In this document: positions 1 to 64,000 of the stretch, in pieces
How positions within the stretch are numbered: the stretch's first letter is position 1
Layout: each line of letters opens with the position of its first letter
Assembly: GCF_902652985.1 (NCBI RefSeq)
Contig: NC_047023.1
Span: 41,540,001 to 41,604,000, forward strand
Origin: Pecten maximus
Taxonomy: Eukaryota
Direction of reading: 5' to 3'
Length of the DNA: 64,000 bases
Position numbers and translations under genes: made by a program
Notes under the pieces: model-generated
The model's database searches: none
Told to the model about the DNA's origin: nothing
What the model saw: only the letters and a program-made list of their open reading frames with translations

Positions 1-323
1 GACAACTAGCAAAAATAATATGACAACTAGCCGGCAATGAGGGACTATTGAAGCTCTGGATCAGCATTTGAAGGAGATTATGAATGTTATCAGTGAAATG
101 TGCTGTACCAGTACTAACTTTGAGTTACCAGATGATTACTGAATACTTATATTCAACCTGTGCAAAATTGTACCTCATATCAGCTGTACATGTACATTTA
201 TTTGATTAAAAAAATGTTTTATGCACCTAAACACTCTTTCACTTTTTTATCTTTAAGTTAATGTATTTTTTTCACATTATTGAATTAATCATACAACATA
301 AATACATTCATTTATTTTTGCAG

Positions 324-495
324 TCTAGACTTTTGTGTACAAGATATTCTCAATACTGTGAACAAGTTACCTGGCAACCGAGAATGGGACGATCCAAGAG
401 ATGCCATTGCAAATATGCTGTCAGCCAACATGCTGGAGAAGGACTCGTGCTACGACCCAGAACCAGAAGATGTTCATACAATCCTAAGTCACATT
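324..495 (+). CDS. KIAA0825: KIAA0825-like exon a (LDFCVQDILNTVNK...TILSHI)
   Basis: tttttgcag acceptor, open frame, ATT|gtaag donor (phase 0). Confidence 0.75.
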
Positions 496-3400
496 GTAAG
501 GCCATAAGCTATCATTATAATTAAAACAATGTTCATGCAATACTTGTTGGGTTGAAAGATTGGATAGTTTGGTGCCACAGTGGTAATGTACAATGCATTC
601 ACGGTTTGAGTCCCCGATTAAATTAATAAAGTTATTTTGGATAAACTTTCTGATCTCATGTCATTTTTCCATTCTTTTTCTCCGAGTACTCTGGTGTTCT
701 CCCACAGAAAGATATCTTATCTTCCAACCAAGCCAACAACAGCTTTGCTTGTTTTGCATTTTAACTGTTGTAAGATAAATAACATTTTTTTTGGATTGTT
801 TTGTTACTATATCACAATTTTATTGCTACATGGCCAGTCATGAACACTAGAGGATAATTATAGGAATTTGTCTTTATATTTGTATGTACATAACTCCAAT
901 GATGTCCTCACTGTACTGGCTTCATATCAATCTGATTATCCTGAAGTTTCATACACATGTTCACAACCATCACCTCATCTATATATCAACCATCTGGGGT
1001 CACTACTTTGATATTGATTAATTTGTAAATGATGTAAAGTTACTAAATTGGAAACTAATTTTTGTAACAGAGTGGGAGTCTGGAGCAGCACCCTGGATGT
1101 GAGGAGGCTATATTACAAGAGTTATTGTCCCTGTCTTCCTCGGAGGGACTGTCTCTCCCTCACACCAGTAGACCTCGTGGGACAGATCCAATGGCATCTA
1201 TGGCTTCTCTCAACATTGCCACTGACAACTGTGAAGAAAACATTAGTCAGCAATGGGACCGAATAGCTTTGCACTTACGGAGATATTTCACAGATCGTCT
1301 GACAAAATTGCCAATTGACAGTCAAAAACAGGTGATGGATTTGTATGAAAACAAGCGTATGGAATACATACAGAGTTTGTCCACTCTGTACCCCTCGGAG
1401 GATGTGCTCATCAAGTATCAGACTTTACGGTCCCAGCAGCTGGACCATTGCTTCCATACTCTGCTGCCTGATGCAGACTCTGAAGCATATAATTCTGTAG
1501 CCGTCACGAAAAATTGTCGAGAACTAGCTGATATTATTTTGAAAATGATTGATGAAGATTTTGTTATTTTCAATTCTGGTGTGTTCAAAAAGTCATTTAA
1601 TATCGCGCGAGCAATGCATGACATGTACCTGGAAAAATTTTCAGATGAAATGTCAGCACTTGTTGAAGATATTTGGGAAGAAATTGAAGAAATCATTCGC
1701 AAACAGCCCCCTCAGTCTTCCAGTGAGCATAGTCATTTAGGAAAAGGCAACTCTAAACTTGGGAAGAAAGAAAAGGCTCAAAGTCTCGAGTCTGTATTAT
1801 CAACAAATGTAGCTGATGAGGAAGTGTCAACATTCAGTTTGCCTCGAGATTACATGGAGTCCATCCTCAACGTGGTCACCGCTGTCCTTCACATTGAGGA
1901 ACATGTAGAAAGCTTGCTGAAGTGTGCGGCATGGGACAATGCTGGGATCTCCAGTAAAAAAGTAAAGAGGAAGGGTAGTCTCCGTGGTAAGTCATAACAC
2001 TGATGTCAACTGCTGTAGGCCATTTTTTAAAGCTCTTTCAAGATATTTGTTTTTTTTTCTTAATTATTCTCTACAAGCGTTATAGATGGTCTGTGCTGTT
2101 GTGGTTGTGTCCTTTGGTAAGACACTTTACCTTAATTGCTCTTGATAGCATGCATTAAGCATACTTTATATTGTTCATGGCTCTTGATTTAGAGGTAAAT
2201 CCAGAAAACTTACAAACAACAACAATGCAAGAACTGTTCTTCTTATTGAAATAAGAATATCTTTGACAATATAGAAAGAGTTCCAATGAAAAAAAAAGTT
2301 GGAATATTTGAAAAGGTATCGGATTACAATCACCGAGATAAACATGGTATTTTGATTTTACCTGTTTAGGTGTACTGAAGACGAGCTCCAGTCCTGAGCC
2401 AGTCCGCCGACCTGTCAGCTTTAGCGGCCATGATGATGTCTCCTTCTCCGACAGCTTCTCCTCCTTTGGCTCTTCATTGTCCGCTCTCACAGACAACATG
2501 CCCGCTCCTAAGGGTACGTACATATTACAATCACAGACAACATGTCCGCTCCAAAGGGTACGTACATATTACAGTCACAGACAACATGTCCCCTCCCAAG
2601 GGTAGATACATATTACAGTCACAGACAGCATGTCCACTCCCAAGGGTACGTACATATTACAGTCACAGACAACATGTCCGCTCCCAAGGGTACGTACATA
2701 TTACAGTCACAGACAACATGTCCCTCCCAAGGGTACGTACATATTACAGTCACAGACAACATGTCCCCTCCCAAGGGTACGTACATATTACAGTCACAGA
2801 CAACATGTCCGCTCCCAAGGGTGTACATATTACAGTCACAGACAACATGTCCTCTCCCAAGGGTACGTACATATTACAGTCACAGACAACATGTCCCTCC
2901 CAAGGGTACATACATATTACAGTCACAGACAGCATGTCCCCTCCCAAGGGTAGATACATATTACAGTCACAGACAGCATGTCCACTCCCAAGGGTACGTA
3001 CATATTACAGTCACAGACAACATGTCCACTCCCAAGGGTACATACATATTACAGTCACAGACAACATGTCCCCTCCCAAGGGTATACATAATACAGTCAC
3101 AGACAACATGTCCACTCCCAAGGGTACGTACATATTACAGTCACAGACAGCATGTCCACTCCCAAGGGTACGTACATATTACAGTCACAGACAACATGTC
3201 CGCTCCCAAGGGTACGTACATATTACAGTCACAGACAACATGTCCCCTCCCAAGGGTAGATACATATTACAGTCACAGACAACATGTCCACTCCCAAGGG
3301 TACGTACATATTACAGTCACAGACAGCATGTCCACTCCCAAGGGTACGTACATATTACAGTCACAGACAACATGTCCGCTCCCAAGGGTACGTACATATT

Positions 3401-6400
3401 ACAGTCACAGACAACATGTCCCTCCCAAGGGTACGTACATATTACAGTCACAGACAACATGTCCCCTCCCAAGGGTACGTACATATTACAGTCACAGACA
3501 ACATGTCCCCTCCCAAGGGTACGTACATATTACAGTCACAGACAACATGTCCCCTCCCAAGGGTACGTACATATTACAGTCACAGACAACATGTCCCCTC
3601 CCAAGGGTACGTACATATTACAGTCACAGACAACATGTCCCCTCCCAAGGGTGTACATATTACAGTCACAGACAACATGTCCTCTCCCAAGGGTACGTAC
3701 ATATTACAGTCACAGACAACATGTCCACTCCCAAGGGTGTACATATTACAGTCACAGACAACATGTCCACTCCCAAGGGTAAGGACATATTACAATCACA
3801 GACAACATGTCCGCTCCCAAGGGTACGTACATATTACAGTCACAGACAACATGTCCGCTCCCAAGGGTATACATATTACAGTCACAGACAACATGTCCCC
3901 TCCCAAGGGTACATACATATTACAGTCACAGACAACATGTCCCTCCCAAGGGTACGTACATATTACAGTCACAGACAACATGTCCGCTCCCAAGGGTACG
4001 TACATATTACAGTCACAGACAACATGTCCCCTCCCAAGGGTACGTACATATTACAATCACAGACAACATGTCCACTCCCAAGGGTACGTACATATTACAG
4101 TCACAGACAACACGTCCCCTCCCAAGGGTACATACATATAACAGTCACAGACAACATGTCCCCTCCCAAGGGTACGTTCATATTACAGTCACAGACAACA
4201 TGTCCGCTCCCAAGGGTACGTACATATTACAGTCACAGACAACATGTCCCCTCCCAAGGGTACGTACATATTACAGTCACAGACAACATGTCCCCTCCCA
4301 AGGGTACGTACATATAACAGTCACAGACAACATGTCCCCTCCCAAGGGTACGTACATATTACAGTCACAGACAACATGTCCCCTCCCAAGGGTACGTACA
4401 TATTACAGTTACAGACAACATGTCCACTCCCAAGGGTACGTACATATTACAGTCACAGACAACATGTCCCCTCCCAAGGGTACGTACATATTACAGTCAC
4501 AGACAACATGTCCCTCCCAAGGGTATACATATTACAGTCACAGACAACATGTCCACTCCCAAGGGTGCGTACATATTACAGTCACAGACAACATGTCCCC
4601 TCCCAAGGGTACGTACATATTACAGTCACAGACAACATGTCCCCTCCCAAGGGTACGTACATATTACAGTCACAGACAACATGTCTGCTCCCAAGGGTAT
4701 ACATATTACAGTCACAGACAACATGTCCTCTCCCAAGGGTATACATATTACAGTCACAGACAACATGTCCCCTCCCAAGGGTATACATATTACAGTCACA
4801 GACAACATGTCCCCTCCCAAGGGTACGTACATATTACAGTCACAGACAACATGTCCCCTCCCAAGGGTACGTACATATTACAGTCACAGACAACATGTCC
4901 CCTCCCAAGGGTACATACATATTACAGTCACAGACAACATGTCCCCTCCCAAGGGTACGTACATATTACAGTCACAGACAACATGTCCCCTCCCAAGGGT
5001 ACGTACATATTACAATCACAGACAACATGTCCACTCCCAAGGGTACGTACATATTACAGTCACAGACAACATGTCCACTCCCAAGGGTACATATATATTA
5101 GTCACAGACAACATGTCCCCTCCCAAGGGTACGTACATATTACAGTCACAAACATGTCCACTCCCAAGGGTACGTACATATTACAGTCACAGACAACATG
5201 TCCCCTCCCAAGGGTATACATATTACAGTCACAGACAACATGTCCCCTCCCAAGGGTATACATATTACAGTCACAGACAACATGTCCCCTCCCAAGGGTA
5301 CATATATATTAGTCACAGACAACATGTCCCTCCCAAGGGTACATACATATTACAGTCACAGACAACATGTCCCCTCCCAAGGGTACGTACATATTACAGT
5401 CACAGACAACATGTCCTCTCCCAAGGGTACGTACATATTACAGTCACAGACAACATGTCCCTCCCAAGGGTACGTACATATTACAGTCACAGACAACATG
5501 TCCCCTCCCAAGGGTACGTACATATTACAGTCACAGACAACATGTCCTCTCCCAAGGGTACGTACATATTACAGTCACAGACAACATGTCCCCTCCCAAG
5601 GGTACATACATATTACAATCACAGACAACATGTCCCCTCCCAAGGGTACATACATATTACAGTCACAGACAACATGTCCCCTCCCAAGGGTATACATATT
5701 ACAGTCACAGACAACATGTCCCTCCCAAGGGAACGTACATATTACAGTCACAGACAACATGTCCCTCCCAAGGGTACGTACATATTACAGTCACAGACAA
5801 CATGTCCTCTCCCAAGGGTACGTACATATTACAGTCACAGACAACATGTCCGCTCCCAAGGGTTCGTACATATTACAGTCACAGACAACATGTCCCTCCC
5901 AAGGGTACGTACATATTACAGTCACAGACAACATGTCCCTCCCAAGGGTACGTACATATTACAGTCACAGACAACATGTCCCCTCCCAAGGGTACGTACA
6001 TATAACAGTCACAGACAACATGTCCCCTCCCAAGGGTACGTACATATTACAGTCACAGACAACATGTCCCCTCCCAAGGGTACGTACATATTACAGTTAC
6101 AGACAACATGTCCCCTCCCAAGGGTACGTACATATTACAGTCACAGACAACATGTCCACTCCCAAGGGTATACATATTACAGTCACAGACAACATGTCCC
6201 TCCCAAGGGTACGTACATATTACAGTCACAGACAACATGTCCCTCCCAAGGGTACATACATATTACAGTCACAGACAACATGTCCCTCCCAAGGGTATAC
6301 ATATTACAGTCACAGACAACATGTATATGTCCCCTCCCAAGGGTATACATATTACAGTCACAGACAACATGTCCCCTCCCAAGGGTACGTACATATTACA

Positions 6401-9400
6401 GTCACAGACAACATGTCCGCTCCCAAGGGTGTACATATTACAGTCACAGACAACATGTCCCCTCCCAAGGGTACGTACATATTACAGTCACAGACAACAT
6501 GTCCACTCCCAAGGGTACGTACATATTACAGTCACAGACAACATGTCCCTCCCAAGGGTACATACATATTACAGTCACAGACAACATGTCCCTCCCAAGG
6601 GTATACATATTACAGTCACAGACAACATGTCCCCTCCCAAGGGTATACATATTACAGTCACAGACAACATGTCCCCTCCCAAGGGTACGTACATATTACA
6701 GTCACAGACAACATGTCCGCTCCCAAGGGTGTACATATTACAGTCACAGACAACATGTCCCCTCCCAAGGGTACGTACATATTACAGTCACAGACAACAT
6801 GTCCACTCCCAAGGGTACGTACATATTACAGTCACAGACAACATGTCCCCTCCCAAGGGTACGTACATATTACAATCACAGACAACATGTCCACTCCCAA
6901 GGGTACGTACATATTACAATCACAGACAACATGTCCCCTCCCAAGGGTACGTACATATTACAGTCACAGACAACATGTCCCCTCCCAAGGGTATACATAT
7001 TACAGTCACAGACAACATGTCCACTCCCAAGGGTACGGACATATTACAGTCACAGACAACATGTCCCCTCCCAAGGGTATGTACATATTACAGTCACAGA
7101 CAACATGTCCCCTCCCAAGGGTACGTACATATTACAGTCACAGACAACATGTCCACTCCCAAGGGTACGTACATATTACAGTCACAGACAACATGTCCCC
7201 TCCCAAGGGTACATACATATTACAGTCACAGACAACATGTCCCCTCCCAAGGGTATACATATTACAGTCACAGACAACATGTCCCCTCCCAAGGGTACAT
7301 ACATATTACAGTCACAGACAACATGTCCACTCCCAAGGGTACGTACATATTACAGTCACAGACATGTCCACTCCCAAGGGTACGTACATATTACAGTCAC
7401 AGACAACATGTCCCCTCCCAAGGGTACGTACATATTACAGTCACAGACAACATGTCCCCTCCCAAGGGTACGTACATATTACAGTCACAGACAACATGTC
7501 CCTCCCAAGGGTACGTACATATTACAGTCACAGACAACATGTCCGCTCCCAAGGGTACGCACATATTACAGTCACAGACAACATGTCCACTCCCAAGGGT
7601 ACATACATATTACAGTCACAGACAACATGTCCACTCCCAAGGGTACGGACATATTACAGTCACAGACAACATGTCCCCTCCCAAGGGTATACATATTACA
7701 GTCACAGACAACATGTCCCCTCCCAAGGGTACGTACATATTACAGTCACAGACAACATGTCCCCTCCCAAGGGTACGTACATATTTCAGTCACAGACAAC
7801 ATGTCCCCTCCCAAGGGTACGTACATATTACAGTCACAGACAACATGTCCCCTCCCAAGGGTACGTACATATTACAGTTACAGACAACATGTCCCTCCCA
7901 AGGGTACGTACATATTACAGTCACAGACAACATGTCCTCTCCCAAGGGTACGTACATATAACAGTCACAGACAGCATGTCCCCTCCCAAGGGTACGTACA
8001 TATTACAGACACAGACAACATGTCCCCTCCCAAGGGTACGTACATATTACAGTTACAGACAACATGTCCCCTCCCAAGGGTCTGTACATATTACAGTCAC
8101 AGACAACATGTCCTCTCCCAAGGGTACGTACATATAACAGTCACAGACAGCATGTCTAACTACATGTACATCATGTAAGTGTGCCCTGATGATGACCCGC
8201 CTAAGGCTAACACATGTCAGAAACAAGCTGTACAAGAAGTTATAATTGACTGTTTAGAAATCTGGATTTAGGAGGTGCTTCTCTTCTATTTGTGAAGATC
8301 TCTCTAGCCGAGCGATATATTGCGGCTAGTATTTACCAGGGTTACATGTAATTATATACACATATCACATATTATGTTGCTTTTGGATGAGCCATGACAA
8401 AGGATTTGAAGGCCTTTATTAATATGTTTGGGTCTGTCAAGATTTAAGTCTGAAATGTTACAATTCAAAATTGATTGAACAGCCCCCCCTAGACCTAACA
8501 CCTTTTAACATAAATACATGTACACACACATGTACATCAATTATGTGCTTTATTTCCGACAGTTGTGGAAAAGGCTCGAGCGGAAGAGAGATTGAGATGG
8601 GAATGGAAACTCATGTTTAAAAAGATTTCCAAGGATTTGTCACAGTGTGTTGACAAGCAGATACGTAACCTCCTAAAGACTACATTAGACAAGGAGTTGA
8701 AAGACTGGATAGAACTTCATGTCCTTCAGACAGAGATGGTCAGAGAGGACATCTGGGGAGGAAAACTGGACTATCCCAAGTCTATCACCAAGGTAGGAAG
8801 GAAAACTGGACTAACCCAAATCTGTCACTAAGGTACGGATGGAAAGTGGACAATTCCATATATCTATCACTAAATTAGGTAGGGAAGGTGGACTATCCCA
8901 AATCTATCACTAAGGTAGGTAGGGAAGGTGGACTATCCAAAATATATCACTAAAGTAGGTAGGGAAGGTGGACTATCCCAAATCTATCACTAAGGTAGGT
9001 AGGGAAACTGGACTAACCCAAATCTGTCACTAAGGTACAGATTGAAAGTGGACAATTCCATATCTATCACTAAATTAGGTAGGGAAGATAGACTATCCCA
9101 AATCTATCACTAAGGTAGGTAGGGAAGGTGGACTATCCCAAATCTATCACTAAGGTAGGTAGGGAAGGTGGACTATCCCAAATCTATCACTAAGGTAGGG
9201 AGGGATAATGGACTATCCCAAGTCTATCATTATGGTGGGGAGGGAAGGTTGACTCAAATCTATCACTAAGTTTCTACTGCTCCATACTGACTGATGAAGA
9301 TACCACTTTAGATCAAACCTAACTTTAAGTAATTAATTGTTACTGTATTAGTTCACTCTTATATTGTATAATTTTCTGTTTACTGCTCTGTAGTCGGTGC

Positions 9401-12400
9401 TGGACTTCATGAACGAACTGGATTTTCTGTTGCCCTTCGCCAAGGCCGGATCTGACAGTGTTCTTCACTGTGTGAGGACAGCCTTCGTGGACTCTGCCAA
9501 TCTGTGTTTACAGAACTTCCACGTCCACCTCACAAAGGTATGATCTTCCACTCTATCCACCATGGCCGTCATCTTAGAAATCGTATTACAGCTGCTTCTC
9601 CTTAATGGTTTATTGTATTGAGACAAGACTTACACAAATGAGAATTTTATGTGGTTCACAGATGGTCATATAACTGAAATTTGGACCTGTACCACTTTCA
9701 CGATAGTCACCATCTTGGAAATGTAAATACAATGTTGTATAAAGTTAGGATTTCCACTTCTATCCATAGAAGTTCTTATTAACAGGAATGTTCTCCATAC
9801 AAGATGTCTGGCATGGCAGCTTAAAACCTTATCACTGCTTCTGCTAATCAGAAAGTCGGAATGATTTATAATTCTGCTGATCAGATAGTCTGAATAATTT
9901 ATACTTCTGCTAATCAGATATTCTCAGTGATTTTCTCCTGCTAATTCTCAGTGATTTTCTCCTGCTAATTCTCAGTGATTTTCTACTGCTAATCAGATAT
10001 TCTCAGTGATTTTCTCCTGCTAATTCTCAGTGATTTTCTACTGCTAATCAGATATTCTCAGTGATTTTCTCCTGCTAATTCTCAGTGATTTTCTACTGCT
10101 AATCAGATATTCTCAGTGATTTTCTACTGCTAATCAGAAAGTCTTATGTCCTTTTAAAGAAAGATTTCATAATAACTCTTAACTCATGGTTTATTTTCCT
10201 AGAATAAGAAAAAAATCATCATTGATTAATCATATTGGTTCAGCAAAGTAACCTAGAATGCTGTTGTCTTGAGGATTTCCGACAAGACAAGAATGAAACA
10301 ACCATTAAAGTACAATACATTTATAATGGGTTATGGGTATCACAGAACCATACCGAACTGTTTACACGGACGTTGGATCTCCCACCTCCCGTATATTTAT
10401 AATGGGTTATGGGTATCACAGAACCATACCGAACTGTTTACACGGACCTTGGATCTCCCACCTCCCGTATATTTATAATGGGTTATGGGTAACACAGAAC
10501 CATACCGAACTGTTTACACGGACGTTGGATCTCCCACCTCCCGTATATTTATAATGGGTTATGGGTAACACAGAACCATACCGAACTGTTTACACGGACC
10601 TTGGATCTCCCACCTCCCGTATATTTATAATGGGTTATGGGTAACACAGAACCGTACCGAACTGTTTACACGGACGTTGGATCTCCCACCTCCCGTATAT
10701 TTATAATGGGTTATGGGTAACACAGAACCATACCGAACTGTTTACACGGACCTTGGATCTCCCACCTCCCGTATATTTATAATGGGTTATGGGTAACACA
10801 GAACCATACCGAACTGTTTACACGGACGTTGGATCTCCCACCTCCCGTATATTTATATACATTGATACTGACAGAGCCCAATGAGACAGATTTAAAAATT
10901 AATGTCAACAAAATCTACAGATATTAAAAAATATGATTGTTTGCAGCTAAGTGGTGACATCCCGCGGAATGCTCCCATGAAGAGTTTATATGCGATCCTG
11001 TCCAGTGCTGCCTATATCAGGAATCACTTGTATCACTATGAGTCAGTGCTAAGTCCAGAGGAAAGCAGGTATGTCTTCAGCTTAAACCCTGTCCCCTTAA
11101 TTACAGAGGAATTAATATTGTTGTTTTCTGGGCCAGGCTACACTCTGGCACATTAATCAGATAAATGGCCATTGAAGTGTAGGTACACTGAAGTGTTAAC
11201 TGTATGAGATGGTAGGGCTAGCCAATGTGGCTGCTCGGTGTAGATTGGAAAAAATGTGCTGTGTATTTATATAGAGATTAAGAATTTGTGTATGTTTACA
11301 GTAAAAAGGTGTTCACAGTGCTGTATTAATATAGAGATTAAGAATTTGTGTATGTTGATGTTTACAGTAAAAAGGTGTTCACAGTGCTGTATTAATATAG
11401 AGATTAAGAATTTGTGTATGTTGACAGTAAGAAGGTGTTCACCGTGCTGTACAAACAGTACGAGGAGCTAGTGGAGGCTCTGAGTAAACTCACCACCGAA
11501 ATCCACAATAACTTCATGGCTACTAGTATCCTACACGACACGGAGAGCAACAACTGGGCCGACACCAAAGAGTTCTTTGAGGTTAGAAACAGATTTAATC
11601 TTCGCCACAAAATATAACATGACATGGCATATTGTTGTGAAAATCCAACATAAAGTGCTAATTTCTTCATTACTTTAAATCATAAAATGTTTGTTGTTAT
11701 TGCATTTTTAGCTCACCTGGACCGAAGGTCCGGTGAGCTTATGCCATGGCGCAGCGTCCGTCGTCCGTCCGTCCGTCGTCCGTCGTCTGTCGTCCGTCCG
11801 TCCGTCCGTCCGTCCGTCAACATTTGCTTCAAATCGCTACTAGTCATAAAGTTCTTATTGGATTTTTACCAAATTTGGCCAGAAACATCCTTGGCAGAAT
11901 GGGAAAAGATTTTGCATAAATGGTGACTCTGACCCCTGAGGGGCCAAAGGGGCGGGGCCCAATAGGGGAAATAGAGGTAATTCCTTTAAATCGCTACTAG
12001 TCATAAAGTTATGAATGGATTTGAACCCAATTTGGTCAGAAACATCCTTGGGGGAAGGGGAACAGATTTTGCATAAATGGTGATTCTGACCCCCGAGGGG
12101 CCAAAGGGGCGGGGCCAAATATGGGAAATAGAGGTAATTCCTATAAATCTCTACTAGTTATAAAGTTATGAATGGATTTGAACCCAATTTATTCAGAAAC
12201 ATCCTTGGGGGAAGGGGAACAGATTTTGCATAAATGGTGATTCTGACCCCCGAGGGGCCAAAGGGGTGGGGCCAAATATGGGAAATAGAGGTAATTCCTC
12301 TAAATCTCTACTTGTCATAAAGTTATGAATGGATTTGAACCCAATTTGGTCAGAAACATCCTTGGGGGAAGGGGAAAAGATTTTGCATAAATGGTGGCTC

Positions 12401-15400
12401 TGACCCCCGAGGGGCCAAAGGGGCGGGGCCCAATAGGGGAAATTAAGGTAATTCCTTTAAATCGCTACTTGTCATAAAGTTATGAATGGATTTCAACCCA
12501 ATTTGGTCAGAAACATCCTTGGGGGAAGGGGAAGAGATTTTGCATAAATGGTAGCTCTGACCCCCGAGGGGCCAAAGGGGCGGGGCCCAATAGGGGAAAT
12601 TAAGGTAATTCCTTTAAATCGCTACTTGTCATAAAGTTATGAATGGATTTGAACCCAATTTGGTCAGAGATATCTTTGGGGGAAGGGGAACAGATTTTGC
12701 ATAAATGGTGGCTCTGACCCCAAAGGGACTAAAGGGGCGGGGCCAAATATGGGAAATAGAGGTAATTCCTCTAAATCACTACTAGTCATAAAGTTATGAA
12801 TGGATTTGAACCCAACTTGGTCAGAAACATCCTTGGGGGAAGGGGAAAAGATTTTGCATAAATGGTGGCTCTGACCCCCCAGGGGCAAAAGGGGCGGGGC
12901 CCAATAGCGGAAATAAAGGTAATTCCTTTAAATCACTGCTAGTCATAAAGTTATGAATGGATTTGAACCAAATTTTGTCAGAAATATCCTTGGGGGAAGG
13001 GGAACAGATTTTGCATAAATGGTGGCTCTGACCCCCAAGGGGCCAAAGGGGCGGGGCCCAATAGGGGTAATAGAGGTAATTCCTTTAAATCACTACTAGT
13101 CATAAAGTTATGAATGGATTTCAACCCAATTTGGTCAGAAACATCCTTGGGGAAAGGGGAACAGATTTTGCATAAATGGTGATTCTGACCCCCGAGGGGC
13201 CAAAGGGGCGTTGCCAAATATGGGAAATAGAGGTAATTCCTCTAAATCTCTACTAGTCATAAAGTTGTGAAGGGATTTGAACCCAATTTGGTCAGAAACA
13301 TCCTTGGGGGAAGGGGAACAGATTTTGCATAAATGGTGGCTCTGACCCTAAAGGGGCCAAAAGGGAGGGGCCCAGTTGGGGAAATAGAGGTAATTCCTTT
13401 GAATCGCTACTAGCCATCAAGTTATGAATGGATTTGAACTCAATTTGGTCAGAAACAGGGGAACAGATTTTGCATAAATGGTGACTCTGACCCCCGAATG
13501 GCCAAAGGGGCGGGCCCAATAGGTGAAATAGAGGTAATTCCTTTAAATCGCTACTAGTCATAAAGTGATGAATGCATGTTCTATAAGCAATTCTTGAGGT
13601 CTTTCAGACCTTAGAGAGTCTGGACTTCATTAATCTTTAAAGCAGTTGGGATTCCCACACTATAACCATATATAGCATTGTTAGAATTTTACAAATAAAA
13701 CAATTTGAATATGAACATTATTTCAACATTTGGTCTAATCCAACCAGGTGAGCGATACAGGCCCCATGGGCCTCTTGTTGTTATGCATCTTCAGAAAAAT
13801 GTCTCGTTTGTCCCCATTTTGGAAAGATGACAAATTCTTTTTGTTTACTGGGAACTCTGGTATTCGTATTATTTTTTAAATCTCTGTGAATATCTTGTAT
13901 CTAGACAATGTAAATTGTAAATCCGGGTCGTTTTGCAGGGAGAGAGATGTTCATTTACCATCCAGATGTGGAACTACCACATGCGAGGCCTTCGCCATGA
14001 TGCCTGGTCTATGTGTCCTCCGCGTCTTGGTCAGCGAATCTACAGCAAAGTTTTACACGAATCTATACACATTCTTGCCAAGAGATATGCTCATGCTAAA
14101 CCTTCCTACAGGCGAACAGAACAGTACAGGTAAGTTAACATTATTACACATAAAGAGTTCGTGAAAATAGTAAGTAATATCTATCTTATCCTGGATTGCC
14201 TTAGTTATTTGCTTTACGAAAATGCGAAGTAAGTCACTAAATATAAGTGATAAAGACCTTTACGAAATACGAAATACCTCACTAATAAAAATGATAAAGA
14301 ACTTTACGAAAATACGAAATTCCTCACTAATATAAGTGATAAAGACTTTTACTTGGATTTTATTTCTACTCACAAAAAATATGTATTCACAATCATTATT
14401 TATTGAAAGCTGGCTGGATCCGAACCACCACGTGTCATTTAGTTATATACACTAATGAAGTATATAGGGCCAAATTTTGATTATACATGTAAATGGAGCC
14501 CAATTCCAGACCATAGAGACCTAGAAAATCTCTTGTGAATTGTTAAACTTTAGAAAACTGTCATTTTTGTTTCATTTAGAACGGACGTGTTGTCCATACT
14601 ATTATGTATGGGAGAACTCCTGCTGCCAGCGTGTAGCTCAGTCTCTATGTACCTGGACGTCGGTCACTCTCAGCTACCCCACTACCTCATACAAAACCTT
14701 TGTTCCACTCTACTGGCCAGTGTAGCCATTGTCACATCTCCCTTGGACATCTTATACAAGTAAGTAATGAGATGTAGCAGCATCTAATACTTATACGTTA
14801 GGTATGAGACTTAGCACCATCTACTTACACAAGTACAAATTCATAATTCAAATTCGTTTTTAGGACTTGGCACCATCTAATTCTTATGCAAATTTTGAGA
14901 TGTAGCTGTTGTCATGTAAATTTTTAATTGTTTGAATAATTTTATGTGTTCAAGAGTTTTCAAGAGAGGGTTCTATGACTGCTCCGACAAACAGACATCA
15001 GAAATTGTCTCTCCAGTAGAGGACGTCCCCGGATCGAACACAGACTGGTTGTCATGGATACAGCCAACCATATTCCAGGCGGGACACAAGCAGTGAGTGT
15101 GCATTTATTTATATTATTTTTATAGATAAATCATTTCACCAAAAGCAAGGAAAGCTTATGTATGAATTGTGTCTGTAATAAGAACCACTGACAAACTATA
15201 TCTGTTTGGGGAGATCTCTGTTGTGTAATTAATCTAAGTAGGATATTAAGCTATGATTATAGAAACTACTAGAATTGGTCAAAAATTTTATCATAAAATT
15301 GACCAAGAAATGACTAAAATGGTTCGCAAAAAGATGATTTGATCATAAAAATGACCTAAGTGTAATATTAAGCCATAAAGATAGATACAAATGGAATTGG

Positions 15401-18400
15401 TCGTAAAAAGATGATTTTGTGATTCATGTTTTCTGTGTGTAGCTACGACGACATGCAGACAACAACAGCGCTGTACATCCAGTGTAAACTTCTCTTGAGT
15501 CAGCCGGAGATTGACTGGGCCATGATCGTCAAGGTACTATTATAGAATACACCTCTTCTGCAGATACTGTAGATGGATCAGAGTATTTCTTCTGTTAATT
15601 AGCACATTATGTCTGTCTGTGTGTCACTTTAATACATATTTCTTGGCTTATAATTGGGTATTTTTATAGGGCTAAATTTTCACAATTATATCATGAAATT
15701 GAATGTTTCCAGATGATGTATGAATTTTTAAAGAAATGTTGAGTTTCGATTACATAACTTTTTTTTATCTCATCTTAATACCTTCTGGTCCAATTAACAA
15801 TTGGACAGAAGCTTTTAAATTCTGATTTTGTCTGAAGATTTGAAGCAATACATGTACAGGTGATTGTATTTTCTGATTATACTTCAGGCATTGGTGATGA
15901 AGAACTTCACACTGCCAATACTTTTCCTGACACAGAGTGTTCTCAATCCATATCGGAACTCCCACAATTCACCAAGGAAGGAAGTGACCTCTAATGTCAC
16001 AGCTTTGACCTCCGACCCAGATGTCAAACAACTTTTTAATTCCATTGTCAGCGTTCTGTCAAAGTGTTCCCAGCATTTCCCTGATGCTGTTGCTAAAGCA
16101 ATAGTCCCAGTAATCGATCGGTATGTGTCTCGACTATTGTATACTTTGTATTTATCAGTGTGTCTCGACTATTGTATACTTTGTATTTATCAGCGCTGTA
16201 CATCCAGTGTAAACTTCTCTTGAGTCAGCCGGAGATTGACTGGGCCATGATCGTCAAGGTACTATAGAATACACCTCTTCTGCAAATACTGTAGATGGAT
16301 CATAGTTTTTCCTCTGTCAATTAGCACATTATGTCTGTCTGTGTGTCACTTTAATACATATTTCTTGGCTTATAATTGGGTATTTTTATGGGGCTAAATT
16401 TTCACAATTATATCATGAAATTGAATGTATCCAGATGATGTATGAATTTTTAAAGAAATGTTGAGTTTCGATTACATAACTTTTTTTTATCTCATCTTAA
16501 TACCTTCTGGTCCAATTAACAATTGGACAGAAGCATTTTAATTCTGATTTTGTCTGAAGATTTGAAGCAATACAGGTGATTGTATTTTCTGATTATATTT
16601 CAGGCATTGGTGATGAAGAACTTCACACTGCCAATACTTTTCCTGACACAGAGTGTTCTCAATCCATATTGTATACTTTGTATTTATCAGTAGTCCCAGT
16701 AATCGATCGGTATGTGTCTCGACTATTGTATACTTTATATTTATCAGTGTGTCTCGACTATTGTATACTTTATATTTATCAGTAGTCCCAGTAATCGATC
16801 GGTATGTGTCTCGACTATTGTATACTTTATATTTATCAGTGTGTCTCGACTATTGTATACTTTGTATTTATCAGTAGTCCAAGTAATCGATCGGTATGTG
16901 TCTCGACTATTGTATACTTTATATTTATCAATGTGTCTCGACTATTGTATACTTTGTATTTATCAGTGTGTCTCGACTATTGTATACTTTATATTTATCA
17001 GTGTCTCTCGACTATTGTTTACTTTGTATTTATCAGTAGTCCCAGTAATCGATCGGTATGTGTCTCGACTATTGTATACTTTATATTTATCAATGTGTCT
17101 CAAGTATTCTATAATTTATATTTATCAGTGTGTCTCGACTATTGTATACTTTGTATTTATCAGTGTCTCTCGACTATTGTTTACTTTGTATTTATCAGTA
17201 GTCCCAGTAATCGATCGGTATGTGTCTCGACTATTGTATACTTTATATTTATCAGTGTGTCTCGACTATTGTATACTTTGTATTTATCAGTGTCTCTCGA
17301 CTATTGTTTACTTTGTATTTATCAGTAGTCCCAGTAATCGATCGGTATGTGTCTCAAGTATTCTATACTTTATATTTATCAGTGTGTCTCGACTATTGTA
17401 TACTTTGTATATAGGCATTTGTTAGCAATTTGTTTCAACTGCAATAGTTATGGGTGGGCTTATTACAGACATATCAGGCTTATTACCAGATAAAGGCTTA
17501 TTAGCAGACATGTTAAGATATCACCAGACATATTAGGGCTTATTAGCAGACATTACTACCAGATATATATTAGGGCTTATTACCAGATACATTAGGCTTA
17601 TTACCAGATATAGTAGGCTTATTGCCAAACATAAACTCATTACCAGTCATGGACTTCTTAGTTATTACCAGACATATTAGGGCTTATTACCAGACATATT
17701 AGGGCTTATTACCAGACATATTAGGGCTTATTACCAGACATATCAGGCTTATTACCAAAAATAGGCTCATTACCAGTCATAGGCTTTTTATCAGACATAT
17801 GGGCTTATTGCCAGACATAGGCCAATTACCAGACATAAGCTCATTGTCAGACATAGGCTTATTGCCAGACATAGACTTATTGTCAGACATAGGCTAATTA
17901 CCAGACATGGGCTTATTGTCAGACATGGGCTTATTATCAGACACATGCTTATTGCCAGACATAGCAAATTACCAGACATAGGCTGATTACCAGAGATAGG
18001 CTGATTACCAGACATAAGCTAATTCCAGACATAGGCTTAGTGACAGAAAAAAAACACTAATATCTCATTACTCTATGGTAAATTTTCTGCAGATGTGGTG
18101 TGAGGAAATAACTTTACTGGAATATTATATAGAGAATATTGAATGGTTTTTCACGAGTATGACATAATATTGATATTTTCACGAGTGTGAATTATTTGTT
18201 TATTGAATCACTTTACAGGTGTGAACACTGGGTGTACATGGAGACAAAACACTTACCAGGACGAGATTTTGATGTATGTACTATTTGACTTATTCCTTAA
18301 GACATAATAAAAATATCATGTTTCTGTTTTAAACTGAAAATCTTGTCTTTAGTCATAGCACTGACGATTATTTGATTCATGTCACAACCTGTTTCTATTT

Positions 18401-21400
18401 TAAACTGTTACCTCTGTCCTGAAGTCCATTTGATACATTAATATGATGGACAAATATGTATCAATAGATAGAGATTATTTCATTTAATTTGGGAATACCT
18501 CTTGTGAATATTTATGTAAATATTTTATTGGGTAATTATTTCATTTAATTTGTGAATATATCTTGTGAATATTTATGTAAATATCTTATTGGGAAATTAC
18601 TTCATTTAATTTGTGAATATCTCTTGTGAATATTTATGTAAATATCTTATTGGGTAATTATTTCATTTAATTTGTTAATATCTCTTGGGAATATTTGTGT
18701 AAATATTTTATTGTGTGAAGTTTCCTGTACACTGTCCTTCTAGTGTTATTAACAGCAGAATCTACTGTATGTAGGTGAATTATATTTTCCAAGAGATTTT
18801 AACATTTTTTACCAGCACTTCAAAGAGACAAACTTCAATATGTGATCAAATATTCTGGACAAACGAAAAAAGAAAAAACACCATAAGGCAGTGATTGTTC
18901 ATTGTGTTAAATATAAAATATTAAAAGGGCAATGAAAATTAGTTTGTCTCAAAGTAAAATTATTTTCTTTACTTATAGATTCCTGTTTGGATGTACACAA
19001 TATTTGACCTGATGGAACCGTTCGTACTCAGGTTAGTCTGCTTTCTGTGGTTTTATCAGTTTTAGATATTCGTTTGTAAATTATCTCTTAATTCTATATT
19101 CATTAGAAAGTATCTCACAAACCTGAAACCGTACTTTTATTTGACAGAGTACTGAAGCCAGTGTTGGAATATCTGGTGACTAGTGACCGCTCTGGGACAT
19201 CAGATTCGACCGGTGATGACCGTACTAGCTGAGCTTCCCTGTGGCTGCCCTCCACATAACCCTCCTCCTACCAAGTCACATAAATTTGATGGTTAGTTGC
19301 ACTTGCTTGTTAAAATTTAATGTTTAAATTTCAAACATATCAAAATAAATATCAATACAGAGTTCATAATATTTTACATTATTTCCCTAAAATGTGTATA
19401 AATCATATTGAGTATGTCTGGGGAATATACATGAGCGTGACTCCATTAATGTGTGTTGTTGATCCAGCCAATAAGGAGTTTATTGACGTCTCCCTTCGCA
19501 CTCTGTTGGGCCAAATGGCCGAGGATGTGTACGTGCTGCCGACGTCTGTGTGTATACTGATGCGTATGATGCAGGAACAGTGCACGATGAAGGGAATCAA
19601 GTCACCCCACAAATGTGTCAGCCTCAAGGTAAGTCAGCCAGTGTACAACTGAAGGGAATCAAGTCACCCCACAAATGTGTCAGCCTCAAGGTAAGTCAGC
19701 CAGTGTACGACGAAGGGAATCAAGTCACCACACAAATGTGTCAGCCTCAAGGTAAGTCAGCCAGTGTACGACGAAGGGAATCAAGTCACCCCACAAATGT
19801 GTCAGCCTCAAGGTAAGTCAGCCAGTGTACGACGAAGGGAATCAAGTCACCCCACAAATGTGTCAGCCTCAAGGTAAGTCAGCCAGTGTACGACGAAGGG
19901 AATCAAGTCACCCCACAAATGTGTCAGCCTCAAGGTAAGTCAGCCAGTGTACGACGAAGGGAATCAAGTCACCCCACAAATGTGTCAGCCTCAAGGTAAG
20001 TCAGCCAGTGTACGACGAAGGGAATCAAGTCACCCCACAAATGTGTCAGCCTCAAGGTAAGTCAGCCAGTGTACGACGAAGGGAATCAAGTCACCCCACA
20101 AATGTGTCAGCCTCAAGGTAAGTCAGCCAGTGTACGACGAAGGGAATCAAGTCACCCCACAAATGTGTCAGCCTCAAGGTAAGTCAGCCAGTGTACGACG
20201 AAGGGAATCAAGTCACCCCACAAATGTGTCAGCCTCAAGGTAAGTCAGCCAGTGTACGACGAAGGGAATCAAGTCACCCCACAAATGTGTCAGCCTCAAG
20301 GTAAGTCAGCCAGTGTACGACGAAGGGAATCAAGTCACCCCACAAATGTGTCAGCCTCAAGGTAAGTCAGCCAGTGTACGACGAAGGGAATCAAGTCACC
20401 CCACAAATGTGTCAGCCTCAAGGTAAGTCAGCCAGTGTACGACGAAGGGAATCAAGTCACCCCACAAATGTGTCAGCCTCAAGGTAAGTCAGCCAGTGTA
20501 CGACGAAGGGAATCAAGTCACCCCACAAATGTGTCAGCCTCAAGGTAAGTCAGCCAGTGTACGACGAAGGGAATCAAGTCACCCCACAAATGTGTCAGCC
20601 TCAAGGTAAGTCAGCCAGTGTACGACGAAGGGAATCAAGTCACCCCACAAATGTGTCAGCCTCAAGGTAAGTCAGCCAGTGTACGACGAAGGGAATCAAG
20701 TCACCCCACAAATGTGTCAGCCTCAAGGTAAGTCAGCCAGTGTACGACGAAGGGAATCAAGTCACCCCACAAATGTTTCAGCCTCAAGGTAAGTCAGCCA
20801 GTGTACGACGAAGGGAATCAAGTCACCCCACAAATGTGTCAGCCTCAAGGTAAGTCAGCCAGTGTACGACGAAGGGAATCAAGTCACCCCACAAATGTGT
20901 CAGCCTCAAGGTAAGTCAGCCAGTGTACGACGAAGGGAATCAAGTCACCCCACAAATGTGTCAGCCTCAAGGTAAGTCAGCCAGTGTACGACGAAGGGAA
21001 TCAAGTCACCCCACAAATGTGTCAGCCTCAAGGTAAGTCAGCCAGTGTACGACGAAGGGAATCAAGTCACCCCACAAATGTGTCAGCCTCAAGGTAAGTC
21101 AGCCAGTGTACGACGAAGGGAATCAAGTCACCCCACAAATGTGTCAGCCTCAAGGTAAGTCAGCCAGTGTACGACGAAGGGAATCAAGTCACCCCACAAA
21201 TGTGTCAGCCTCAAGGTAAGTCAGCCACCTGTATTTCTCCTTGTTACATAGTTTACCCTGTACTAAGCCCAGAAGGTCAGTATGGAGCCTCTGAACAGTC
21301 GGGGGATGGGCATACAATTACAGGAAAATATAATTTTGGTTATAATTTTGATGAACAACAATAATAAGTGTTGGCTTATTGCAGTCCATAGTGTGTCTTG

Positions 21401-24400
21401 TATAGAATCACCAGAATTCTCAGAATTGCCAGTCAAAGAAATGAGGAGGGGTACCAGTTTGGCCCATTCTACAGCCCCCTCAGTGATTTTTGTATAACAT
21501 AATGTACACATCCCATTTTGTTGGAAAAAACTGTAGAGTCATCTGCAAATATTCTATGCAAAACCAATTTTGGGTGGACTGATTAAATATATTGGAGTCA
21601 AACTGGGGAGGTTAAAATGAAATTTCATCGTTGAAGATTCAATACAAATTCAATATGAGAATAAAAACAATATTCAGAACTAGACCTACTTGTAATTGGT
21701 TTTATAAGTTGATTGATGCTGAATATGTACTCTGTGAAGCTCCTTCCCTCTGCAGGCCGTGGGGACAAGGTACCACCAACTTGCCAAGGAGGTCATTGTT
21801 AATATGTTTTTTTGTGGTGTTTACTTAATGTGATGTTTTGTTGATGTTCAGATTATTGCGAGCTGTTTGAAGTGTAAGCTGTCGGACTTCAGCTTTATAC
21901 AGTCCGTCACTGGAGTGACACTTAGTCAGAGTGATAAGGATCTACTACTTCTGTTGGCCGACTGTATCTACAGCACGCTTGTCTACACCAAATGTGAGTA
22001 ATCAGACTTACAAGGCTCTACTGTACATACAAACCAAAGTGTCCAGACTAATAAGGCTCTACTGTACACACAAACCAAAGTGACTAACAAGGTTCTACTG
22101 TACACACAAACCAGAGTGTCCAGACTAACAAGGTTCTACTGTACACACAAACCAGAGTGTCCAGACTAACAAGGTTCTAATGTACATACAAACCAGTGTC
22201 CAGACTAACAAGGTTCTACTGTACACACAAACCAGTGTCCAGACTAAAAAGGTTTTACTGTACACACAAACCAGTGTCCAGACTTACAAAGTTCTACTGT
22301 ACACACAAACCAGTGTCCAGACTAACAAGGTTCTAAGGACATACAAACCAAAGTGTCCAGACTAACAAGGTTCTAATGTACATACAAACCAAAGTGTCCA
22401 GACTAACAAGGTTCTAATGTACATACAAACCAAAGTGTCCAGACTACAAGGTTATACTGTACATACAAACCAAAGTGTCCAGACTAACAAGGTTATACTG
22501 TACATACAAACCAAAGTGTCCAGACTAACAAGGTTCTAATGTACATACAAACCAAAGTATCCAGACTAACAAGGTTTTAATGTACATACAAACCAAAGTG
22601 TCCAGACTAATAAGGTTTTAATGTACATACAAACAAAATTTTAGCCAGTTTGATGAAATTATTGTCTTATCACTGTTAACTAATCAGTAGAAATCTTTCT
22701 GTTTTAGCTAAGAGTCAGGGGACTCCCCGCTTGGCAGGGAAGTTCTGTAAAGAAAACAAGGAATGGATTGTGGAAAGGATTCAGAGCATTGGTAGCTACA
22801 TCAGCAGCGAGTGAGTATTACACAAACGTTTAAAATTCAATTTTAAATTTCAATGCTAAATTTGAACATGAAACAATACACAGAAAGATGATTGCAAAGT
22901 AATATTTTCTGTATATTTGGATCATGGAATTATTTTGATGGACATTTGTAATACATTTATGCATCCTTGTGGTACACATGCATTTTATATGCACATCAAA
23001 GTCTGTCAACAGTTGTTTTATGGCAGGTTTTTTAGTGGTCTACAGTTATTCAGATAATGTGCTAAATTTTCTGAAATTTTGGCATGAATGTTGTTGTGGG
23101 GTAAAACAAAGATAGCATAGATTTATTTTTCAATTTTTGGTGTTTTTTTTTTGTAAATTTGTATATTTTTTTAACATAAATAGAGTCAGATGGGTGAATT
23201 ACTTGTATTTGTGGTTCTCTAGTTTGTAAAATGGCTTTTCGATTTACTGTTACCTGTGATTAATTTTATTGATCCATCAAAATAATTTGTAACCATAAAA
23301 ATATGACATGCTGTCTACCAACTTCTCATTTACAAATGTGACAAATGAACACTGAAATAAAATTTGGAATGTTTAACAGGATATTTGAGACTGACGACAG
23401 TAATATACTAGAGCTTGCTACCAACGAGTTTATGGCTCAGCTGTTTTCATTACTGGCTAGTAACATTCTGGATACTGACACAGGTAAGTCAGTCACATTC
23501 TGGATACTGACACAAGTAAGTCAGTAACATTCTGGATACTGACACAAGTAAGTCAGTAACATTCTGGATACTGACACAAGTAAGTCAGTCACATTCTGGA
23601 TACTGACACAGATAAGTCAGTAACATTCTGGATACTGACACAAGTAAGTCAGTAACATTCTGGATACTGACACAGGTAAGTCAATCACATTCTGGATACT
23701 GACACAGGTAAGTCAGTCACATTCTGGATACTGATACAAGTAAGTCAGTAACATTCTGGATACTGACACAGGTAAGCCAGTAACATTCTGGATACCGACA
23801 CAGGTAAGCCAGTAACATTCTGGATACCGACACAGGTAAGTCAGTAACATTCTGGATACCGACACAGGTAAGCCAGTAACATTCTGGATACCGACACAGA
23901 TAAGTCAGTCACATTCTGGATACTGACACAAGTAAGCCAGTCACATTCTGGATACTGACACAAGTAAGTCAGTAACATTCTGGATACTGACACAGGTAAG
24001 CCAGTCACATTCTGGATACTGACACAGGTAAGCCAGTAACATTCTGGATACTGACACAAGTAAGTCAGTAACATTCTGGATACCGACACAGATAAGTCAG
24101 TAACATTCTGGATACTGACACAAGTAAACCAGTAACATTCTGGATACTGACACAGGTAAGTCAGTAACATTCTGGATACTGACACAGGTAAGCCAGTAAC
24201 ATTCTGGATACCGACACAGGTAAGTCAGTAACATTCTGGATACTGACACAGATAAGTCAGTAACATTCTGGATACTGACACAGGTAAGTCAGTAACATTC
24301 TGGATACTGACACAAGTAAGTCAGTAACATTCTGGATACCGACACAGATAAGCCAGTAACATTCTGGATACCGACACAGGTAAGTCAGTAACATTCTGGA

Positions 24401-27400
24401 TACTGACACAAGTAAGTCAGTAACATTCTGGATACTGACACAGGTAAGTCAGTAACATTCTGGATACCGACACAGGTAAGCCAGTAACATTCTGGATACC
24501 GACACAGGTAAGTCAGTAACATTCTGGATACTGACACAAGTAAGTCAGTAACATTCTGGATACTGACACAGGTAAGTCAGTCACATTCTGGATACCGACA
24601 CAGATAAGTCAGTAACATTCTGGATACTAACACAAGTAAGTCAGTAACATTCTGGATACTGACACAGGTAAGTCAGTAACATTCTGGATACTGACACAGG
24701 TAAGTCAGTAACATTCTGGATACTGACACAAGTAAGTCAGTAACATTCTGGATACTGACACAGGTAAGCCAGTCACATTCTGGATACTGACACAAGTAAG
24801 TCAGTAACATTCTGGATACTGACACAGGTAAGCCAGTCACATTCTGGAGACTGACACAGATAAGTCAGTACATTCTGGATACTGACACAAGTAAGTCAGT
24901 AACATTCTGGATACTGACACAGGTAAGTCAGTAACATTCTGGATACTGACACAGGTAAGTCAGTCACATTCTGGATACTGATACAAGTAAGTCAGTAACA
25001 TTCTGGATACTGACACAGGTAAGCCAGTAACATTCTGGATACCGACACAGGTAAGCCAGTAACATTCTGGATACCGACACAGGTAAGTCAGTAACATTCT
25101 GGATACCGACACAGGTAAGCCAGTAACATTCTGGATACCGACACAGATAAGTCAGTCACATTCTGGATACTGACACAAGTAAGCCAGTCACATTCTGGAT
25201 ACTGACACAAGTAAGTCAGTAACATTCTGGATACTGACACAGGTAAGCCAGTCACATTCTGGATACTGACACAGGTAAGCCAGTAACATTCTGGATACTG
25301 ACACAAGTAAGTCAGTAACATTCTGGATACCGACACAGATAAGTCAGTAACATTCTGGATACTGACACAAGTAAACCAGTAACATTCTGGATACTGACAC
25401 AGGTAAGTCAGTAACATTCTGGATACTGACACAGGTAAGCCAGTAACATTCTGGATACCGACACAGGTAAGTCAGTAACATTCTGGATACTGACACAGAT
25501 AAGTCAGTAACATTCTGGATACTGACACAGGTAAGTCAGTAACATTCTGGATACTGACACAAGTAAGTCAGTAACATTCTGGATACCGACACAGATAAGC
25601 CAGTAACATTCTGGATACCGACACAGGTAAGTCAGTAACATTCTGGATACTAACACAAGTAAGTCAGTAACATTCTGGATACTGACACAGGTAAGTCAGT
25701 AACATTCTGGATACCGACACAGGTAAGCCAGTAACATTCTGGATACCGACACAGGTAAGTCAGTAACATTCTGGATACTGACACAAGTAAGTCAGTAACA
25801 TTCTGGATACTGACACAGGTAAGTCAGTCACATTCTGGATACCGACACAGATAAGTCAGTAACATTCTGGATACTAACACAAGTAGGTCAGTAACATTCT
25901 GGATACTGACACAGGTAAGTCAGTAACATTCTGGATACTGACACAGGTAAGTCAGTAACATTCTGGATACTGACACAAGTAAGTCAGTAACATTCTGGAT
26001 ACTGACACAGGTAAGCCAGTCACATTCTGGATACTGACACAAGTAAGTCAGTAACATTCTGGATACTGACACAGGTAAGCCAGTCACATTCTGGATACTG
26101 ACACAGGTAAGCCAGTAACATTCTGGATACTGACACAAGTAAGTCAGTAACATTCTGGATACCGACACAGATAAGTCAGTAACATTCTGGATACTGACAC
26201 AAGTAAGCCAGTAACATTCTGGATACTGACACAGGTAAGTCAGTAACATTCTGGATACTGACACAGGTAAGTCAGTAACATTCTGGATACTGACACAAGT
26301 AAGTCAGTAACATTCTGGATACTGACACAGGTAAGCCAGTAACATTCTGGATACTGACACAAGTAAGTCAGTAACATTCTGGATACTGACACAGGTAAGT
26401 CAGTAACATTCTGGATACCGACACAGGTAAGCCAGTAACATTCTGGATACCGACACAGGTAAGTCAGTAACATTCTGGATACTGACACAAGTAAGTCAGT
26501 AACATTCTGGATACTGACACAGGTAAGCCAGTAACATTCTGGATACCGACACAGATAAGTCAGTCACATTCTGGATACTGATACACGTAAGTCAGTAACA
26601 TTCTGGATACCGACACAAGTAAGCCAGTAACATTCTGGATACCGACACAGATAAGTCAGTCACATTCTGGACACTGATACACGTAAGTCAGTAACATTCT
26701 GGATACCGACACAGGTAAGCCAGTAACATTCTGGATACCGACACAGATAAGTCAGTCACATTCTGGATACTGACACAAGTAAGTCAGTAACATTCTGGAT
26801 ACTGACACAGGTAAGCCAGTAACATTCTGGACACTGATACAAGTAAGTCAGTAACATTCTGGATACCGACACAGATAAGCCAGTAACATTCTGGACACCC
26901 GACACAGGTAAGCCAGTAACATTCTGGACACTGATACAAGTAAGTCAGTAACATTCTGGATACCGACACAGGTAAGTCAGTCACATTCTGGATACCGACA
27001 CAGGTAAGCCAGTAACATTCTGGATACCGACACAGATAAGTCAGTAACATTCTGGATACCGACACAGATAAGTCAGTAACATTCTGGATACTGACACAGG
27101 TAAGCCAGTAATAACTGCGAGTTGAAATCTCAAATATTGAATTATTTTACTAGCAAATATTTTCCTATGACATGATTATGCAAAGATGATTGGAAAAGTG
27201 CATGGTCAAGGTGGAGGACATTGGTTCAAAGGTCAAGGACAAGTCAGATGTCAAAGTTTAATTTTTTGCCTCTGAAATGTTTTTTGTAGCAATATTACAA
27301 ATGCAAAAAATTAATTGAAATCAAACAAGGAATTGTATTATTAAAACAAGGGTAAGACATCCAGATCTTATTGATTACCCCCTACCCTGTAGATATTTTA

Positions 27401-28675
27401 TAATGAACACTTACAATAGAGGCATTAGCCTGTTTCCCAATTTCCATTTAGTTTAGATATTCAGTAAAATCTTTGTGAAATGAAAAAGGAGTAAAAGGTT
27501 AAGACTTAATTTTATGTTCATAAAAACAGTTTCAAACTTCTTTTTTTATCATACTTTAGCACAAGAAGAGACTAGCACATGTTATATTGTCAAAAATCTG
27601 GAAATAATATAGAATCTTTGAATTGATTTCTCTCTCCCATATTTTTTTAGGTCAAAGAGATCTGCGTAACATACACTTCCTCATCACCAATAACTTCCTG
27701 TGGCTGGAACATCATCTTGACATCCAATATGTGCTGCCCCCTGGTGACAACAAACCACTTCCTGTTTTCACCACCAACATGAAGTCTACAGCACAGAGAG
27801 AATTTGACCCGGCAAAGGAGTTTGATTTGATCGGAACTCGGAAGTTTGATCATGTATGACTTCTCATTGTTTTCACCACATTTTTATTCCACTTTTATGT
27901 ATTTGTATTTCGTGTGATAAGTTCTTTCATAAATCTAATTCAAACCAGATCATTATTTGAGTATTTGAGAGAAGAAGATTAAACTTACCCTCCAACTCCC
28001 TGAATCAGTGTATGAATATTTGCTGTGTCGAAAGTAGCTCATGAGCTCCTTAAAATGATTAGTTCATGTCCTTACCATAAAGTCATAACATCAAATTCTA
28101 CACCTATTATATTTTGGTGGAAGGTTGAACGGTCAATAGTCACAATTGACCACTTTAAAAAGAAAGAAACACAAAAAATGCTTCATAACTATTAATATGT
28201 AAAAGACATCTCATGGATTTCTCAACATATTTTTATGTCATAATTTGGTTACAAGAACTTCTGCTTCTGATTATTAGATTTTCATGGTTATTGGTCAGGA
28301 TTAAATGGTTCGAGGTAATACTTTATAATATTACGGTTTGATAGATGCCTACACCATTTTACTGGCACAGTGAGTGGGGATATATCGATACGAGAACCAA
28401 CTTGTTGGTTTTTGTTATGTAAATATGATCAGATTGCTTGAACTTGAAAGAACTGACTCCATATTAACATGTTTTTACAGGAGACAATCAGGAACTTTAC
28501 AATACAATGGCAACAACTGCTTCAGTCCGACCTCGGTCTCAGTGAGTTTGGATTCCGGACACTTCTCTACAATCGGCATGAGATGCAGGACGGAGCTTAT
28601 CTCGAGGAAAATGAAAAGAAACCAGTTGAAGTTTTACGATCTGCATATGAAAATGAAGCAAGGGAACTCGGATGA
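324..28675 (+). CDS. KIAA0825: KIAA0825 (C5orf36/DUF4495)-like protein, 5'-partial spliced gene, 21 coding exons in window
   Basis: Exons: 324-495, 1071-1986, 2370-2513, 8563-8792, 9394-9537, 10947-11068, 11428-11581, 13939-14129, 14580-14759, 14955-15092, 15443-15533, 15888-16120, 18219-18273, 18979-19031, 19148-19291, 19468-19628, 21852-21993, 22708-22810, 23380-23483, 27651-27853, 28481-28675. All introns are GT-AG with consistent phases except for 1 extra nt in 19148-19291. Peptides [57 protein letters not shown] and FRTLLYNRHEM resemble my recall of human KIAA0825 ([67 protein letters not shown]). Confidence 0.85.
1071..1986 (+). CDS. KIAA0825: KIAA0825-like exon b (SGSLEQHP...KRKGSLR)
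   Basis: tttgtaacag acceptor; contains ORF 1125-1997; G|gtaagt donor. Confidence 0.9.
2370..2513 (+). CDS. KIAA0825: KIAA0825-like exon c (VLKTSSSPEP...TDNMPAPK)
   Basis: tgtttag acceptor, phase 1-1, AAGG|gtacgt donor. Confidence 0.8.
2487..8156 (+). repeat. 44-bp tandem array (~130 copies) spanning the exon c donor
   Basis: Unit TCACAGACAACATGTCCCCTCCCAAGG|GTACGTACATATTACAG with 42/43-bp variants; copy 1 is the real exon end plus donor. Confidence 0.97.
8563..8792 (+). CDS. KIAA0825: KIAA0825-like exon d (VEKARAEERLRWEW...YPKSITK)
   Basis: tttccgacag acceptor, in frame with ORF 8565-8831, AAG|gtagga donor. Confidence 0.85.
8760..9270 (+). repeat. ~40-bp degenerate tandem array (~12 copies) spanning the exon d donor
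   Basis: Unit GACTATCCCAAATCTATCACTAAG|GTAGGTAGGGAAGGTG; first copy is the exon end. Confidence 0.92.
9394..9537 (+). CDS. KIAA0825: KIAA0825-like exon e (SVLDFMNELD...HVHLTK)
   Basis: ctctgtag acceptor, 144 nt open, AAG|gtatga donor. Confidence 0.85.
9840..10140. repeat. Intronic minisatellite, 23/31-bp units
   Basis: CTGCTAAT(CAGATAT)TCTCAGTGATTTTCT repeated. Confidence 0.85.
10320..10856. repeat. 76-bp tandem repeat, ~7 near-identical copies
   Basis: TTATAATGGG recurs at 10321, 10397, 10473 and onward. Confidence 0.95.
10947..11068 (+). CDS. KIAA0825: KIAA0825-like exon f (LSGDIPRNAPMKSLY...PEES)
   Basis: tttgcag acceptor, AG|gtatgt donor (phase 2). Confidence 0.87.
11256..11451 (+). 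repeat. 60/66-bp triplication spanning the exon g acceptor
   Basis: ...TGTATGTT(T/G)ACAG|TAA(A/G)AAGGTGTTCAC(A/C)GTGCTGTA x3; AG at 11300, 11366 and 11426. Confidence 0.9.
11428..11581 (+). CDS. KIAA0825: KIAA0825-like exon g (KKVFTVLYKQYEE...TKEFFE)
   Basis: ttgacag acceptor, GAG|gttaga donor, conserved ATSILHD..NW motif. Confidence 0.9.
11705..13779 (+). mobile_element. Non-autonomous Helentron-associated element (HINE/DINE-1/pearl-like) carrying ~11 copies of a 157-bp repeat
   Basis: T-rich ends; sub-TIR GCTCACCTGG (11711) / CCAGGTGAGC (13744); 5' hairpin AGCTCACC..GGTGAGCT; (GTCC/GTC)n microsatellite ~11755-11818; 157-bp period (11831, 11988, 12145); 3' palindrome AGGCCCCATGGGCCT. Confidence 0.88.
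13939..14129 (+). CDS. KIAA0825: KIAA0825-like exon h ([11 protein letters not shown]...RRTEQY)
   Basis: ttttgcag acceptor, AG|gtaagt donor; most recognisable conserved block. Confidence 0.92.
14212..14352. repeat. Short degenerate ~45-bp repeat x3
   Basis: CTTTACGAAA..CACTAATATAAGTGATAAAGA recurs. Confidence 0.6.
14580..14759 (+). CDS. KIAA0825: KIAA0825-like exon i (TDVLSILLCM...SPLDILY)
   Basis: ttcatttag acceptor, AA|gtaagt donor, phase 2-2. Confidence 0.88.
14955..15092 (+). CDS. KIAA0825: KIAA0825-like exon j (VFKRGFYD...WLSWIQPTIFQAGHK)
   Basis: gttcaag acceptor, CA|gtgagt donor, phase 2-2. Confidence 0.82.
15443..15533 (+). CDS. KIAA0825: KIAA0825-like exon k (YDDMQ...LLLSQPEIDWAMIVK)
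   Basis: tgtgtag acceptor, AAG|gtacta donor. Confidence 0.85.
15888..16120 (+). CDS. KIAA0825: KIAA0825-like exon l (ALVMKNFTLP...IVPVID)
   Basis: acttcag acceptor, CG|gtatgt donor. Confidence 0.85.
16102..17411 (+). repeat. Compound tandem array spanning the exon l donor, interrupted by a duplicated gene segment
   Basis: TAGTCCCAGTAATCGATCG|GTATGTGTCTCGACTATTGTATACTTT(A/G)TATTTATCAG alternating with shorter intron-only TGTGTCTCGAC... subunits. Confidence 0.92.
16191..16669 (+). other. Intragenic duplication of 15466-15953 (3' part of exon k + intron + 5' part of exon l)
   Basis: Near-identical sequence; junction microhomologies CAG and TAT with the flanking repeat. Confidence 0.93.
17456..18045. 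repeat. ~20-22-bp degenerate minisatellite
   Basis: GGCTTATTACCAGACATA-like units. Confidence 0.88.
18219..18273 (+). CDS. KIAA0825: KIAA0825-like exon m (CEHWVYMETKHLPGRDFD)
   Basis: ctttacag acceptor, GAT|gtatgt donor, phases fit. Confidence 0.8.
18474..18713. repeat. 61-bp AT-rich tandem repeat x4
   Basis: CATTTAATTT at 18481, 18542, 18603 and 18664. Confidence 0.9.
18979..19031 (+). CDS. KIAA0825: KIAA0825-like exon n (IPVWMYTIFDLMEPFVL)
   Basis: acttatag acceptor, AG|gttagt donor. Confidence 0.8.
19148..19291 (+). CDS. KIAA0825: KIAA0825-like exon o with apparent +1 frameshift (VLKPVLEYLVTSD / ALGHQIRPVMTVLAELPCGC...KFD)
   Basis: ttgacag acceptor and G|gttagt donor; entry frame stops at 19230-19232, exit frame is open only from 19180. 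Confidence 0.7.
19468..19628 (+). CDS. KIAA0825: KIAA0825-like exon p (NKEFIDVSLR...HKCVSLK)
   Basis: gatccag acceptor, AAG|gtaagt donor. Confidence 0.85.
19578..21227 (+). repeat. 61-bp tandem array (~27 almost identical copies) spanning the exon p donor
   Basis: Unit GAAGGGAATCAAGTCACCCCACAAATGTGTCAGCCTCAAG|GTAAGTCAGCCAGTGTACGAC. Confidence 0.97.
21852..21993 (+). CDS. KIAA0825: KIAA0825-like exon q (IIASCLKCKL...STLVYTK)
   Basis: gttcag acceptor, T|gtgagt donor. Confidence 0.85.
22003..22634 (+). repeat. 39-41-bp tandem array starting 9 nt after the exon q donor (~15 copies)
   Basis: CAGACTAACAAGGTTCTACTGTACA(C/T)ACAAACCA(AA)GTGTC. Confidence 0.92.
22708..22810 (+). CDS. KIAA0825: KIAA0825-like exon r (KSQGTPRL...GSYISS)
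   Basis: gttttag acceptor, GA|gtgagt donor. Confidence 0.85.
23380..23483 (+). CDS. KIAA0825: KIAA0825-like exon s (IFETDDSN...SNILDTDT)
   Basis: tttaacag acceptor, ACAG|gtaagt donor. Confidence 0.85.
23459..27110 (+). repeat. 32-bp tandem array (~114 copies) spanning the exon s donor
   Basis: Unit AGTAACATTCTGGATACTGACACAG|GTAAGTC. Confidence 0.97.
27651..27853 (+). CDS. KIAA0825: KIAA0825-like exon t (QRDLRNIHF...TRKFDH)
   Basis: tttttttag acceptor, CAT|gtatga donor. Confidence 0.87.
28481..28675 (+). CDS. KIAA0825: KIAA0825-like terminal coding exon (ETIRNFTIQWQQLL...ARELG*)
   Basis: tttttacag acceptor, TGA at 28673-28675; AATAAA candidates downstream (~28844, ~31675). Confidence 0.88.
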   Translation, partial: ETIRNFTIQWQQLLQSDLGLSEFGFRTLLYNRHEMQDGAYLEENEKKPVEVLRSAYENEARELG

Positions 28676-31600
28676 GGGATTTATCAAGTGGAAAATTGTT
28701 TCCGAAATCAATGACTAATGTTAATACATATTTTAGAATCTTTAGTGCCATGTAATAGGTGATACAAACTTACAAACGTAGTGCTGCTGTTTTGTTTATT
28801 CTATAAAATCTTCAACATGGGCACAACTTTGTGACTTTCATAAAATAAAAATCAATTTGTACATGTTATATCAGCATTGCCTAAGTTGTAACGGAGAATT
28901 GTTGAATATTGAAACTGAATTAATAGTTCAAAAATATTCCGCAGGAAGATAGCAAAAACTGCTTTAAGAAGAAAAACAGCTTTAACATAAAATACTATTA
29001 ACAAATCAACAGATTTGGTACCTTGTTATGTGTATTTTAGTCATGATCTAGTCCCGTTTTGAATTCTATAGTGAATCTTTTCTGTAACTATGTTCCATAT
29101 AATTATGTATATATAAACATTACCAAGAAATTAACTTGTTCCTGGATTTTTTCCCATCGTACAAGAATATATCTCCTTATTGTCAATTGTATTGAATATT
29201 TTCCTGTTTGAACTTGAATTACATGTGTTTAAACCTCCAAGTAGTGACATTGCGCTTGGTTGTAACAAAGAATTTTTGTTTCTCTTTATAATGTCAATAG
29301 ATAATTAACATAATCAAATTATTATCAAAAGCTTATTGAGAAACTCACATATTTTATATTTTTATGTAGATAAATCTATATTTCCTGGATAGGCAAATGT
29401 ATTATTACAGAACTAGGCATTTTAACACATAAAATGATATTTAGTGATTTTAAATATCCAGATTTCCCAATTTTGTCCTTCTACGCAATATTGCAATGTT
29501 ACAGCTTCATGTACTTAAAAGATTTTACCATTAGCATTGAATGTAGAAGTATTTATATTAATTTTGGTCAGTTAGTCTGATGTGTATTAATACTCTATAT
29601 CTTTCTATAGATTCTCCCCGTATCTATTTATAACCTTTCCCTGTGTCTATTTATAGCTTTTTCAAGTTATATACAGTATATATTTATAGCTTTTCGCTTT
29701 ATTTATAGATTTCCCCAGGATCTATTTATAGCTGTACAGCAATTATTTATTACCACACATCATATTTTATGAAGCTCTGATAAATTAATTAATTTCTGTA
29801 AGTTATTTGTTATCCAGATGTTGTACCGTCCAAAATACCCAGTTGCTCAAGTATGAACCATTTATATTACCGGTATCTTGTGTAATGTTTTTGTTCTTTG
29901 AAAATTCTGTATGTGTATGTTCATTCTGACATTTTTCTTTTATCCAGATTGAAAACACATAATGATCATAGTTGTCAGGTTGGTACTGTGAACCAAACAT
30001 AATATAGTGTATTACATAATCAAGACTCCCTAAATCAGTTACTGAGGATCTACTCATATCTATATCTAATTGAATTATCAAGTAAATAGCTGTATAACAT
30101 TTTGGTAGTGATAAAACTGGCTGATATGGATGTAGTACATCGTAGTATAGGTTTGACATAGATCTGTAGTGTAGTATGATGAAACACAAAGATATTTTAT
30201 TTCAAATATCTGCGCAGTAATTAATATAGTGTTCTAATCTTTGTTAATGTATTTATTTTTGTTACAGTACTTTATAATAGATTCAACTCTCAAAACAGCT
30301 AATATACTAATATACATGTTTATTTAACATACATTGTAGTTTAATTTTCTAGATGCATGTTATAGTTAAAGATACTGTTTAAAACTTTTTGGGATATTTT
30401 AAACTTTTCGATATTGGTTTTTAAATAATTCTTTATGTCTTTTATTTAGCCTAAGGTATTTTCCTAATTTTTTTTTTTTTTTTTTTCTTTTTCGATTTTA
30501 CGTCCCTTTTGGCAGTTATCAGAAATAATTCATCACAACAATTTTGTATCCTTTTTAGCAGGTGTTGTTACTGTGGTCAATCCTTCCTTAAACAATTCTT
30601 TCTAGTGCTACTTGCCAAAAAATATTGGAAGGATCTTTTTGAAATATATCATGATTGTTCCTCATGATGCCACCCTTCTTCTTCATGTTATGTTTTAAAC
30701 TGATCAGTATATTGGTATTTATGAGAAACCATGACAGCCATCTTGAATTTTGTTGTTAAAAGTTTATTAGTGCTATTTCACAGAAAGTGAGATATTTTAA
30801 AGTTCTCAATGTAGATTTCCCCTGGCTTATAGCTGTGTATATTAAAGTAAAAGATAAGATGGAATTGGTTCGGCAAATCTGTATGCATTCTGTCACAATG
30901 GCGGGCTCCAAGATCCTTCTGGTAACACTAGTTATGAATTCCACACAGGAATCCCCTCCAAATCTACTAACTGTAATTAAAGTTTGTTATAAAAGTTTCT
31001 GACATCCTGTTTTTGAGATTAGCATGGATTTAAATTTGAGATTTCTATGTATCTAATACCATAATACTGCATTACCTTAACTTTTTGAGTGTTTTTATAT
31101 TGATCATAGTGTTGGCTACTCTAGCTATCACAAGAACTCCAGATCTATAACACTTGTTCATTGCAAATGTTGGGATCAAGAAGATACTGCCTACAAGAAA
31201 CGTTTGCCTTGTTTAACTGTCACCATTGCCCAATAGTAAGATTTAAGGGCAAATTTGATAATGTAACAAAAATTTCACAACGCTCTACCATAAACATTTC
31301 ACATAAATATGATCAATATGTGTTAAATGCATTGAAAAAACTTTTCTTTCATTAGGCAAAAGATTTCTTGGGCAAAAGAACCACTGCATTCACTTGAACA
31401 CTGAAAATCATGAAAAAGTAATTTATGAATCTTCAAAGTGTAGCAACTTATCAGTTTATCGTTTTTCCCGCCAAATAATTTATGGGGGGGATGTTTTTGT
31501 TGTCTCATGAAATGTTAAGACATATTTATACATTATTGTACAGAGACTTTATGACCTTGTTGAACATATGTTTTTGATGTGTAAATTGATAGTCTCCGAT

Positions 31601-31851
31601 CTGATGTTTTTTGTTGTTAACCTTAAGGATTGTTGTCTGTGATATCCATGATATTTATTACTAATTTATGACCAAATAAAGTACTTCCTCCTTACTCCTT
31701 GTTTGATTCACATGTATTTTCTACTGGGAAACAGCATATCACATATAAAAAGACACAAACTAGAATGTTAAGACACATGCTAACAAAGTACTCCCAATGT
31801 CGGCATTACATGAGGTCAACATCCATACTTATATTGTACACTGAATGTGTG

Positions 31852-32070
31852 CTCAGGCGGCACAGTTGTACACATTTCACCAAGGAGATGAGGGTTCAGT
31901 TCCCTGATAGGACATGAAAAGGTATGGTGGTCACTTCGCTGACCGTGTGGATTTTCTCTGAGTGCTTGGGTTTCCTCCCACAATAACACCCTTTGCACGC
32001 TTCCTTTAGGGCCAACTTGAGTGATTAATATGAGTTGTTATCACTTGTTTCGTAGCTGCTGTAAAAGCTA
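31852..32070 (+). mobile_element. Degenerate tRNA-derived SINE with V-domain-like core
   Basis: B-box-like GGGTTCAGTTCCC followed by GGATTTTCTCTGAGTGCTTGGGTTTCCTCCCACA, resembling the V-SINE core GGTTTTCTCCGGGTACTCCGGTTTCCTCCCAC. Confidence 0.6.
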
Positions 32071-32277
32071 GTTCACTGACCTCATACTTCTCTCCTGTCA
32101 GTCCCTGGATATGTTCCATATCCTTTCACTGCTAATCTAAGCCGCCTGCATTCCTATATTTTGTCAACAACATGTTCACATATTTGAGTTGGCTAGTTAG
32201 GCCTGTTTGGTGTCTCGTTACATCCAATGACAGTCAGATTGGAATAAAAAAGCATGACTTGATATGATCCACAATAG

Positions 32278-32330
32278 TTTGTTTGTTTAGGTTTTACGAC
32301 CCATCGACAGCTATGGTCATTTAGGGCCAA
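32278..32330 (-). mobile_element. SINE 3'-tail fragment
   Basis: (TTTG)n + TTTTACGACCCATCGACAGCTATGGTCATTTAGGG resembles the reverse-complemented tail of molluscan SINEs; a related copy lies at ~41755. Confidence 0.45.
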
Positions 32331-33411
32331 ACAAAATACTATTAATTAATTTCATTTGAGTATAAAAACATAAAAAAAATTGTTTAAAAGATTTGTACTG
32401 TAAATTTAGATCACTAAGATAAAAAAAAAAGTGGGTTAATATAATAAAAAATTCATATGGAATAGATTATGTGAACTTTGTGATGTATATATAACATCAA
32501 AGAGAGTAAGGTAAAAGAACATCAAAGTCGAATAGATACACAATAGTAAGCACCTTTGGGTTGATTATTTACAAACTCTGTGTAGATATCATGATTTCAA
32601 TAATAGATGTCTAATGTTCACAAAAAACACTTTTAGAACTGATCTAATTTTTTTAATTCAACAAAGGGTATACAATTATTCGGCTGAATCATGTGACAGA
32701 GTTGGACCTGATGAGAAATGTGTTGAAACTTTTCCTAATGTGTATGATTGAAATTCAGTATATAACTTAGTGAGTAGGAAGCTCCGTTCTTTACATATGT
32801 TTGATGAAAATTGAATTATGTGGGAAAAAATACTATACTATATTGAAAAAAAAAAATTATATATATAAAATTAAAAAAAAAAAGACTTGTGCTGGCTGAG
32901 AGTCGAACCCATTCTAATATATTGAAAGGAAGTGAATTTTTGTAGACTTGCTAAAGTTCAGAAATATATCATAAATGAACCAATTTTCATATAATAGTAC
33001 CGATTTGTATGCTTTTACTTTCCCGAAAAAAAACGCTGTTTTATCCTTTTTAAGTCGGAATTTAAGAACACAAGGGCGTATATAAGATGTTAACAAGTCT
33101 TTAAATGTGTATATGTGACACGAACGGGTAGCCAAATTCTATCTGATTAAATTGCGTGCTGTAAATTATACAACTGTAACTTCTAAATCAAATAAAAGAA
33201 TATGCAAACACCCTTACACACATATTTCGATATATTTTGTGTCAATAACATAGAATGTATGAGACGATGACATTAAAATTTACTTTGTTTACATTTGTAA
33301 AATGAACCCTTAGAGCCACTTAAAGATTACTTCCGCATTCTCGGAATGTTTCGCGTTTATCCATCGCTCTGCGAAGAGTCAAGTAAGTTCCTGTTAGAAA
33401 ATTAAATGAAA

Positions 33412-33532
33412 ATGGCTACCGACGGTTTACGAGTTGATAATCCACAAGATACCATAGAAGCGCTCAGTCGGGAGGCGGAGATGCTGAAGAAAAGACTTGA
33501 AGATGAAAAACAAAAACTAAAAGACATCGACA
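33412..33532 (+). CDS. GNB5: GNB5 exon 1 (MATDGL...KLKDID)
   Basis: Coiled-coil N-terminus; A|gtatga donor. Confidence 0.9.
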
Positions 33533-36500
33533 GTATGATCCGTTTTTGCAATAATTATCTAGAAATGCGAATGACCTTTGAATATCGAACCTCCTTTCCC
33601 AAGTTCATGTTCCCGTCTGAGATTTTGTCTGTCTGGTATGCAGCTGTTTATTGAAGATTCAACGAATACCCGACAGACTAATCCGTAGCCGTTTGTTAGT
33701 TTTAACACCTGTTAATTTGTTTGTACAATCCTATAATGTAGTTATTTATGTTAAAAGAATATGTAAATCTCCCTTTGTCCATTTCGTTTCCTTGTCATCT
33801 CGACCAGCTGATCGACTGTCAAAGACCCATGGTACCTGGGAAATCGACCATATGGGCTCGATCGTCATCAAAACTCCGCGTAATCCAGCAGGGATCATTT
33901 GTTTTATTGAGTTAATTAATTTCTATTCCCGGGTTGTGAAACGAGTATACTGTCAAAGTGGAAAATAATATGTTGACAACTAGCCCAAGTTTTCTCTGGT
34001 CCTGTCACCATGTCTGGTGTAGGGCCACAGCGCACTACTTGTATATGAAAACGTGAAATTATCCGGACGGAATAAAACACCTAGATGGGACTAAATGGGT
34101 GTTCTGGGGTAAATAAATATCTCATTTATCCATATATGTAAAGTAGGTGTTATGTCACTCCTGATTTTATTGTATTTACACCAGATTCTTAGCGACACCA
34201 AACTGTGTCGAATAATTCCACGTTTTCATATAGTAGTGCGCTCTGGCCCTACACCAGACATGGTGACAGGGCCAGAGAAAACTCGGGCTAGTTGACAACA
34301 TATTCTTAACATTTGGAACCTACATTAAACCCAAAATATACAAACAATATTTGGTTCAGTCATGTATTCATTGACCTTCTCAGTTTAGCTGGCAAAAGTC
34401 TGAGAGTGTGCATGAGTGCAAACAAGAAAAAGTGTAGGTAGAAAGGGCATTTGCAGTTGGCTGCAAATGAAAAACATGTGAAGGGAATGGATTCTGACAT
34501 TTGATTCTGGTCTAATAATGGAATTCAAAATAGTTCTTTCTATAGAACAGAAGAGAAAGGGATAGTGAGACAAATGTCACTGTCTTTGAAGACGAAAAAT
34601 GCAATAGCAGGGCCAAAGATGATTAAATCCTGATCAGGACTTAATAAATCTAAACGAACATTATTGATTGAACCATGAGTTACACGGTTACCCTTGTCAC
34701 TCTGACCCAGTCACACTCAGTACTGAAGAGGTCTTCAAACCAGTGTTATTGTTGAAAATTTATCAGGTCAACCTGCTCATAAAAATTAAATTGTAATTTA
34801 AATTAAATTTAATGTAGATGTACAATGCTTAAGTATTTTAATGTCTGATGGGCATGAGCTTTTGTTCAACCATTATCTTGTCTTTTCTTTGGTATATTGT
34901 TCCATTCCTAATACAGTATTTAAATCTATATCAACGGAAATTTACCTTTTTTTTTATAGTCTTTTGGGTGCATGATTAGATCTGTTTTGTTTTTCAGTGT
35001 GCTCTGCCACAATGAACATAGAAAATACCGGTATAAGTAACTTTGTTATGAAGCAGAGGAAAATGTTGAAAGGACACCATGGCAAAGTCTTATGCATGAA
35101 CTGGTCAACTGACAAACGTCGTATAGTGAGCTCCTCACAGGTAAGACTGACAAACATTGTATAGTGAGCTCCTCACAGGTAAGACTGACAAACGTCGTAT
35201 AGTGAGCTCCTCACAGGTAAGACTGACAAACATTATATAGTGAGCTCCTCACAGGTAAGACTGACAAACGTCGTATAGTGAGCTCCTCACAGGTAAGACT
35301 GACAAACGTCGTATAGTGAGCTCCTCACAGGTAAGACTGACAAACATTTTATAGTGAGCTCCTCACAGTTAAAACCGACAAACGTTGTATAGTGAGCCCC
35401 TCACAGGTAAGACTGACAAATGTTGTATAGTGAGCCCCTCACAGGTAAGACTGACAAATGTTTTATAGTGAGCTCCTCACAGGTAATAAGACTGACAAAC
35501 GTCGTATAGTGAGCTCCTCACAGGTAAGACTGACAAATGTTGTATAGTGAGCCCCTCACAGGTAAGACTGACAAAAAACGTTATATAGTGAGCTCCTCAC
35601 AGGTAAGACTGACAAACGTCGTATAGTGAGCTCCTCACATGTAAGCCTGACAAACGTTGTATAGTGAGCTCCTCACAGGTAAGACTGACCAATGTCATAT
35701 AGTGAGCTCACAGGTAAGACTGACCAATGTCATATAGTGAGCTCACAGATAAGACTGACAGATGTTTAATAGTGAGCTCCTCACAGATAAGACTGACAAA
35801 TGTTGTATAGTGAGCCCCTCACAGGTAAGACTGACAAAAAACGTTATATAGTGAGCTCACAGGTAAGACTGACCAATGTCATATAGTGAGCTCACAGATA
35901 AGACTGACAGATGTTTTATAGTGAGCTCCTCACAGATAAGACTGACAAACGTTGTATAGTGAGCTCCTCACAGGTAAGACTGACCAATGTCATATAGTGA
36001 GCACACAGGTGAGACTGACAAACATCGTATAGTGAGTTCCTCACAGGTAAGACTGACAAACATCATATACTGAGCTCACAGATGAGACTGACAAACATTG
36101 TAGTGAGCTCCTCACAGGTAAGACTGACAAATGTTGTATAGTGAGCCCCTCACAGGTAAGACTGACCAATGTTGTATAGTGAGCTCCTCACAGGTAAGAC
36201 TGACCAATGTTGTATAGTGGGCTCCTCACAGGTAAGACTGACCAATGTTGTATAGTAAGCTCCTCACAGGTAAGACTGACCAATGTTGTATAGTAGGCTC
36301 CTCACAGGTAAGACTGACAAATGTTGTATAGTGAGCTCCTCACAGGTAAGACTGACCAATGTTGTATAGTGAGCCCCTCACAGGTAAGACTGACCAATGT
36401 TGTATAGTAAGCTCCTCACAGGTAAGACTGACAAACATTGTATAGTGAGCTCCTGACAGGTAATAAGACTGACAAACGTTGTATAGTGAGCTCCTCACAG

Positions 36501-39500
36501 GTAAGACTGACAAACGACGTATAGTGAGCTCCTCACAGGTAAGACTGACAAACGTCTTATAGTGAGCTCCTCACAGATAAGACTGACAAACGTTGTATAG
36601 TGAGCTCCTCACAGGTAAGACTGACCAATGTCATATAGTGAGCACACAGGTGAGACTGACAAACATCGTATAGTGAGTTCCTCACAGGTAAGACTGACAA
36701 ACATCATATACTGAGCTCACAGATGAGACTGACAAACATTGTAGTGAGCTCCTCACAGGTAAGACTGACAAATGTCGTATAGTGAGCCCCTCACAGGTAA
36801 GACTGACCAATGTTGTATAGTAAGCTCCTCACAGGTAAGACTGACAAATGTTGTATAGTGAGCCCCTCACAGGTAAGACTGACAAAAAACGTTATATAGT
36901 GAGCTCCTCACAGGTAAGACTGACAAACGTCGTATAGTGAGCTCCTCACATGTAAGCCTGACAAACGTTGTATAGTGAGCTCCTCACAGGTAAGACTGAC
37001 CAATGTCATATAGTGAGCTCACAGGTAAGACTGACCAATGTCATATAGTGAGCTCACAGATAAGACTGACAGATGTTTAATAGTGAGCTCCTCACAGATA
37101 AGACTGACAAATGTTGTATAGTGAGCCCCTCACAGGTAAGACTGACAAAAAACGTTATATAGTGAGCTCACAGGTAAGACTGACCAATGTCATATAGTGA
37201 GCTCACAGATAAGACTGACAGATGTTTTATAGTGAGCTCCTCACAGATAAGACTGACAAACGTTGTATAGTGAGCTCCTCACAGGTAAGACTGACCAATG
37301 TCATATAGTGAGCACACAGGTGAGACTGACAAACATCGTATAGTGAGTTCCTCACAGGTAAGACTGACAAACATCATATACTGAGCTCACAGATGAGACT
37401 GACAAACATTGTAGTGAGCTCCTCACAGGTAAGACTGACAAATGTTGTATAGTGAGCCCCTCACAGGTAAGACTGACCAATGTTGTATAGTGAGCTCCTC
37501 ACAGGTAAGACTGACCAATGTTGTATAGTGGGCTCCTCACAGGTAAGACTGACCAATGTTGTATAGTAAGCTCCTCACAGGTAAGACTGACCAATGTTGT
37601 ATAGTAGGCTCCTCACAGGTAAGACTGACAAATGTTGTATAGTGAGCTCCTCACAGGTAAGACTGACCAATGTTGTATAGTGAGCCCCTCACAGGTAAGA
37701 CTGACCAATGTTGTATAGTAAGCTCCTCACAGGTAAGACTGACAAACATTGTATAGTGAGCTCCTGACAGGTAATAAGACTGACAAACGTTGTATAGTGA
37801 GCTCCTCACAGGTAAGACTGACAAACGACGTATAGTGAGCTCCTCACAGGTAAGACTGACAAACGTCTTATAGTGAGCTCCTCACAGATAAGACTGACAA
37901 ACGTTGTATAGTGAGCTCCTCACAGGTAAGACTGACCAATGTCATATAGTGAGCACACAGGTGAGACTGACAAACATCGTATAGTGAGTTCCTCACAGGT
38001 AAGACTGACAAACATCATATACTGAGCTCACAGATGAGACTGACAAACATTGTAGTGAGCTCCTCACAGGTAAGACTGACAAATGTCGTATAGTGAGCCC
38101 CTCACAGGTAAGACTGACCAATGTTGTATAGTGAGCTCCTCACAGGTAAGACTGACCAATGTTGTATAGTGGGCTCCTCACAGGTAAGACTGACCAATGT
38201 TGTATAGTAAGCTCCTCACAGGTAAGACTGACCAATGTTGTATAGTGGGCTCCTCACAGGTAAGACTGACAAATGTTGTATAGTGAGCTCCTCACAGGTA
38301 AGACTGACCAATGTTGTATAGTGAGCCCCTCACAGGTAAGACTGACCAATGTTGTATAGTAAGCTCCTCACAGGTAAGACTGACAAACATTGTATAGTGA
38401 GCTCCTGACAGGTAATAAGACTGACAAACGTTGTATAGTGAGCTCCTCACAGGTAAGACTGACAAACGTCGTATAGTGAGCTCCTCACAGATAAGACTGA
38501 CAAATGTTGTATAGTGAGCTCCTCACAGGTAAGACTGACAAATGTTGTATAGTGAGCTCCTCACAGGTAAGACTGACAAACGTCGTATAGTGAGATCCTC
38601 ACAGGTAAGACTGACAAACGTCGTATAGTGAGCTCCTCACAGATAAGACTGACAAATGTTGTATAGTGAGCTCCTCACAGGTAAGACTGACAAACGTTGT
38701 ATAGTGAGCTCCTCACAGGTAAGACTGACAAATGTTGTATAGTGAGCTCCTCACAGGTAAGACTGACAAATGTTGTATAGTGAGCTCCTCACAGGTAAGA
38801 CTGACAAACGTCGTATAGTGAGCTCCTCACAGGTAAGACTGACCAATGTTGTATAGTAAGCCCCTCACAGGTAAGACTGACAAACATCGTATAGTGAGTT
38901 CCTCACAGGTAAGACTGACAAATGTCATATAGTGAGCACACAGGTGAGACTGACCAATGTTGTATAGTGAGCTCCTCACAGATAAGACTGACCAATGTTG
39001 TATAGTGGGCTCCTCACAGATAAGACTGACCAATGTTGTATAGTAAGCTCCTCACAGGTAAGACTGACAAACATCGTATAGTGATTTCCTCACAGGTAAG
39101 ACTGACCAATGTCGTATTGTGATAGTCGGAAGGACTTCCAATTGATAGGCGTTTGTTCATAGTCACAAGGAATTATAAATATTGATTGCAAACTTGACAC
39201 AATAATGAAATACTGTAATGTATTGAACAAACCCAAAGTATTGTTAGAAAAGAAATATCAAGAGCCTAAAGAATTTTGTCTCAATTGTATTGCTTCAGCC
39301 ATGGCCACATTGACAAACATGTAACATAAATGATGTAGTCTTTACACTGTAATAATATATTTCCATGTTGATCTTATTTTAAAATTGGAAGCCTTCAGCT
39401 AAATCATGATTGTGCTAATGGACATTTCTGTTTATTGTATTCTGTGACAAGCACTGTGGGTTTGCTGATTTGTCATTGTGCTAATCTGATTAAAGTCAAT

Positions 39501-42500
39501 AATGTGCTGAAATTTAAGTGTGCAAAGCTGAATACTTTTACAATATTTTGTTTATCCTGACACTCATGGTTCAACCTTAACAAGTTTTCTGTGTTACTAC
39601 ATTCTTCACAAAAAAAATCCTTCCATTTCAGGATGGTAAAATGCTGGTATGGGATGCCTTCACAACAAATAAGGTAAGATATTTAGAAAAGCAGACAAGG
39701 TTTCTGATAATTTTCTAGCATTACTGAACCACCTTACACCCAGTCATGGACAAACACTGGCTTTGAAAATCTTGCTTGTATTGACAACTTTATGGCCCAT
39801 TTCATTTGTTGTTATTTTGACATGTTTTCTTATCATTCTGTGATAAATTGAGAAACCATAATAATCCCTAATTAAGATAAAAGTTTGATTATTTGTACAG
39901 GAGCATGCAGTAACTATGCCTACTACCTGGGTGATGGCGTGTTCCTTTGGTCCATCAGGAGAGGTTGTAGCATGTGGGTAGGTACACAATTCTTATCACT
40001 TTCTTTGTTTGCCTCAGCTGTTAAGTTTATTATTGTCAAATGCTTCATTTAAAATCAAAACAAAAACAAAAACCTTTCTCTGTTTTCAAAACAATTTCTT
40101 TGAAAAAAAAGCTGTTTATGTAAATGTGGCAGTATTATGTTATGACAAATGTAGAGGTTACACAGTGAGAGAAGATATTCTACAGTTAATGCCTCTCATT
40201 GGGTCTAGACAACAAGAGTTTATTTTACTCAGTAAGAGAAGATGAAGTAAGATAACACATTCTTCTCATCATCATATTTTAGGGGTCTAGACAACAAGAG
40301 TTTATTTTACTCAGTAAGAGAAGATGAAGTAAGATAACACATTCCTCTCATCACTATATTTTAGGGGTCTAGACAACAAGTGTACAGTTTACCCGGTGAG
40401 AGAAGATGACCCCGCGTCTAAGAAGAAGGCTGTGGCTACACACACAAGTTATCTCTCTTGTTGTACATTTACAACCTCAGACAAACAGGTACGATTTCAC
40501 AGATACATAAATGTCTTGTAACAGAGGGACTAACATATCACCTTAACTTAAAGTAGGACGTGGGGATATTGCTTAAAATGGGATATTTCTAAGATCTGAA
40601 TTTGATAAATATCTTCATGTGGTGTTTAAAATTAGATATTTATGCTGTGTTGTGAAACAAATCATGTTTCGGCATATGATTTATTTAGGATTCAAAACCA
40701 AAAACTGAAATAAAGGAAATTTTCTTCTGCATATCACTATAGATACCTGTTATAGATTGACAATAACACAGGCATTCTTGGTATGTGGGCTCTTTCTAGA
40801 ACTAAGATTTTCTAAGGTTTTTATTTATAAATTAATAGTGGCCTTTTATTTCTAATAATGCAGGCCCCATGAACCTCTTTATAACTGAAATGGCTGGTGT
40901 ATGTTACCCACATTTGAACCTCTTACCAAGAATTAATAAAACAGAATTTTCAGTGCTCACATTAATTTTATACCCAGCTTTCTTATTTTTTGCAGATTTT
41001 AACAGGAAGTGGTGACAGTACATGTGCATTGTGGGATGTCGAGAGTGGCCAGCTGATTCAGAGTTTCCATGGTCACGCTGGAGACGTCATGAGTATTGAC
41101 CTTTCTCCCTCGGAAACTGGCAATCTATTTATATCTGGGGTAAGTATGAAATGAACATGTGTGTAAATATTCATTCTTCCTGATAAGTTGTTTTCCTGCA
41201 TGACTATTAGAATAGATCATTAACAGAAAGAAAACAAAGAGATTAAACATCAAAGATTTCTTAGTGCTATTCTAAAATTATCTGTGTGGAAGGAGTGGAT
41301 AATTTTGAAACAGCCCTACTCAAATCTTGTTTCTGTATGTGAAATTCAGTTTGAATGGAATAAGATTATATAATAGAAAATGTTTTGTTTGAAATGTATG
41401 TTTTATCCAGTCCAGTACAGTAATATGTAGTGAATAAATTTTTTTTCAAATTATGTTCTCGTACTTTAAAAAACTGGACATATTTTGATTACTCAGTTGT
41501 TTCAACTGATTTCAGTCTAAACCTATTTGAATTTTGAAAAGTTTACAAAAAAGTTTGAAATACTGGTGCATTTCTTGGTTGGACAGAATTCATCCATCAC
41601 TCTCCTGTGACAGAGGCTGCCATTTCTAATTTTATGTCGTGATAGATTACTAAAACAGATACATAATTATGTCACAAACAGCTTCAGTGTCCTCCTGGCT
41701 TGAATTTGAAAATTTTCTAGATGGTCCACCCTCCTGACTATTTTGTTGTAGCCTAGTTTAGTATTGTTTAATGTCCTATCAACAGCTAAGGTTATTTAAG
41801 GTTGACTTGTGTTTGAGTTTCATGTGTATACTTGGAGACTGCAACATGTTCATGTTTTTCCTCCTTGTAATGGTGCAGAACTAATGCCAACTTTAAAATG
41901 CTATCTATTTTGTTGTTGTCTCTAATGAGGTACCATTTTGTTGTAGCCTATTCTCTAATGAGGTACCATTTTGCTGTAGTCTAGCCTCTAATGAGGTACC
42001 ATTTTGTTGTAGTCTAGCCTCTAATGAGGTACCATTTTGTTGTAGCCTAGCCTCTAATGAGGTACCATTTTGTTGTAGCCTCTAATGAGGTGCCATTTTG
42101 TTGTAGCCTAGCCTCTAATGAGGTACCATTTTGTTGTAGCCTATTCTCTAATGAGGTACCATTTTGTTGTAGTCTAGCCTCTAATGAGGTACCATTTTGT
42201 TGTAGTCTAGCCTCTAATGAGGTACCATTTTGTTGTAGCCTCTAATGAGGTGCCATTTTGTTGTAGCCTAGCCTCTAATGAGGTACCATTTTGTTGTAGC
42301 CTATTCTCTAATGAGGTACCGTTTTGTTGTAGTCTAGCCTCTAATGAGGTACCATTTTGTTGTAGTCTAGACTCTAATGAGGTACCATTTTGTTGTAGTC
42401 TAGCCTCTAATGAGGTATCATTTTGTTGTAGCCTCTAATGAGGTACCATTTTGTTGTAGTCTAGCCTCTAATGAGGTGCCATTTTGTTGTAGCCTCTAAT

Positions 42501-45406
42501 GAGGTACCATTTTGTTGTAATCTAGCCTCTAATGAGGTATCATTTTGTTGTAGCCTAGCCTCTAATGAGGTACCATTTTGTTGTAGTCTAGCATCTAATG
42601 AGGTACCATTTTGTTGTAGTCTAGCCTCTAATGAGGTACCATTTTGTTGTAGCCTAACCTCTAATGAGGTACCATTTTGTTGTAGTCTAGCCTCTAATGA
42701 GGTATCATTTTGTTGTAGCCTAACCTCTAATGAGGTACCATTTTGTTGTAGTCTAGCATCTAATGAGGTACCATTTTGTTGTAGTCTAGCCTCTAATGAG
42801 GTAACATTTTGTTGTAGCCTAGCCTCTAATGAGGTACCATTTTGTTGTAGCCTAACCTCTAATGAGGTGCCATTTTGTTGTTTCCCCAGGGCTGTGATAA
42901 GGCGGCTATGGTGTGGGACATGAGATCAGGAGAATGCGTACAGATGTTTGAAGGACATGACTCGGATATAAACAGTGTTAGATTTTACCCAAGCGGTGAT
43001 GCATTTGCAACAGGATCAGACGATGCTACAGTGAGTGATTTCTTATTATGTCAGATTCATTGCTGATTGTCTCATGATCAATTGTATGTTATTATATATA
43101 TATATATATAGCAATAAGACATGGCTGATGATAAGCTCTCCCATATGTGTGGCATTTGGAGTACAGTGAAAACTGCCAGCATATGTTATTTCATTGTCTT
43201 GTAATTCACTCTGTAATTTTGTGTTGTCTCCCCTTGTTTATTACCTGGCTTGGTCCAAAGGACCAGGTGATCTTATGTCATATTGTGGTGTCTGTCGTCT
43301 GTCGGCCGTTTGTGGCCTGTCATCTGTTGTCAGTCCCTTTCACAACAATTTATTCAAATGACTTCTTCTAAACTAATGATTGGAATTTAATTTAATTTAA
43401 TTGACTAGAAGCATCCCCAGGTGGAGGGGATTCAGACCTGTACAAATGGTGGGACTGACCCCCTAAATTATATAATGGATATCACTGCTGAGGGGCCAGG
43501 ATAAATGGGGGAAATTTGGTCTTGAGCGATTATTGAGCAAATAAGATTCATGTAATGTTGTAGAAATGGAGTGTGTAGCTCCCCTGGGGGCGGTGGACCC
43601 AATTGGAGAAACAAAAGTTTAAACTTTTAAATCGCTACTAGCCCTGAATGACTGTATGGTTTTCCATAGAATTTGGTCTGGAGTATTATTGGACACTGTT
43701 GTATAAATAAGGAGCGTGACTTCATCGAGTTCGGGGAGAGGAGCTAGGCGCAATAGGGAAAGAGAGCTTAAGTCTTTAAAATCATTCTTCTTCTATAAGA
43801 ATGTCAGGTTTGGTCCACATTTGGTGTGAACCATTTGTTGGGAGAGGCAGCTCAAAATGACGAAAAATATTTGTAATATAATACACTTTGGGACTGAGTC
43901 AATGTGTCTGATATGACAGTGTGTCAGTTTAGACAGTGTTTGCAATGACATTGAGGTATGTAGCTATTTCGATAGATATGGTCATATGATACAGGAAGTT
44001 GTTGAAGTAAGTGGTTGGTAAAGTCAGGTTTCACTGTATCTTGTTTTCCAGTTCGTTTAAGATCAATAGAGCTTACATTTTATGAAGTACATGTATATTC
44101 TCCATTCAAACCCATCTTGATTTAGTGTCAAGTTAGGTACAAAGTAGGAGTTCTGTGTCAATTAACCCTGTATAATCAAAAAGTGTTCTGTGTTGTTAAA
44201 TGGATTGGTTAAACATGTACCGAGTTTGACTGAGGGAGGCTTGAATATATCAACAAACTGATTAAAATTAGTTTATAAAAAAATGTGTTTCCATAAAATT
44301 TACAAATGGGTACATTGGTTCCAACGAAATTTGTTGTTAGACAAGTTACAAACTTGTCAGTTTGAAGTTCAAATTGGGGAATATTTATTTGACTTTTCAG
44401 TGTCGTCTGTTTGACCTGCGAGCTGACCGAGAGGTGAACTGTTATAAGAAAGATAGTCTAATTAATGGCTGTAACTCTGTGGACTTTTCCATTAGTGGTA
44501 TGTATCAGGTCAACATTACAAAGGGCTTGTAACCCTTTAATGAGGTACATTGGAAAAATGTTTTGATATTCAATTATACCAGGACCTTAATTTAGAGGTG
44601 CTACACCGTGGACAGAGTATAAATGCATGACACCCACAATATTGAAATACATCTGTATATCTAGTTAACACCAACAAATGAAAGAAAATGTCCTAAGACT
44701 GATAGTTTATAAGACCGAAAGTTATGTACCAAATATAGGTATAGAGTATGTCGGAATTCCTTCAGGATGTAGTTAATTATTTCTCCAGTTTATATTCTAA
44801 AGATAAAAGAGAAGCTCAAAGTTCTTGAGAGTGGTAATAGATAATAGCATTTTGTTTTCAGTTGATCTAGCAGAATCCCCCAACAAAAAATACCTGAAGA
44901 TATTTTTATTATAAATCAATACTGAAATTCATATTTGTCATGGAATGCAGACGTAAAAACATTCATGTGAAATATAAATTTTCTTACAGGTCGACTTCTA
45001 TTTGGTGGATACAACGATTACACAGTGAATATCTGGGATGTATTAAAGGGAAATCGAGTGACCATATTGTATGCACATGAAAACAGAGTCAGTTGTCTTG
45101 GTGTCTCACCAGATGGCACTGCTCTATGTACTGGAAGCTGGGATTACTCATTAAAGGTATGAAAGAAGGAATGTCGGATTAAGATTTTATTTAATAAATA
45201 TAAAAGAGAAACATGGTGATAAGCATAAAAATATTTCCATGTATCTGTCATTAATTCATATTGATTACAAATAAACATTACTTCATGGTTATTCTTTTGG
45301 AATGGAAATTACGATAGCATAACTTTTCCAGTCATTTGTTGTTTAAAGTAGCATACACCCTTAAGTCATTTGTTGTTTCTTGGCTTTATTTCAGATTTGG
45401 GCATAG
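33412..45406 (+). CDS. GNB5: Guanine nucleotide-binding protein subunit beta-5 (WD40), complete, 10 coding exons, ~355 aa
   Basis: Exons 33412-33532 (alternative in-frame ATG at 33406), 34998-35140, 39632-39673, 39901-39977, 40365-40488, 40996-41139, 42890-43030, 44401-44497, 44990-45156, 45395-45406; 1068 nt, all GT-AG and in frame. MATDGL start, [35 protein letters not shown] and IWA* end match Gbeta5 rather than Gbeta1-4. Confidence 0.96.
33981..34290. mobile_element. MITE / non-autonomous DNA transposon, ~80-bp TIRs (TAGCCC...GGGCTA), 9-bp TSD GTTGACAAC
   Basis: TAGCCCAAGTTTTCTCTGGTCCTGTCACCATGTCTGGTGTAGGGCC... is the reverse complement of the right end; TSD at 33972-33980 and 34291-34299. 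TAG..CTA ends with a 9-bp TSD suggest AcademH- or Mutator-like origin (tentative). Confidence 0.9.
34998..35140 (+). CDS. GNB5: GNB5 exon 2 (...[25 protein letters not shown])
   Basis: ttttcag acceptor, CAG|gtaaga donor. Confidence 0.95.
35108..39121 (+). repeat. 38-bp tandem array (~105 copies) spanning the GNB5 exon 2 donor
   Basis: Unit ACTGACAAACGTCGTATAGTGAGCTCCTCACAG|GTAAG with 35-41-bp variants. Confidence 0.97.
39632..39673 (+). CDS. GNB5: GNB5 exon 3 ([14 protein letters not shown])
   Basis: atttcag acceptor, AAG|gtaaga donor. Confidence 0.95.
39901..39977 (+). CDS. GNB5: GNB5 exon 4 ([14 protein letters not shown]...VAC)
   Basis: tgtacag acceptor, GG|gtaggt donor. Confidence 0.95.
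40201..40410 (+). repeat. 82-bp duplication spanning the GNB5 exon 5 acceptor
   Basis: GGGTCTAGACAACAAG at 40201, 40283 and 40365 (real exon start). Confidence 0.92.
40365..40488 (+). CDS. GNB5: GNB5 exon 5 ([10 protein letters not shown]...TTSDKQ)
   Basis: attttag acceptor, CAG|gtacga donor. Confidence 0.95.
40996..41139 (+). CDS. GNB5: GNB5 exon 6 ([14 protein letters not shown]...LFISG)
   Basis: tttgcag acceptor, GGG|gtaagt donor. Confidence 0.96.
41755..41903 (-). mobile_element. Degenerate SINE fragment
   Basis: TGTTTAATGTCCTATCAACAGCTAAGGTTATTTAAGG is similar to the tail at 32278. Confidence 0.4.
41907..42881 (+). repeat. 33/28-bp tandem array (~30 copies) abutting the GNB5 exon 7 acceptor
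   Basis: CCTCTAATGAGGTACCATTTTGTTGTAG(T/C)CTAG; last copy runs directly into TTTCCCCAG|exon. Confidence 0.95.
42890..43030 (+). CDS. GNB5: GNB5 exon 7 ([10 protein letters not shown]...GSDDAT)
   Basis: ttccccag acceptor, ACA|gtgagt donor. Confidence 0.96.
43238..43860 (+). mobile_element. Old degenerate HINE-like element related to 11705-13779
   Basis: TGGTCCAAAGGACCAGGTGATCTTATG hairpin, (GTCT/GTC) microsatellite remnant, diverged units with AAATCGCTACTAG and ACAAATGGTGGGACTGACCCC. Confidence 0.7.
44401..44497 (+). CDS. GNB5: GNB5 exon 8 ([12 protein letters not shown]...DFSIS)
   Basis: ttttcag acceptor, G|gtatgt donor. Confidence 0.96.
44990..45156 (+). CDS. GNB5: GNB5 exon 9 ([10 protein letters not shown]...GSWDYSLK)
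   Basis: cttacag acceptor, AAG|gtatga donor. Confidence 0.96.
45395..45406 (+). CDS. GNB5: GNB5 exon 10 coding part (IWA*)
   Basis: tttcag|ATT TGG GCA TAG. Confidence 0.93.
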   Translation: MWA

Positions 45407-47702
45407 GCATTTCTTTATATAAAAGATTTGATGGTGCATCTGTGTTAAACCTTTGGCAGTACCCATCAACCAGTCCTCAGTACTACCCCTGTGACAGAAG
45501 AAACCAACTTACTGCCATCGCTCTGATGATGATGATACTTATATCGAGGACATACACTCATCATTCTTATGCTGACGGTATTTGTGTAGAAGAACAGACT
45601 TACCATGACTGTAATTTTGATGTTAATGGTATTACGTCTAAGTCAAGGCTTACATCTATTTGATATTGATGGCATTTTTTGTTGAAGAAGTGCGGCACCA
45701 TCATCTTTCTGGTGTTAGTGATGTGTATATTTAGGAATTAATTGATGACTATCCTTGTACTATCACACAGACAGTTTAATTGAAGGTAAGCCCTGTCAGT
45801 AAGCAGGTGTGAACAAAATTAACTCTGTCTTCATTTTTGACCCACAATCTGTTAACCTTTGACCCATGACCTTGTCATTTTTATTACCCCTCCCCAACCT
45901 TCATTATTCACCCTTAAATTTTTTGTGTGAAATTGAACAAACTCGAGATGCAACGTCAAATTCACATGGAGATATTATTTATGCTGTTAAGAGGTTACAT
46001 TTATAAATGTTTTGACTTTTGAAGAGATCATACAATATATGATCCTCAGCTTCCAAAAATAAATACCAAATTCTTCTGCTATTCATTTTATTTGAGTCTG
46101 AAGTTGTGTGGTATGATATTAATTTTGTAAAAAGGAAATCTTAATTTGCTTGCTATCTAAAAACAGGCAATAACTAACTCCTGTATTTTCACATGGCTTG
46201 TACTGACTTTAATATCAGGTTGAATGTGAAAACATGTGACCTTCCTACTTCTTAGAGGTCAGCATGACTCCGAGTATTATAACACTTTGTGTGACCTTGA
46301 ACCTGGCAAGTCACATGACCTTGGACCTGTACACTGGTATATCTTTTATAGAATGTTTTGAATTATGGGTATACATGCATATTTATAATTCAGGAATGTT
46401 TTCTCTTGTTAGTATAGGGGTCATATTCCTATATTTAAATTATGTTATAGATAATTCATCGTGAACTTTTTACATAGAGGTCATATTTCTTATGGATGAC
46501 TGATACCTGTGTTGTTTCGAACCTTTATAATTATATAAACTTCTTTTGTAATGTTTAGTTTGGTATTCTCTGGCTTAAAATGTAGCACATACAGAGGTAA
46601 ACAAGATAACAGGATAGATATGCTATTCTAGAGATTATTACAGCCACAGTTTCGCCTTTTGACTTTTCAGCAGATGAGAATTTATGTTCAGAGTTATCTT
46701 CCTTACAAATAGCACCATGACACACTGAGAGTTACTGTCCTTTAAACTGTTCATGCTTGATTATATCAAATGTCTGACACTCTGGGTGTATCAAAAGCTT
46801 GTATTATATCAAATGTCGGACACTCTGGGTAAATTAAAAGCTTGTATTATATCATATGTCAGAAATGTGTCTGTATAAAATTCACAGGCTGCATTTACAA
46901 CCATCAATGATTTGTTCAGGGTCATTGTATTAAAGATATTTATAGGAAAAATAATATTTATCTTAGTAAGATGACATAACTCCTTATACAAAGATTAAAT
47001 GATCGCCTTGTTTGCTTTAATGCATTATAGCCTAAAATTAATAGACTTTCAAAGACGGTTTACAACACAATATTTATTCCAAATATTGAAAATATACAAT
47101 AAAAATGAAAGAAGACTTTAATTATTGAGAAATGTAGTCATTTTGGCGAGGTTGTTATTTGAAAATAAGTTAAATCCTTCATTTCATCACTGTCAAAATC
47201 ACAGGGACTTGACACAAGAAATATTATACAGCCTGTTTGGAGGAGTGTGTACCAAGTCCCTGTGATGAGAACCTGTACCGGTGATATCAACACCTGTTCA
47301 GTCTGTACACTCAGTTATTCCAGTTCATACATTTTTTTTGTGTGAATTTGACTGTGTTCAATCCTCTAATGCTATAATCTAGTCAGATCTGATATTTTAT
47401 TATTTTTATTGATATATTATTCTTTATGTAATATTTTGTGTAATATTTTGTCTACTGGTGCTGATTCTATTTTGTTTGATTATCAGAACTAACTGATACT
47501 ATCCTGTAGAATTTTAATGCTTCAATCTTGTTTTAGCTGTCTCTATTATTGTTAATTTTTATTTTTTATAATATATATTTTAACACTTGTCCCTCTGTAG
47601 ATGTAAATCTGGATATTTTCAAGAGAGAATGTTTGTTACAATTTGGTACTTAGTCATAATTTTATAGATTCAGAAGTGATAGTCATTGTTAGTCATGATA
47701 CT

Positions 47703-47888
47703 AGAAATCCATTGGTGGAAATCGAAAATAAAATAATTCATGAATTGTAGTTCACTCATGAGAATTCCATTGGTGGAAAGTCAAAAATAAAATAATCCAT
47801 GAATTGTACTTCACTCATGAGAAATCCATTGGTGGAAATTTAAAATTAAAAATATAATAATCCATGAATTGTAGTTCACTCATGAGAA
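47703..47888. repeat. ~58-bp tandem repeat x3
   Basis: GAAATCCATTGGTGGAAA...CATGAATTGTAGTTCACTCATGA. Confidence 0.85.
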
Positions 47889-49646
47889 GTATTCAAAATC
47901 TGTAATATCAAGCTTTCACAGAGCCTAAGTTTGGTCTTTGATTTGTTTGTTAAGTTATTTTCTGTACCAATACCAAGTTTATATGCAAAAATGACTTTGT
48001 AAACTGAATACTAATTGTACAAAAGGAACTTTATATTCAGATTTCTAGTGATTTGCCATGCCGTAAGATATGATATTTTGCTTGTTTTATGTTTTTGAAC
48101 ATTTGGAATATATCAAGTTAATAATAACTTATGTTAAACATCATTGTTAATTTGATAGGATCATGTTTTCATTGAAACAAAAAAATGTAAATTGAAAGGG
48201 AAGCATTTCACTAAAATGAGATAATTCTTTGCATTATTTTATCAAATACATGTAGATTTAACATGTAAAAATGTTGTATTTGTACAAATGTATCCAATGT
48301 CTGGTTTTGAAATGTTTCCAATTCTCTAGTCTGTGAGTAGTTGACATGGTTCATCACCGAGACACATACTTTAGCACTCCATCATGGAATACTTGCAGAT
48401 TAAATTGTTCTTTTTGCACATGTCATTAATCCAGAACGAGTGTGAACATGTCCATTGGACAACACACAATTACACCATTACACCAGTCCCTTCACAGTAT
48501 CGTCAACATGTGTTTAAGACATGTGACAGTTACACGTTGAATAGTATTACGATTAAGGCTCTGTTGTAACTTTGTGTCATGATATATTAATGTATATTTG
48601 TCTTGTCGAATCTCAAGGTCTTTCATCGTGGGAAGCATGTGAGAGTTTAAAAATGTTTTTTAGTGTACTACATAATTATATGATCAAAATTTACTAGTCA
48701 ATTGAATTTTAGTGAAACGCAAACACAACACTTAGCTGAATTTTACATACAGTGTTTTTCTTTTGAAGAATTTGGTACTTTCTATCTGAACAGCATAACC
48801 TCATATCTAATATCATAATAGCAATTAGAGACTTCTTAATTGGGTGATTTTATCTTTGTCATTACCTTTCTGAGGTTCACATGACTGCATGTTCACCTCA
48901 TCAAAAGTCAATAATTGTTGATAATGAGTTTTGTAGTCTGATATTCTGTGAACTTTTTCTTGTGAAATAAACTTTTGTGAAATCTGGTGAATTGCTATGA
49001 CAGGAAAAAGAAGACCAATAACAGTTTAGTATTAAAAGAGGTTTATATTATCCCTTTAGGATACCTGTATAATGATCTCATATTTTAAAAATTCTCATCC
49101 GAAATCTATTTACTGGTTATCCTGAGGGAATTCTGATTTCTTCACAATTTCTTCTTGCTATAAAACAAAAATTGGACTCTTATGAAATCTATTTTGAGTT
49201 GGATTAGACAGTCCACATATCTGTAAGGTGGAAATTTTCATACTGTTATTTCTAATATCAATGTTCAGATAAATTTCTGTTTGCAAAATATATAGTTTCG
49301 AGTGGAATTAGTAAACAGATTCAACATCACAGGACATGGTACAAACCCCAATCCCCCTCAGTGACTATATAGGTATGTATATTGTATGTTAGGAAACTTA
49401 CATCACTGTTTGACTTTTACTATTATCATCTAATGACAAGAGAGTGAATTTAACAATGAAGCAATTATTTGACTATTCCATATTTTAGATATCTTGCATT
49501 TGATCTGGACAAATTTGAATGTGTCGGAAATGTTCAATTTTGTCAGTGGACAAAGTGTCCTGATATGTAGTAAATACATACTCAATATGTTTTATAAGGC
49601 CATAACACTCTTTGATCATGTGACCTCTATAATGTGGTGTCACTGA

Positions 49647-50061
49647 TCGTATCGTTACTCGGGAGATCTATAATCTTACCCTTGTCTCCTTCGTATCGTT
49701 ACTCGGGAGATCTATAATCTTACCCTGTCTCCTACGTATCGTTACTCGGGAGATCTATAATCTTACCCTGTCTCCTACGTATCGTTACTCGGGAGATCTA
49801 TAATCTTACCCCGTCTCCTTCGTATCGTTACTCGGGAGATCTATAATCTTACCCCGTCTCCTACATATCGTTACTCGGGAGATCTATAATCTTACCCCGT
49901 CTCCTACGTATCGTTACTCGGGAGATCTATAATCTTACCCCGTCTCCTTCGTATCGTTACTCGGGAGATCTATAATCTTACCCCGTCTCCTTCGTATCGT
50001 TACTCGGGAGATCTATAATCTTACCCCGTCTCCTTCGTATCGTTACTCTGGAGATCTATAA
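49647..50061. repeat. 43-bp tandem repeat, ~9.5 copies
   Basis: TCGTATCGTTACTCGGGAGATCTATAATCTTACCCCGTCTCCT. Confidence 0.95.
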
Positions 50062-50073
50062 TAATCTTCGTAT

Positions 50074-50232
50074 GTTGGAAATCGATACCATGTCGCGGCC
50101 TGTGGGTGTTGGAAATCTATACCATGTCTTTGACCTTGGGTGTTGAAAATCTATGCCATGTCTCTGACTGTGGGTGGGAAATCTATACCATGTCTCTGAC
50201 TGTGGGTGTTGACAATCTATGCCATGTCTCTG
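50074..50232. repeat. ~36-bp degenerate repeat x4-5
   Basis: GTTGGAAATCTATACCATGTCTCTGACTGTGGGT. Confidence 0.8.
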
Positions 50233-53084
50233 TGACCCATTTCCTTATTTGTTAGGAATAAGTAGGAATTACAGTACGTGATTAATTTATACCTGGCTTT
50301 ACATGTTTGTACAGCTGTATAATCTGTGTGTGTGGGTAGTTGGGTGTGTGAGCATCACATTTTAACCTTCCTAATATTATAAGAACCGCCTGTCAATGTT
50401 GATTGTATACACTATTTAAATGTACAAAATGACTTGTCATGGCTTGAGCACAAATGTACTGGTAAAAAAATCTACTCATTAAAAATATCAACATTTTGCC
50501 TGTCTACTGGCTGGAATTAGTGGCAGATTAGCAGGTAAACCAAACTGTTTTTGATCTTTGACTGCCAATTCATGGCATATTTCATTCCTAATGCTTGTAT
50601 TAAAATAGCTTGTTAATTCTTGTGTAGTTTGCACAGATAAGTAATTTGTGCAGGTAATTATTGGGATTGAAAATACCAACCTTATTTGGTTATTAGTATT
50701 CTGTAATGTCTAAAGGAAATAGTATGGAGACTTTTGTTATGGCTGATTTTGTATACAACATGCCACAGTAATGATGAATGCCCCGACAACTTTTGTCTTA
50801 TGGTTGTTACAGCATGACTGGCACCAGGGAAGGTCTTAACAGTAACATGAAGGGAATAATGATGTCCTCATCAACAGAGGTTTATTGTAGTTTAAATCCT
50901 AAAAATGTTCTGTTATTCGGAATGTCAACAGAGATTTTTTTTGTATGAAATTTATATTAATTTAAACTTATTTACAGTCCTAGTAATGTGAAATGTTGAT
51001 AGCGATGTAATAGTGTCATGATGTAGAAACATGTAGTAATGTGATGATATATTTGTATACTAGACAATATAATCGGTCAGTGCAGGAACTCCTCCTCATA
51101 AACAAAACTTAGGTTATTTTGTTTGTTTCCTGGTAATTCCCCCCCCCCCCCCCCCCCCCTAGTTTTGTACTAGTATATACGTATGTTTAATCTCTTATTT
51201 GTGAACTCTTGCATAATATCTATTGCAGAAAAATATTCATAATTGTGATCAAGTTGCATAATCTTGACAAAGTTTTGATGTTGATGACAAAGAGCCACAA
51301 TAACCCAAAATTATTATTTTGTTTCAGATAACGGAACGTTCTAGTAAAAATTATGGTGGTGAGATGGTATAAAACCTTGCACATTGTCCCATAATACTAG
51401 TAGTAGGAAAACCCGATAGGTGGTAACCAAATGTTCCTAGGAAAGGTATTGGTGTTAAGACAGCTAACAAGCTCGATTGTAAATCAAATGATATTAACTC
51501 TCATTCACATGATCAAAATGATACATGTACACCACATGTATTACTTAAGCATTTTCACACTATATATGTTGGTAGATGCTGTGATGAAATTTATTTGCAT
51601 GGAAAGGAATTTGATGGATGGATATAAAAACATATTTTCTTGCTAAATGTATGTACATGTATCATACTGTACTTCAAAATTAGTATTCTTACCTGATCTG
51701 AAAGTTGATTTGAGAAATTTATTTCTGTGGTAAGGAATTGAGATGTATAATATTTATATGTTTTGGAATTTTGCAGATAAACACATCTTTTTCAAATTAT
51801 AAAATATTACAGACCTAGAACGGTGGTGTTATTTGATTAACATAGGGACCAAGTTTTGGAACATTTTACGAGTATATGTTCCTGATCACTTATATATAGA
51901 GGAACTCAAGATTATGTATTAGTTTATACAGACAGAACCAAACAATTTTGAGTTTTAATGAACAGATTTACATTTCACTCATCACGGACATGATAAGTGT
52001 AGTTATTAATCGTCGGAGTTGGTACAGCAGTGTTTAGAATAAAATCCATGACATATTATTGTATATGTTTTCTCTTAATCGTGTAATAATAATGAAGCAA
52101 AAGTTCAGCTGATACTTTTCTTTCTGTTAAATCTTTCAATTGCTTCCCTACTATTTGAATTACATTATCTCAACCAATCTTTGGTATTGTTGAAAATCAT
52201 GCAGATCTAAATACCAATTCTTTGTAACATGCGTGAAATAAAATATTATCAGATGATTCTATGGTAAGAAGCATGTATGGAAAATATTTTTTGAAACCTT
52301 TTTAGACGTCGGGTCTTGATAAAACCAAAGACACCCAGCAGGACTCCCTATGTTGTAGTCCTGTAACAAAAGCACAGATCTAGATTTAATTTTCCCCAAA
52401 TATTTTCCGACAGCCAAAGACCTATTAAGGTAAATGCTGTACTTTGACATAAAGAAAGCCATGGTGTATTATGATGAAAGAAATTTAGAAAGTAGAATAT
52501 CAGACAGCAGAAACCCGGAATCCATTTATAAAGCAGCAAATAATGATGTATTACACAGTATTTAATTTAAAACAAAATGTTTGAATTGTTTTTATTGTAA
52601 TCTACTTTTTTGAACTCTCTTGTATACTAACCAATTTGTATAGACGTGAGGCAGTATTATAGATATAGGACTTCCTCATAAATCCATAGATTTGAGTGAG
52701 TTTTACACGGTATGTATAATGTTTGTCGGGAGATGGTGGCGACACCTCTCTGCTACACTGGTATTTACGTTCTCATATAGTGCAATAGTGTTCTTGGTGA
52801 AGTGTGCAATATATGTTTGAGTGCTTCTTTGATAATCAACACTAAATACATTTTGCAGATAATTAATGCAGCAAAAAAGTACCAATTAATGTGTTTTTAT
52901 TCATATGACCATCTGAATATATTTGTTATATAGACAGTACATGTTAAATAAAATATTACAAACACATTCAAATCTTTTGAATCGTCATTATTAAATTTGG
53001 CACTTGAGCGTCTCTGTCCATGCATTTTTTCCTCTCCTATTACAGAATATTTGAGTAATCAAGGCAAAATATTCCAATTTCCAA

Positions 53085-53298
53085 CTATGGTTTAAACCAA
53101 ACATTGACCAAATCCCATCTTTCTTCCAGAAGAAGATCTCTTTCGGCAAAATAATGCTTCAGACCAAATTTCATCAAAATACATTCAGTTGTTATGGACA
53201 AGTAACGATTTATAGGAAACGTTGGCAGACTGAGGCCGGATGGACAGACGCTACATCATGGCGTAAGCTCACTGGTTCTTTGGACCAAGTGAGCTAAT
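53085..53298 (-). mobile_element. HINE-like 5' fragment, minus orientation
   Basis: Reverse complement TTAGCTCACTTGGTCCAAAGAACCAGTGAGCTTACGCCATGATGTAGCGTCTGTCC matches the 5' end at 11708. Confidence 0.75.
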
Positions 53299-53323
53299 AG
53301 AAATAAAAGTGTGTACAGAAAGT

Positions 53324-54749
53324 GGAGCCCCTGGTGTACCAGATATCATATCGATGGGGGAGGGTGTATAGATATGGGAGTCCCTGGTGTACCAGATATT
53401 GTAGTGATGGGGGAGGGTGTATAGATATGGGAGTCCCTGGTGTACCAGATATTGTAGTGATGGGGGAGGGTGTATAGATATGGGAGTCCCTGGTGTACCA
53501 GATATTGTAGTGATGGGGGAGGGTGTATAGATATGGGAGTCCCTGGTGTACCAGATATTGTAGTGATGGGGGAGGGTGTATAGATATGGGAGTCCCTGGT
53601 GTACCAGATATTGTAGTGATGGGGGAGGGTGTATAGATATGGGAGTCCCTGGTGTACCAGATATTGTAGTGATGGGGGAGGGTGTATAGATATGGGAGTC
53701 CCTGGTGTACCAGATATTGTAGTGATGGGGGAGGGTGTATAGATATGGGAGTCCCTGGTGTACCAGATATTGTAGTGATGGGGGAGGGTGTATAGATATG
53801 GGAGTCCCTGGTGTATCAGATATTGTAGTGATGGGGGAGGGTGTATAGATATGGGAGTCCCTGGTGTACCAGATATTGTAGTGATGGGGGAGGGTGTATA
53901 GATATGGGAGTCCCTGGTGTACCAGATATTGTAGTGATGGGGGAGGGTGTATATATATGGGAGTCCCTGGTGTACCAGATATTGTAGTGATGGGGGAGGG
54001 TGTATAGATATGGGAGTCCCTGGTGTACCAGATATTGTAGTGATGGGGGAGGGTGTATAGATATGGGAGTCCCTGGTGTACCAGATATTGTAGTGATGGG
54101 GGAGGGTGTATAGATATGGGAGTCCCTGGTGTACCAGATATTGTAGTGATGGGGGAGGGTGTATAGATATGGGAGTCCCTGGTGTACCAGATATTGTAGT
54201 GATGGGGGAGGGTTATATATATGGGAGTCCCTGGTGTACCAGATATTGTAGTGATGGGGGAGGGTGTATAGATATGGGAGTTCCTGGTGTAGCAGATATT
54301 GTAGTGATGGGGGAGGGTGTATAGATATGGGAGTCCCCGGTGTACCAGATATTGTAGTGATGGGGGAGGGTGTATATATATGAGAGTCCCTGGTGTACCA
54401 GATATTGTTGTGATGGGGGAGGTTGTATAGATATGGGAGTCCCTGGTATACCAGAAATTGTAGTGATGGGGGAGGGTGTATAGATATGGGAGTCCCTGGT
54501 GTACCAGATATTGTAGTGATGGGGGAGGGTGTATAGATATGGGAGTCCCTGGTGTACCAGATATTGTAGTGATGGGGGGAGGGTGTATAGATATGGGAGT
54601 CCCTGGTGTACCAGATATTGTAGTGATGGGGGAGGGTGTATAGATATGGGAGTCCCTGGTGTACCAGATATTGTAGTGATGAGGGAGGGTGTATAGATAT
54701 GGGAGTCCCTGGTGTACCAGATATTGTAGTGATGGGGGAGGGTGTATAG
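53324..54749. repeat. 51-bp G-rich tandem array (~28 copies)
   Basis: GGGAGTCCCTGGTGTACCAGATATTGTAGTGATGGGGGAGGGTGTATAGATAT-like unit. Confidence 0.96.
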
Positions 54750-55204
54750 GTTTGCCCTGCTTATTTTCTCTTGTTTGTGATGAAGAATTGCCTTGTTTGT
54801 GATTGTTCAGAAAACACACAAAAAATGTTCAATTACACAAAACAAAATATTTTATTAACTTTAATTTTATATTGCAGTATGTAACATCTCACAAAACAAA
54901 GGAAACTAAAATGTTACAAATAACAATTACATTAATAACTCCATAAACAATCAAATTTTTCTTTCATTTACTGCAGGACTGACATAACAAAATCCAAAAA
55001 TGTATACATTTCATATTGATTGTGACATCTTAATATGAAACGATGCAACTAACAATGACATCAACAACATTTAGGCATGCTTTGCTTAATTCACTCTTTG
55101 TCATTGCAGTTCTCCAATAAATTGTGAGGATCTTAATGTCCCATCTTTATCAATGGTTTTAATAGATTCATCAGAAAGATAATAATTCTCAAAAGAAAAC
55201 TTCT

Positions 55205-55455
55205 ACAAGAGGCCAAATGGGCCTGTATCATCAACCTGTTTCCCAGGTTATATGAAGTGAAGGTTTTGTTAGACGATTCTTTAAATTCATTTGAATTTTG
55301 AAGTTGATTTATGACATGGTTACGAAACTCAAAACAAAGAAAAGAATTGAATATTTCTGCTGATTTGACCCCAAGAAAAGAAATAATAATGACTGGAGGG
55401 ATGGATAAAGCACCAAGGCATAAGCTCACTTGTCCCTAGGGCAGGTTACCGAAAA
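55205..55455 (-). mobile_element. Short internally deleted HINE-like element with both ends
   Basis: ACAAGAGGCCAAATGGGCCTGTATC resembles the reverse complement of the 3' palindromic end at 13755-13778; GGCATAAGCTCAC resembles the reverse complement of the 5' end. Confidence 0.7.
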
Positions 55456-55734
55456 TTTGAGGTTTAAGCATTTAAATAAAAGTTCAACCAAACTACATTT
55501 TTGGGACTGAATCTGGACAAAGTTTTGTACTCTTAATATGAACACTATGGCTTCCAAATATATACTTGTAGAACAATAATTATCAGTGAAAACACTTCGA
55601 ACTTGATTTTTTTTCCCATTGTCAGTTTTTTTCATTGTCAGTTGTCTTTAGGGTCAGACCAGATAAACATGTTTCATTAAACCACACTTTAATATAAATG
55701 TAAATCACAGAAATACGTGAATCTGTTGACACTG

Positions 55735-55855
55735 TAGTATGAACTATTCCGATGTTTATTGACTTTTTATATTCCAATAGTATGAACTATTCCGATGTTT
55801 ATTGACTTTTTATATTCCAATAGTATGAACTATTCAGATGTTTATTGACTTTTTT
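55735..55855. repeat. 43-bp repeat x3
   Basis: GAACTATT at 55741, 55784 and 55827. Confidence 0.9.
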
Positions 55856-56216
55856 TTTATATCTGTCTGGCATTGACTAACACCAGACCAACATAAGTTG
55901 ATAATACAGTGGTAATAATTTGGACCACACTCCCTAATGAACAAACAATACTGGATGTCTGACACATTTACCCAGGGACTCTCAAAGTCACTGCTCTAGC
56001 TGACTAGATCAGAACACTATAGAATATATCACCTCAAATTAAATTGCCATTGTTTTCATCAGATTGACTAACAGTTTGGAGAAATAACATTTGCTGTCAC
56101 ATTTCAATAATACATACTAGCAAACAGATATTTGATGTTTTCAAATTACATACCATCAAATAACTAATACATACCACCAAATGAAAGTAAGAAATGAACT
56201 AAACATTATCAGGCTT

Positions 56217-56513
56217 GGGAAATTCCATAACATCTCTGGTAGATGAGGATGCTGGGAAATTCCATAACATCTCTGGTAGATGAAGATGTTGGGAAAGTCA
56301 ATAACATCTCTGGTAGATGAAGATGCTGGGAAATTCCATAACATCTCTGGTAGATGAGGATGCTGGGAAATTCCATAACATCTCTGATAGATGAAGATGC
56401 TAGGAAATTCCATAACATCTCTGATAGATGAAGATGCTAGGAAATTCCATAACATCTCTGATAGATGAAGATGCTAGGAAATTCCATAACATCTCTGGTA
56501 GATGAAGATGCTA
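56217..56513. repeat. 37-bp repeat x8
   Basis: GGAAATTCCATAACATCTCTGGTAGATGAAGATGCT. Confidence 0.93.
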
Positions 56514-56945
56514 AAGTGTTTTAAGACTGGATAATACAGACTTGGTGTCTGGTCAAACATGATATGGCATAAAGTTGATCAGTCAGAAATTAGAGCATGC
56601 TGCGTTCATTTGATAAAAAACAGACTTATCGGTTAATTTAGTTTTACTTTGTATGAAAATTGGTCAAAGCTGTTCTGTAACTGTCAGTTAAACACCAATT
56701 CATAATACAGTGTAATATTTCGACACGCGACCTATACACTATATACTTAATATGGTACCACAGCATTATGATTTAATACCTTACATTCAAGTCAGACTTT
56801 CCATGCAATGAATCCATGACTCATTTCATTATTTTCATGACCAGCTTATTTTAAAGATTTACAGTATTTTAATACCCAGGTTATGACTGTCAGCTTGTAT
56901 AATAACCTGGATTCTGTGCAGATTATTAATCTCTGAACCTATTAA

Positions 56946-57183
56946 TGAAACTCGGGCCAGTCTATATCAGGTGAAACTCGGGCCAGTCTATATCGGGTGA
57001 AGCTCGGGCCAGTCTATATCAGGTAAAACTCGGGCCAGTCTATATCAGGTAAAACTCGGGCCAGTCTATATCGGGTGAAACTCGGGCCAGTCTATATCGG
57101 GTGAAACTCGGGCCAGTCTATATCAGGTAAATTCTGGCCAGTCTATATCACCTGAAACTCAGGCCAGTGTATATCACGTGAAA
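56946..57183. repeat. 26-bp repeat x9
   Basis: TGAAACTCGGGCCAGTCTATATCAGG. Confidence 0.93.
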
Positions 57184-57690
57184 TTACTGGTTGACTAGAA
57201 ATAACATAATGAACCTGTTCTCAGCTGGAAGTTGTTTTCAAAGAATGTGAGTGTACTGTGTTTATACTGTAAATAACCTAGGGTGTCAACCAGTAGTGGG
57301 CAGGTTTTTTATCAGCATTTTGATGGCAAAAGGAGAGATGGACTTATTACCAACTTACGGTAATGTGAAACCTCAGCCAGAAATCTCAAATTGGAATTCT
57401 TGATACAGTACTTACATTCAAATACTTAAATACATCAAAAGCAAATACATTGATCTAGAAAACACTAATAGCCAATACATTGATCTGGAAAACATTAATA
57501 GCCAATACATTTATTTGAACATAACAAATTCCTAATTCCTTCCTGAACACAAATCAATAGTTCTATTACACTGAAAGTTTTGCGTCAATATAGATATAAA
57601 TCATTTTAAGCTAAGTTGCTTAGCCTCCCAATAGTTCAGGTATAAGTACTCTACATCAATGAATATAGTTTTTTTTCCACATTTTAATAC

Positions 57691-57758
57691 TTATTTAAAT
57701 ATGTCTGTTTTTTGTAGTAACCATCTCCTTGATTTCTTCACTGAATAGGCTGTTTGGG
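57691..57758 (-). CDS. Putative terminal coding exon of an unidentified convergent gene
   Basis: On the - strand, atattttcag|CCCAAACAGCCTATTCAGTGAAGAAATCAAGGAGATGG... gives PNSLFSEEIKEMVTTKNRHI* or QTAYSVKKSRRWLLQKTDIFK* depending on phase; an AT-rich UTR-like tract follows, with AATAAA near 54851. Confidence 0.35.
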
Positions 57759-57915
57759 CTGAAAATATACATTAAAATACATCATGAAATGGTTATACAA
57801 TGTATTTGAAATAACATAATATAGAATTTTAAAACCAATCATCATTTAGGACAAATTTTAATACAAAACACCATTTAGGGTAAAATTTAACTCCAAACAC
57901 TATTTAGAGCTAAAA

Positions 57916-60900
57916 GTGAGTCCCCCCCCTCCATAAACACAGACTACCCCTCTCTGTCACAATCTTAAGGTGAGCCACCCCCTCCAGTAACACAGACTAC
58001 CCCTCTCTGCCACAAACTTAAGGTGAGCCACCCCCTCCATTAACACAGACTACCGCTCTCTGCCACAATCTTAAGGTGAGCCACCCCCTCCGTTAACACA
58101 GACTACCCCTCTCTGCCACAATCTTAAGGTGAGCCACCCCCTCTATTAACACAGACTACCGCTCTCTGCCACAATCTTAAGGTGAGCCACCCCCTCCGTT
58201 AACACAGACTACCCCTCTCTGCCACAATCTTAAGGTGAGCCACCCCCTCCATTAACACAGACTACCACTCTCTGCCACAATCTTAAGGTGAGCCAACCCC
58301 TCCATTAACACAGACTACCGCTCTCTGCCACAAACTTAAGGTGAGCCACCCCCTCCATTAACACAGACTACCGCTCTCTGCCACAATCTTAAGGTGAGCC
58401 AACCCCTCCATTAACACAGACTACCACTCTCTGTCACAATCTTTAGGTGAGCCACCCCCTCCATTAACACAGACTACCCCTCTCTGTCACAATCTTAAGG
58501 TGAGCCAACCCCTCCATTAACACAGACTACAGCTCTCTGTCACAATCTTAAGGTGAGCCACCCCCTCCATTAACACAGACTACAGCTCTCTGTCACAATC
58601 TTAAGGTGAGCCACCCCCTCCATTAACACAGACTACCGCTCTCTGTCACAATCTTAAGGTGAGTCAACCCCTCCATTAACACAGACTACCCCTCTCTGCC
58701 ACAATCTTAAGGTGAGTCACCCCCTCCATTAACACAGACTACCGCTCTCTGTCACAATCTTAAGGTGAGCCACCCCCTCCATTAACACAGACTACCCCTC
58801 TCTGTCACAATCTTAAGGTGAGCCACCCCCTCTATTAACACAGACTACCGCTCTCTGTCACAATCTTAAGGTGAGCCACCCCCTCTATTAACACAGACTA
58901 CCGCTCTCTGTCACAATCTTAAGGTGAGCCAACCCTCCATTAACACAGACTACCACTCTCTGTCACAATCTTAAGGTGAGCCAACCCCTCCATTAACACA
59001 GACTACCGCTCTCTGCCACAATCTTAAGGTGAGCCACCCCCTCCATTAACACAGACTACCCCTCTCTGTCACAATCTTAAGGTGAGCCACCCCCTCCATT
59101 AACACAGACTACCGCTCTCTGCCACAATCTTAAGGTGAGCCACCCCCTCCATTAACACAGACTACCGCTCTCTGTCACAATCTTAAGGTGAGCCACCCCC
59201 TCCATTAACACAGACTACCGCTCTCTGCCACAATCTTAAGGTGAGCCACCCCCTCCATTAACACAGACTACCGCTCTCTGCCACAACCTTAAGGTGAGCC
59301 ACCCCCTCTATTAACACAGACTACCGCTCTCTGTCACAATCTTAAGGTGAGCCACCCCCTCTATTAACACAGACTACCGCTCTCTGTCACAATCTTAAGG
59401 TGAGCCACCCCCTCCGTTAACACAGACTACCACTCTCTGCCACAATCTTAAGGTGAGCCAACCCCTCCATTAACACAGACTACCGCTCTCTGCCACAAAC
59501 TTAAGGTGAGCCACCCCCTCCATTAACACAGACTACCGCTCTCTGCCACAATCTTAAGGTGAGCCAACCCCTCCATTAACACAGACTACCACTCTCTGTC
59601 ACAATCTTTAGGTGAGCCACCCCCTCCATTAACACAGACTACCCCTCTCTGTCACAATCTTAAGGTGAGCCACCCCCTCCATTAACACAGACTACCCCTC
59701 TCTGTCACAATATTAAGGGAGCCACCCCCTCCGTTAACACAGACTACCACTCTCTGTCACAATCTTAAGGTGAGCCAACCACTCCATTAACACAGACTAC
59801 AGCTCTCTGCCACAATATTAAGGTGAGCCACCCCCTCCATTAACACAGACTACCCCTCTCTGTCACAATCTTAAGGTGAGCCACCCCCTCCATTAACACA
59901 GACTACAGCTCTCTGCCACAATCTTAAGGTGAGCCACCCCCTCCGTTAACACAGACTACCACTCTCTGTCACAATCTTAAGGTGAGCCACCCCCTCCATT
60001 AACACAGACTACCGCTCTCTGTCACAATATTAAGGGAGCCACCCCCTCCATTAACACAGACTACAGCTCTCTGTCACAATATTAAGGTGAGCCACCCCCT
60101 CCATTAACACAGACTACCCCTCTCTGTCACAATATTAAGGGAGCCACCCCCTCCATTAACACAGACTACCCCTCTCTGTCACAATCTTAAGGTGAGCCAC
60201 CCCCTCCATTAACACAGACTACAGCTCTCTGTCACAATATTAAGGTGAGCCAACCCCTCCATTAACACAGACTACCCCTCTCTGTCACAATCTTAAGGTG
60301 AGCCACCCCCTCCATTAACACAGACTACCGCCCTCTGTCACAATCTTAAGGTGAACCACCCCCTCCATTAACACAGACTACAGCTCTCTGTCACAATCTT
60401 AAGGTGAGCCACCCCCTCCATTAACACAGACTACCGCCCTCTGTCACAATCTTAAGGTGAACCACCCCCTCCATTAACACAGACTACAGCTCTCTGCCAC
60501 AATCTTAAGGTGAGCCACCCCCTCCGTTAACACAGACTACCACTCTCTGTCACAATCTTAAGGTGAGCCACCCCCTCCATTAACACAGACTACCGCTCTC
60601 TGTCACAATATTAAGGGAGCCACCCCCTCCATTAACACAGACTACAGCTCTCTGTCACAATATTAAGGTGAGCCACCCCCTCCATTAACACAGACTACCC
60701 CTCTCTGTCACAATATTAAGGGAGCCACCCCCTCCATTAACACAGACTACCCCTCTCTGTCACAATCTTAAGGTGAGCCACCCCCTCCATTAACACAGAC
60801 TACAGCTCTCTGTCACAATATTAAGGTGAGCCAACCCCTCCATTAACACAGACTACCCCTCTCTGTCACAATCTTAAGGTGAGCCACCCCCTCCATTAAC

Positions 60901-63900
60901 ACAGACTACCGCCCTCTGTCACAATCTTAAGGTGAACCACCCCCTCCATTAACACAGACTACAGCTCTCTGTCACAATCTTAAGGTGAGCCACCCCCTCC
61001 ATTAACACAGACTACCGCCCTCTGTCACAATCTTAAGGTGAACCACCCCCTCCATTAACACAGACTACAGCTCTCTGCCACAATCTTAAGATGAGCCAAC
61101 CCCTCCATTAACACAGACTACCCCTCTCTGTCACAATCTTAAGGTGAGCCACCCCTCCATTAACACAGACTACCGCTCTCTGTCACAATCTTAAGGTGAG
61201 CCACCCCCTCCATTAACACAGACTACCGCTCTCTACCACAATCTTAAGGTGAGCCACCCCCTCCATTAACACAGACTACCCCTCTCTGTCACAATCTTAA
61301 GGTGAGCCACCCCCTCCGTTAACACAGACTACCACTCTCTGCCACAATCTTAAGGTGAGCCACCCCTCCATTAACACAGACTACCACTCTCTGCCACAAT
61401 CTTAAGGTGAGCCACCCCCTCCATTAACACAGACTACCCCTCTCTGTCACAATCTTAAGGTGAGCCACCCCCTCCATTAACACAGACTACCCCTCTCTGT
61501 CACAATCTTAAGGTGAGCCACCCCTCCATTAACACAGACTACCCCTCTCTGTCACAATCTTAAGGTGAGCCACCCCTCCATTAACACAGACTACCACTCT
61601 CTGCCACAATATTAAGGTGAGCCAACCCCTCCATTAACACAGACTACCCCTCTCTGTCACAATCTTAAGGTGAGCCAACCCCTCCATTAACACAGACTAC
61701 AGCTCTCTGCCACAATCTTAAGGTGAGCCAACCCCTCCATTAACACAGACTACCCCTCTCTGTCACAATCTTAAGGTGAGCCACCCCTCCATTAACACAG
61801 ACTACCACTCTCTGCCACAATATTAAGGTGAGCCAACCCCTCCATTAACACAGACTACCCCTCTCTGTCACAATCTTAAGGTGAGCCACCCCTCCATTAA
61901 CACAGACTACCCCTCTCTGTCACAATCTTAAGGTGAGCCACCCCCTCCATTAACACAGACTACCCCTCTCTGCCACAATATTAAGGTGAGCCACCCCTCC
62001 ATTAACACAGACTACCCCTCTCTGTCACAATCTTTAGGTGAGCCACCCCCTCCATTAACACAGACTACCACTCTCTGCCACAATCTTAAGGTGAGCCACC
62101 CCTCCATTAACACAGACTACCACTCTCTGCCACAATATTAAGGTGAGCCACCCCCTCCATTAACACAGACTACAGCTCTCTGCCACAATCTTAAGGTGAG
62201 CCACCCCCTCCATTAACACAGACTACCACTCTCTGTCACAATCTTAAGGTGAGCCACCCCCTCCATTAACACAGACTACCACTCTCTGTCACAATCTTAA
62301 GGTGAGCCACCCCCTCCATTAACACAGACTACCACTCTCTGTCACAATCTTAAGGTGAGCCACCCCCTCCATTAACACAGACTACCCCTCTCTGTCACAA
62401 TCTTAAGGTGAGCCACCCCCTCCATTAACACAGACTACCCCTCTCTGTCACAATCTTAAGGTGAGCCACCCCTCCATTAACACAGACTACCCCTCTCTGC
62501 CACAATCTTAAGGTGAGCCACCCCTCCATTAACACAGACTACAGCTCTCTGCCACAATCTTAAGGTGAGCCAACCACTCCATTAACACAGACTACAGCTC
62601 TGTGTCACAATCTTAAGGTGAGCCACCCCCTCCATTAACACAGACTACCACTCTCTGTCACAATATTAAGGTGAGCCAGCCCCTCCGTTAACACAGACTA
62701 CAGCTCTCTGTCACAATCTTAAGGTGAGCCACCCCCTCCATTAACACAGACTACCCCTCTCTGTCACAATCTTAAGGTGAGCCACCCCTCCGTTAACACA
62801 GACTACCCCTCTCTGCCACAATCTTAAGGTGAGCCACCCCCTCCATTAACACAGACTACAGCTCTCTGTCACAATCTTAAGGTGAGCCACCCCCTCCAGT
62901 AACACAGACTACCCCTCTCTGCCACAATCTTAAGGTGAGCCACCCCCTCCAGTAACACAGACTACAGCTCTCTGTCACAATCTTAAGGTGAGCCACCCCC
63001 TCCATTAACACAGACTACAGCTCTCTGTCACAATCTTAAGGTGAGCCACCCCCTCCAGTAACACAGACTACCCCTCTCTGCCACAATCTTAAGGTGAGCC
63101 ACCCCTCCATTAACACAGACTACCCCTCTCTGTCACAATATTAAGGTGAGCCACCCCCTCCATTAACACAGACTACCCCTCTCTGCCACAAACTAAAGGT
63201 GAGCCACCCCTCCGTTAACACAGACTACCCCTCTCTGTCACAATCTTAAGGTGAGCCACCCCTCCGTTAACACAGACTACAGCTCTCTGTCACAATCTTA
63301 AGGTGAGCCACCCCTCCGTTAACACAGACTACAGCTCTCTGCCACATCCTTAAGGTGAGCCACCCCCTCCATTAACAAAGACTACCCCTCTCTGCCACAA
63401 TCTTAAGGTGAGCCATCCCCTCCATTAACACAGACTACCCCTCTCTGTCACAATCTTAAGGTGAGCCAGCCCCTCCATTAACACAGACTACCCCTCTCTG
63501 CCACAATCTTAAGGTGAGCCACCCCCTCCATTAACACAGACTACCCCTCTCTGTCACAATCTTAAGGTGAGCCAGCCCCTCCATTAACACAGACTACCCC
63601 ACTCTGCCACAATCTTAAGGTGAGCCACCCCCTCCATTAACACAGACTACAGCTCTCTGTCACAATCTTAAGGTGAGCCACCCCCTCCATTAACACAGAC
63701 TACCACTCTCTGTCACAATCTTTAGGTGAGCCACCCCCTCCATTAACACAGACTACCCCTCTCTGCCACAATCTTAAGGTGAGCCACCCCCTCCATTAAC
63801 ACAGACTACCGCTCTCTACCACAATCTTAAGGTGAGCCAACCCCTCCATTAACACAGACTACCCCTCTCTGTCACAATCTTAAGGTGAGCCACCCCCTCC

Positions 63901-64000
63901 ATTAACACAGACTACCCCTCTCTGTCACAATATTAAGGTGAGCCACCCCCTCCATTAACACAGACTACCCCTCTCTGTCACAATATTAAGGTGAGCCACC
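57916..64000. repeat. 53-bp tandem array (~115 copies in window, runs off the end)
   Basis: CACAGACTACCCCTCTCTGTCACAATCTTAAGGTGAGCCACCCCCTCCATTAA; period 57940 to 57993. Confidence 0.97.

What the first reader, a model, noticed from the sequence alone, without database searches (positions are those of the whole stretch)
2370..42889. Recurrent tandem amplification of the genes' own splice junctions (splice-site-seeded satellites)
Seen: two unrelated genes with 29 complete introns carry at least 9 independent arrays whose unit is a local splice signal. Donor side: 44 bp (2487), 40 bp (8760), compound (16102), 61 bp (19578), 32 bp (23459) and 38 bp (35108). Acceptor or branch-point side: 60/66 bp (11256), 82 bp (40201) and 33 bp (41907). 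A tenth starts 9 nt after a donor (22003). The units are unrelated to each other, so this is not one dispersed satellite family; each arose in place. Polarity is invariant: the functional site is the exon-side terminal copy and the array grows into the intron. The three largest arrays between 1 and 45 kb are all of this type, although junctions are a very small fraction of the DNA. Inference: either a mutational process is targeted to exon-intron boundaries (R-loop or spliceosome-coupled breaks, microhomology-mediated circles with rolling-circle reinsertion), or such arrays are retained for a splicing role. Selection against exon disruption explains the polarity but not obviously the frequency. 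I do not know of a description of this as a systematic phenomenon, but I cannot check the literature.
Basis: partly seen in the sequence, partly recalled or inferred. Interest (0 to 1): 0.9.

Follow-up and report, generated by a model that had tools for sequence, protein, structure and literature searches.

The report
Splice-junction minisatellites in scallop introns
Eight intron repeat arrays in two scallop genes are tandem copies of the gene's own exon edge plus splice signal; this repeat type is already known from amphioxus and human genes, but here splice-donor copies are about ten times more common genome-wide than chance predicts.

Summary
All ten arrays are at the stated places. Six repeat an exon end plus its 5' splice site into the intron. 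Two repeat a 3' splice site plus exon start. Two lie beside a junction without spanning it.

Protein homology, reading-frame checks and RNA contigs show that the exon-side end copy is the site used. Four arrays tested occur nowhere else in the genome, so they arose in place.

The kind is known. Amphioxus has "mirage" minisatellites, and human F7, CBS, IFI6, LMNB2 and PDGFA have minisatellites that span an exon-intron border. This scan reported the same thing on three other pieces of this genome.

New here:
- Periodic consensus donors outnumber seven same-composition control words 3- to 100-fold, and a second donor word beats its own reversed control 9-fold.
- About 5% of consensus donor words head an array.
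- An acceptor-like word shows no excess.
- Inner donor copies are no better conserved than the rest of the unit, so I see no sign of a splicing role.
- About 30% of a random 200 kb is minisatellite.

The cause of the donor excess is unresolved.

The parts
325..28657 (+). Gene 1, KIAA0825-like (DUF4495); it starts before or near the window start. Exons located include 325-495, 1077-1986, 2370-2513, 8563-8792, 9394-9537, 10947-11068, 11428-11581, 13936-14129, 14575-14759, 14953-15092, 15444-15599, 15867-16120, 19464-19628, 21834-21993, 22707-22810, about 23384-23483, 27650-27853 and 28472-28657.
   Evidence: Pfam DUF4495 hit on 11453-11578. Full-length homologues P0002, P0003 and P0006 were found with exon 1 and laid on the window by tblastn. 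RNA contigs give the joints 8792/9394, 9537/10947 and 11068/11428.
33406..45159 (+). Gene 2, G-protein beta-5 orthologue.
   Evidence: The exons hit Pfam WD40_Gbeta with profile positions that continue from exon to exon: 34-75, 74-95, 115-156, 156-203, 202-253, 249-283, 281-338. The last exon matches solved beta-5 chains better (E 1e-36) than single-stretch beta-1 chains (about 1e-30); one longer beta-1 construct scores higher through two matched stretches.
2487..8156 (+). 44-bp x130 donor-junction array. The unit is the last 27 nt of the exon plus GTACGT and 11 more intron nt. The used donor is 2513|2514 in copy 1.
   Evidence: The reading frame fits only copy 1 once the RNA-defined acceptor at 8563 is taken; copy 2 is out of frame. 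The array is found only at this locus. It holds 87 donor-like sites of 7 bits or more.
8759..9270 (+). 40-bp x13 donor-junction array. The unit is 34 nt of exon plus GTAGGA. The used donor is 8792|8793 in copy 1.
   Evidence: RNA contigs of two independent data sets join 8792 to 9394. The homology alignment ends at 8792-8798. Contigs of DNA run X4 cross both array edges.
11262..11451 (+). 60/66-bp x3 acceptor-junction array. The unit is about 40 nt of intron end with ...ACAG plus 20 nt of exon start. The used acceptor is 11427|11428 in the last copy.
   Evidence: RNA contigs join 11068 to 11428. Homology alignments start at 11423-11429.
16102..17410 (+). Compound donor-junction array. The last 19 nt of the exon plus GTATGT... 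recur in 35/92/162-bp units. The used donor is 16120|16121. The array is interleaved with a roughly 490-bp copy of 15466-15957 at 16191-16673.
   Evidence: The homology alignment ends at 16121.
19578..21227 (+). 61-bp x27 donor-junction array, 99% alike. The unit is 51 nt of exon plus GTAAGTCAGC. The used donor is 19628|19629 in copy 1.
   Evidence: Homology alignments end at 19628-19631. The array is found only at this locus. It holds 27 donor-like sites.
22003..22638 (+). 41-bp x16 intron array that starts at +10 after the donor 21993|21994. It does not span the junction and is only weakly like the exon end.
23459..27111 (+). 32-bp x114 donor-junction array. The unit is 25 nt of exon plus GTAAGTC. 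The used donor is 23483|23484 in copy 1.
   Evidence: The 100-nt exon fits the 34-residue gap between the homology alignments. The array is found only at this locus. It holds 92 donor-like sites.
35108..39122 (+). 38-bp x107 donor-junction array in the beta-5 gene. The unit is 33 nt of exon (coding ...[11 protein letters not shown]) plus GTAAG. The used donor is 35140|35141 in copy 1.
   Evidence: The Pfam profile runs to position 75 at 35140 and goes on at 74 in the next exon. The array holds 83 donor-like sites.
40201..40409 (+). 82-bp x2.5 acceptor-junction array. The unit is about 30 nt of intron end with ...TTTTAG plus about 50 nt of exon start. The used acceptor is 40364|40365 in the last copy; the upstream copies have decayed.
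   Evidence: The Pfam profile resumes at position 115 about 40363.
41920..42881 (+). 33-bp x30 array that ends 8 nt before the acceptor 42889|42890. The unit carries CTAAT and a pyrimidine run followed by TAG. It holds no exon sequence, so it is near-junction rather than junction-spanning.
   Evidence: The Pfam profile resumes at position 202 about 42887.

Best explanation
These are junction-spanning ('mirage'-type) minisatellites.

Shown:
- A short stretch that straddled an exon-intron border was duplicated in tandem at its own locus and then expanded into the intron, up to about 130 copies.
- The stretch was either an exon end plus 5' splice site or a 3' splice site plus exon start.
- The spliceosome keeps using the copy that adjoins the exon.
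- All other copies, with up to about 90 donor look-alikes per intron, lie inside the intron and are removed with it.
- None of the donor-array periods (44, 40, 61, 32, 38) is a multiple of three, so use of a later copy would shift the frame.

Inferred, by analogy with other minisatellites:
- The duplication arose by replication slippage or a similar template switch.
- The expansion went by unequal exchange.

Shown for the genome:
- It is unusually rich in minisatellites: about 30% of a random 200 kb.
- Consensus donor words are reiterated about ten times more often than matched control words, and an acceptor-like word is not.

Inferred cause of the asymmetry:
- Part of it is probably a filter. 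Extra donors downstream of the real one are tolerated, because the first one wins. Extra acceptors upstream of the real one would be picked first and would harm the gene.
- A filter alone cannot raise donors above neutral intron sequence. Some further bias at 5' splice sites, in birth or in persistence, is likely but not identified.
For: - Arrays and units.
- Exon borders: tblastn of homologues P0002, P0003 and P0006, Pfam profile continuity in the beta-5 gene, and a frame check.
- RNA contigs from two independent data sets join 8792|9394 and 11068|11428. These are copy 1 of the donor array and the last copy of the acceptor array.
- Local origin: the 32-, 61-, 44- and 53-bp arrays match only their own locus in 918 Mb. 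The 157-bp array, in contrast, belongs to a dispersed family.
- Genome-wide count of three CAGGTAAGT spaced 20-50 nt apart: 5019 matches. Seven control words of the same composition give 286, 49, 533, 92, 194, 812 and 1589.
- AAGGTAAGT gives 1367 against 148 for its reversed control.
- 22% of all CAGGTAAGT occurrences lie in such triples, against 4.3% for the reversed word.
- In the first 5 Mb of contig 1, 3 of 60 distinct CAGGTAAGT sites head an array.
- Ten unrelated donor arrays lie in the first 8.6 Mb of contig 1. One follows a Cupin_8/JmjC exon (E 5.5e-13), one follows a 57-codon open frame, and three follow short open stretches preceded by an acceptor-like pyrimidine-AG.
- Literature for the kind: PMC1557585, PMC3087553, PMC3902484.
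Against: - In an unbiased 200-kb sample, only 2 of 76 arrays carry a strong donor (11 bits or more), against 0.47 expected. At 10 bits the reversed-unit control is as high as the real count. Junction arrays are therefore a small minority of all arrays, and that test lacks power.
- Control word counts vary 30-fold, because dispersed satellite families inflate some of them. The size of the excess is rough.
- Four or five of the ten genome-wide donor arrays have no evident exon upstream. Neither does the 53-bp array at 57916. Some donor-bearing arrays may not sit at real junctions.
- All runs laid were assembled contigs, which drop rare isoforms. Minor use of decoy donors is not excluded.
- The interiors of the large arrays were not checked in raw long reads.
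Confidence: 0.85

Rival explanations
1. A mutational process aimed at 5' splice sites seeds the arrays. Candidates are polymerase pausing, R-loops or transcription-replication conflict near the donor, followed by template switching. The excess would then reflect a higher birth rate rather than tolerance. This adds to the best explanation rather than excluding it.
For: - Donor words are reiterated about 10 times more often than matched words, per occurrence as well.
- The acceptor-like word is not.
- 6 of 25 located donors in the window carry arrays, against 2 of about 25 acceptors.
- A tolerance filter alone cannot lift donors above neutral intron sequence (inference).
Against: - There is no direct evidence of any such process.
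- Array starts show no fixed geometry. The exon part of the unit ranges from 4 to 51 nt and the intron part from 5 to 40 nt.
- No consistent microhomology is seen at array ends.
- The acceptor word is a poor proxy for real acceptors, so the asymmetry is uncertain.
Confidence: 0.3
2. The arrays are kept by selection because many donor copies serve splicing or transcription, for example as U1 snRNP landing sites that protect long introns or strengthen the first donor.
For: - The arrays are large and hold many intact strong donors: 27 to 92 per intron.
- Donors with arrays tend to score higher than those without, but not significantly (medians about 10 and 7.5 bits, P = 0.11).
Against: - Inner donor positions vary as much as the rest of the unit. 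The mean ratio is 1.0 over 13 arrays.
- In three of the six window arrays the donor is the more variable part, with G-1 and G+1 lost in 25% and 14% of the 32-bp copies.
- Published cases found no effect on splicing (PMC3087553, PMC3902484).
Confidence: 0.07
3. The donor word itself, as DNA, is prone to minisatellite formation whether or not it is a splice site. Many donor-bearing arrays would then not derive from junctions.
For: - Four or five of ten genome-wide donor arrays, and the 53-bp array at 57916, have no evident exon upstream.
- The transposed word CAGGATAGT and its reverse are the highest controls, at 812 and 1589.
Against: - In the window, all six donor arrays sit on real, homology- or RNA-supported exon ends and include 19-51 nt of exon.
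- The high decoy counts come from two dispersed satellite families, not from many unrelated arrays.
- Untranslated exons cannot be recognised by open frames, so 'no exon seen' is weak evidence.
Confidence: 0.1
4. The arrays are assembly artefacts: falsely expanded or misplaced repeats.
For: - Short-read contigs collapse the array interiors.
- I could not lay raw long reads.
Against: - A DNA run from a different sample has contigs across exon-to-array and array-to-intron edges of the 40-bp array, and over the flanks of the 60-bp array.
- Copies differ by many substitutions and show higher-order structure.
- Hundreds of like arrays occur genome-wide.
- The same kind was confirmed by resequencing in amphioxus (PMC3902484).
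Confidence: 0.02
5. The introns themselves were created by tandem duplication of an exon stretch holding AGGT (the Rogers model of intron gain). The arrays would then be the remains of intron birth.
For: The amphioxus globin paper proposes this as a possible outcome of such arrays (PMC3087553).
Against: - Each array fills only the exon-side part of its intron and is followed or preceded by unique intron sequence and a separate real splice partner.
- Exon borders coincide with breaks in alignments to distant homologues.
- I did not test intron-position conservation across phyla.
Confidence: 0.04

Closest known systems
Amphioxus 'mirage' minisatellites (Adh3, globin genes BflGb6 and BflGb9, troponin C, PGBD5)
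   Same: - Tandem repeats whose units span an exon-intron border, at either the 5' or the 3' border.
- Units of 10-160 bp that are specific to the locus.
- Copies carry AG/GT signals, yet normal splicing is kept.
- The border copy is left out of homogenisation.
- The mechanism is unknown.
Sources: PMC3087553, PMC3902484.
   Different: - Those cases are in a cephalochordate, were found gene by gene, and have a few to some tens of copies.
- Here the host is a bivalve mollusc and arrays reach 130 copies and 5.7 kb.
- A quarter of the donors in two neighbouring genes are affected.
- A genome-wide, donor-specific excess was measured.
- I found no paper that reports such arrays in molluscs or counts them genome-wide.
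Human minisatellites whose first monomer spans an exon-intron border (F7 intron 7, 37 bp; CBS intron 13, 31 bp; IFI6 '6-16'; LMNB2, 100 bp; PDGFA, 81 bp)
   Same: - The real donor is followed by identical pseudo-donors.
- As a rule only the most upstream site is used, which for F7 is explained by oriented scanning.
Source: PMC1557585.
   Different: - These are isolated human loci with 5-26 copies.
- In IFI6 and CBS the next one or two pseudo-sites are also used.
- In F7 the unit is mostly intron (4 nt of exon and 33 nt of intron). The large window arrays are mostly exon sequence.
Intron gain by internal tandem duplication of an AGGT-bearing exon stretch (the Rogers model, as discussed in PMC3087553 and PMC2812944)
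   Same: Tandem duplication reiterates splice signals, and splicing removes the extra copies.
   Different: In that model the duplication creates a new intron. Here the arrays swell introns that already have their own unique sequence and splice partner.

Membership tests
Junction-spanning ('mirage') minisatellite | Head-to-tail array of a unit in the minisatellite size range (about 10-160 bp) | tested here: met
   Periods are 32-92 bp, with 2.5-130 copies that are 82-99% alike.
Junction-spanning ('mirage') minisatellite | The end unit spans a real exon-intron border, so it holds both exon and intron sequence | tested here: met
   Met for eight arrays, by homology alignments, Pfam profile continuity, RNA joints and a frame check. 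Not met for the 33-bp array at 41920 or the 41-bp array at 22003, which lie 8-9 nt away from the junction.
Junction-spanning ('mirage') minisatellite | The splice signal is reiterated in the inner copies | tested here: met
   The 44-, 40-, 61-, 32- and 38-bp arrays hold 87, 15, 27, 92 and 83 donor-like sites of 7 bits or more. The copies of the 60- and 82-bp arrays carry acceptor-like ...ACAG or ...TTTTAG.
Junction-spanning ('mirage') minisatellite | Normal splicing is kept and the exon-adjoining copy is the one used | tested here: met
   RNA contigs show it directly for the 40-bp and 60-bp arrays. For the other arrays it follows from alignment ends or profile continuity (61-bp, compound, 38-bp) or from frame, exon size or approximate profile position (44-, 32-, 82-bp). 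Contigs cannot exclude minor use of other copies.
Junction-spanning ('mirage') minisatellite | The unit is derived from the locus itself, not from a dispersed repeat family | tested here: met
   The 32-, 61- and 44-bp arrays match only their own place in the 918-Mb genome. The other junction arrays were not searched, but their units contain the local exon sequence.
Junction-spanning ('mirage') minisatellite | Copy number is unstable or polymorphic between alleles | not tested
   Only collapsed short-read contigs were on hand. No second haplotype or long reads were available.

The most novel reading that the evidence does not exclude
In this scallop genome, 5' splice sites are preferred birthplaces of minisatellites, and 3' splice sites are not. 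About one consensus donor in twenty is reiterated in a periodic array, roughly ten times the rate of matched words. This would reflect a mutational process coupled to transcription or splicing, not mere tolerance. With perhaps thousands of independent cases, the genome would be a natural system for finding out how minisatellites are born and how decoy donors are ignored.
Probability: 0.3. Interest if true: 0.7.

Novelty: new member of a known kind. Interest (0 to 1): 0.42.

Why it matters
Each such intron carries tens of perfect decoy donors, yet the gene is spliced at the first one. These are natural experiments on 5' splice-site choice, like the human F7 case but far more numerous.

The arrays also swell old introns by kilobases. 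They are a practical hazard for gene prediction and read mapping in bivalve genomes.

If the donor-specific excess holds against a proper annotation, it points to a link between splicing or transcription and the birth of minisatellites. The papers on 'mirages' say the mechanism is unclear, and this genome offers enough cases to study it.

Tried and rejected
1. I thought the units had a fixed geometry, mostly exon plus only 5-10 nt of intron, as in the 32-, 38-, 40- and 61-bp arrays. I dropped this. In ten donor arrays elsewhere the exon part is 4-36 nt and the intron part 7-40 nt.
2. I tested whether GC-rich, exon-like seeds expand better. Array units are richer in GC than non-array DNA (42% against 35%). 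Within arrays, however, GC correlates with neither length nor copy number (rho 0.02).
3. I looked for selection on inner donors. None was seen.
4. I scored donors in all arrays of a random 200 kb. The test lacks power: 2 of 76 arrays at 11 bits against 0.47 expected, and no excess at 10 bits.
5. The acceptor-side word test showed no excess. The word is a weak proxy for real acceptors.
6. Pfam on open frames upstream of eight donor arrays elsewhere recognised only one, a Cupin_8 domain.
7. Donors with arrays are not significantly stronger than donors without (P = 0.11).
8. The 41-bp array shares only a 13-nt stretch with the exon end, so I did not count it as junction-derived.
9. Exon candidates were joined only inside a script, to check the reading frame.
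Full report
**What is there**

The window has no N. Arrays with a period of at least 12 and at least 3 copies cover 47% of the window.

**The two genes**

Gene 1 (325 to about 28657, + strand):
- One exon hits Pfam DUF4495.
- Exon 1 finds full-length homologues of 1279-1414 residues.
- Laid on the window by tblastn, these mark some 17 exons.

Gene 2 (33406-45159, + strand) is a G-protein beta-5 orthologue:
- Its exons hit the WD40_Gbeta profile in continuous order.
- The last exon matches solved beta-5 chains at E 1e-36 and single-stretch beta-1 chains at about 1e-30; one longer beta-1 construct scores higher through two matched stretches.

Earlier notes of this scan name that species.

**Mapping arrays to junctions**

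Six arrays start inside an exon and repeat its end plus the GT.

| Array | Used donor | Exon nt + intron nt per unit |
|---|---|---|
| 44 bp | 2513\|2514 | 27 + 17 |
| 40 bp | 8792\|8793 | 34 + 6 |
| compound | 16120\|16121 | 19 nt of exon in the unit |
| 61 bp | 19628\|19629 | 51 + 10 |
| 32 bp | 23483\|23484 | 25 + 7 |
| 38 bp | 35140\|35141 | 33 + 5 |

Evidence for these borders:
- Homology alignments end at 8792-8798, 16121 and 19628-19631.
- The beta-5 profile runs to position 75 at 35140 and goes on at 74 in the next exon.
- The 100-nt exon ending at 23483 fills a 34-residue gap between alignments.
- For the 44-bp array, only copy 1 keeps the reading frame once the RNA-defined acceptor at 8563 is taken.

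Two arrays end inside an exon and repeat the AG plus the exon start:
- 60/66 bp, used acceptor 11427|11428.
- 82 bp, used acceptor 40364|40365.

Two arrays only lie beside a junction:
- The 33-bp array stops 8 nt short of the acceptor at 42890 and holds no exon sequence.
- The 41-bp array begins at +10 of its intron and shares only a 13-nt stretch with the exon.

**RNA and independent DNA**

I laid contigs of four public runs on 8200-11800.
- Two independent RNA-like data sets (X6, and X7, which equals X8) join 8792 to 9394, 9537 to 10947 and 11068 to 11428, all with GT..AG.
- So the first copy of the donor array and the last copy of the acceptor array are the ones used.
- A DNA run from another sample (X4) has contigs across both edges of the 40-bp array and over the flanks of the 60-bp array.
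- All these runs are assembled contigs. Minor isoforms and array interiors cannot be judged.

**Local origin**

Two or three units of the 32-, 61-, 44- and 53-bp arrays match only their own locus in the whole genome. By contrast, the 157-bp array at 11827 has a sister array on another chromosome.

**Is it systematic?**

I counted, in the whole 918-Mb assembly, places where a 9-mer recurs three times at spacings of 20-50 nt.

| Word | Role | Matches |
|---|---|---|
| CAGGTAAGT | consensus donor | 5019 |
| TGAATGGAC | same-composition control (reversed donor) | 286 |
| GATGCAGTA | same-composition control | 49 |
| ATGACGTAG | same-composition control | 533 |
| AGTCGATAG | same-composition control | 92 |
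| GATAGCTGA | same-composition control | 194 |
| CAGGATAGT | same-composition control | 812 |
| TGATAGGAC | same-composition control | 1589 |
| AAGGTAAGT | second donor word | 1367 |
| TGAATGGAA | reversed second donor | 148 |

- The two highest controls come from dispersed satellite families.
- By distinct arrays, ten unrelated donor arrays lie in the first 8.6 Mb of contig 1. Two control words give 16 and about 21 arrays in the whole genome.
- Per occurrence, CAGGTAAGT occurs 22,640 times and its reverse 6,606 times. So 22% against 4.3% lie in such triples.
- In the first 5 Mb of contig 1, 3 of 60 distinct sites head an array.
- The acceptor-like word TTTTNCAGG gives 1176 against 1166 for its reverse, so no excess. 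That word marks real acceptors poorly.
- Of the ten donor arrays fetched, one follows a Cupin_8/JmjC exon, one follows a 57-codon open frame, three follow short open stretches preceded by an acceptor-like pyrimidine-AG, and four or five show no evident exon.

**Background**

In 200 kb taken at fixed places on four chromosomes, 30% of the DNA lies in 76 arrays. Only two of these carry a strong donor, against 0.47 expected. Junction arrays are thus a small share of a very large minisatellite load. A published scallop genome reports tandem repeats as its largest repeat class, at 21.7% (PMC10225492).

In the window, 6 of the 16 arrays in 1-45 kb span a donor. My rough estimate for uniform seeding is 6%, giving P of about 2e-4. 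This is post hoc.

**Tests of mechanism**

- Inner donor positions vary as much as the rest of the unit. The mean ratio is 1.0 over 13 arrays, and the donor is the more variable part in three of the six window arrays. There is no sign that the decoys are kept or purged.
- The geometry of the units is not fixed.
- GC does not predict array size.
- Donors with arrays are not significantly stronger than donors without.
- None of the donor-array periods is a multiple of three, but five of five is not significant.
- A filter can explain the asymmetry between donors and acceptors: downstream extra donors are harmless, and upstream extra acceptors are harmful. It cannot explain the excess over neutral words. 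That part stays open.

**What is known**

- Minisatellites whose first monomer spans an exon-intron border are described for human F7, CBS, IFI6, LMNB2 and PDGFA. As a rule the most upstream donor is used (PMC1557585).
- In amphioxus such arrays, at 5' and 3' borders alike, are called 'mirages'. They do not disturb splicing, and their mechanism is called unclear (PMC3087553; PMC3902484).
- I found no paper on molluscs and no genome-wide count.
- This scan has already reported the same kind on three other pieces of this genome. Those notes gave me the word 'mirage', which I then checked in the papers.

**Verdict**

This is a real feature of a known kind. The claim that it is undescribed is wrong. 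The suspicion of a systematic excess is borne out for donors only. The cause of that excess is the one open and interesting point.

Noticed in passing
window 57916-64000, and on to about 1.1 kb past the window end: A 53-bp array of more than 115 copies has AAG|GTGAGC in every unit. It starts exactly at a GT, and its left flank is an AT-rich 29-bp repeat with no evident exon. It occurs only at this locus. It may be a donor-bearing array that is not at a coding junction.
   Followed up: partly
window 49647-50062: A 43-bp x10 array has a unit that carries GGG|GTAAGA on the minus strand. I did not work out the gene context downstream of the beta-5 gene.
   Followed up: no
window 11755-13574; L001:4632-5501: A 157-bp x11 array, preceded by a (CGTC)n run, is the same family as a 156-bp array on contig 1. 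It is very deep in RNA and DNA contigs. It is a dispersed, probably transposon-borne satellite, unlike the junction arrays.
   Followed up: partly
window 15466-15957 and 16191-16673: About 490 bp, covering part of an exon, the intron and the start of the next exon, is copied into the following intron at 94% identity. This leaves a pseudo-exon copy among the compound donor array.
   Followed up: partly
L011-L030 (20 x 10 kb at fixed places on contigs 1-4): 30% of this random sample lies in minisatellite arrays. The median period is 36 bp and the median copy number 11. Units are richer in GC (42%) than the remaining DNA (35%).
   Followed up: yes
L002, L004, L005, L010 (contig 1): Donor arrays elsewhere sit in dense clusters of unrelated arrays. 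Several neighbouring arrays also carry donor-like words, on the same or the opposite strand.
   Followed up: no
window 8200-8441 and 10257-10861: Contig depth is very high in all runs. These stretches, which include the 76-bp x7 array, belong to repeats that are common elsewhere in the genome.
   Followed up: no
runs X7 and X8: Both runs give identical contigs and depths. They look like one data set filed twice, so I counted them as one.
   Followed up: yes
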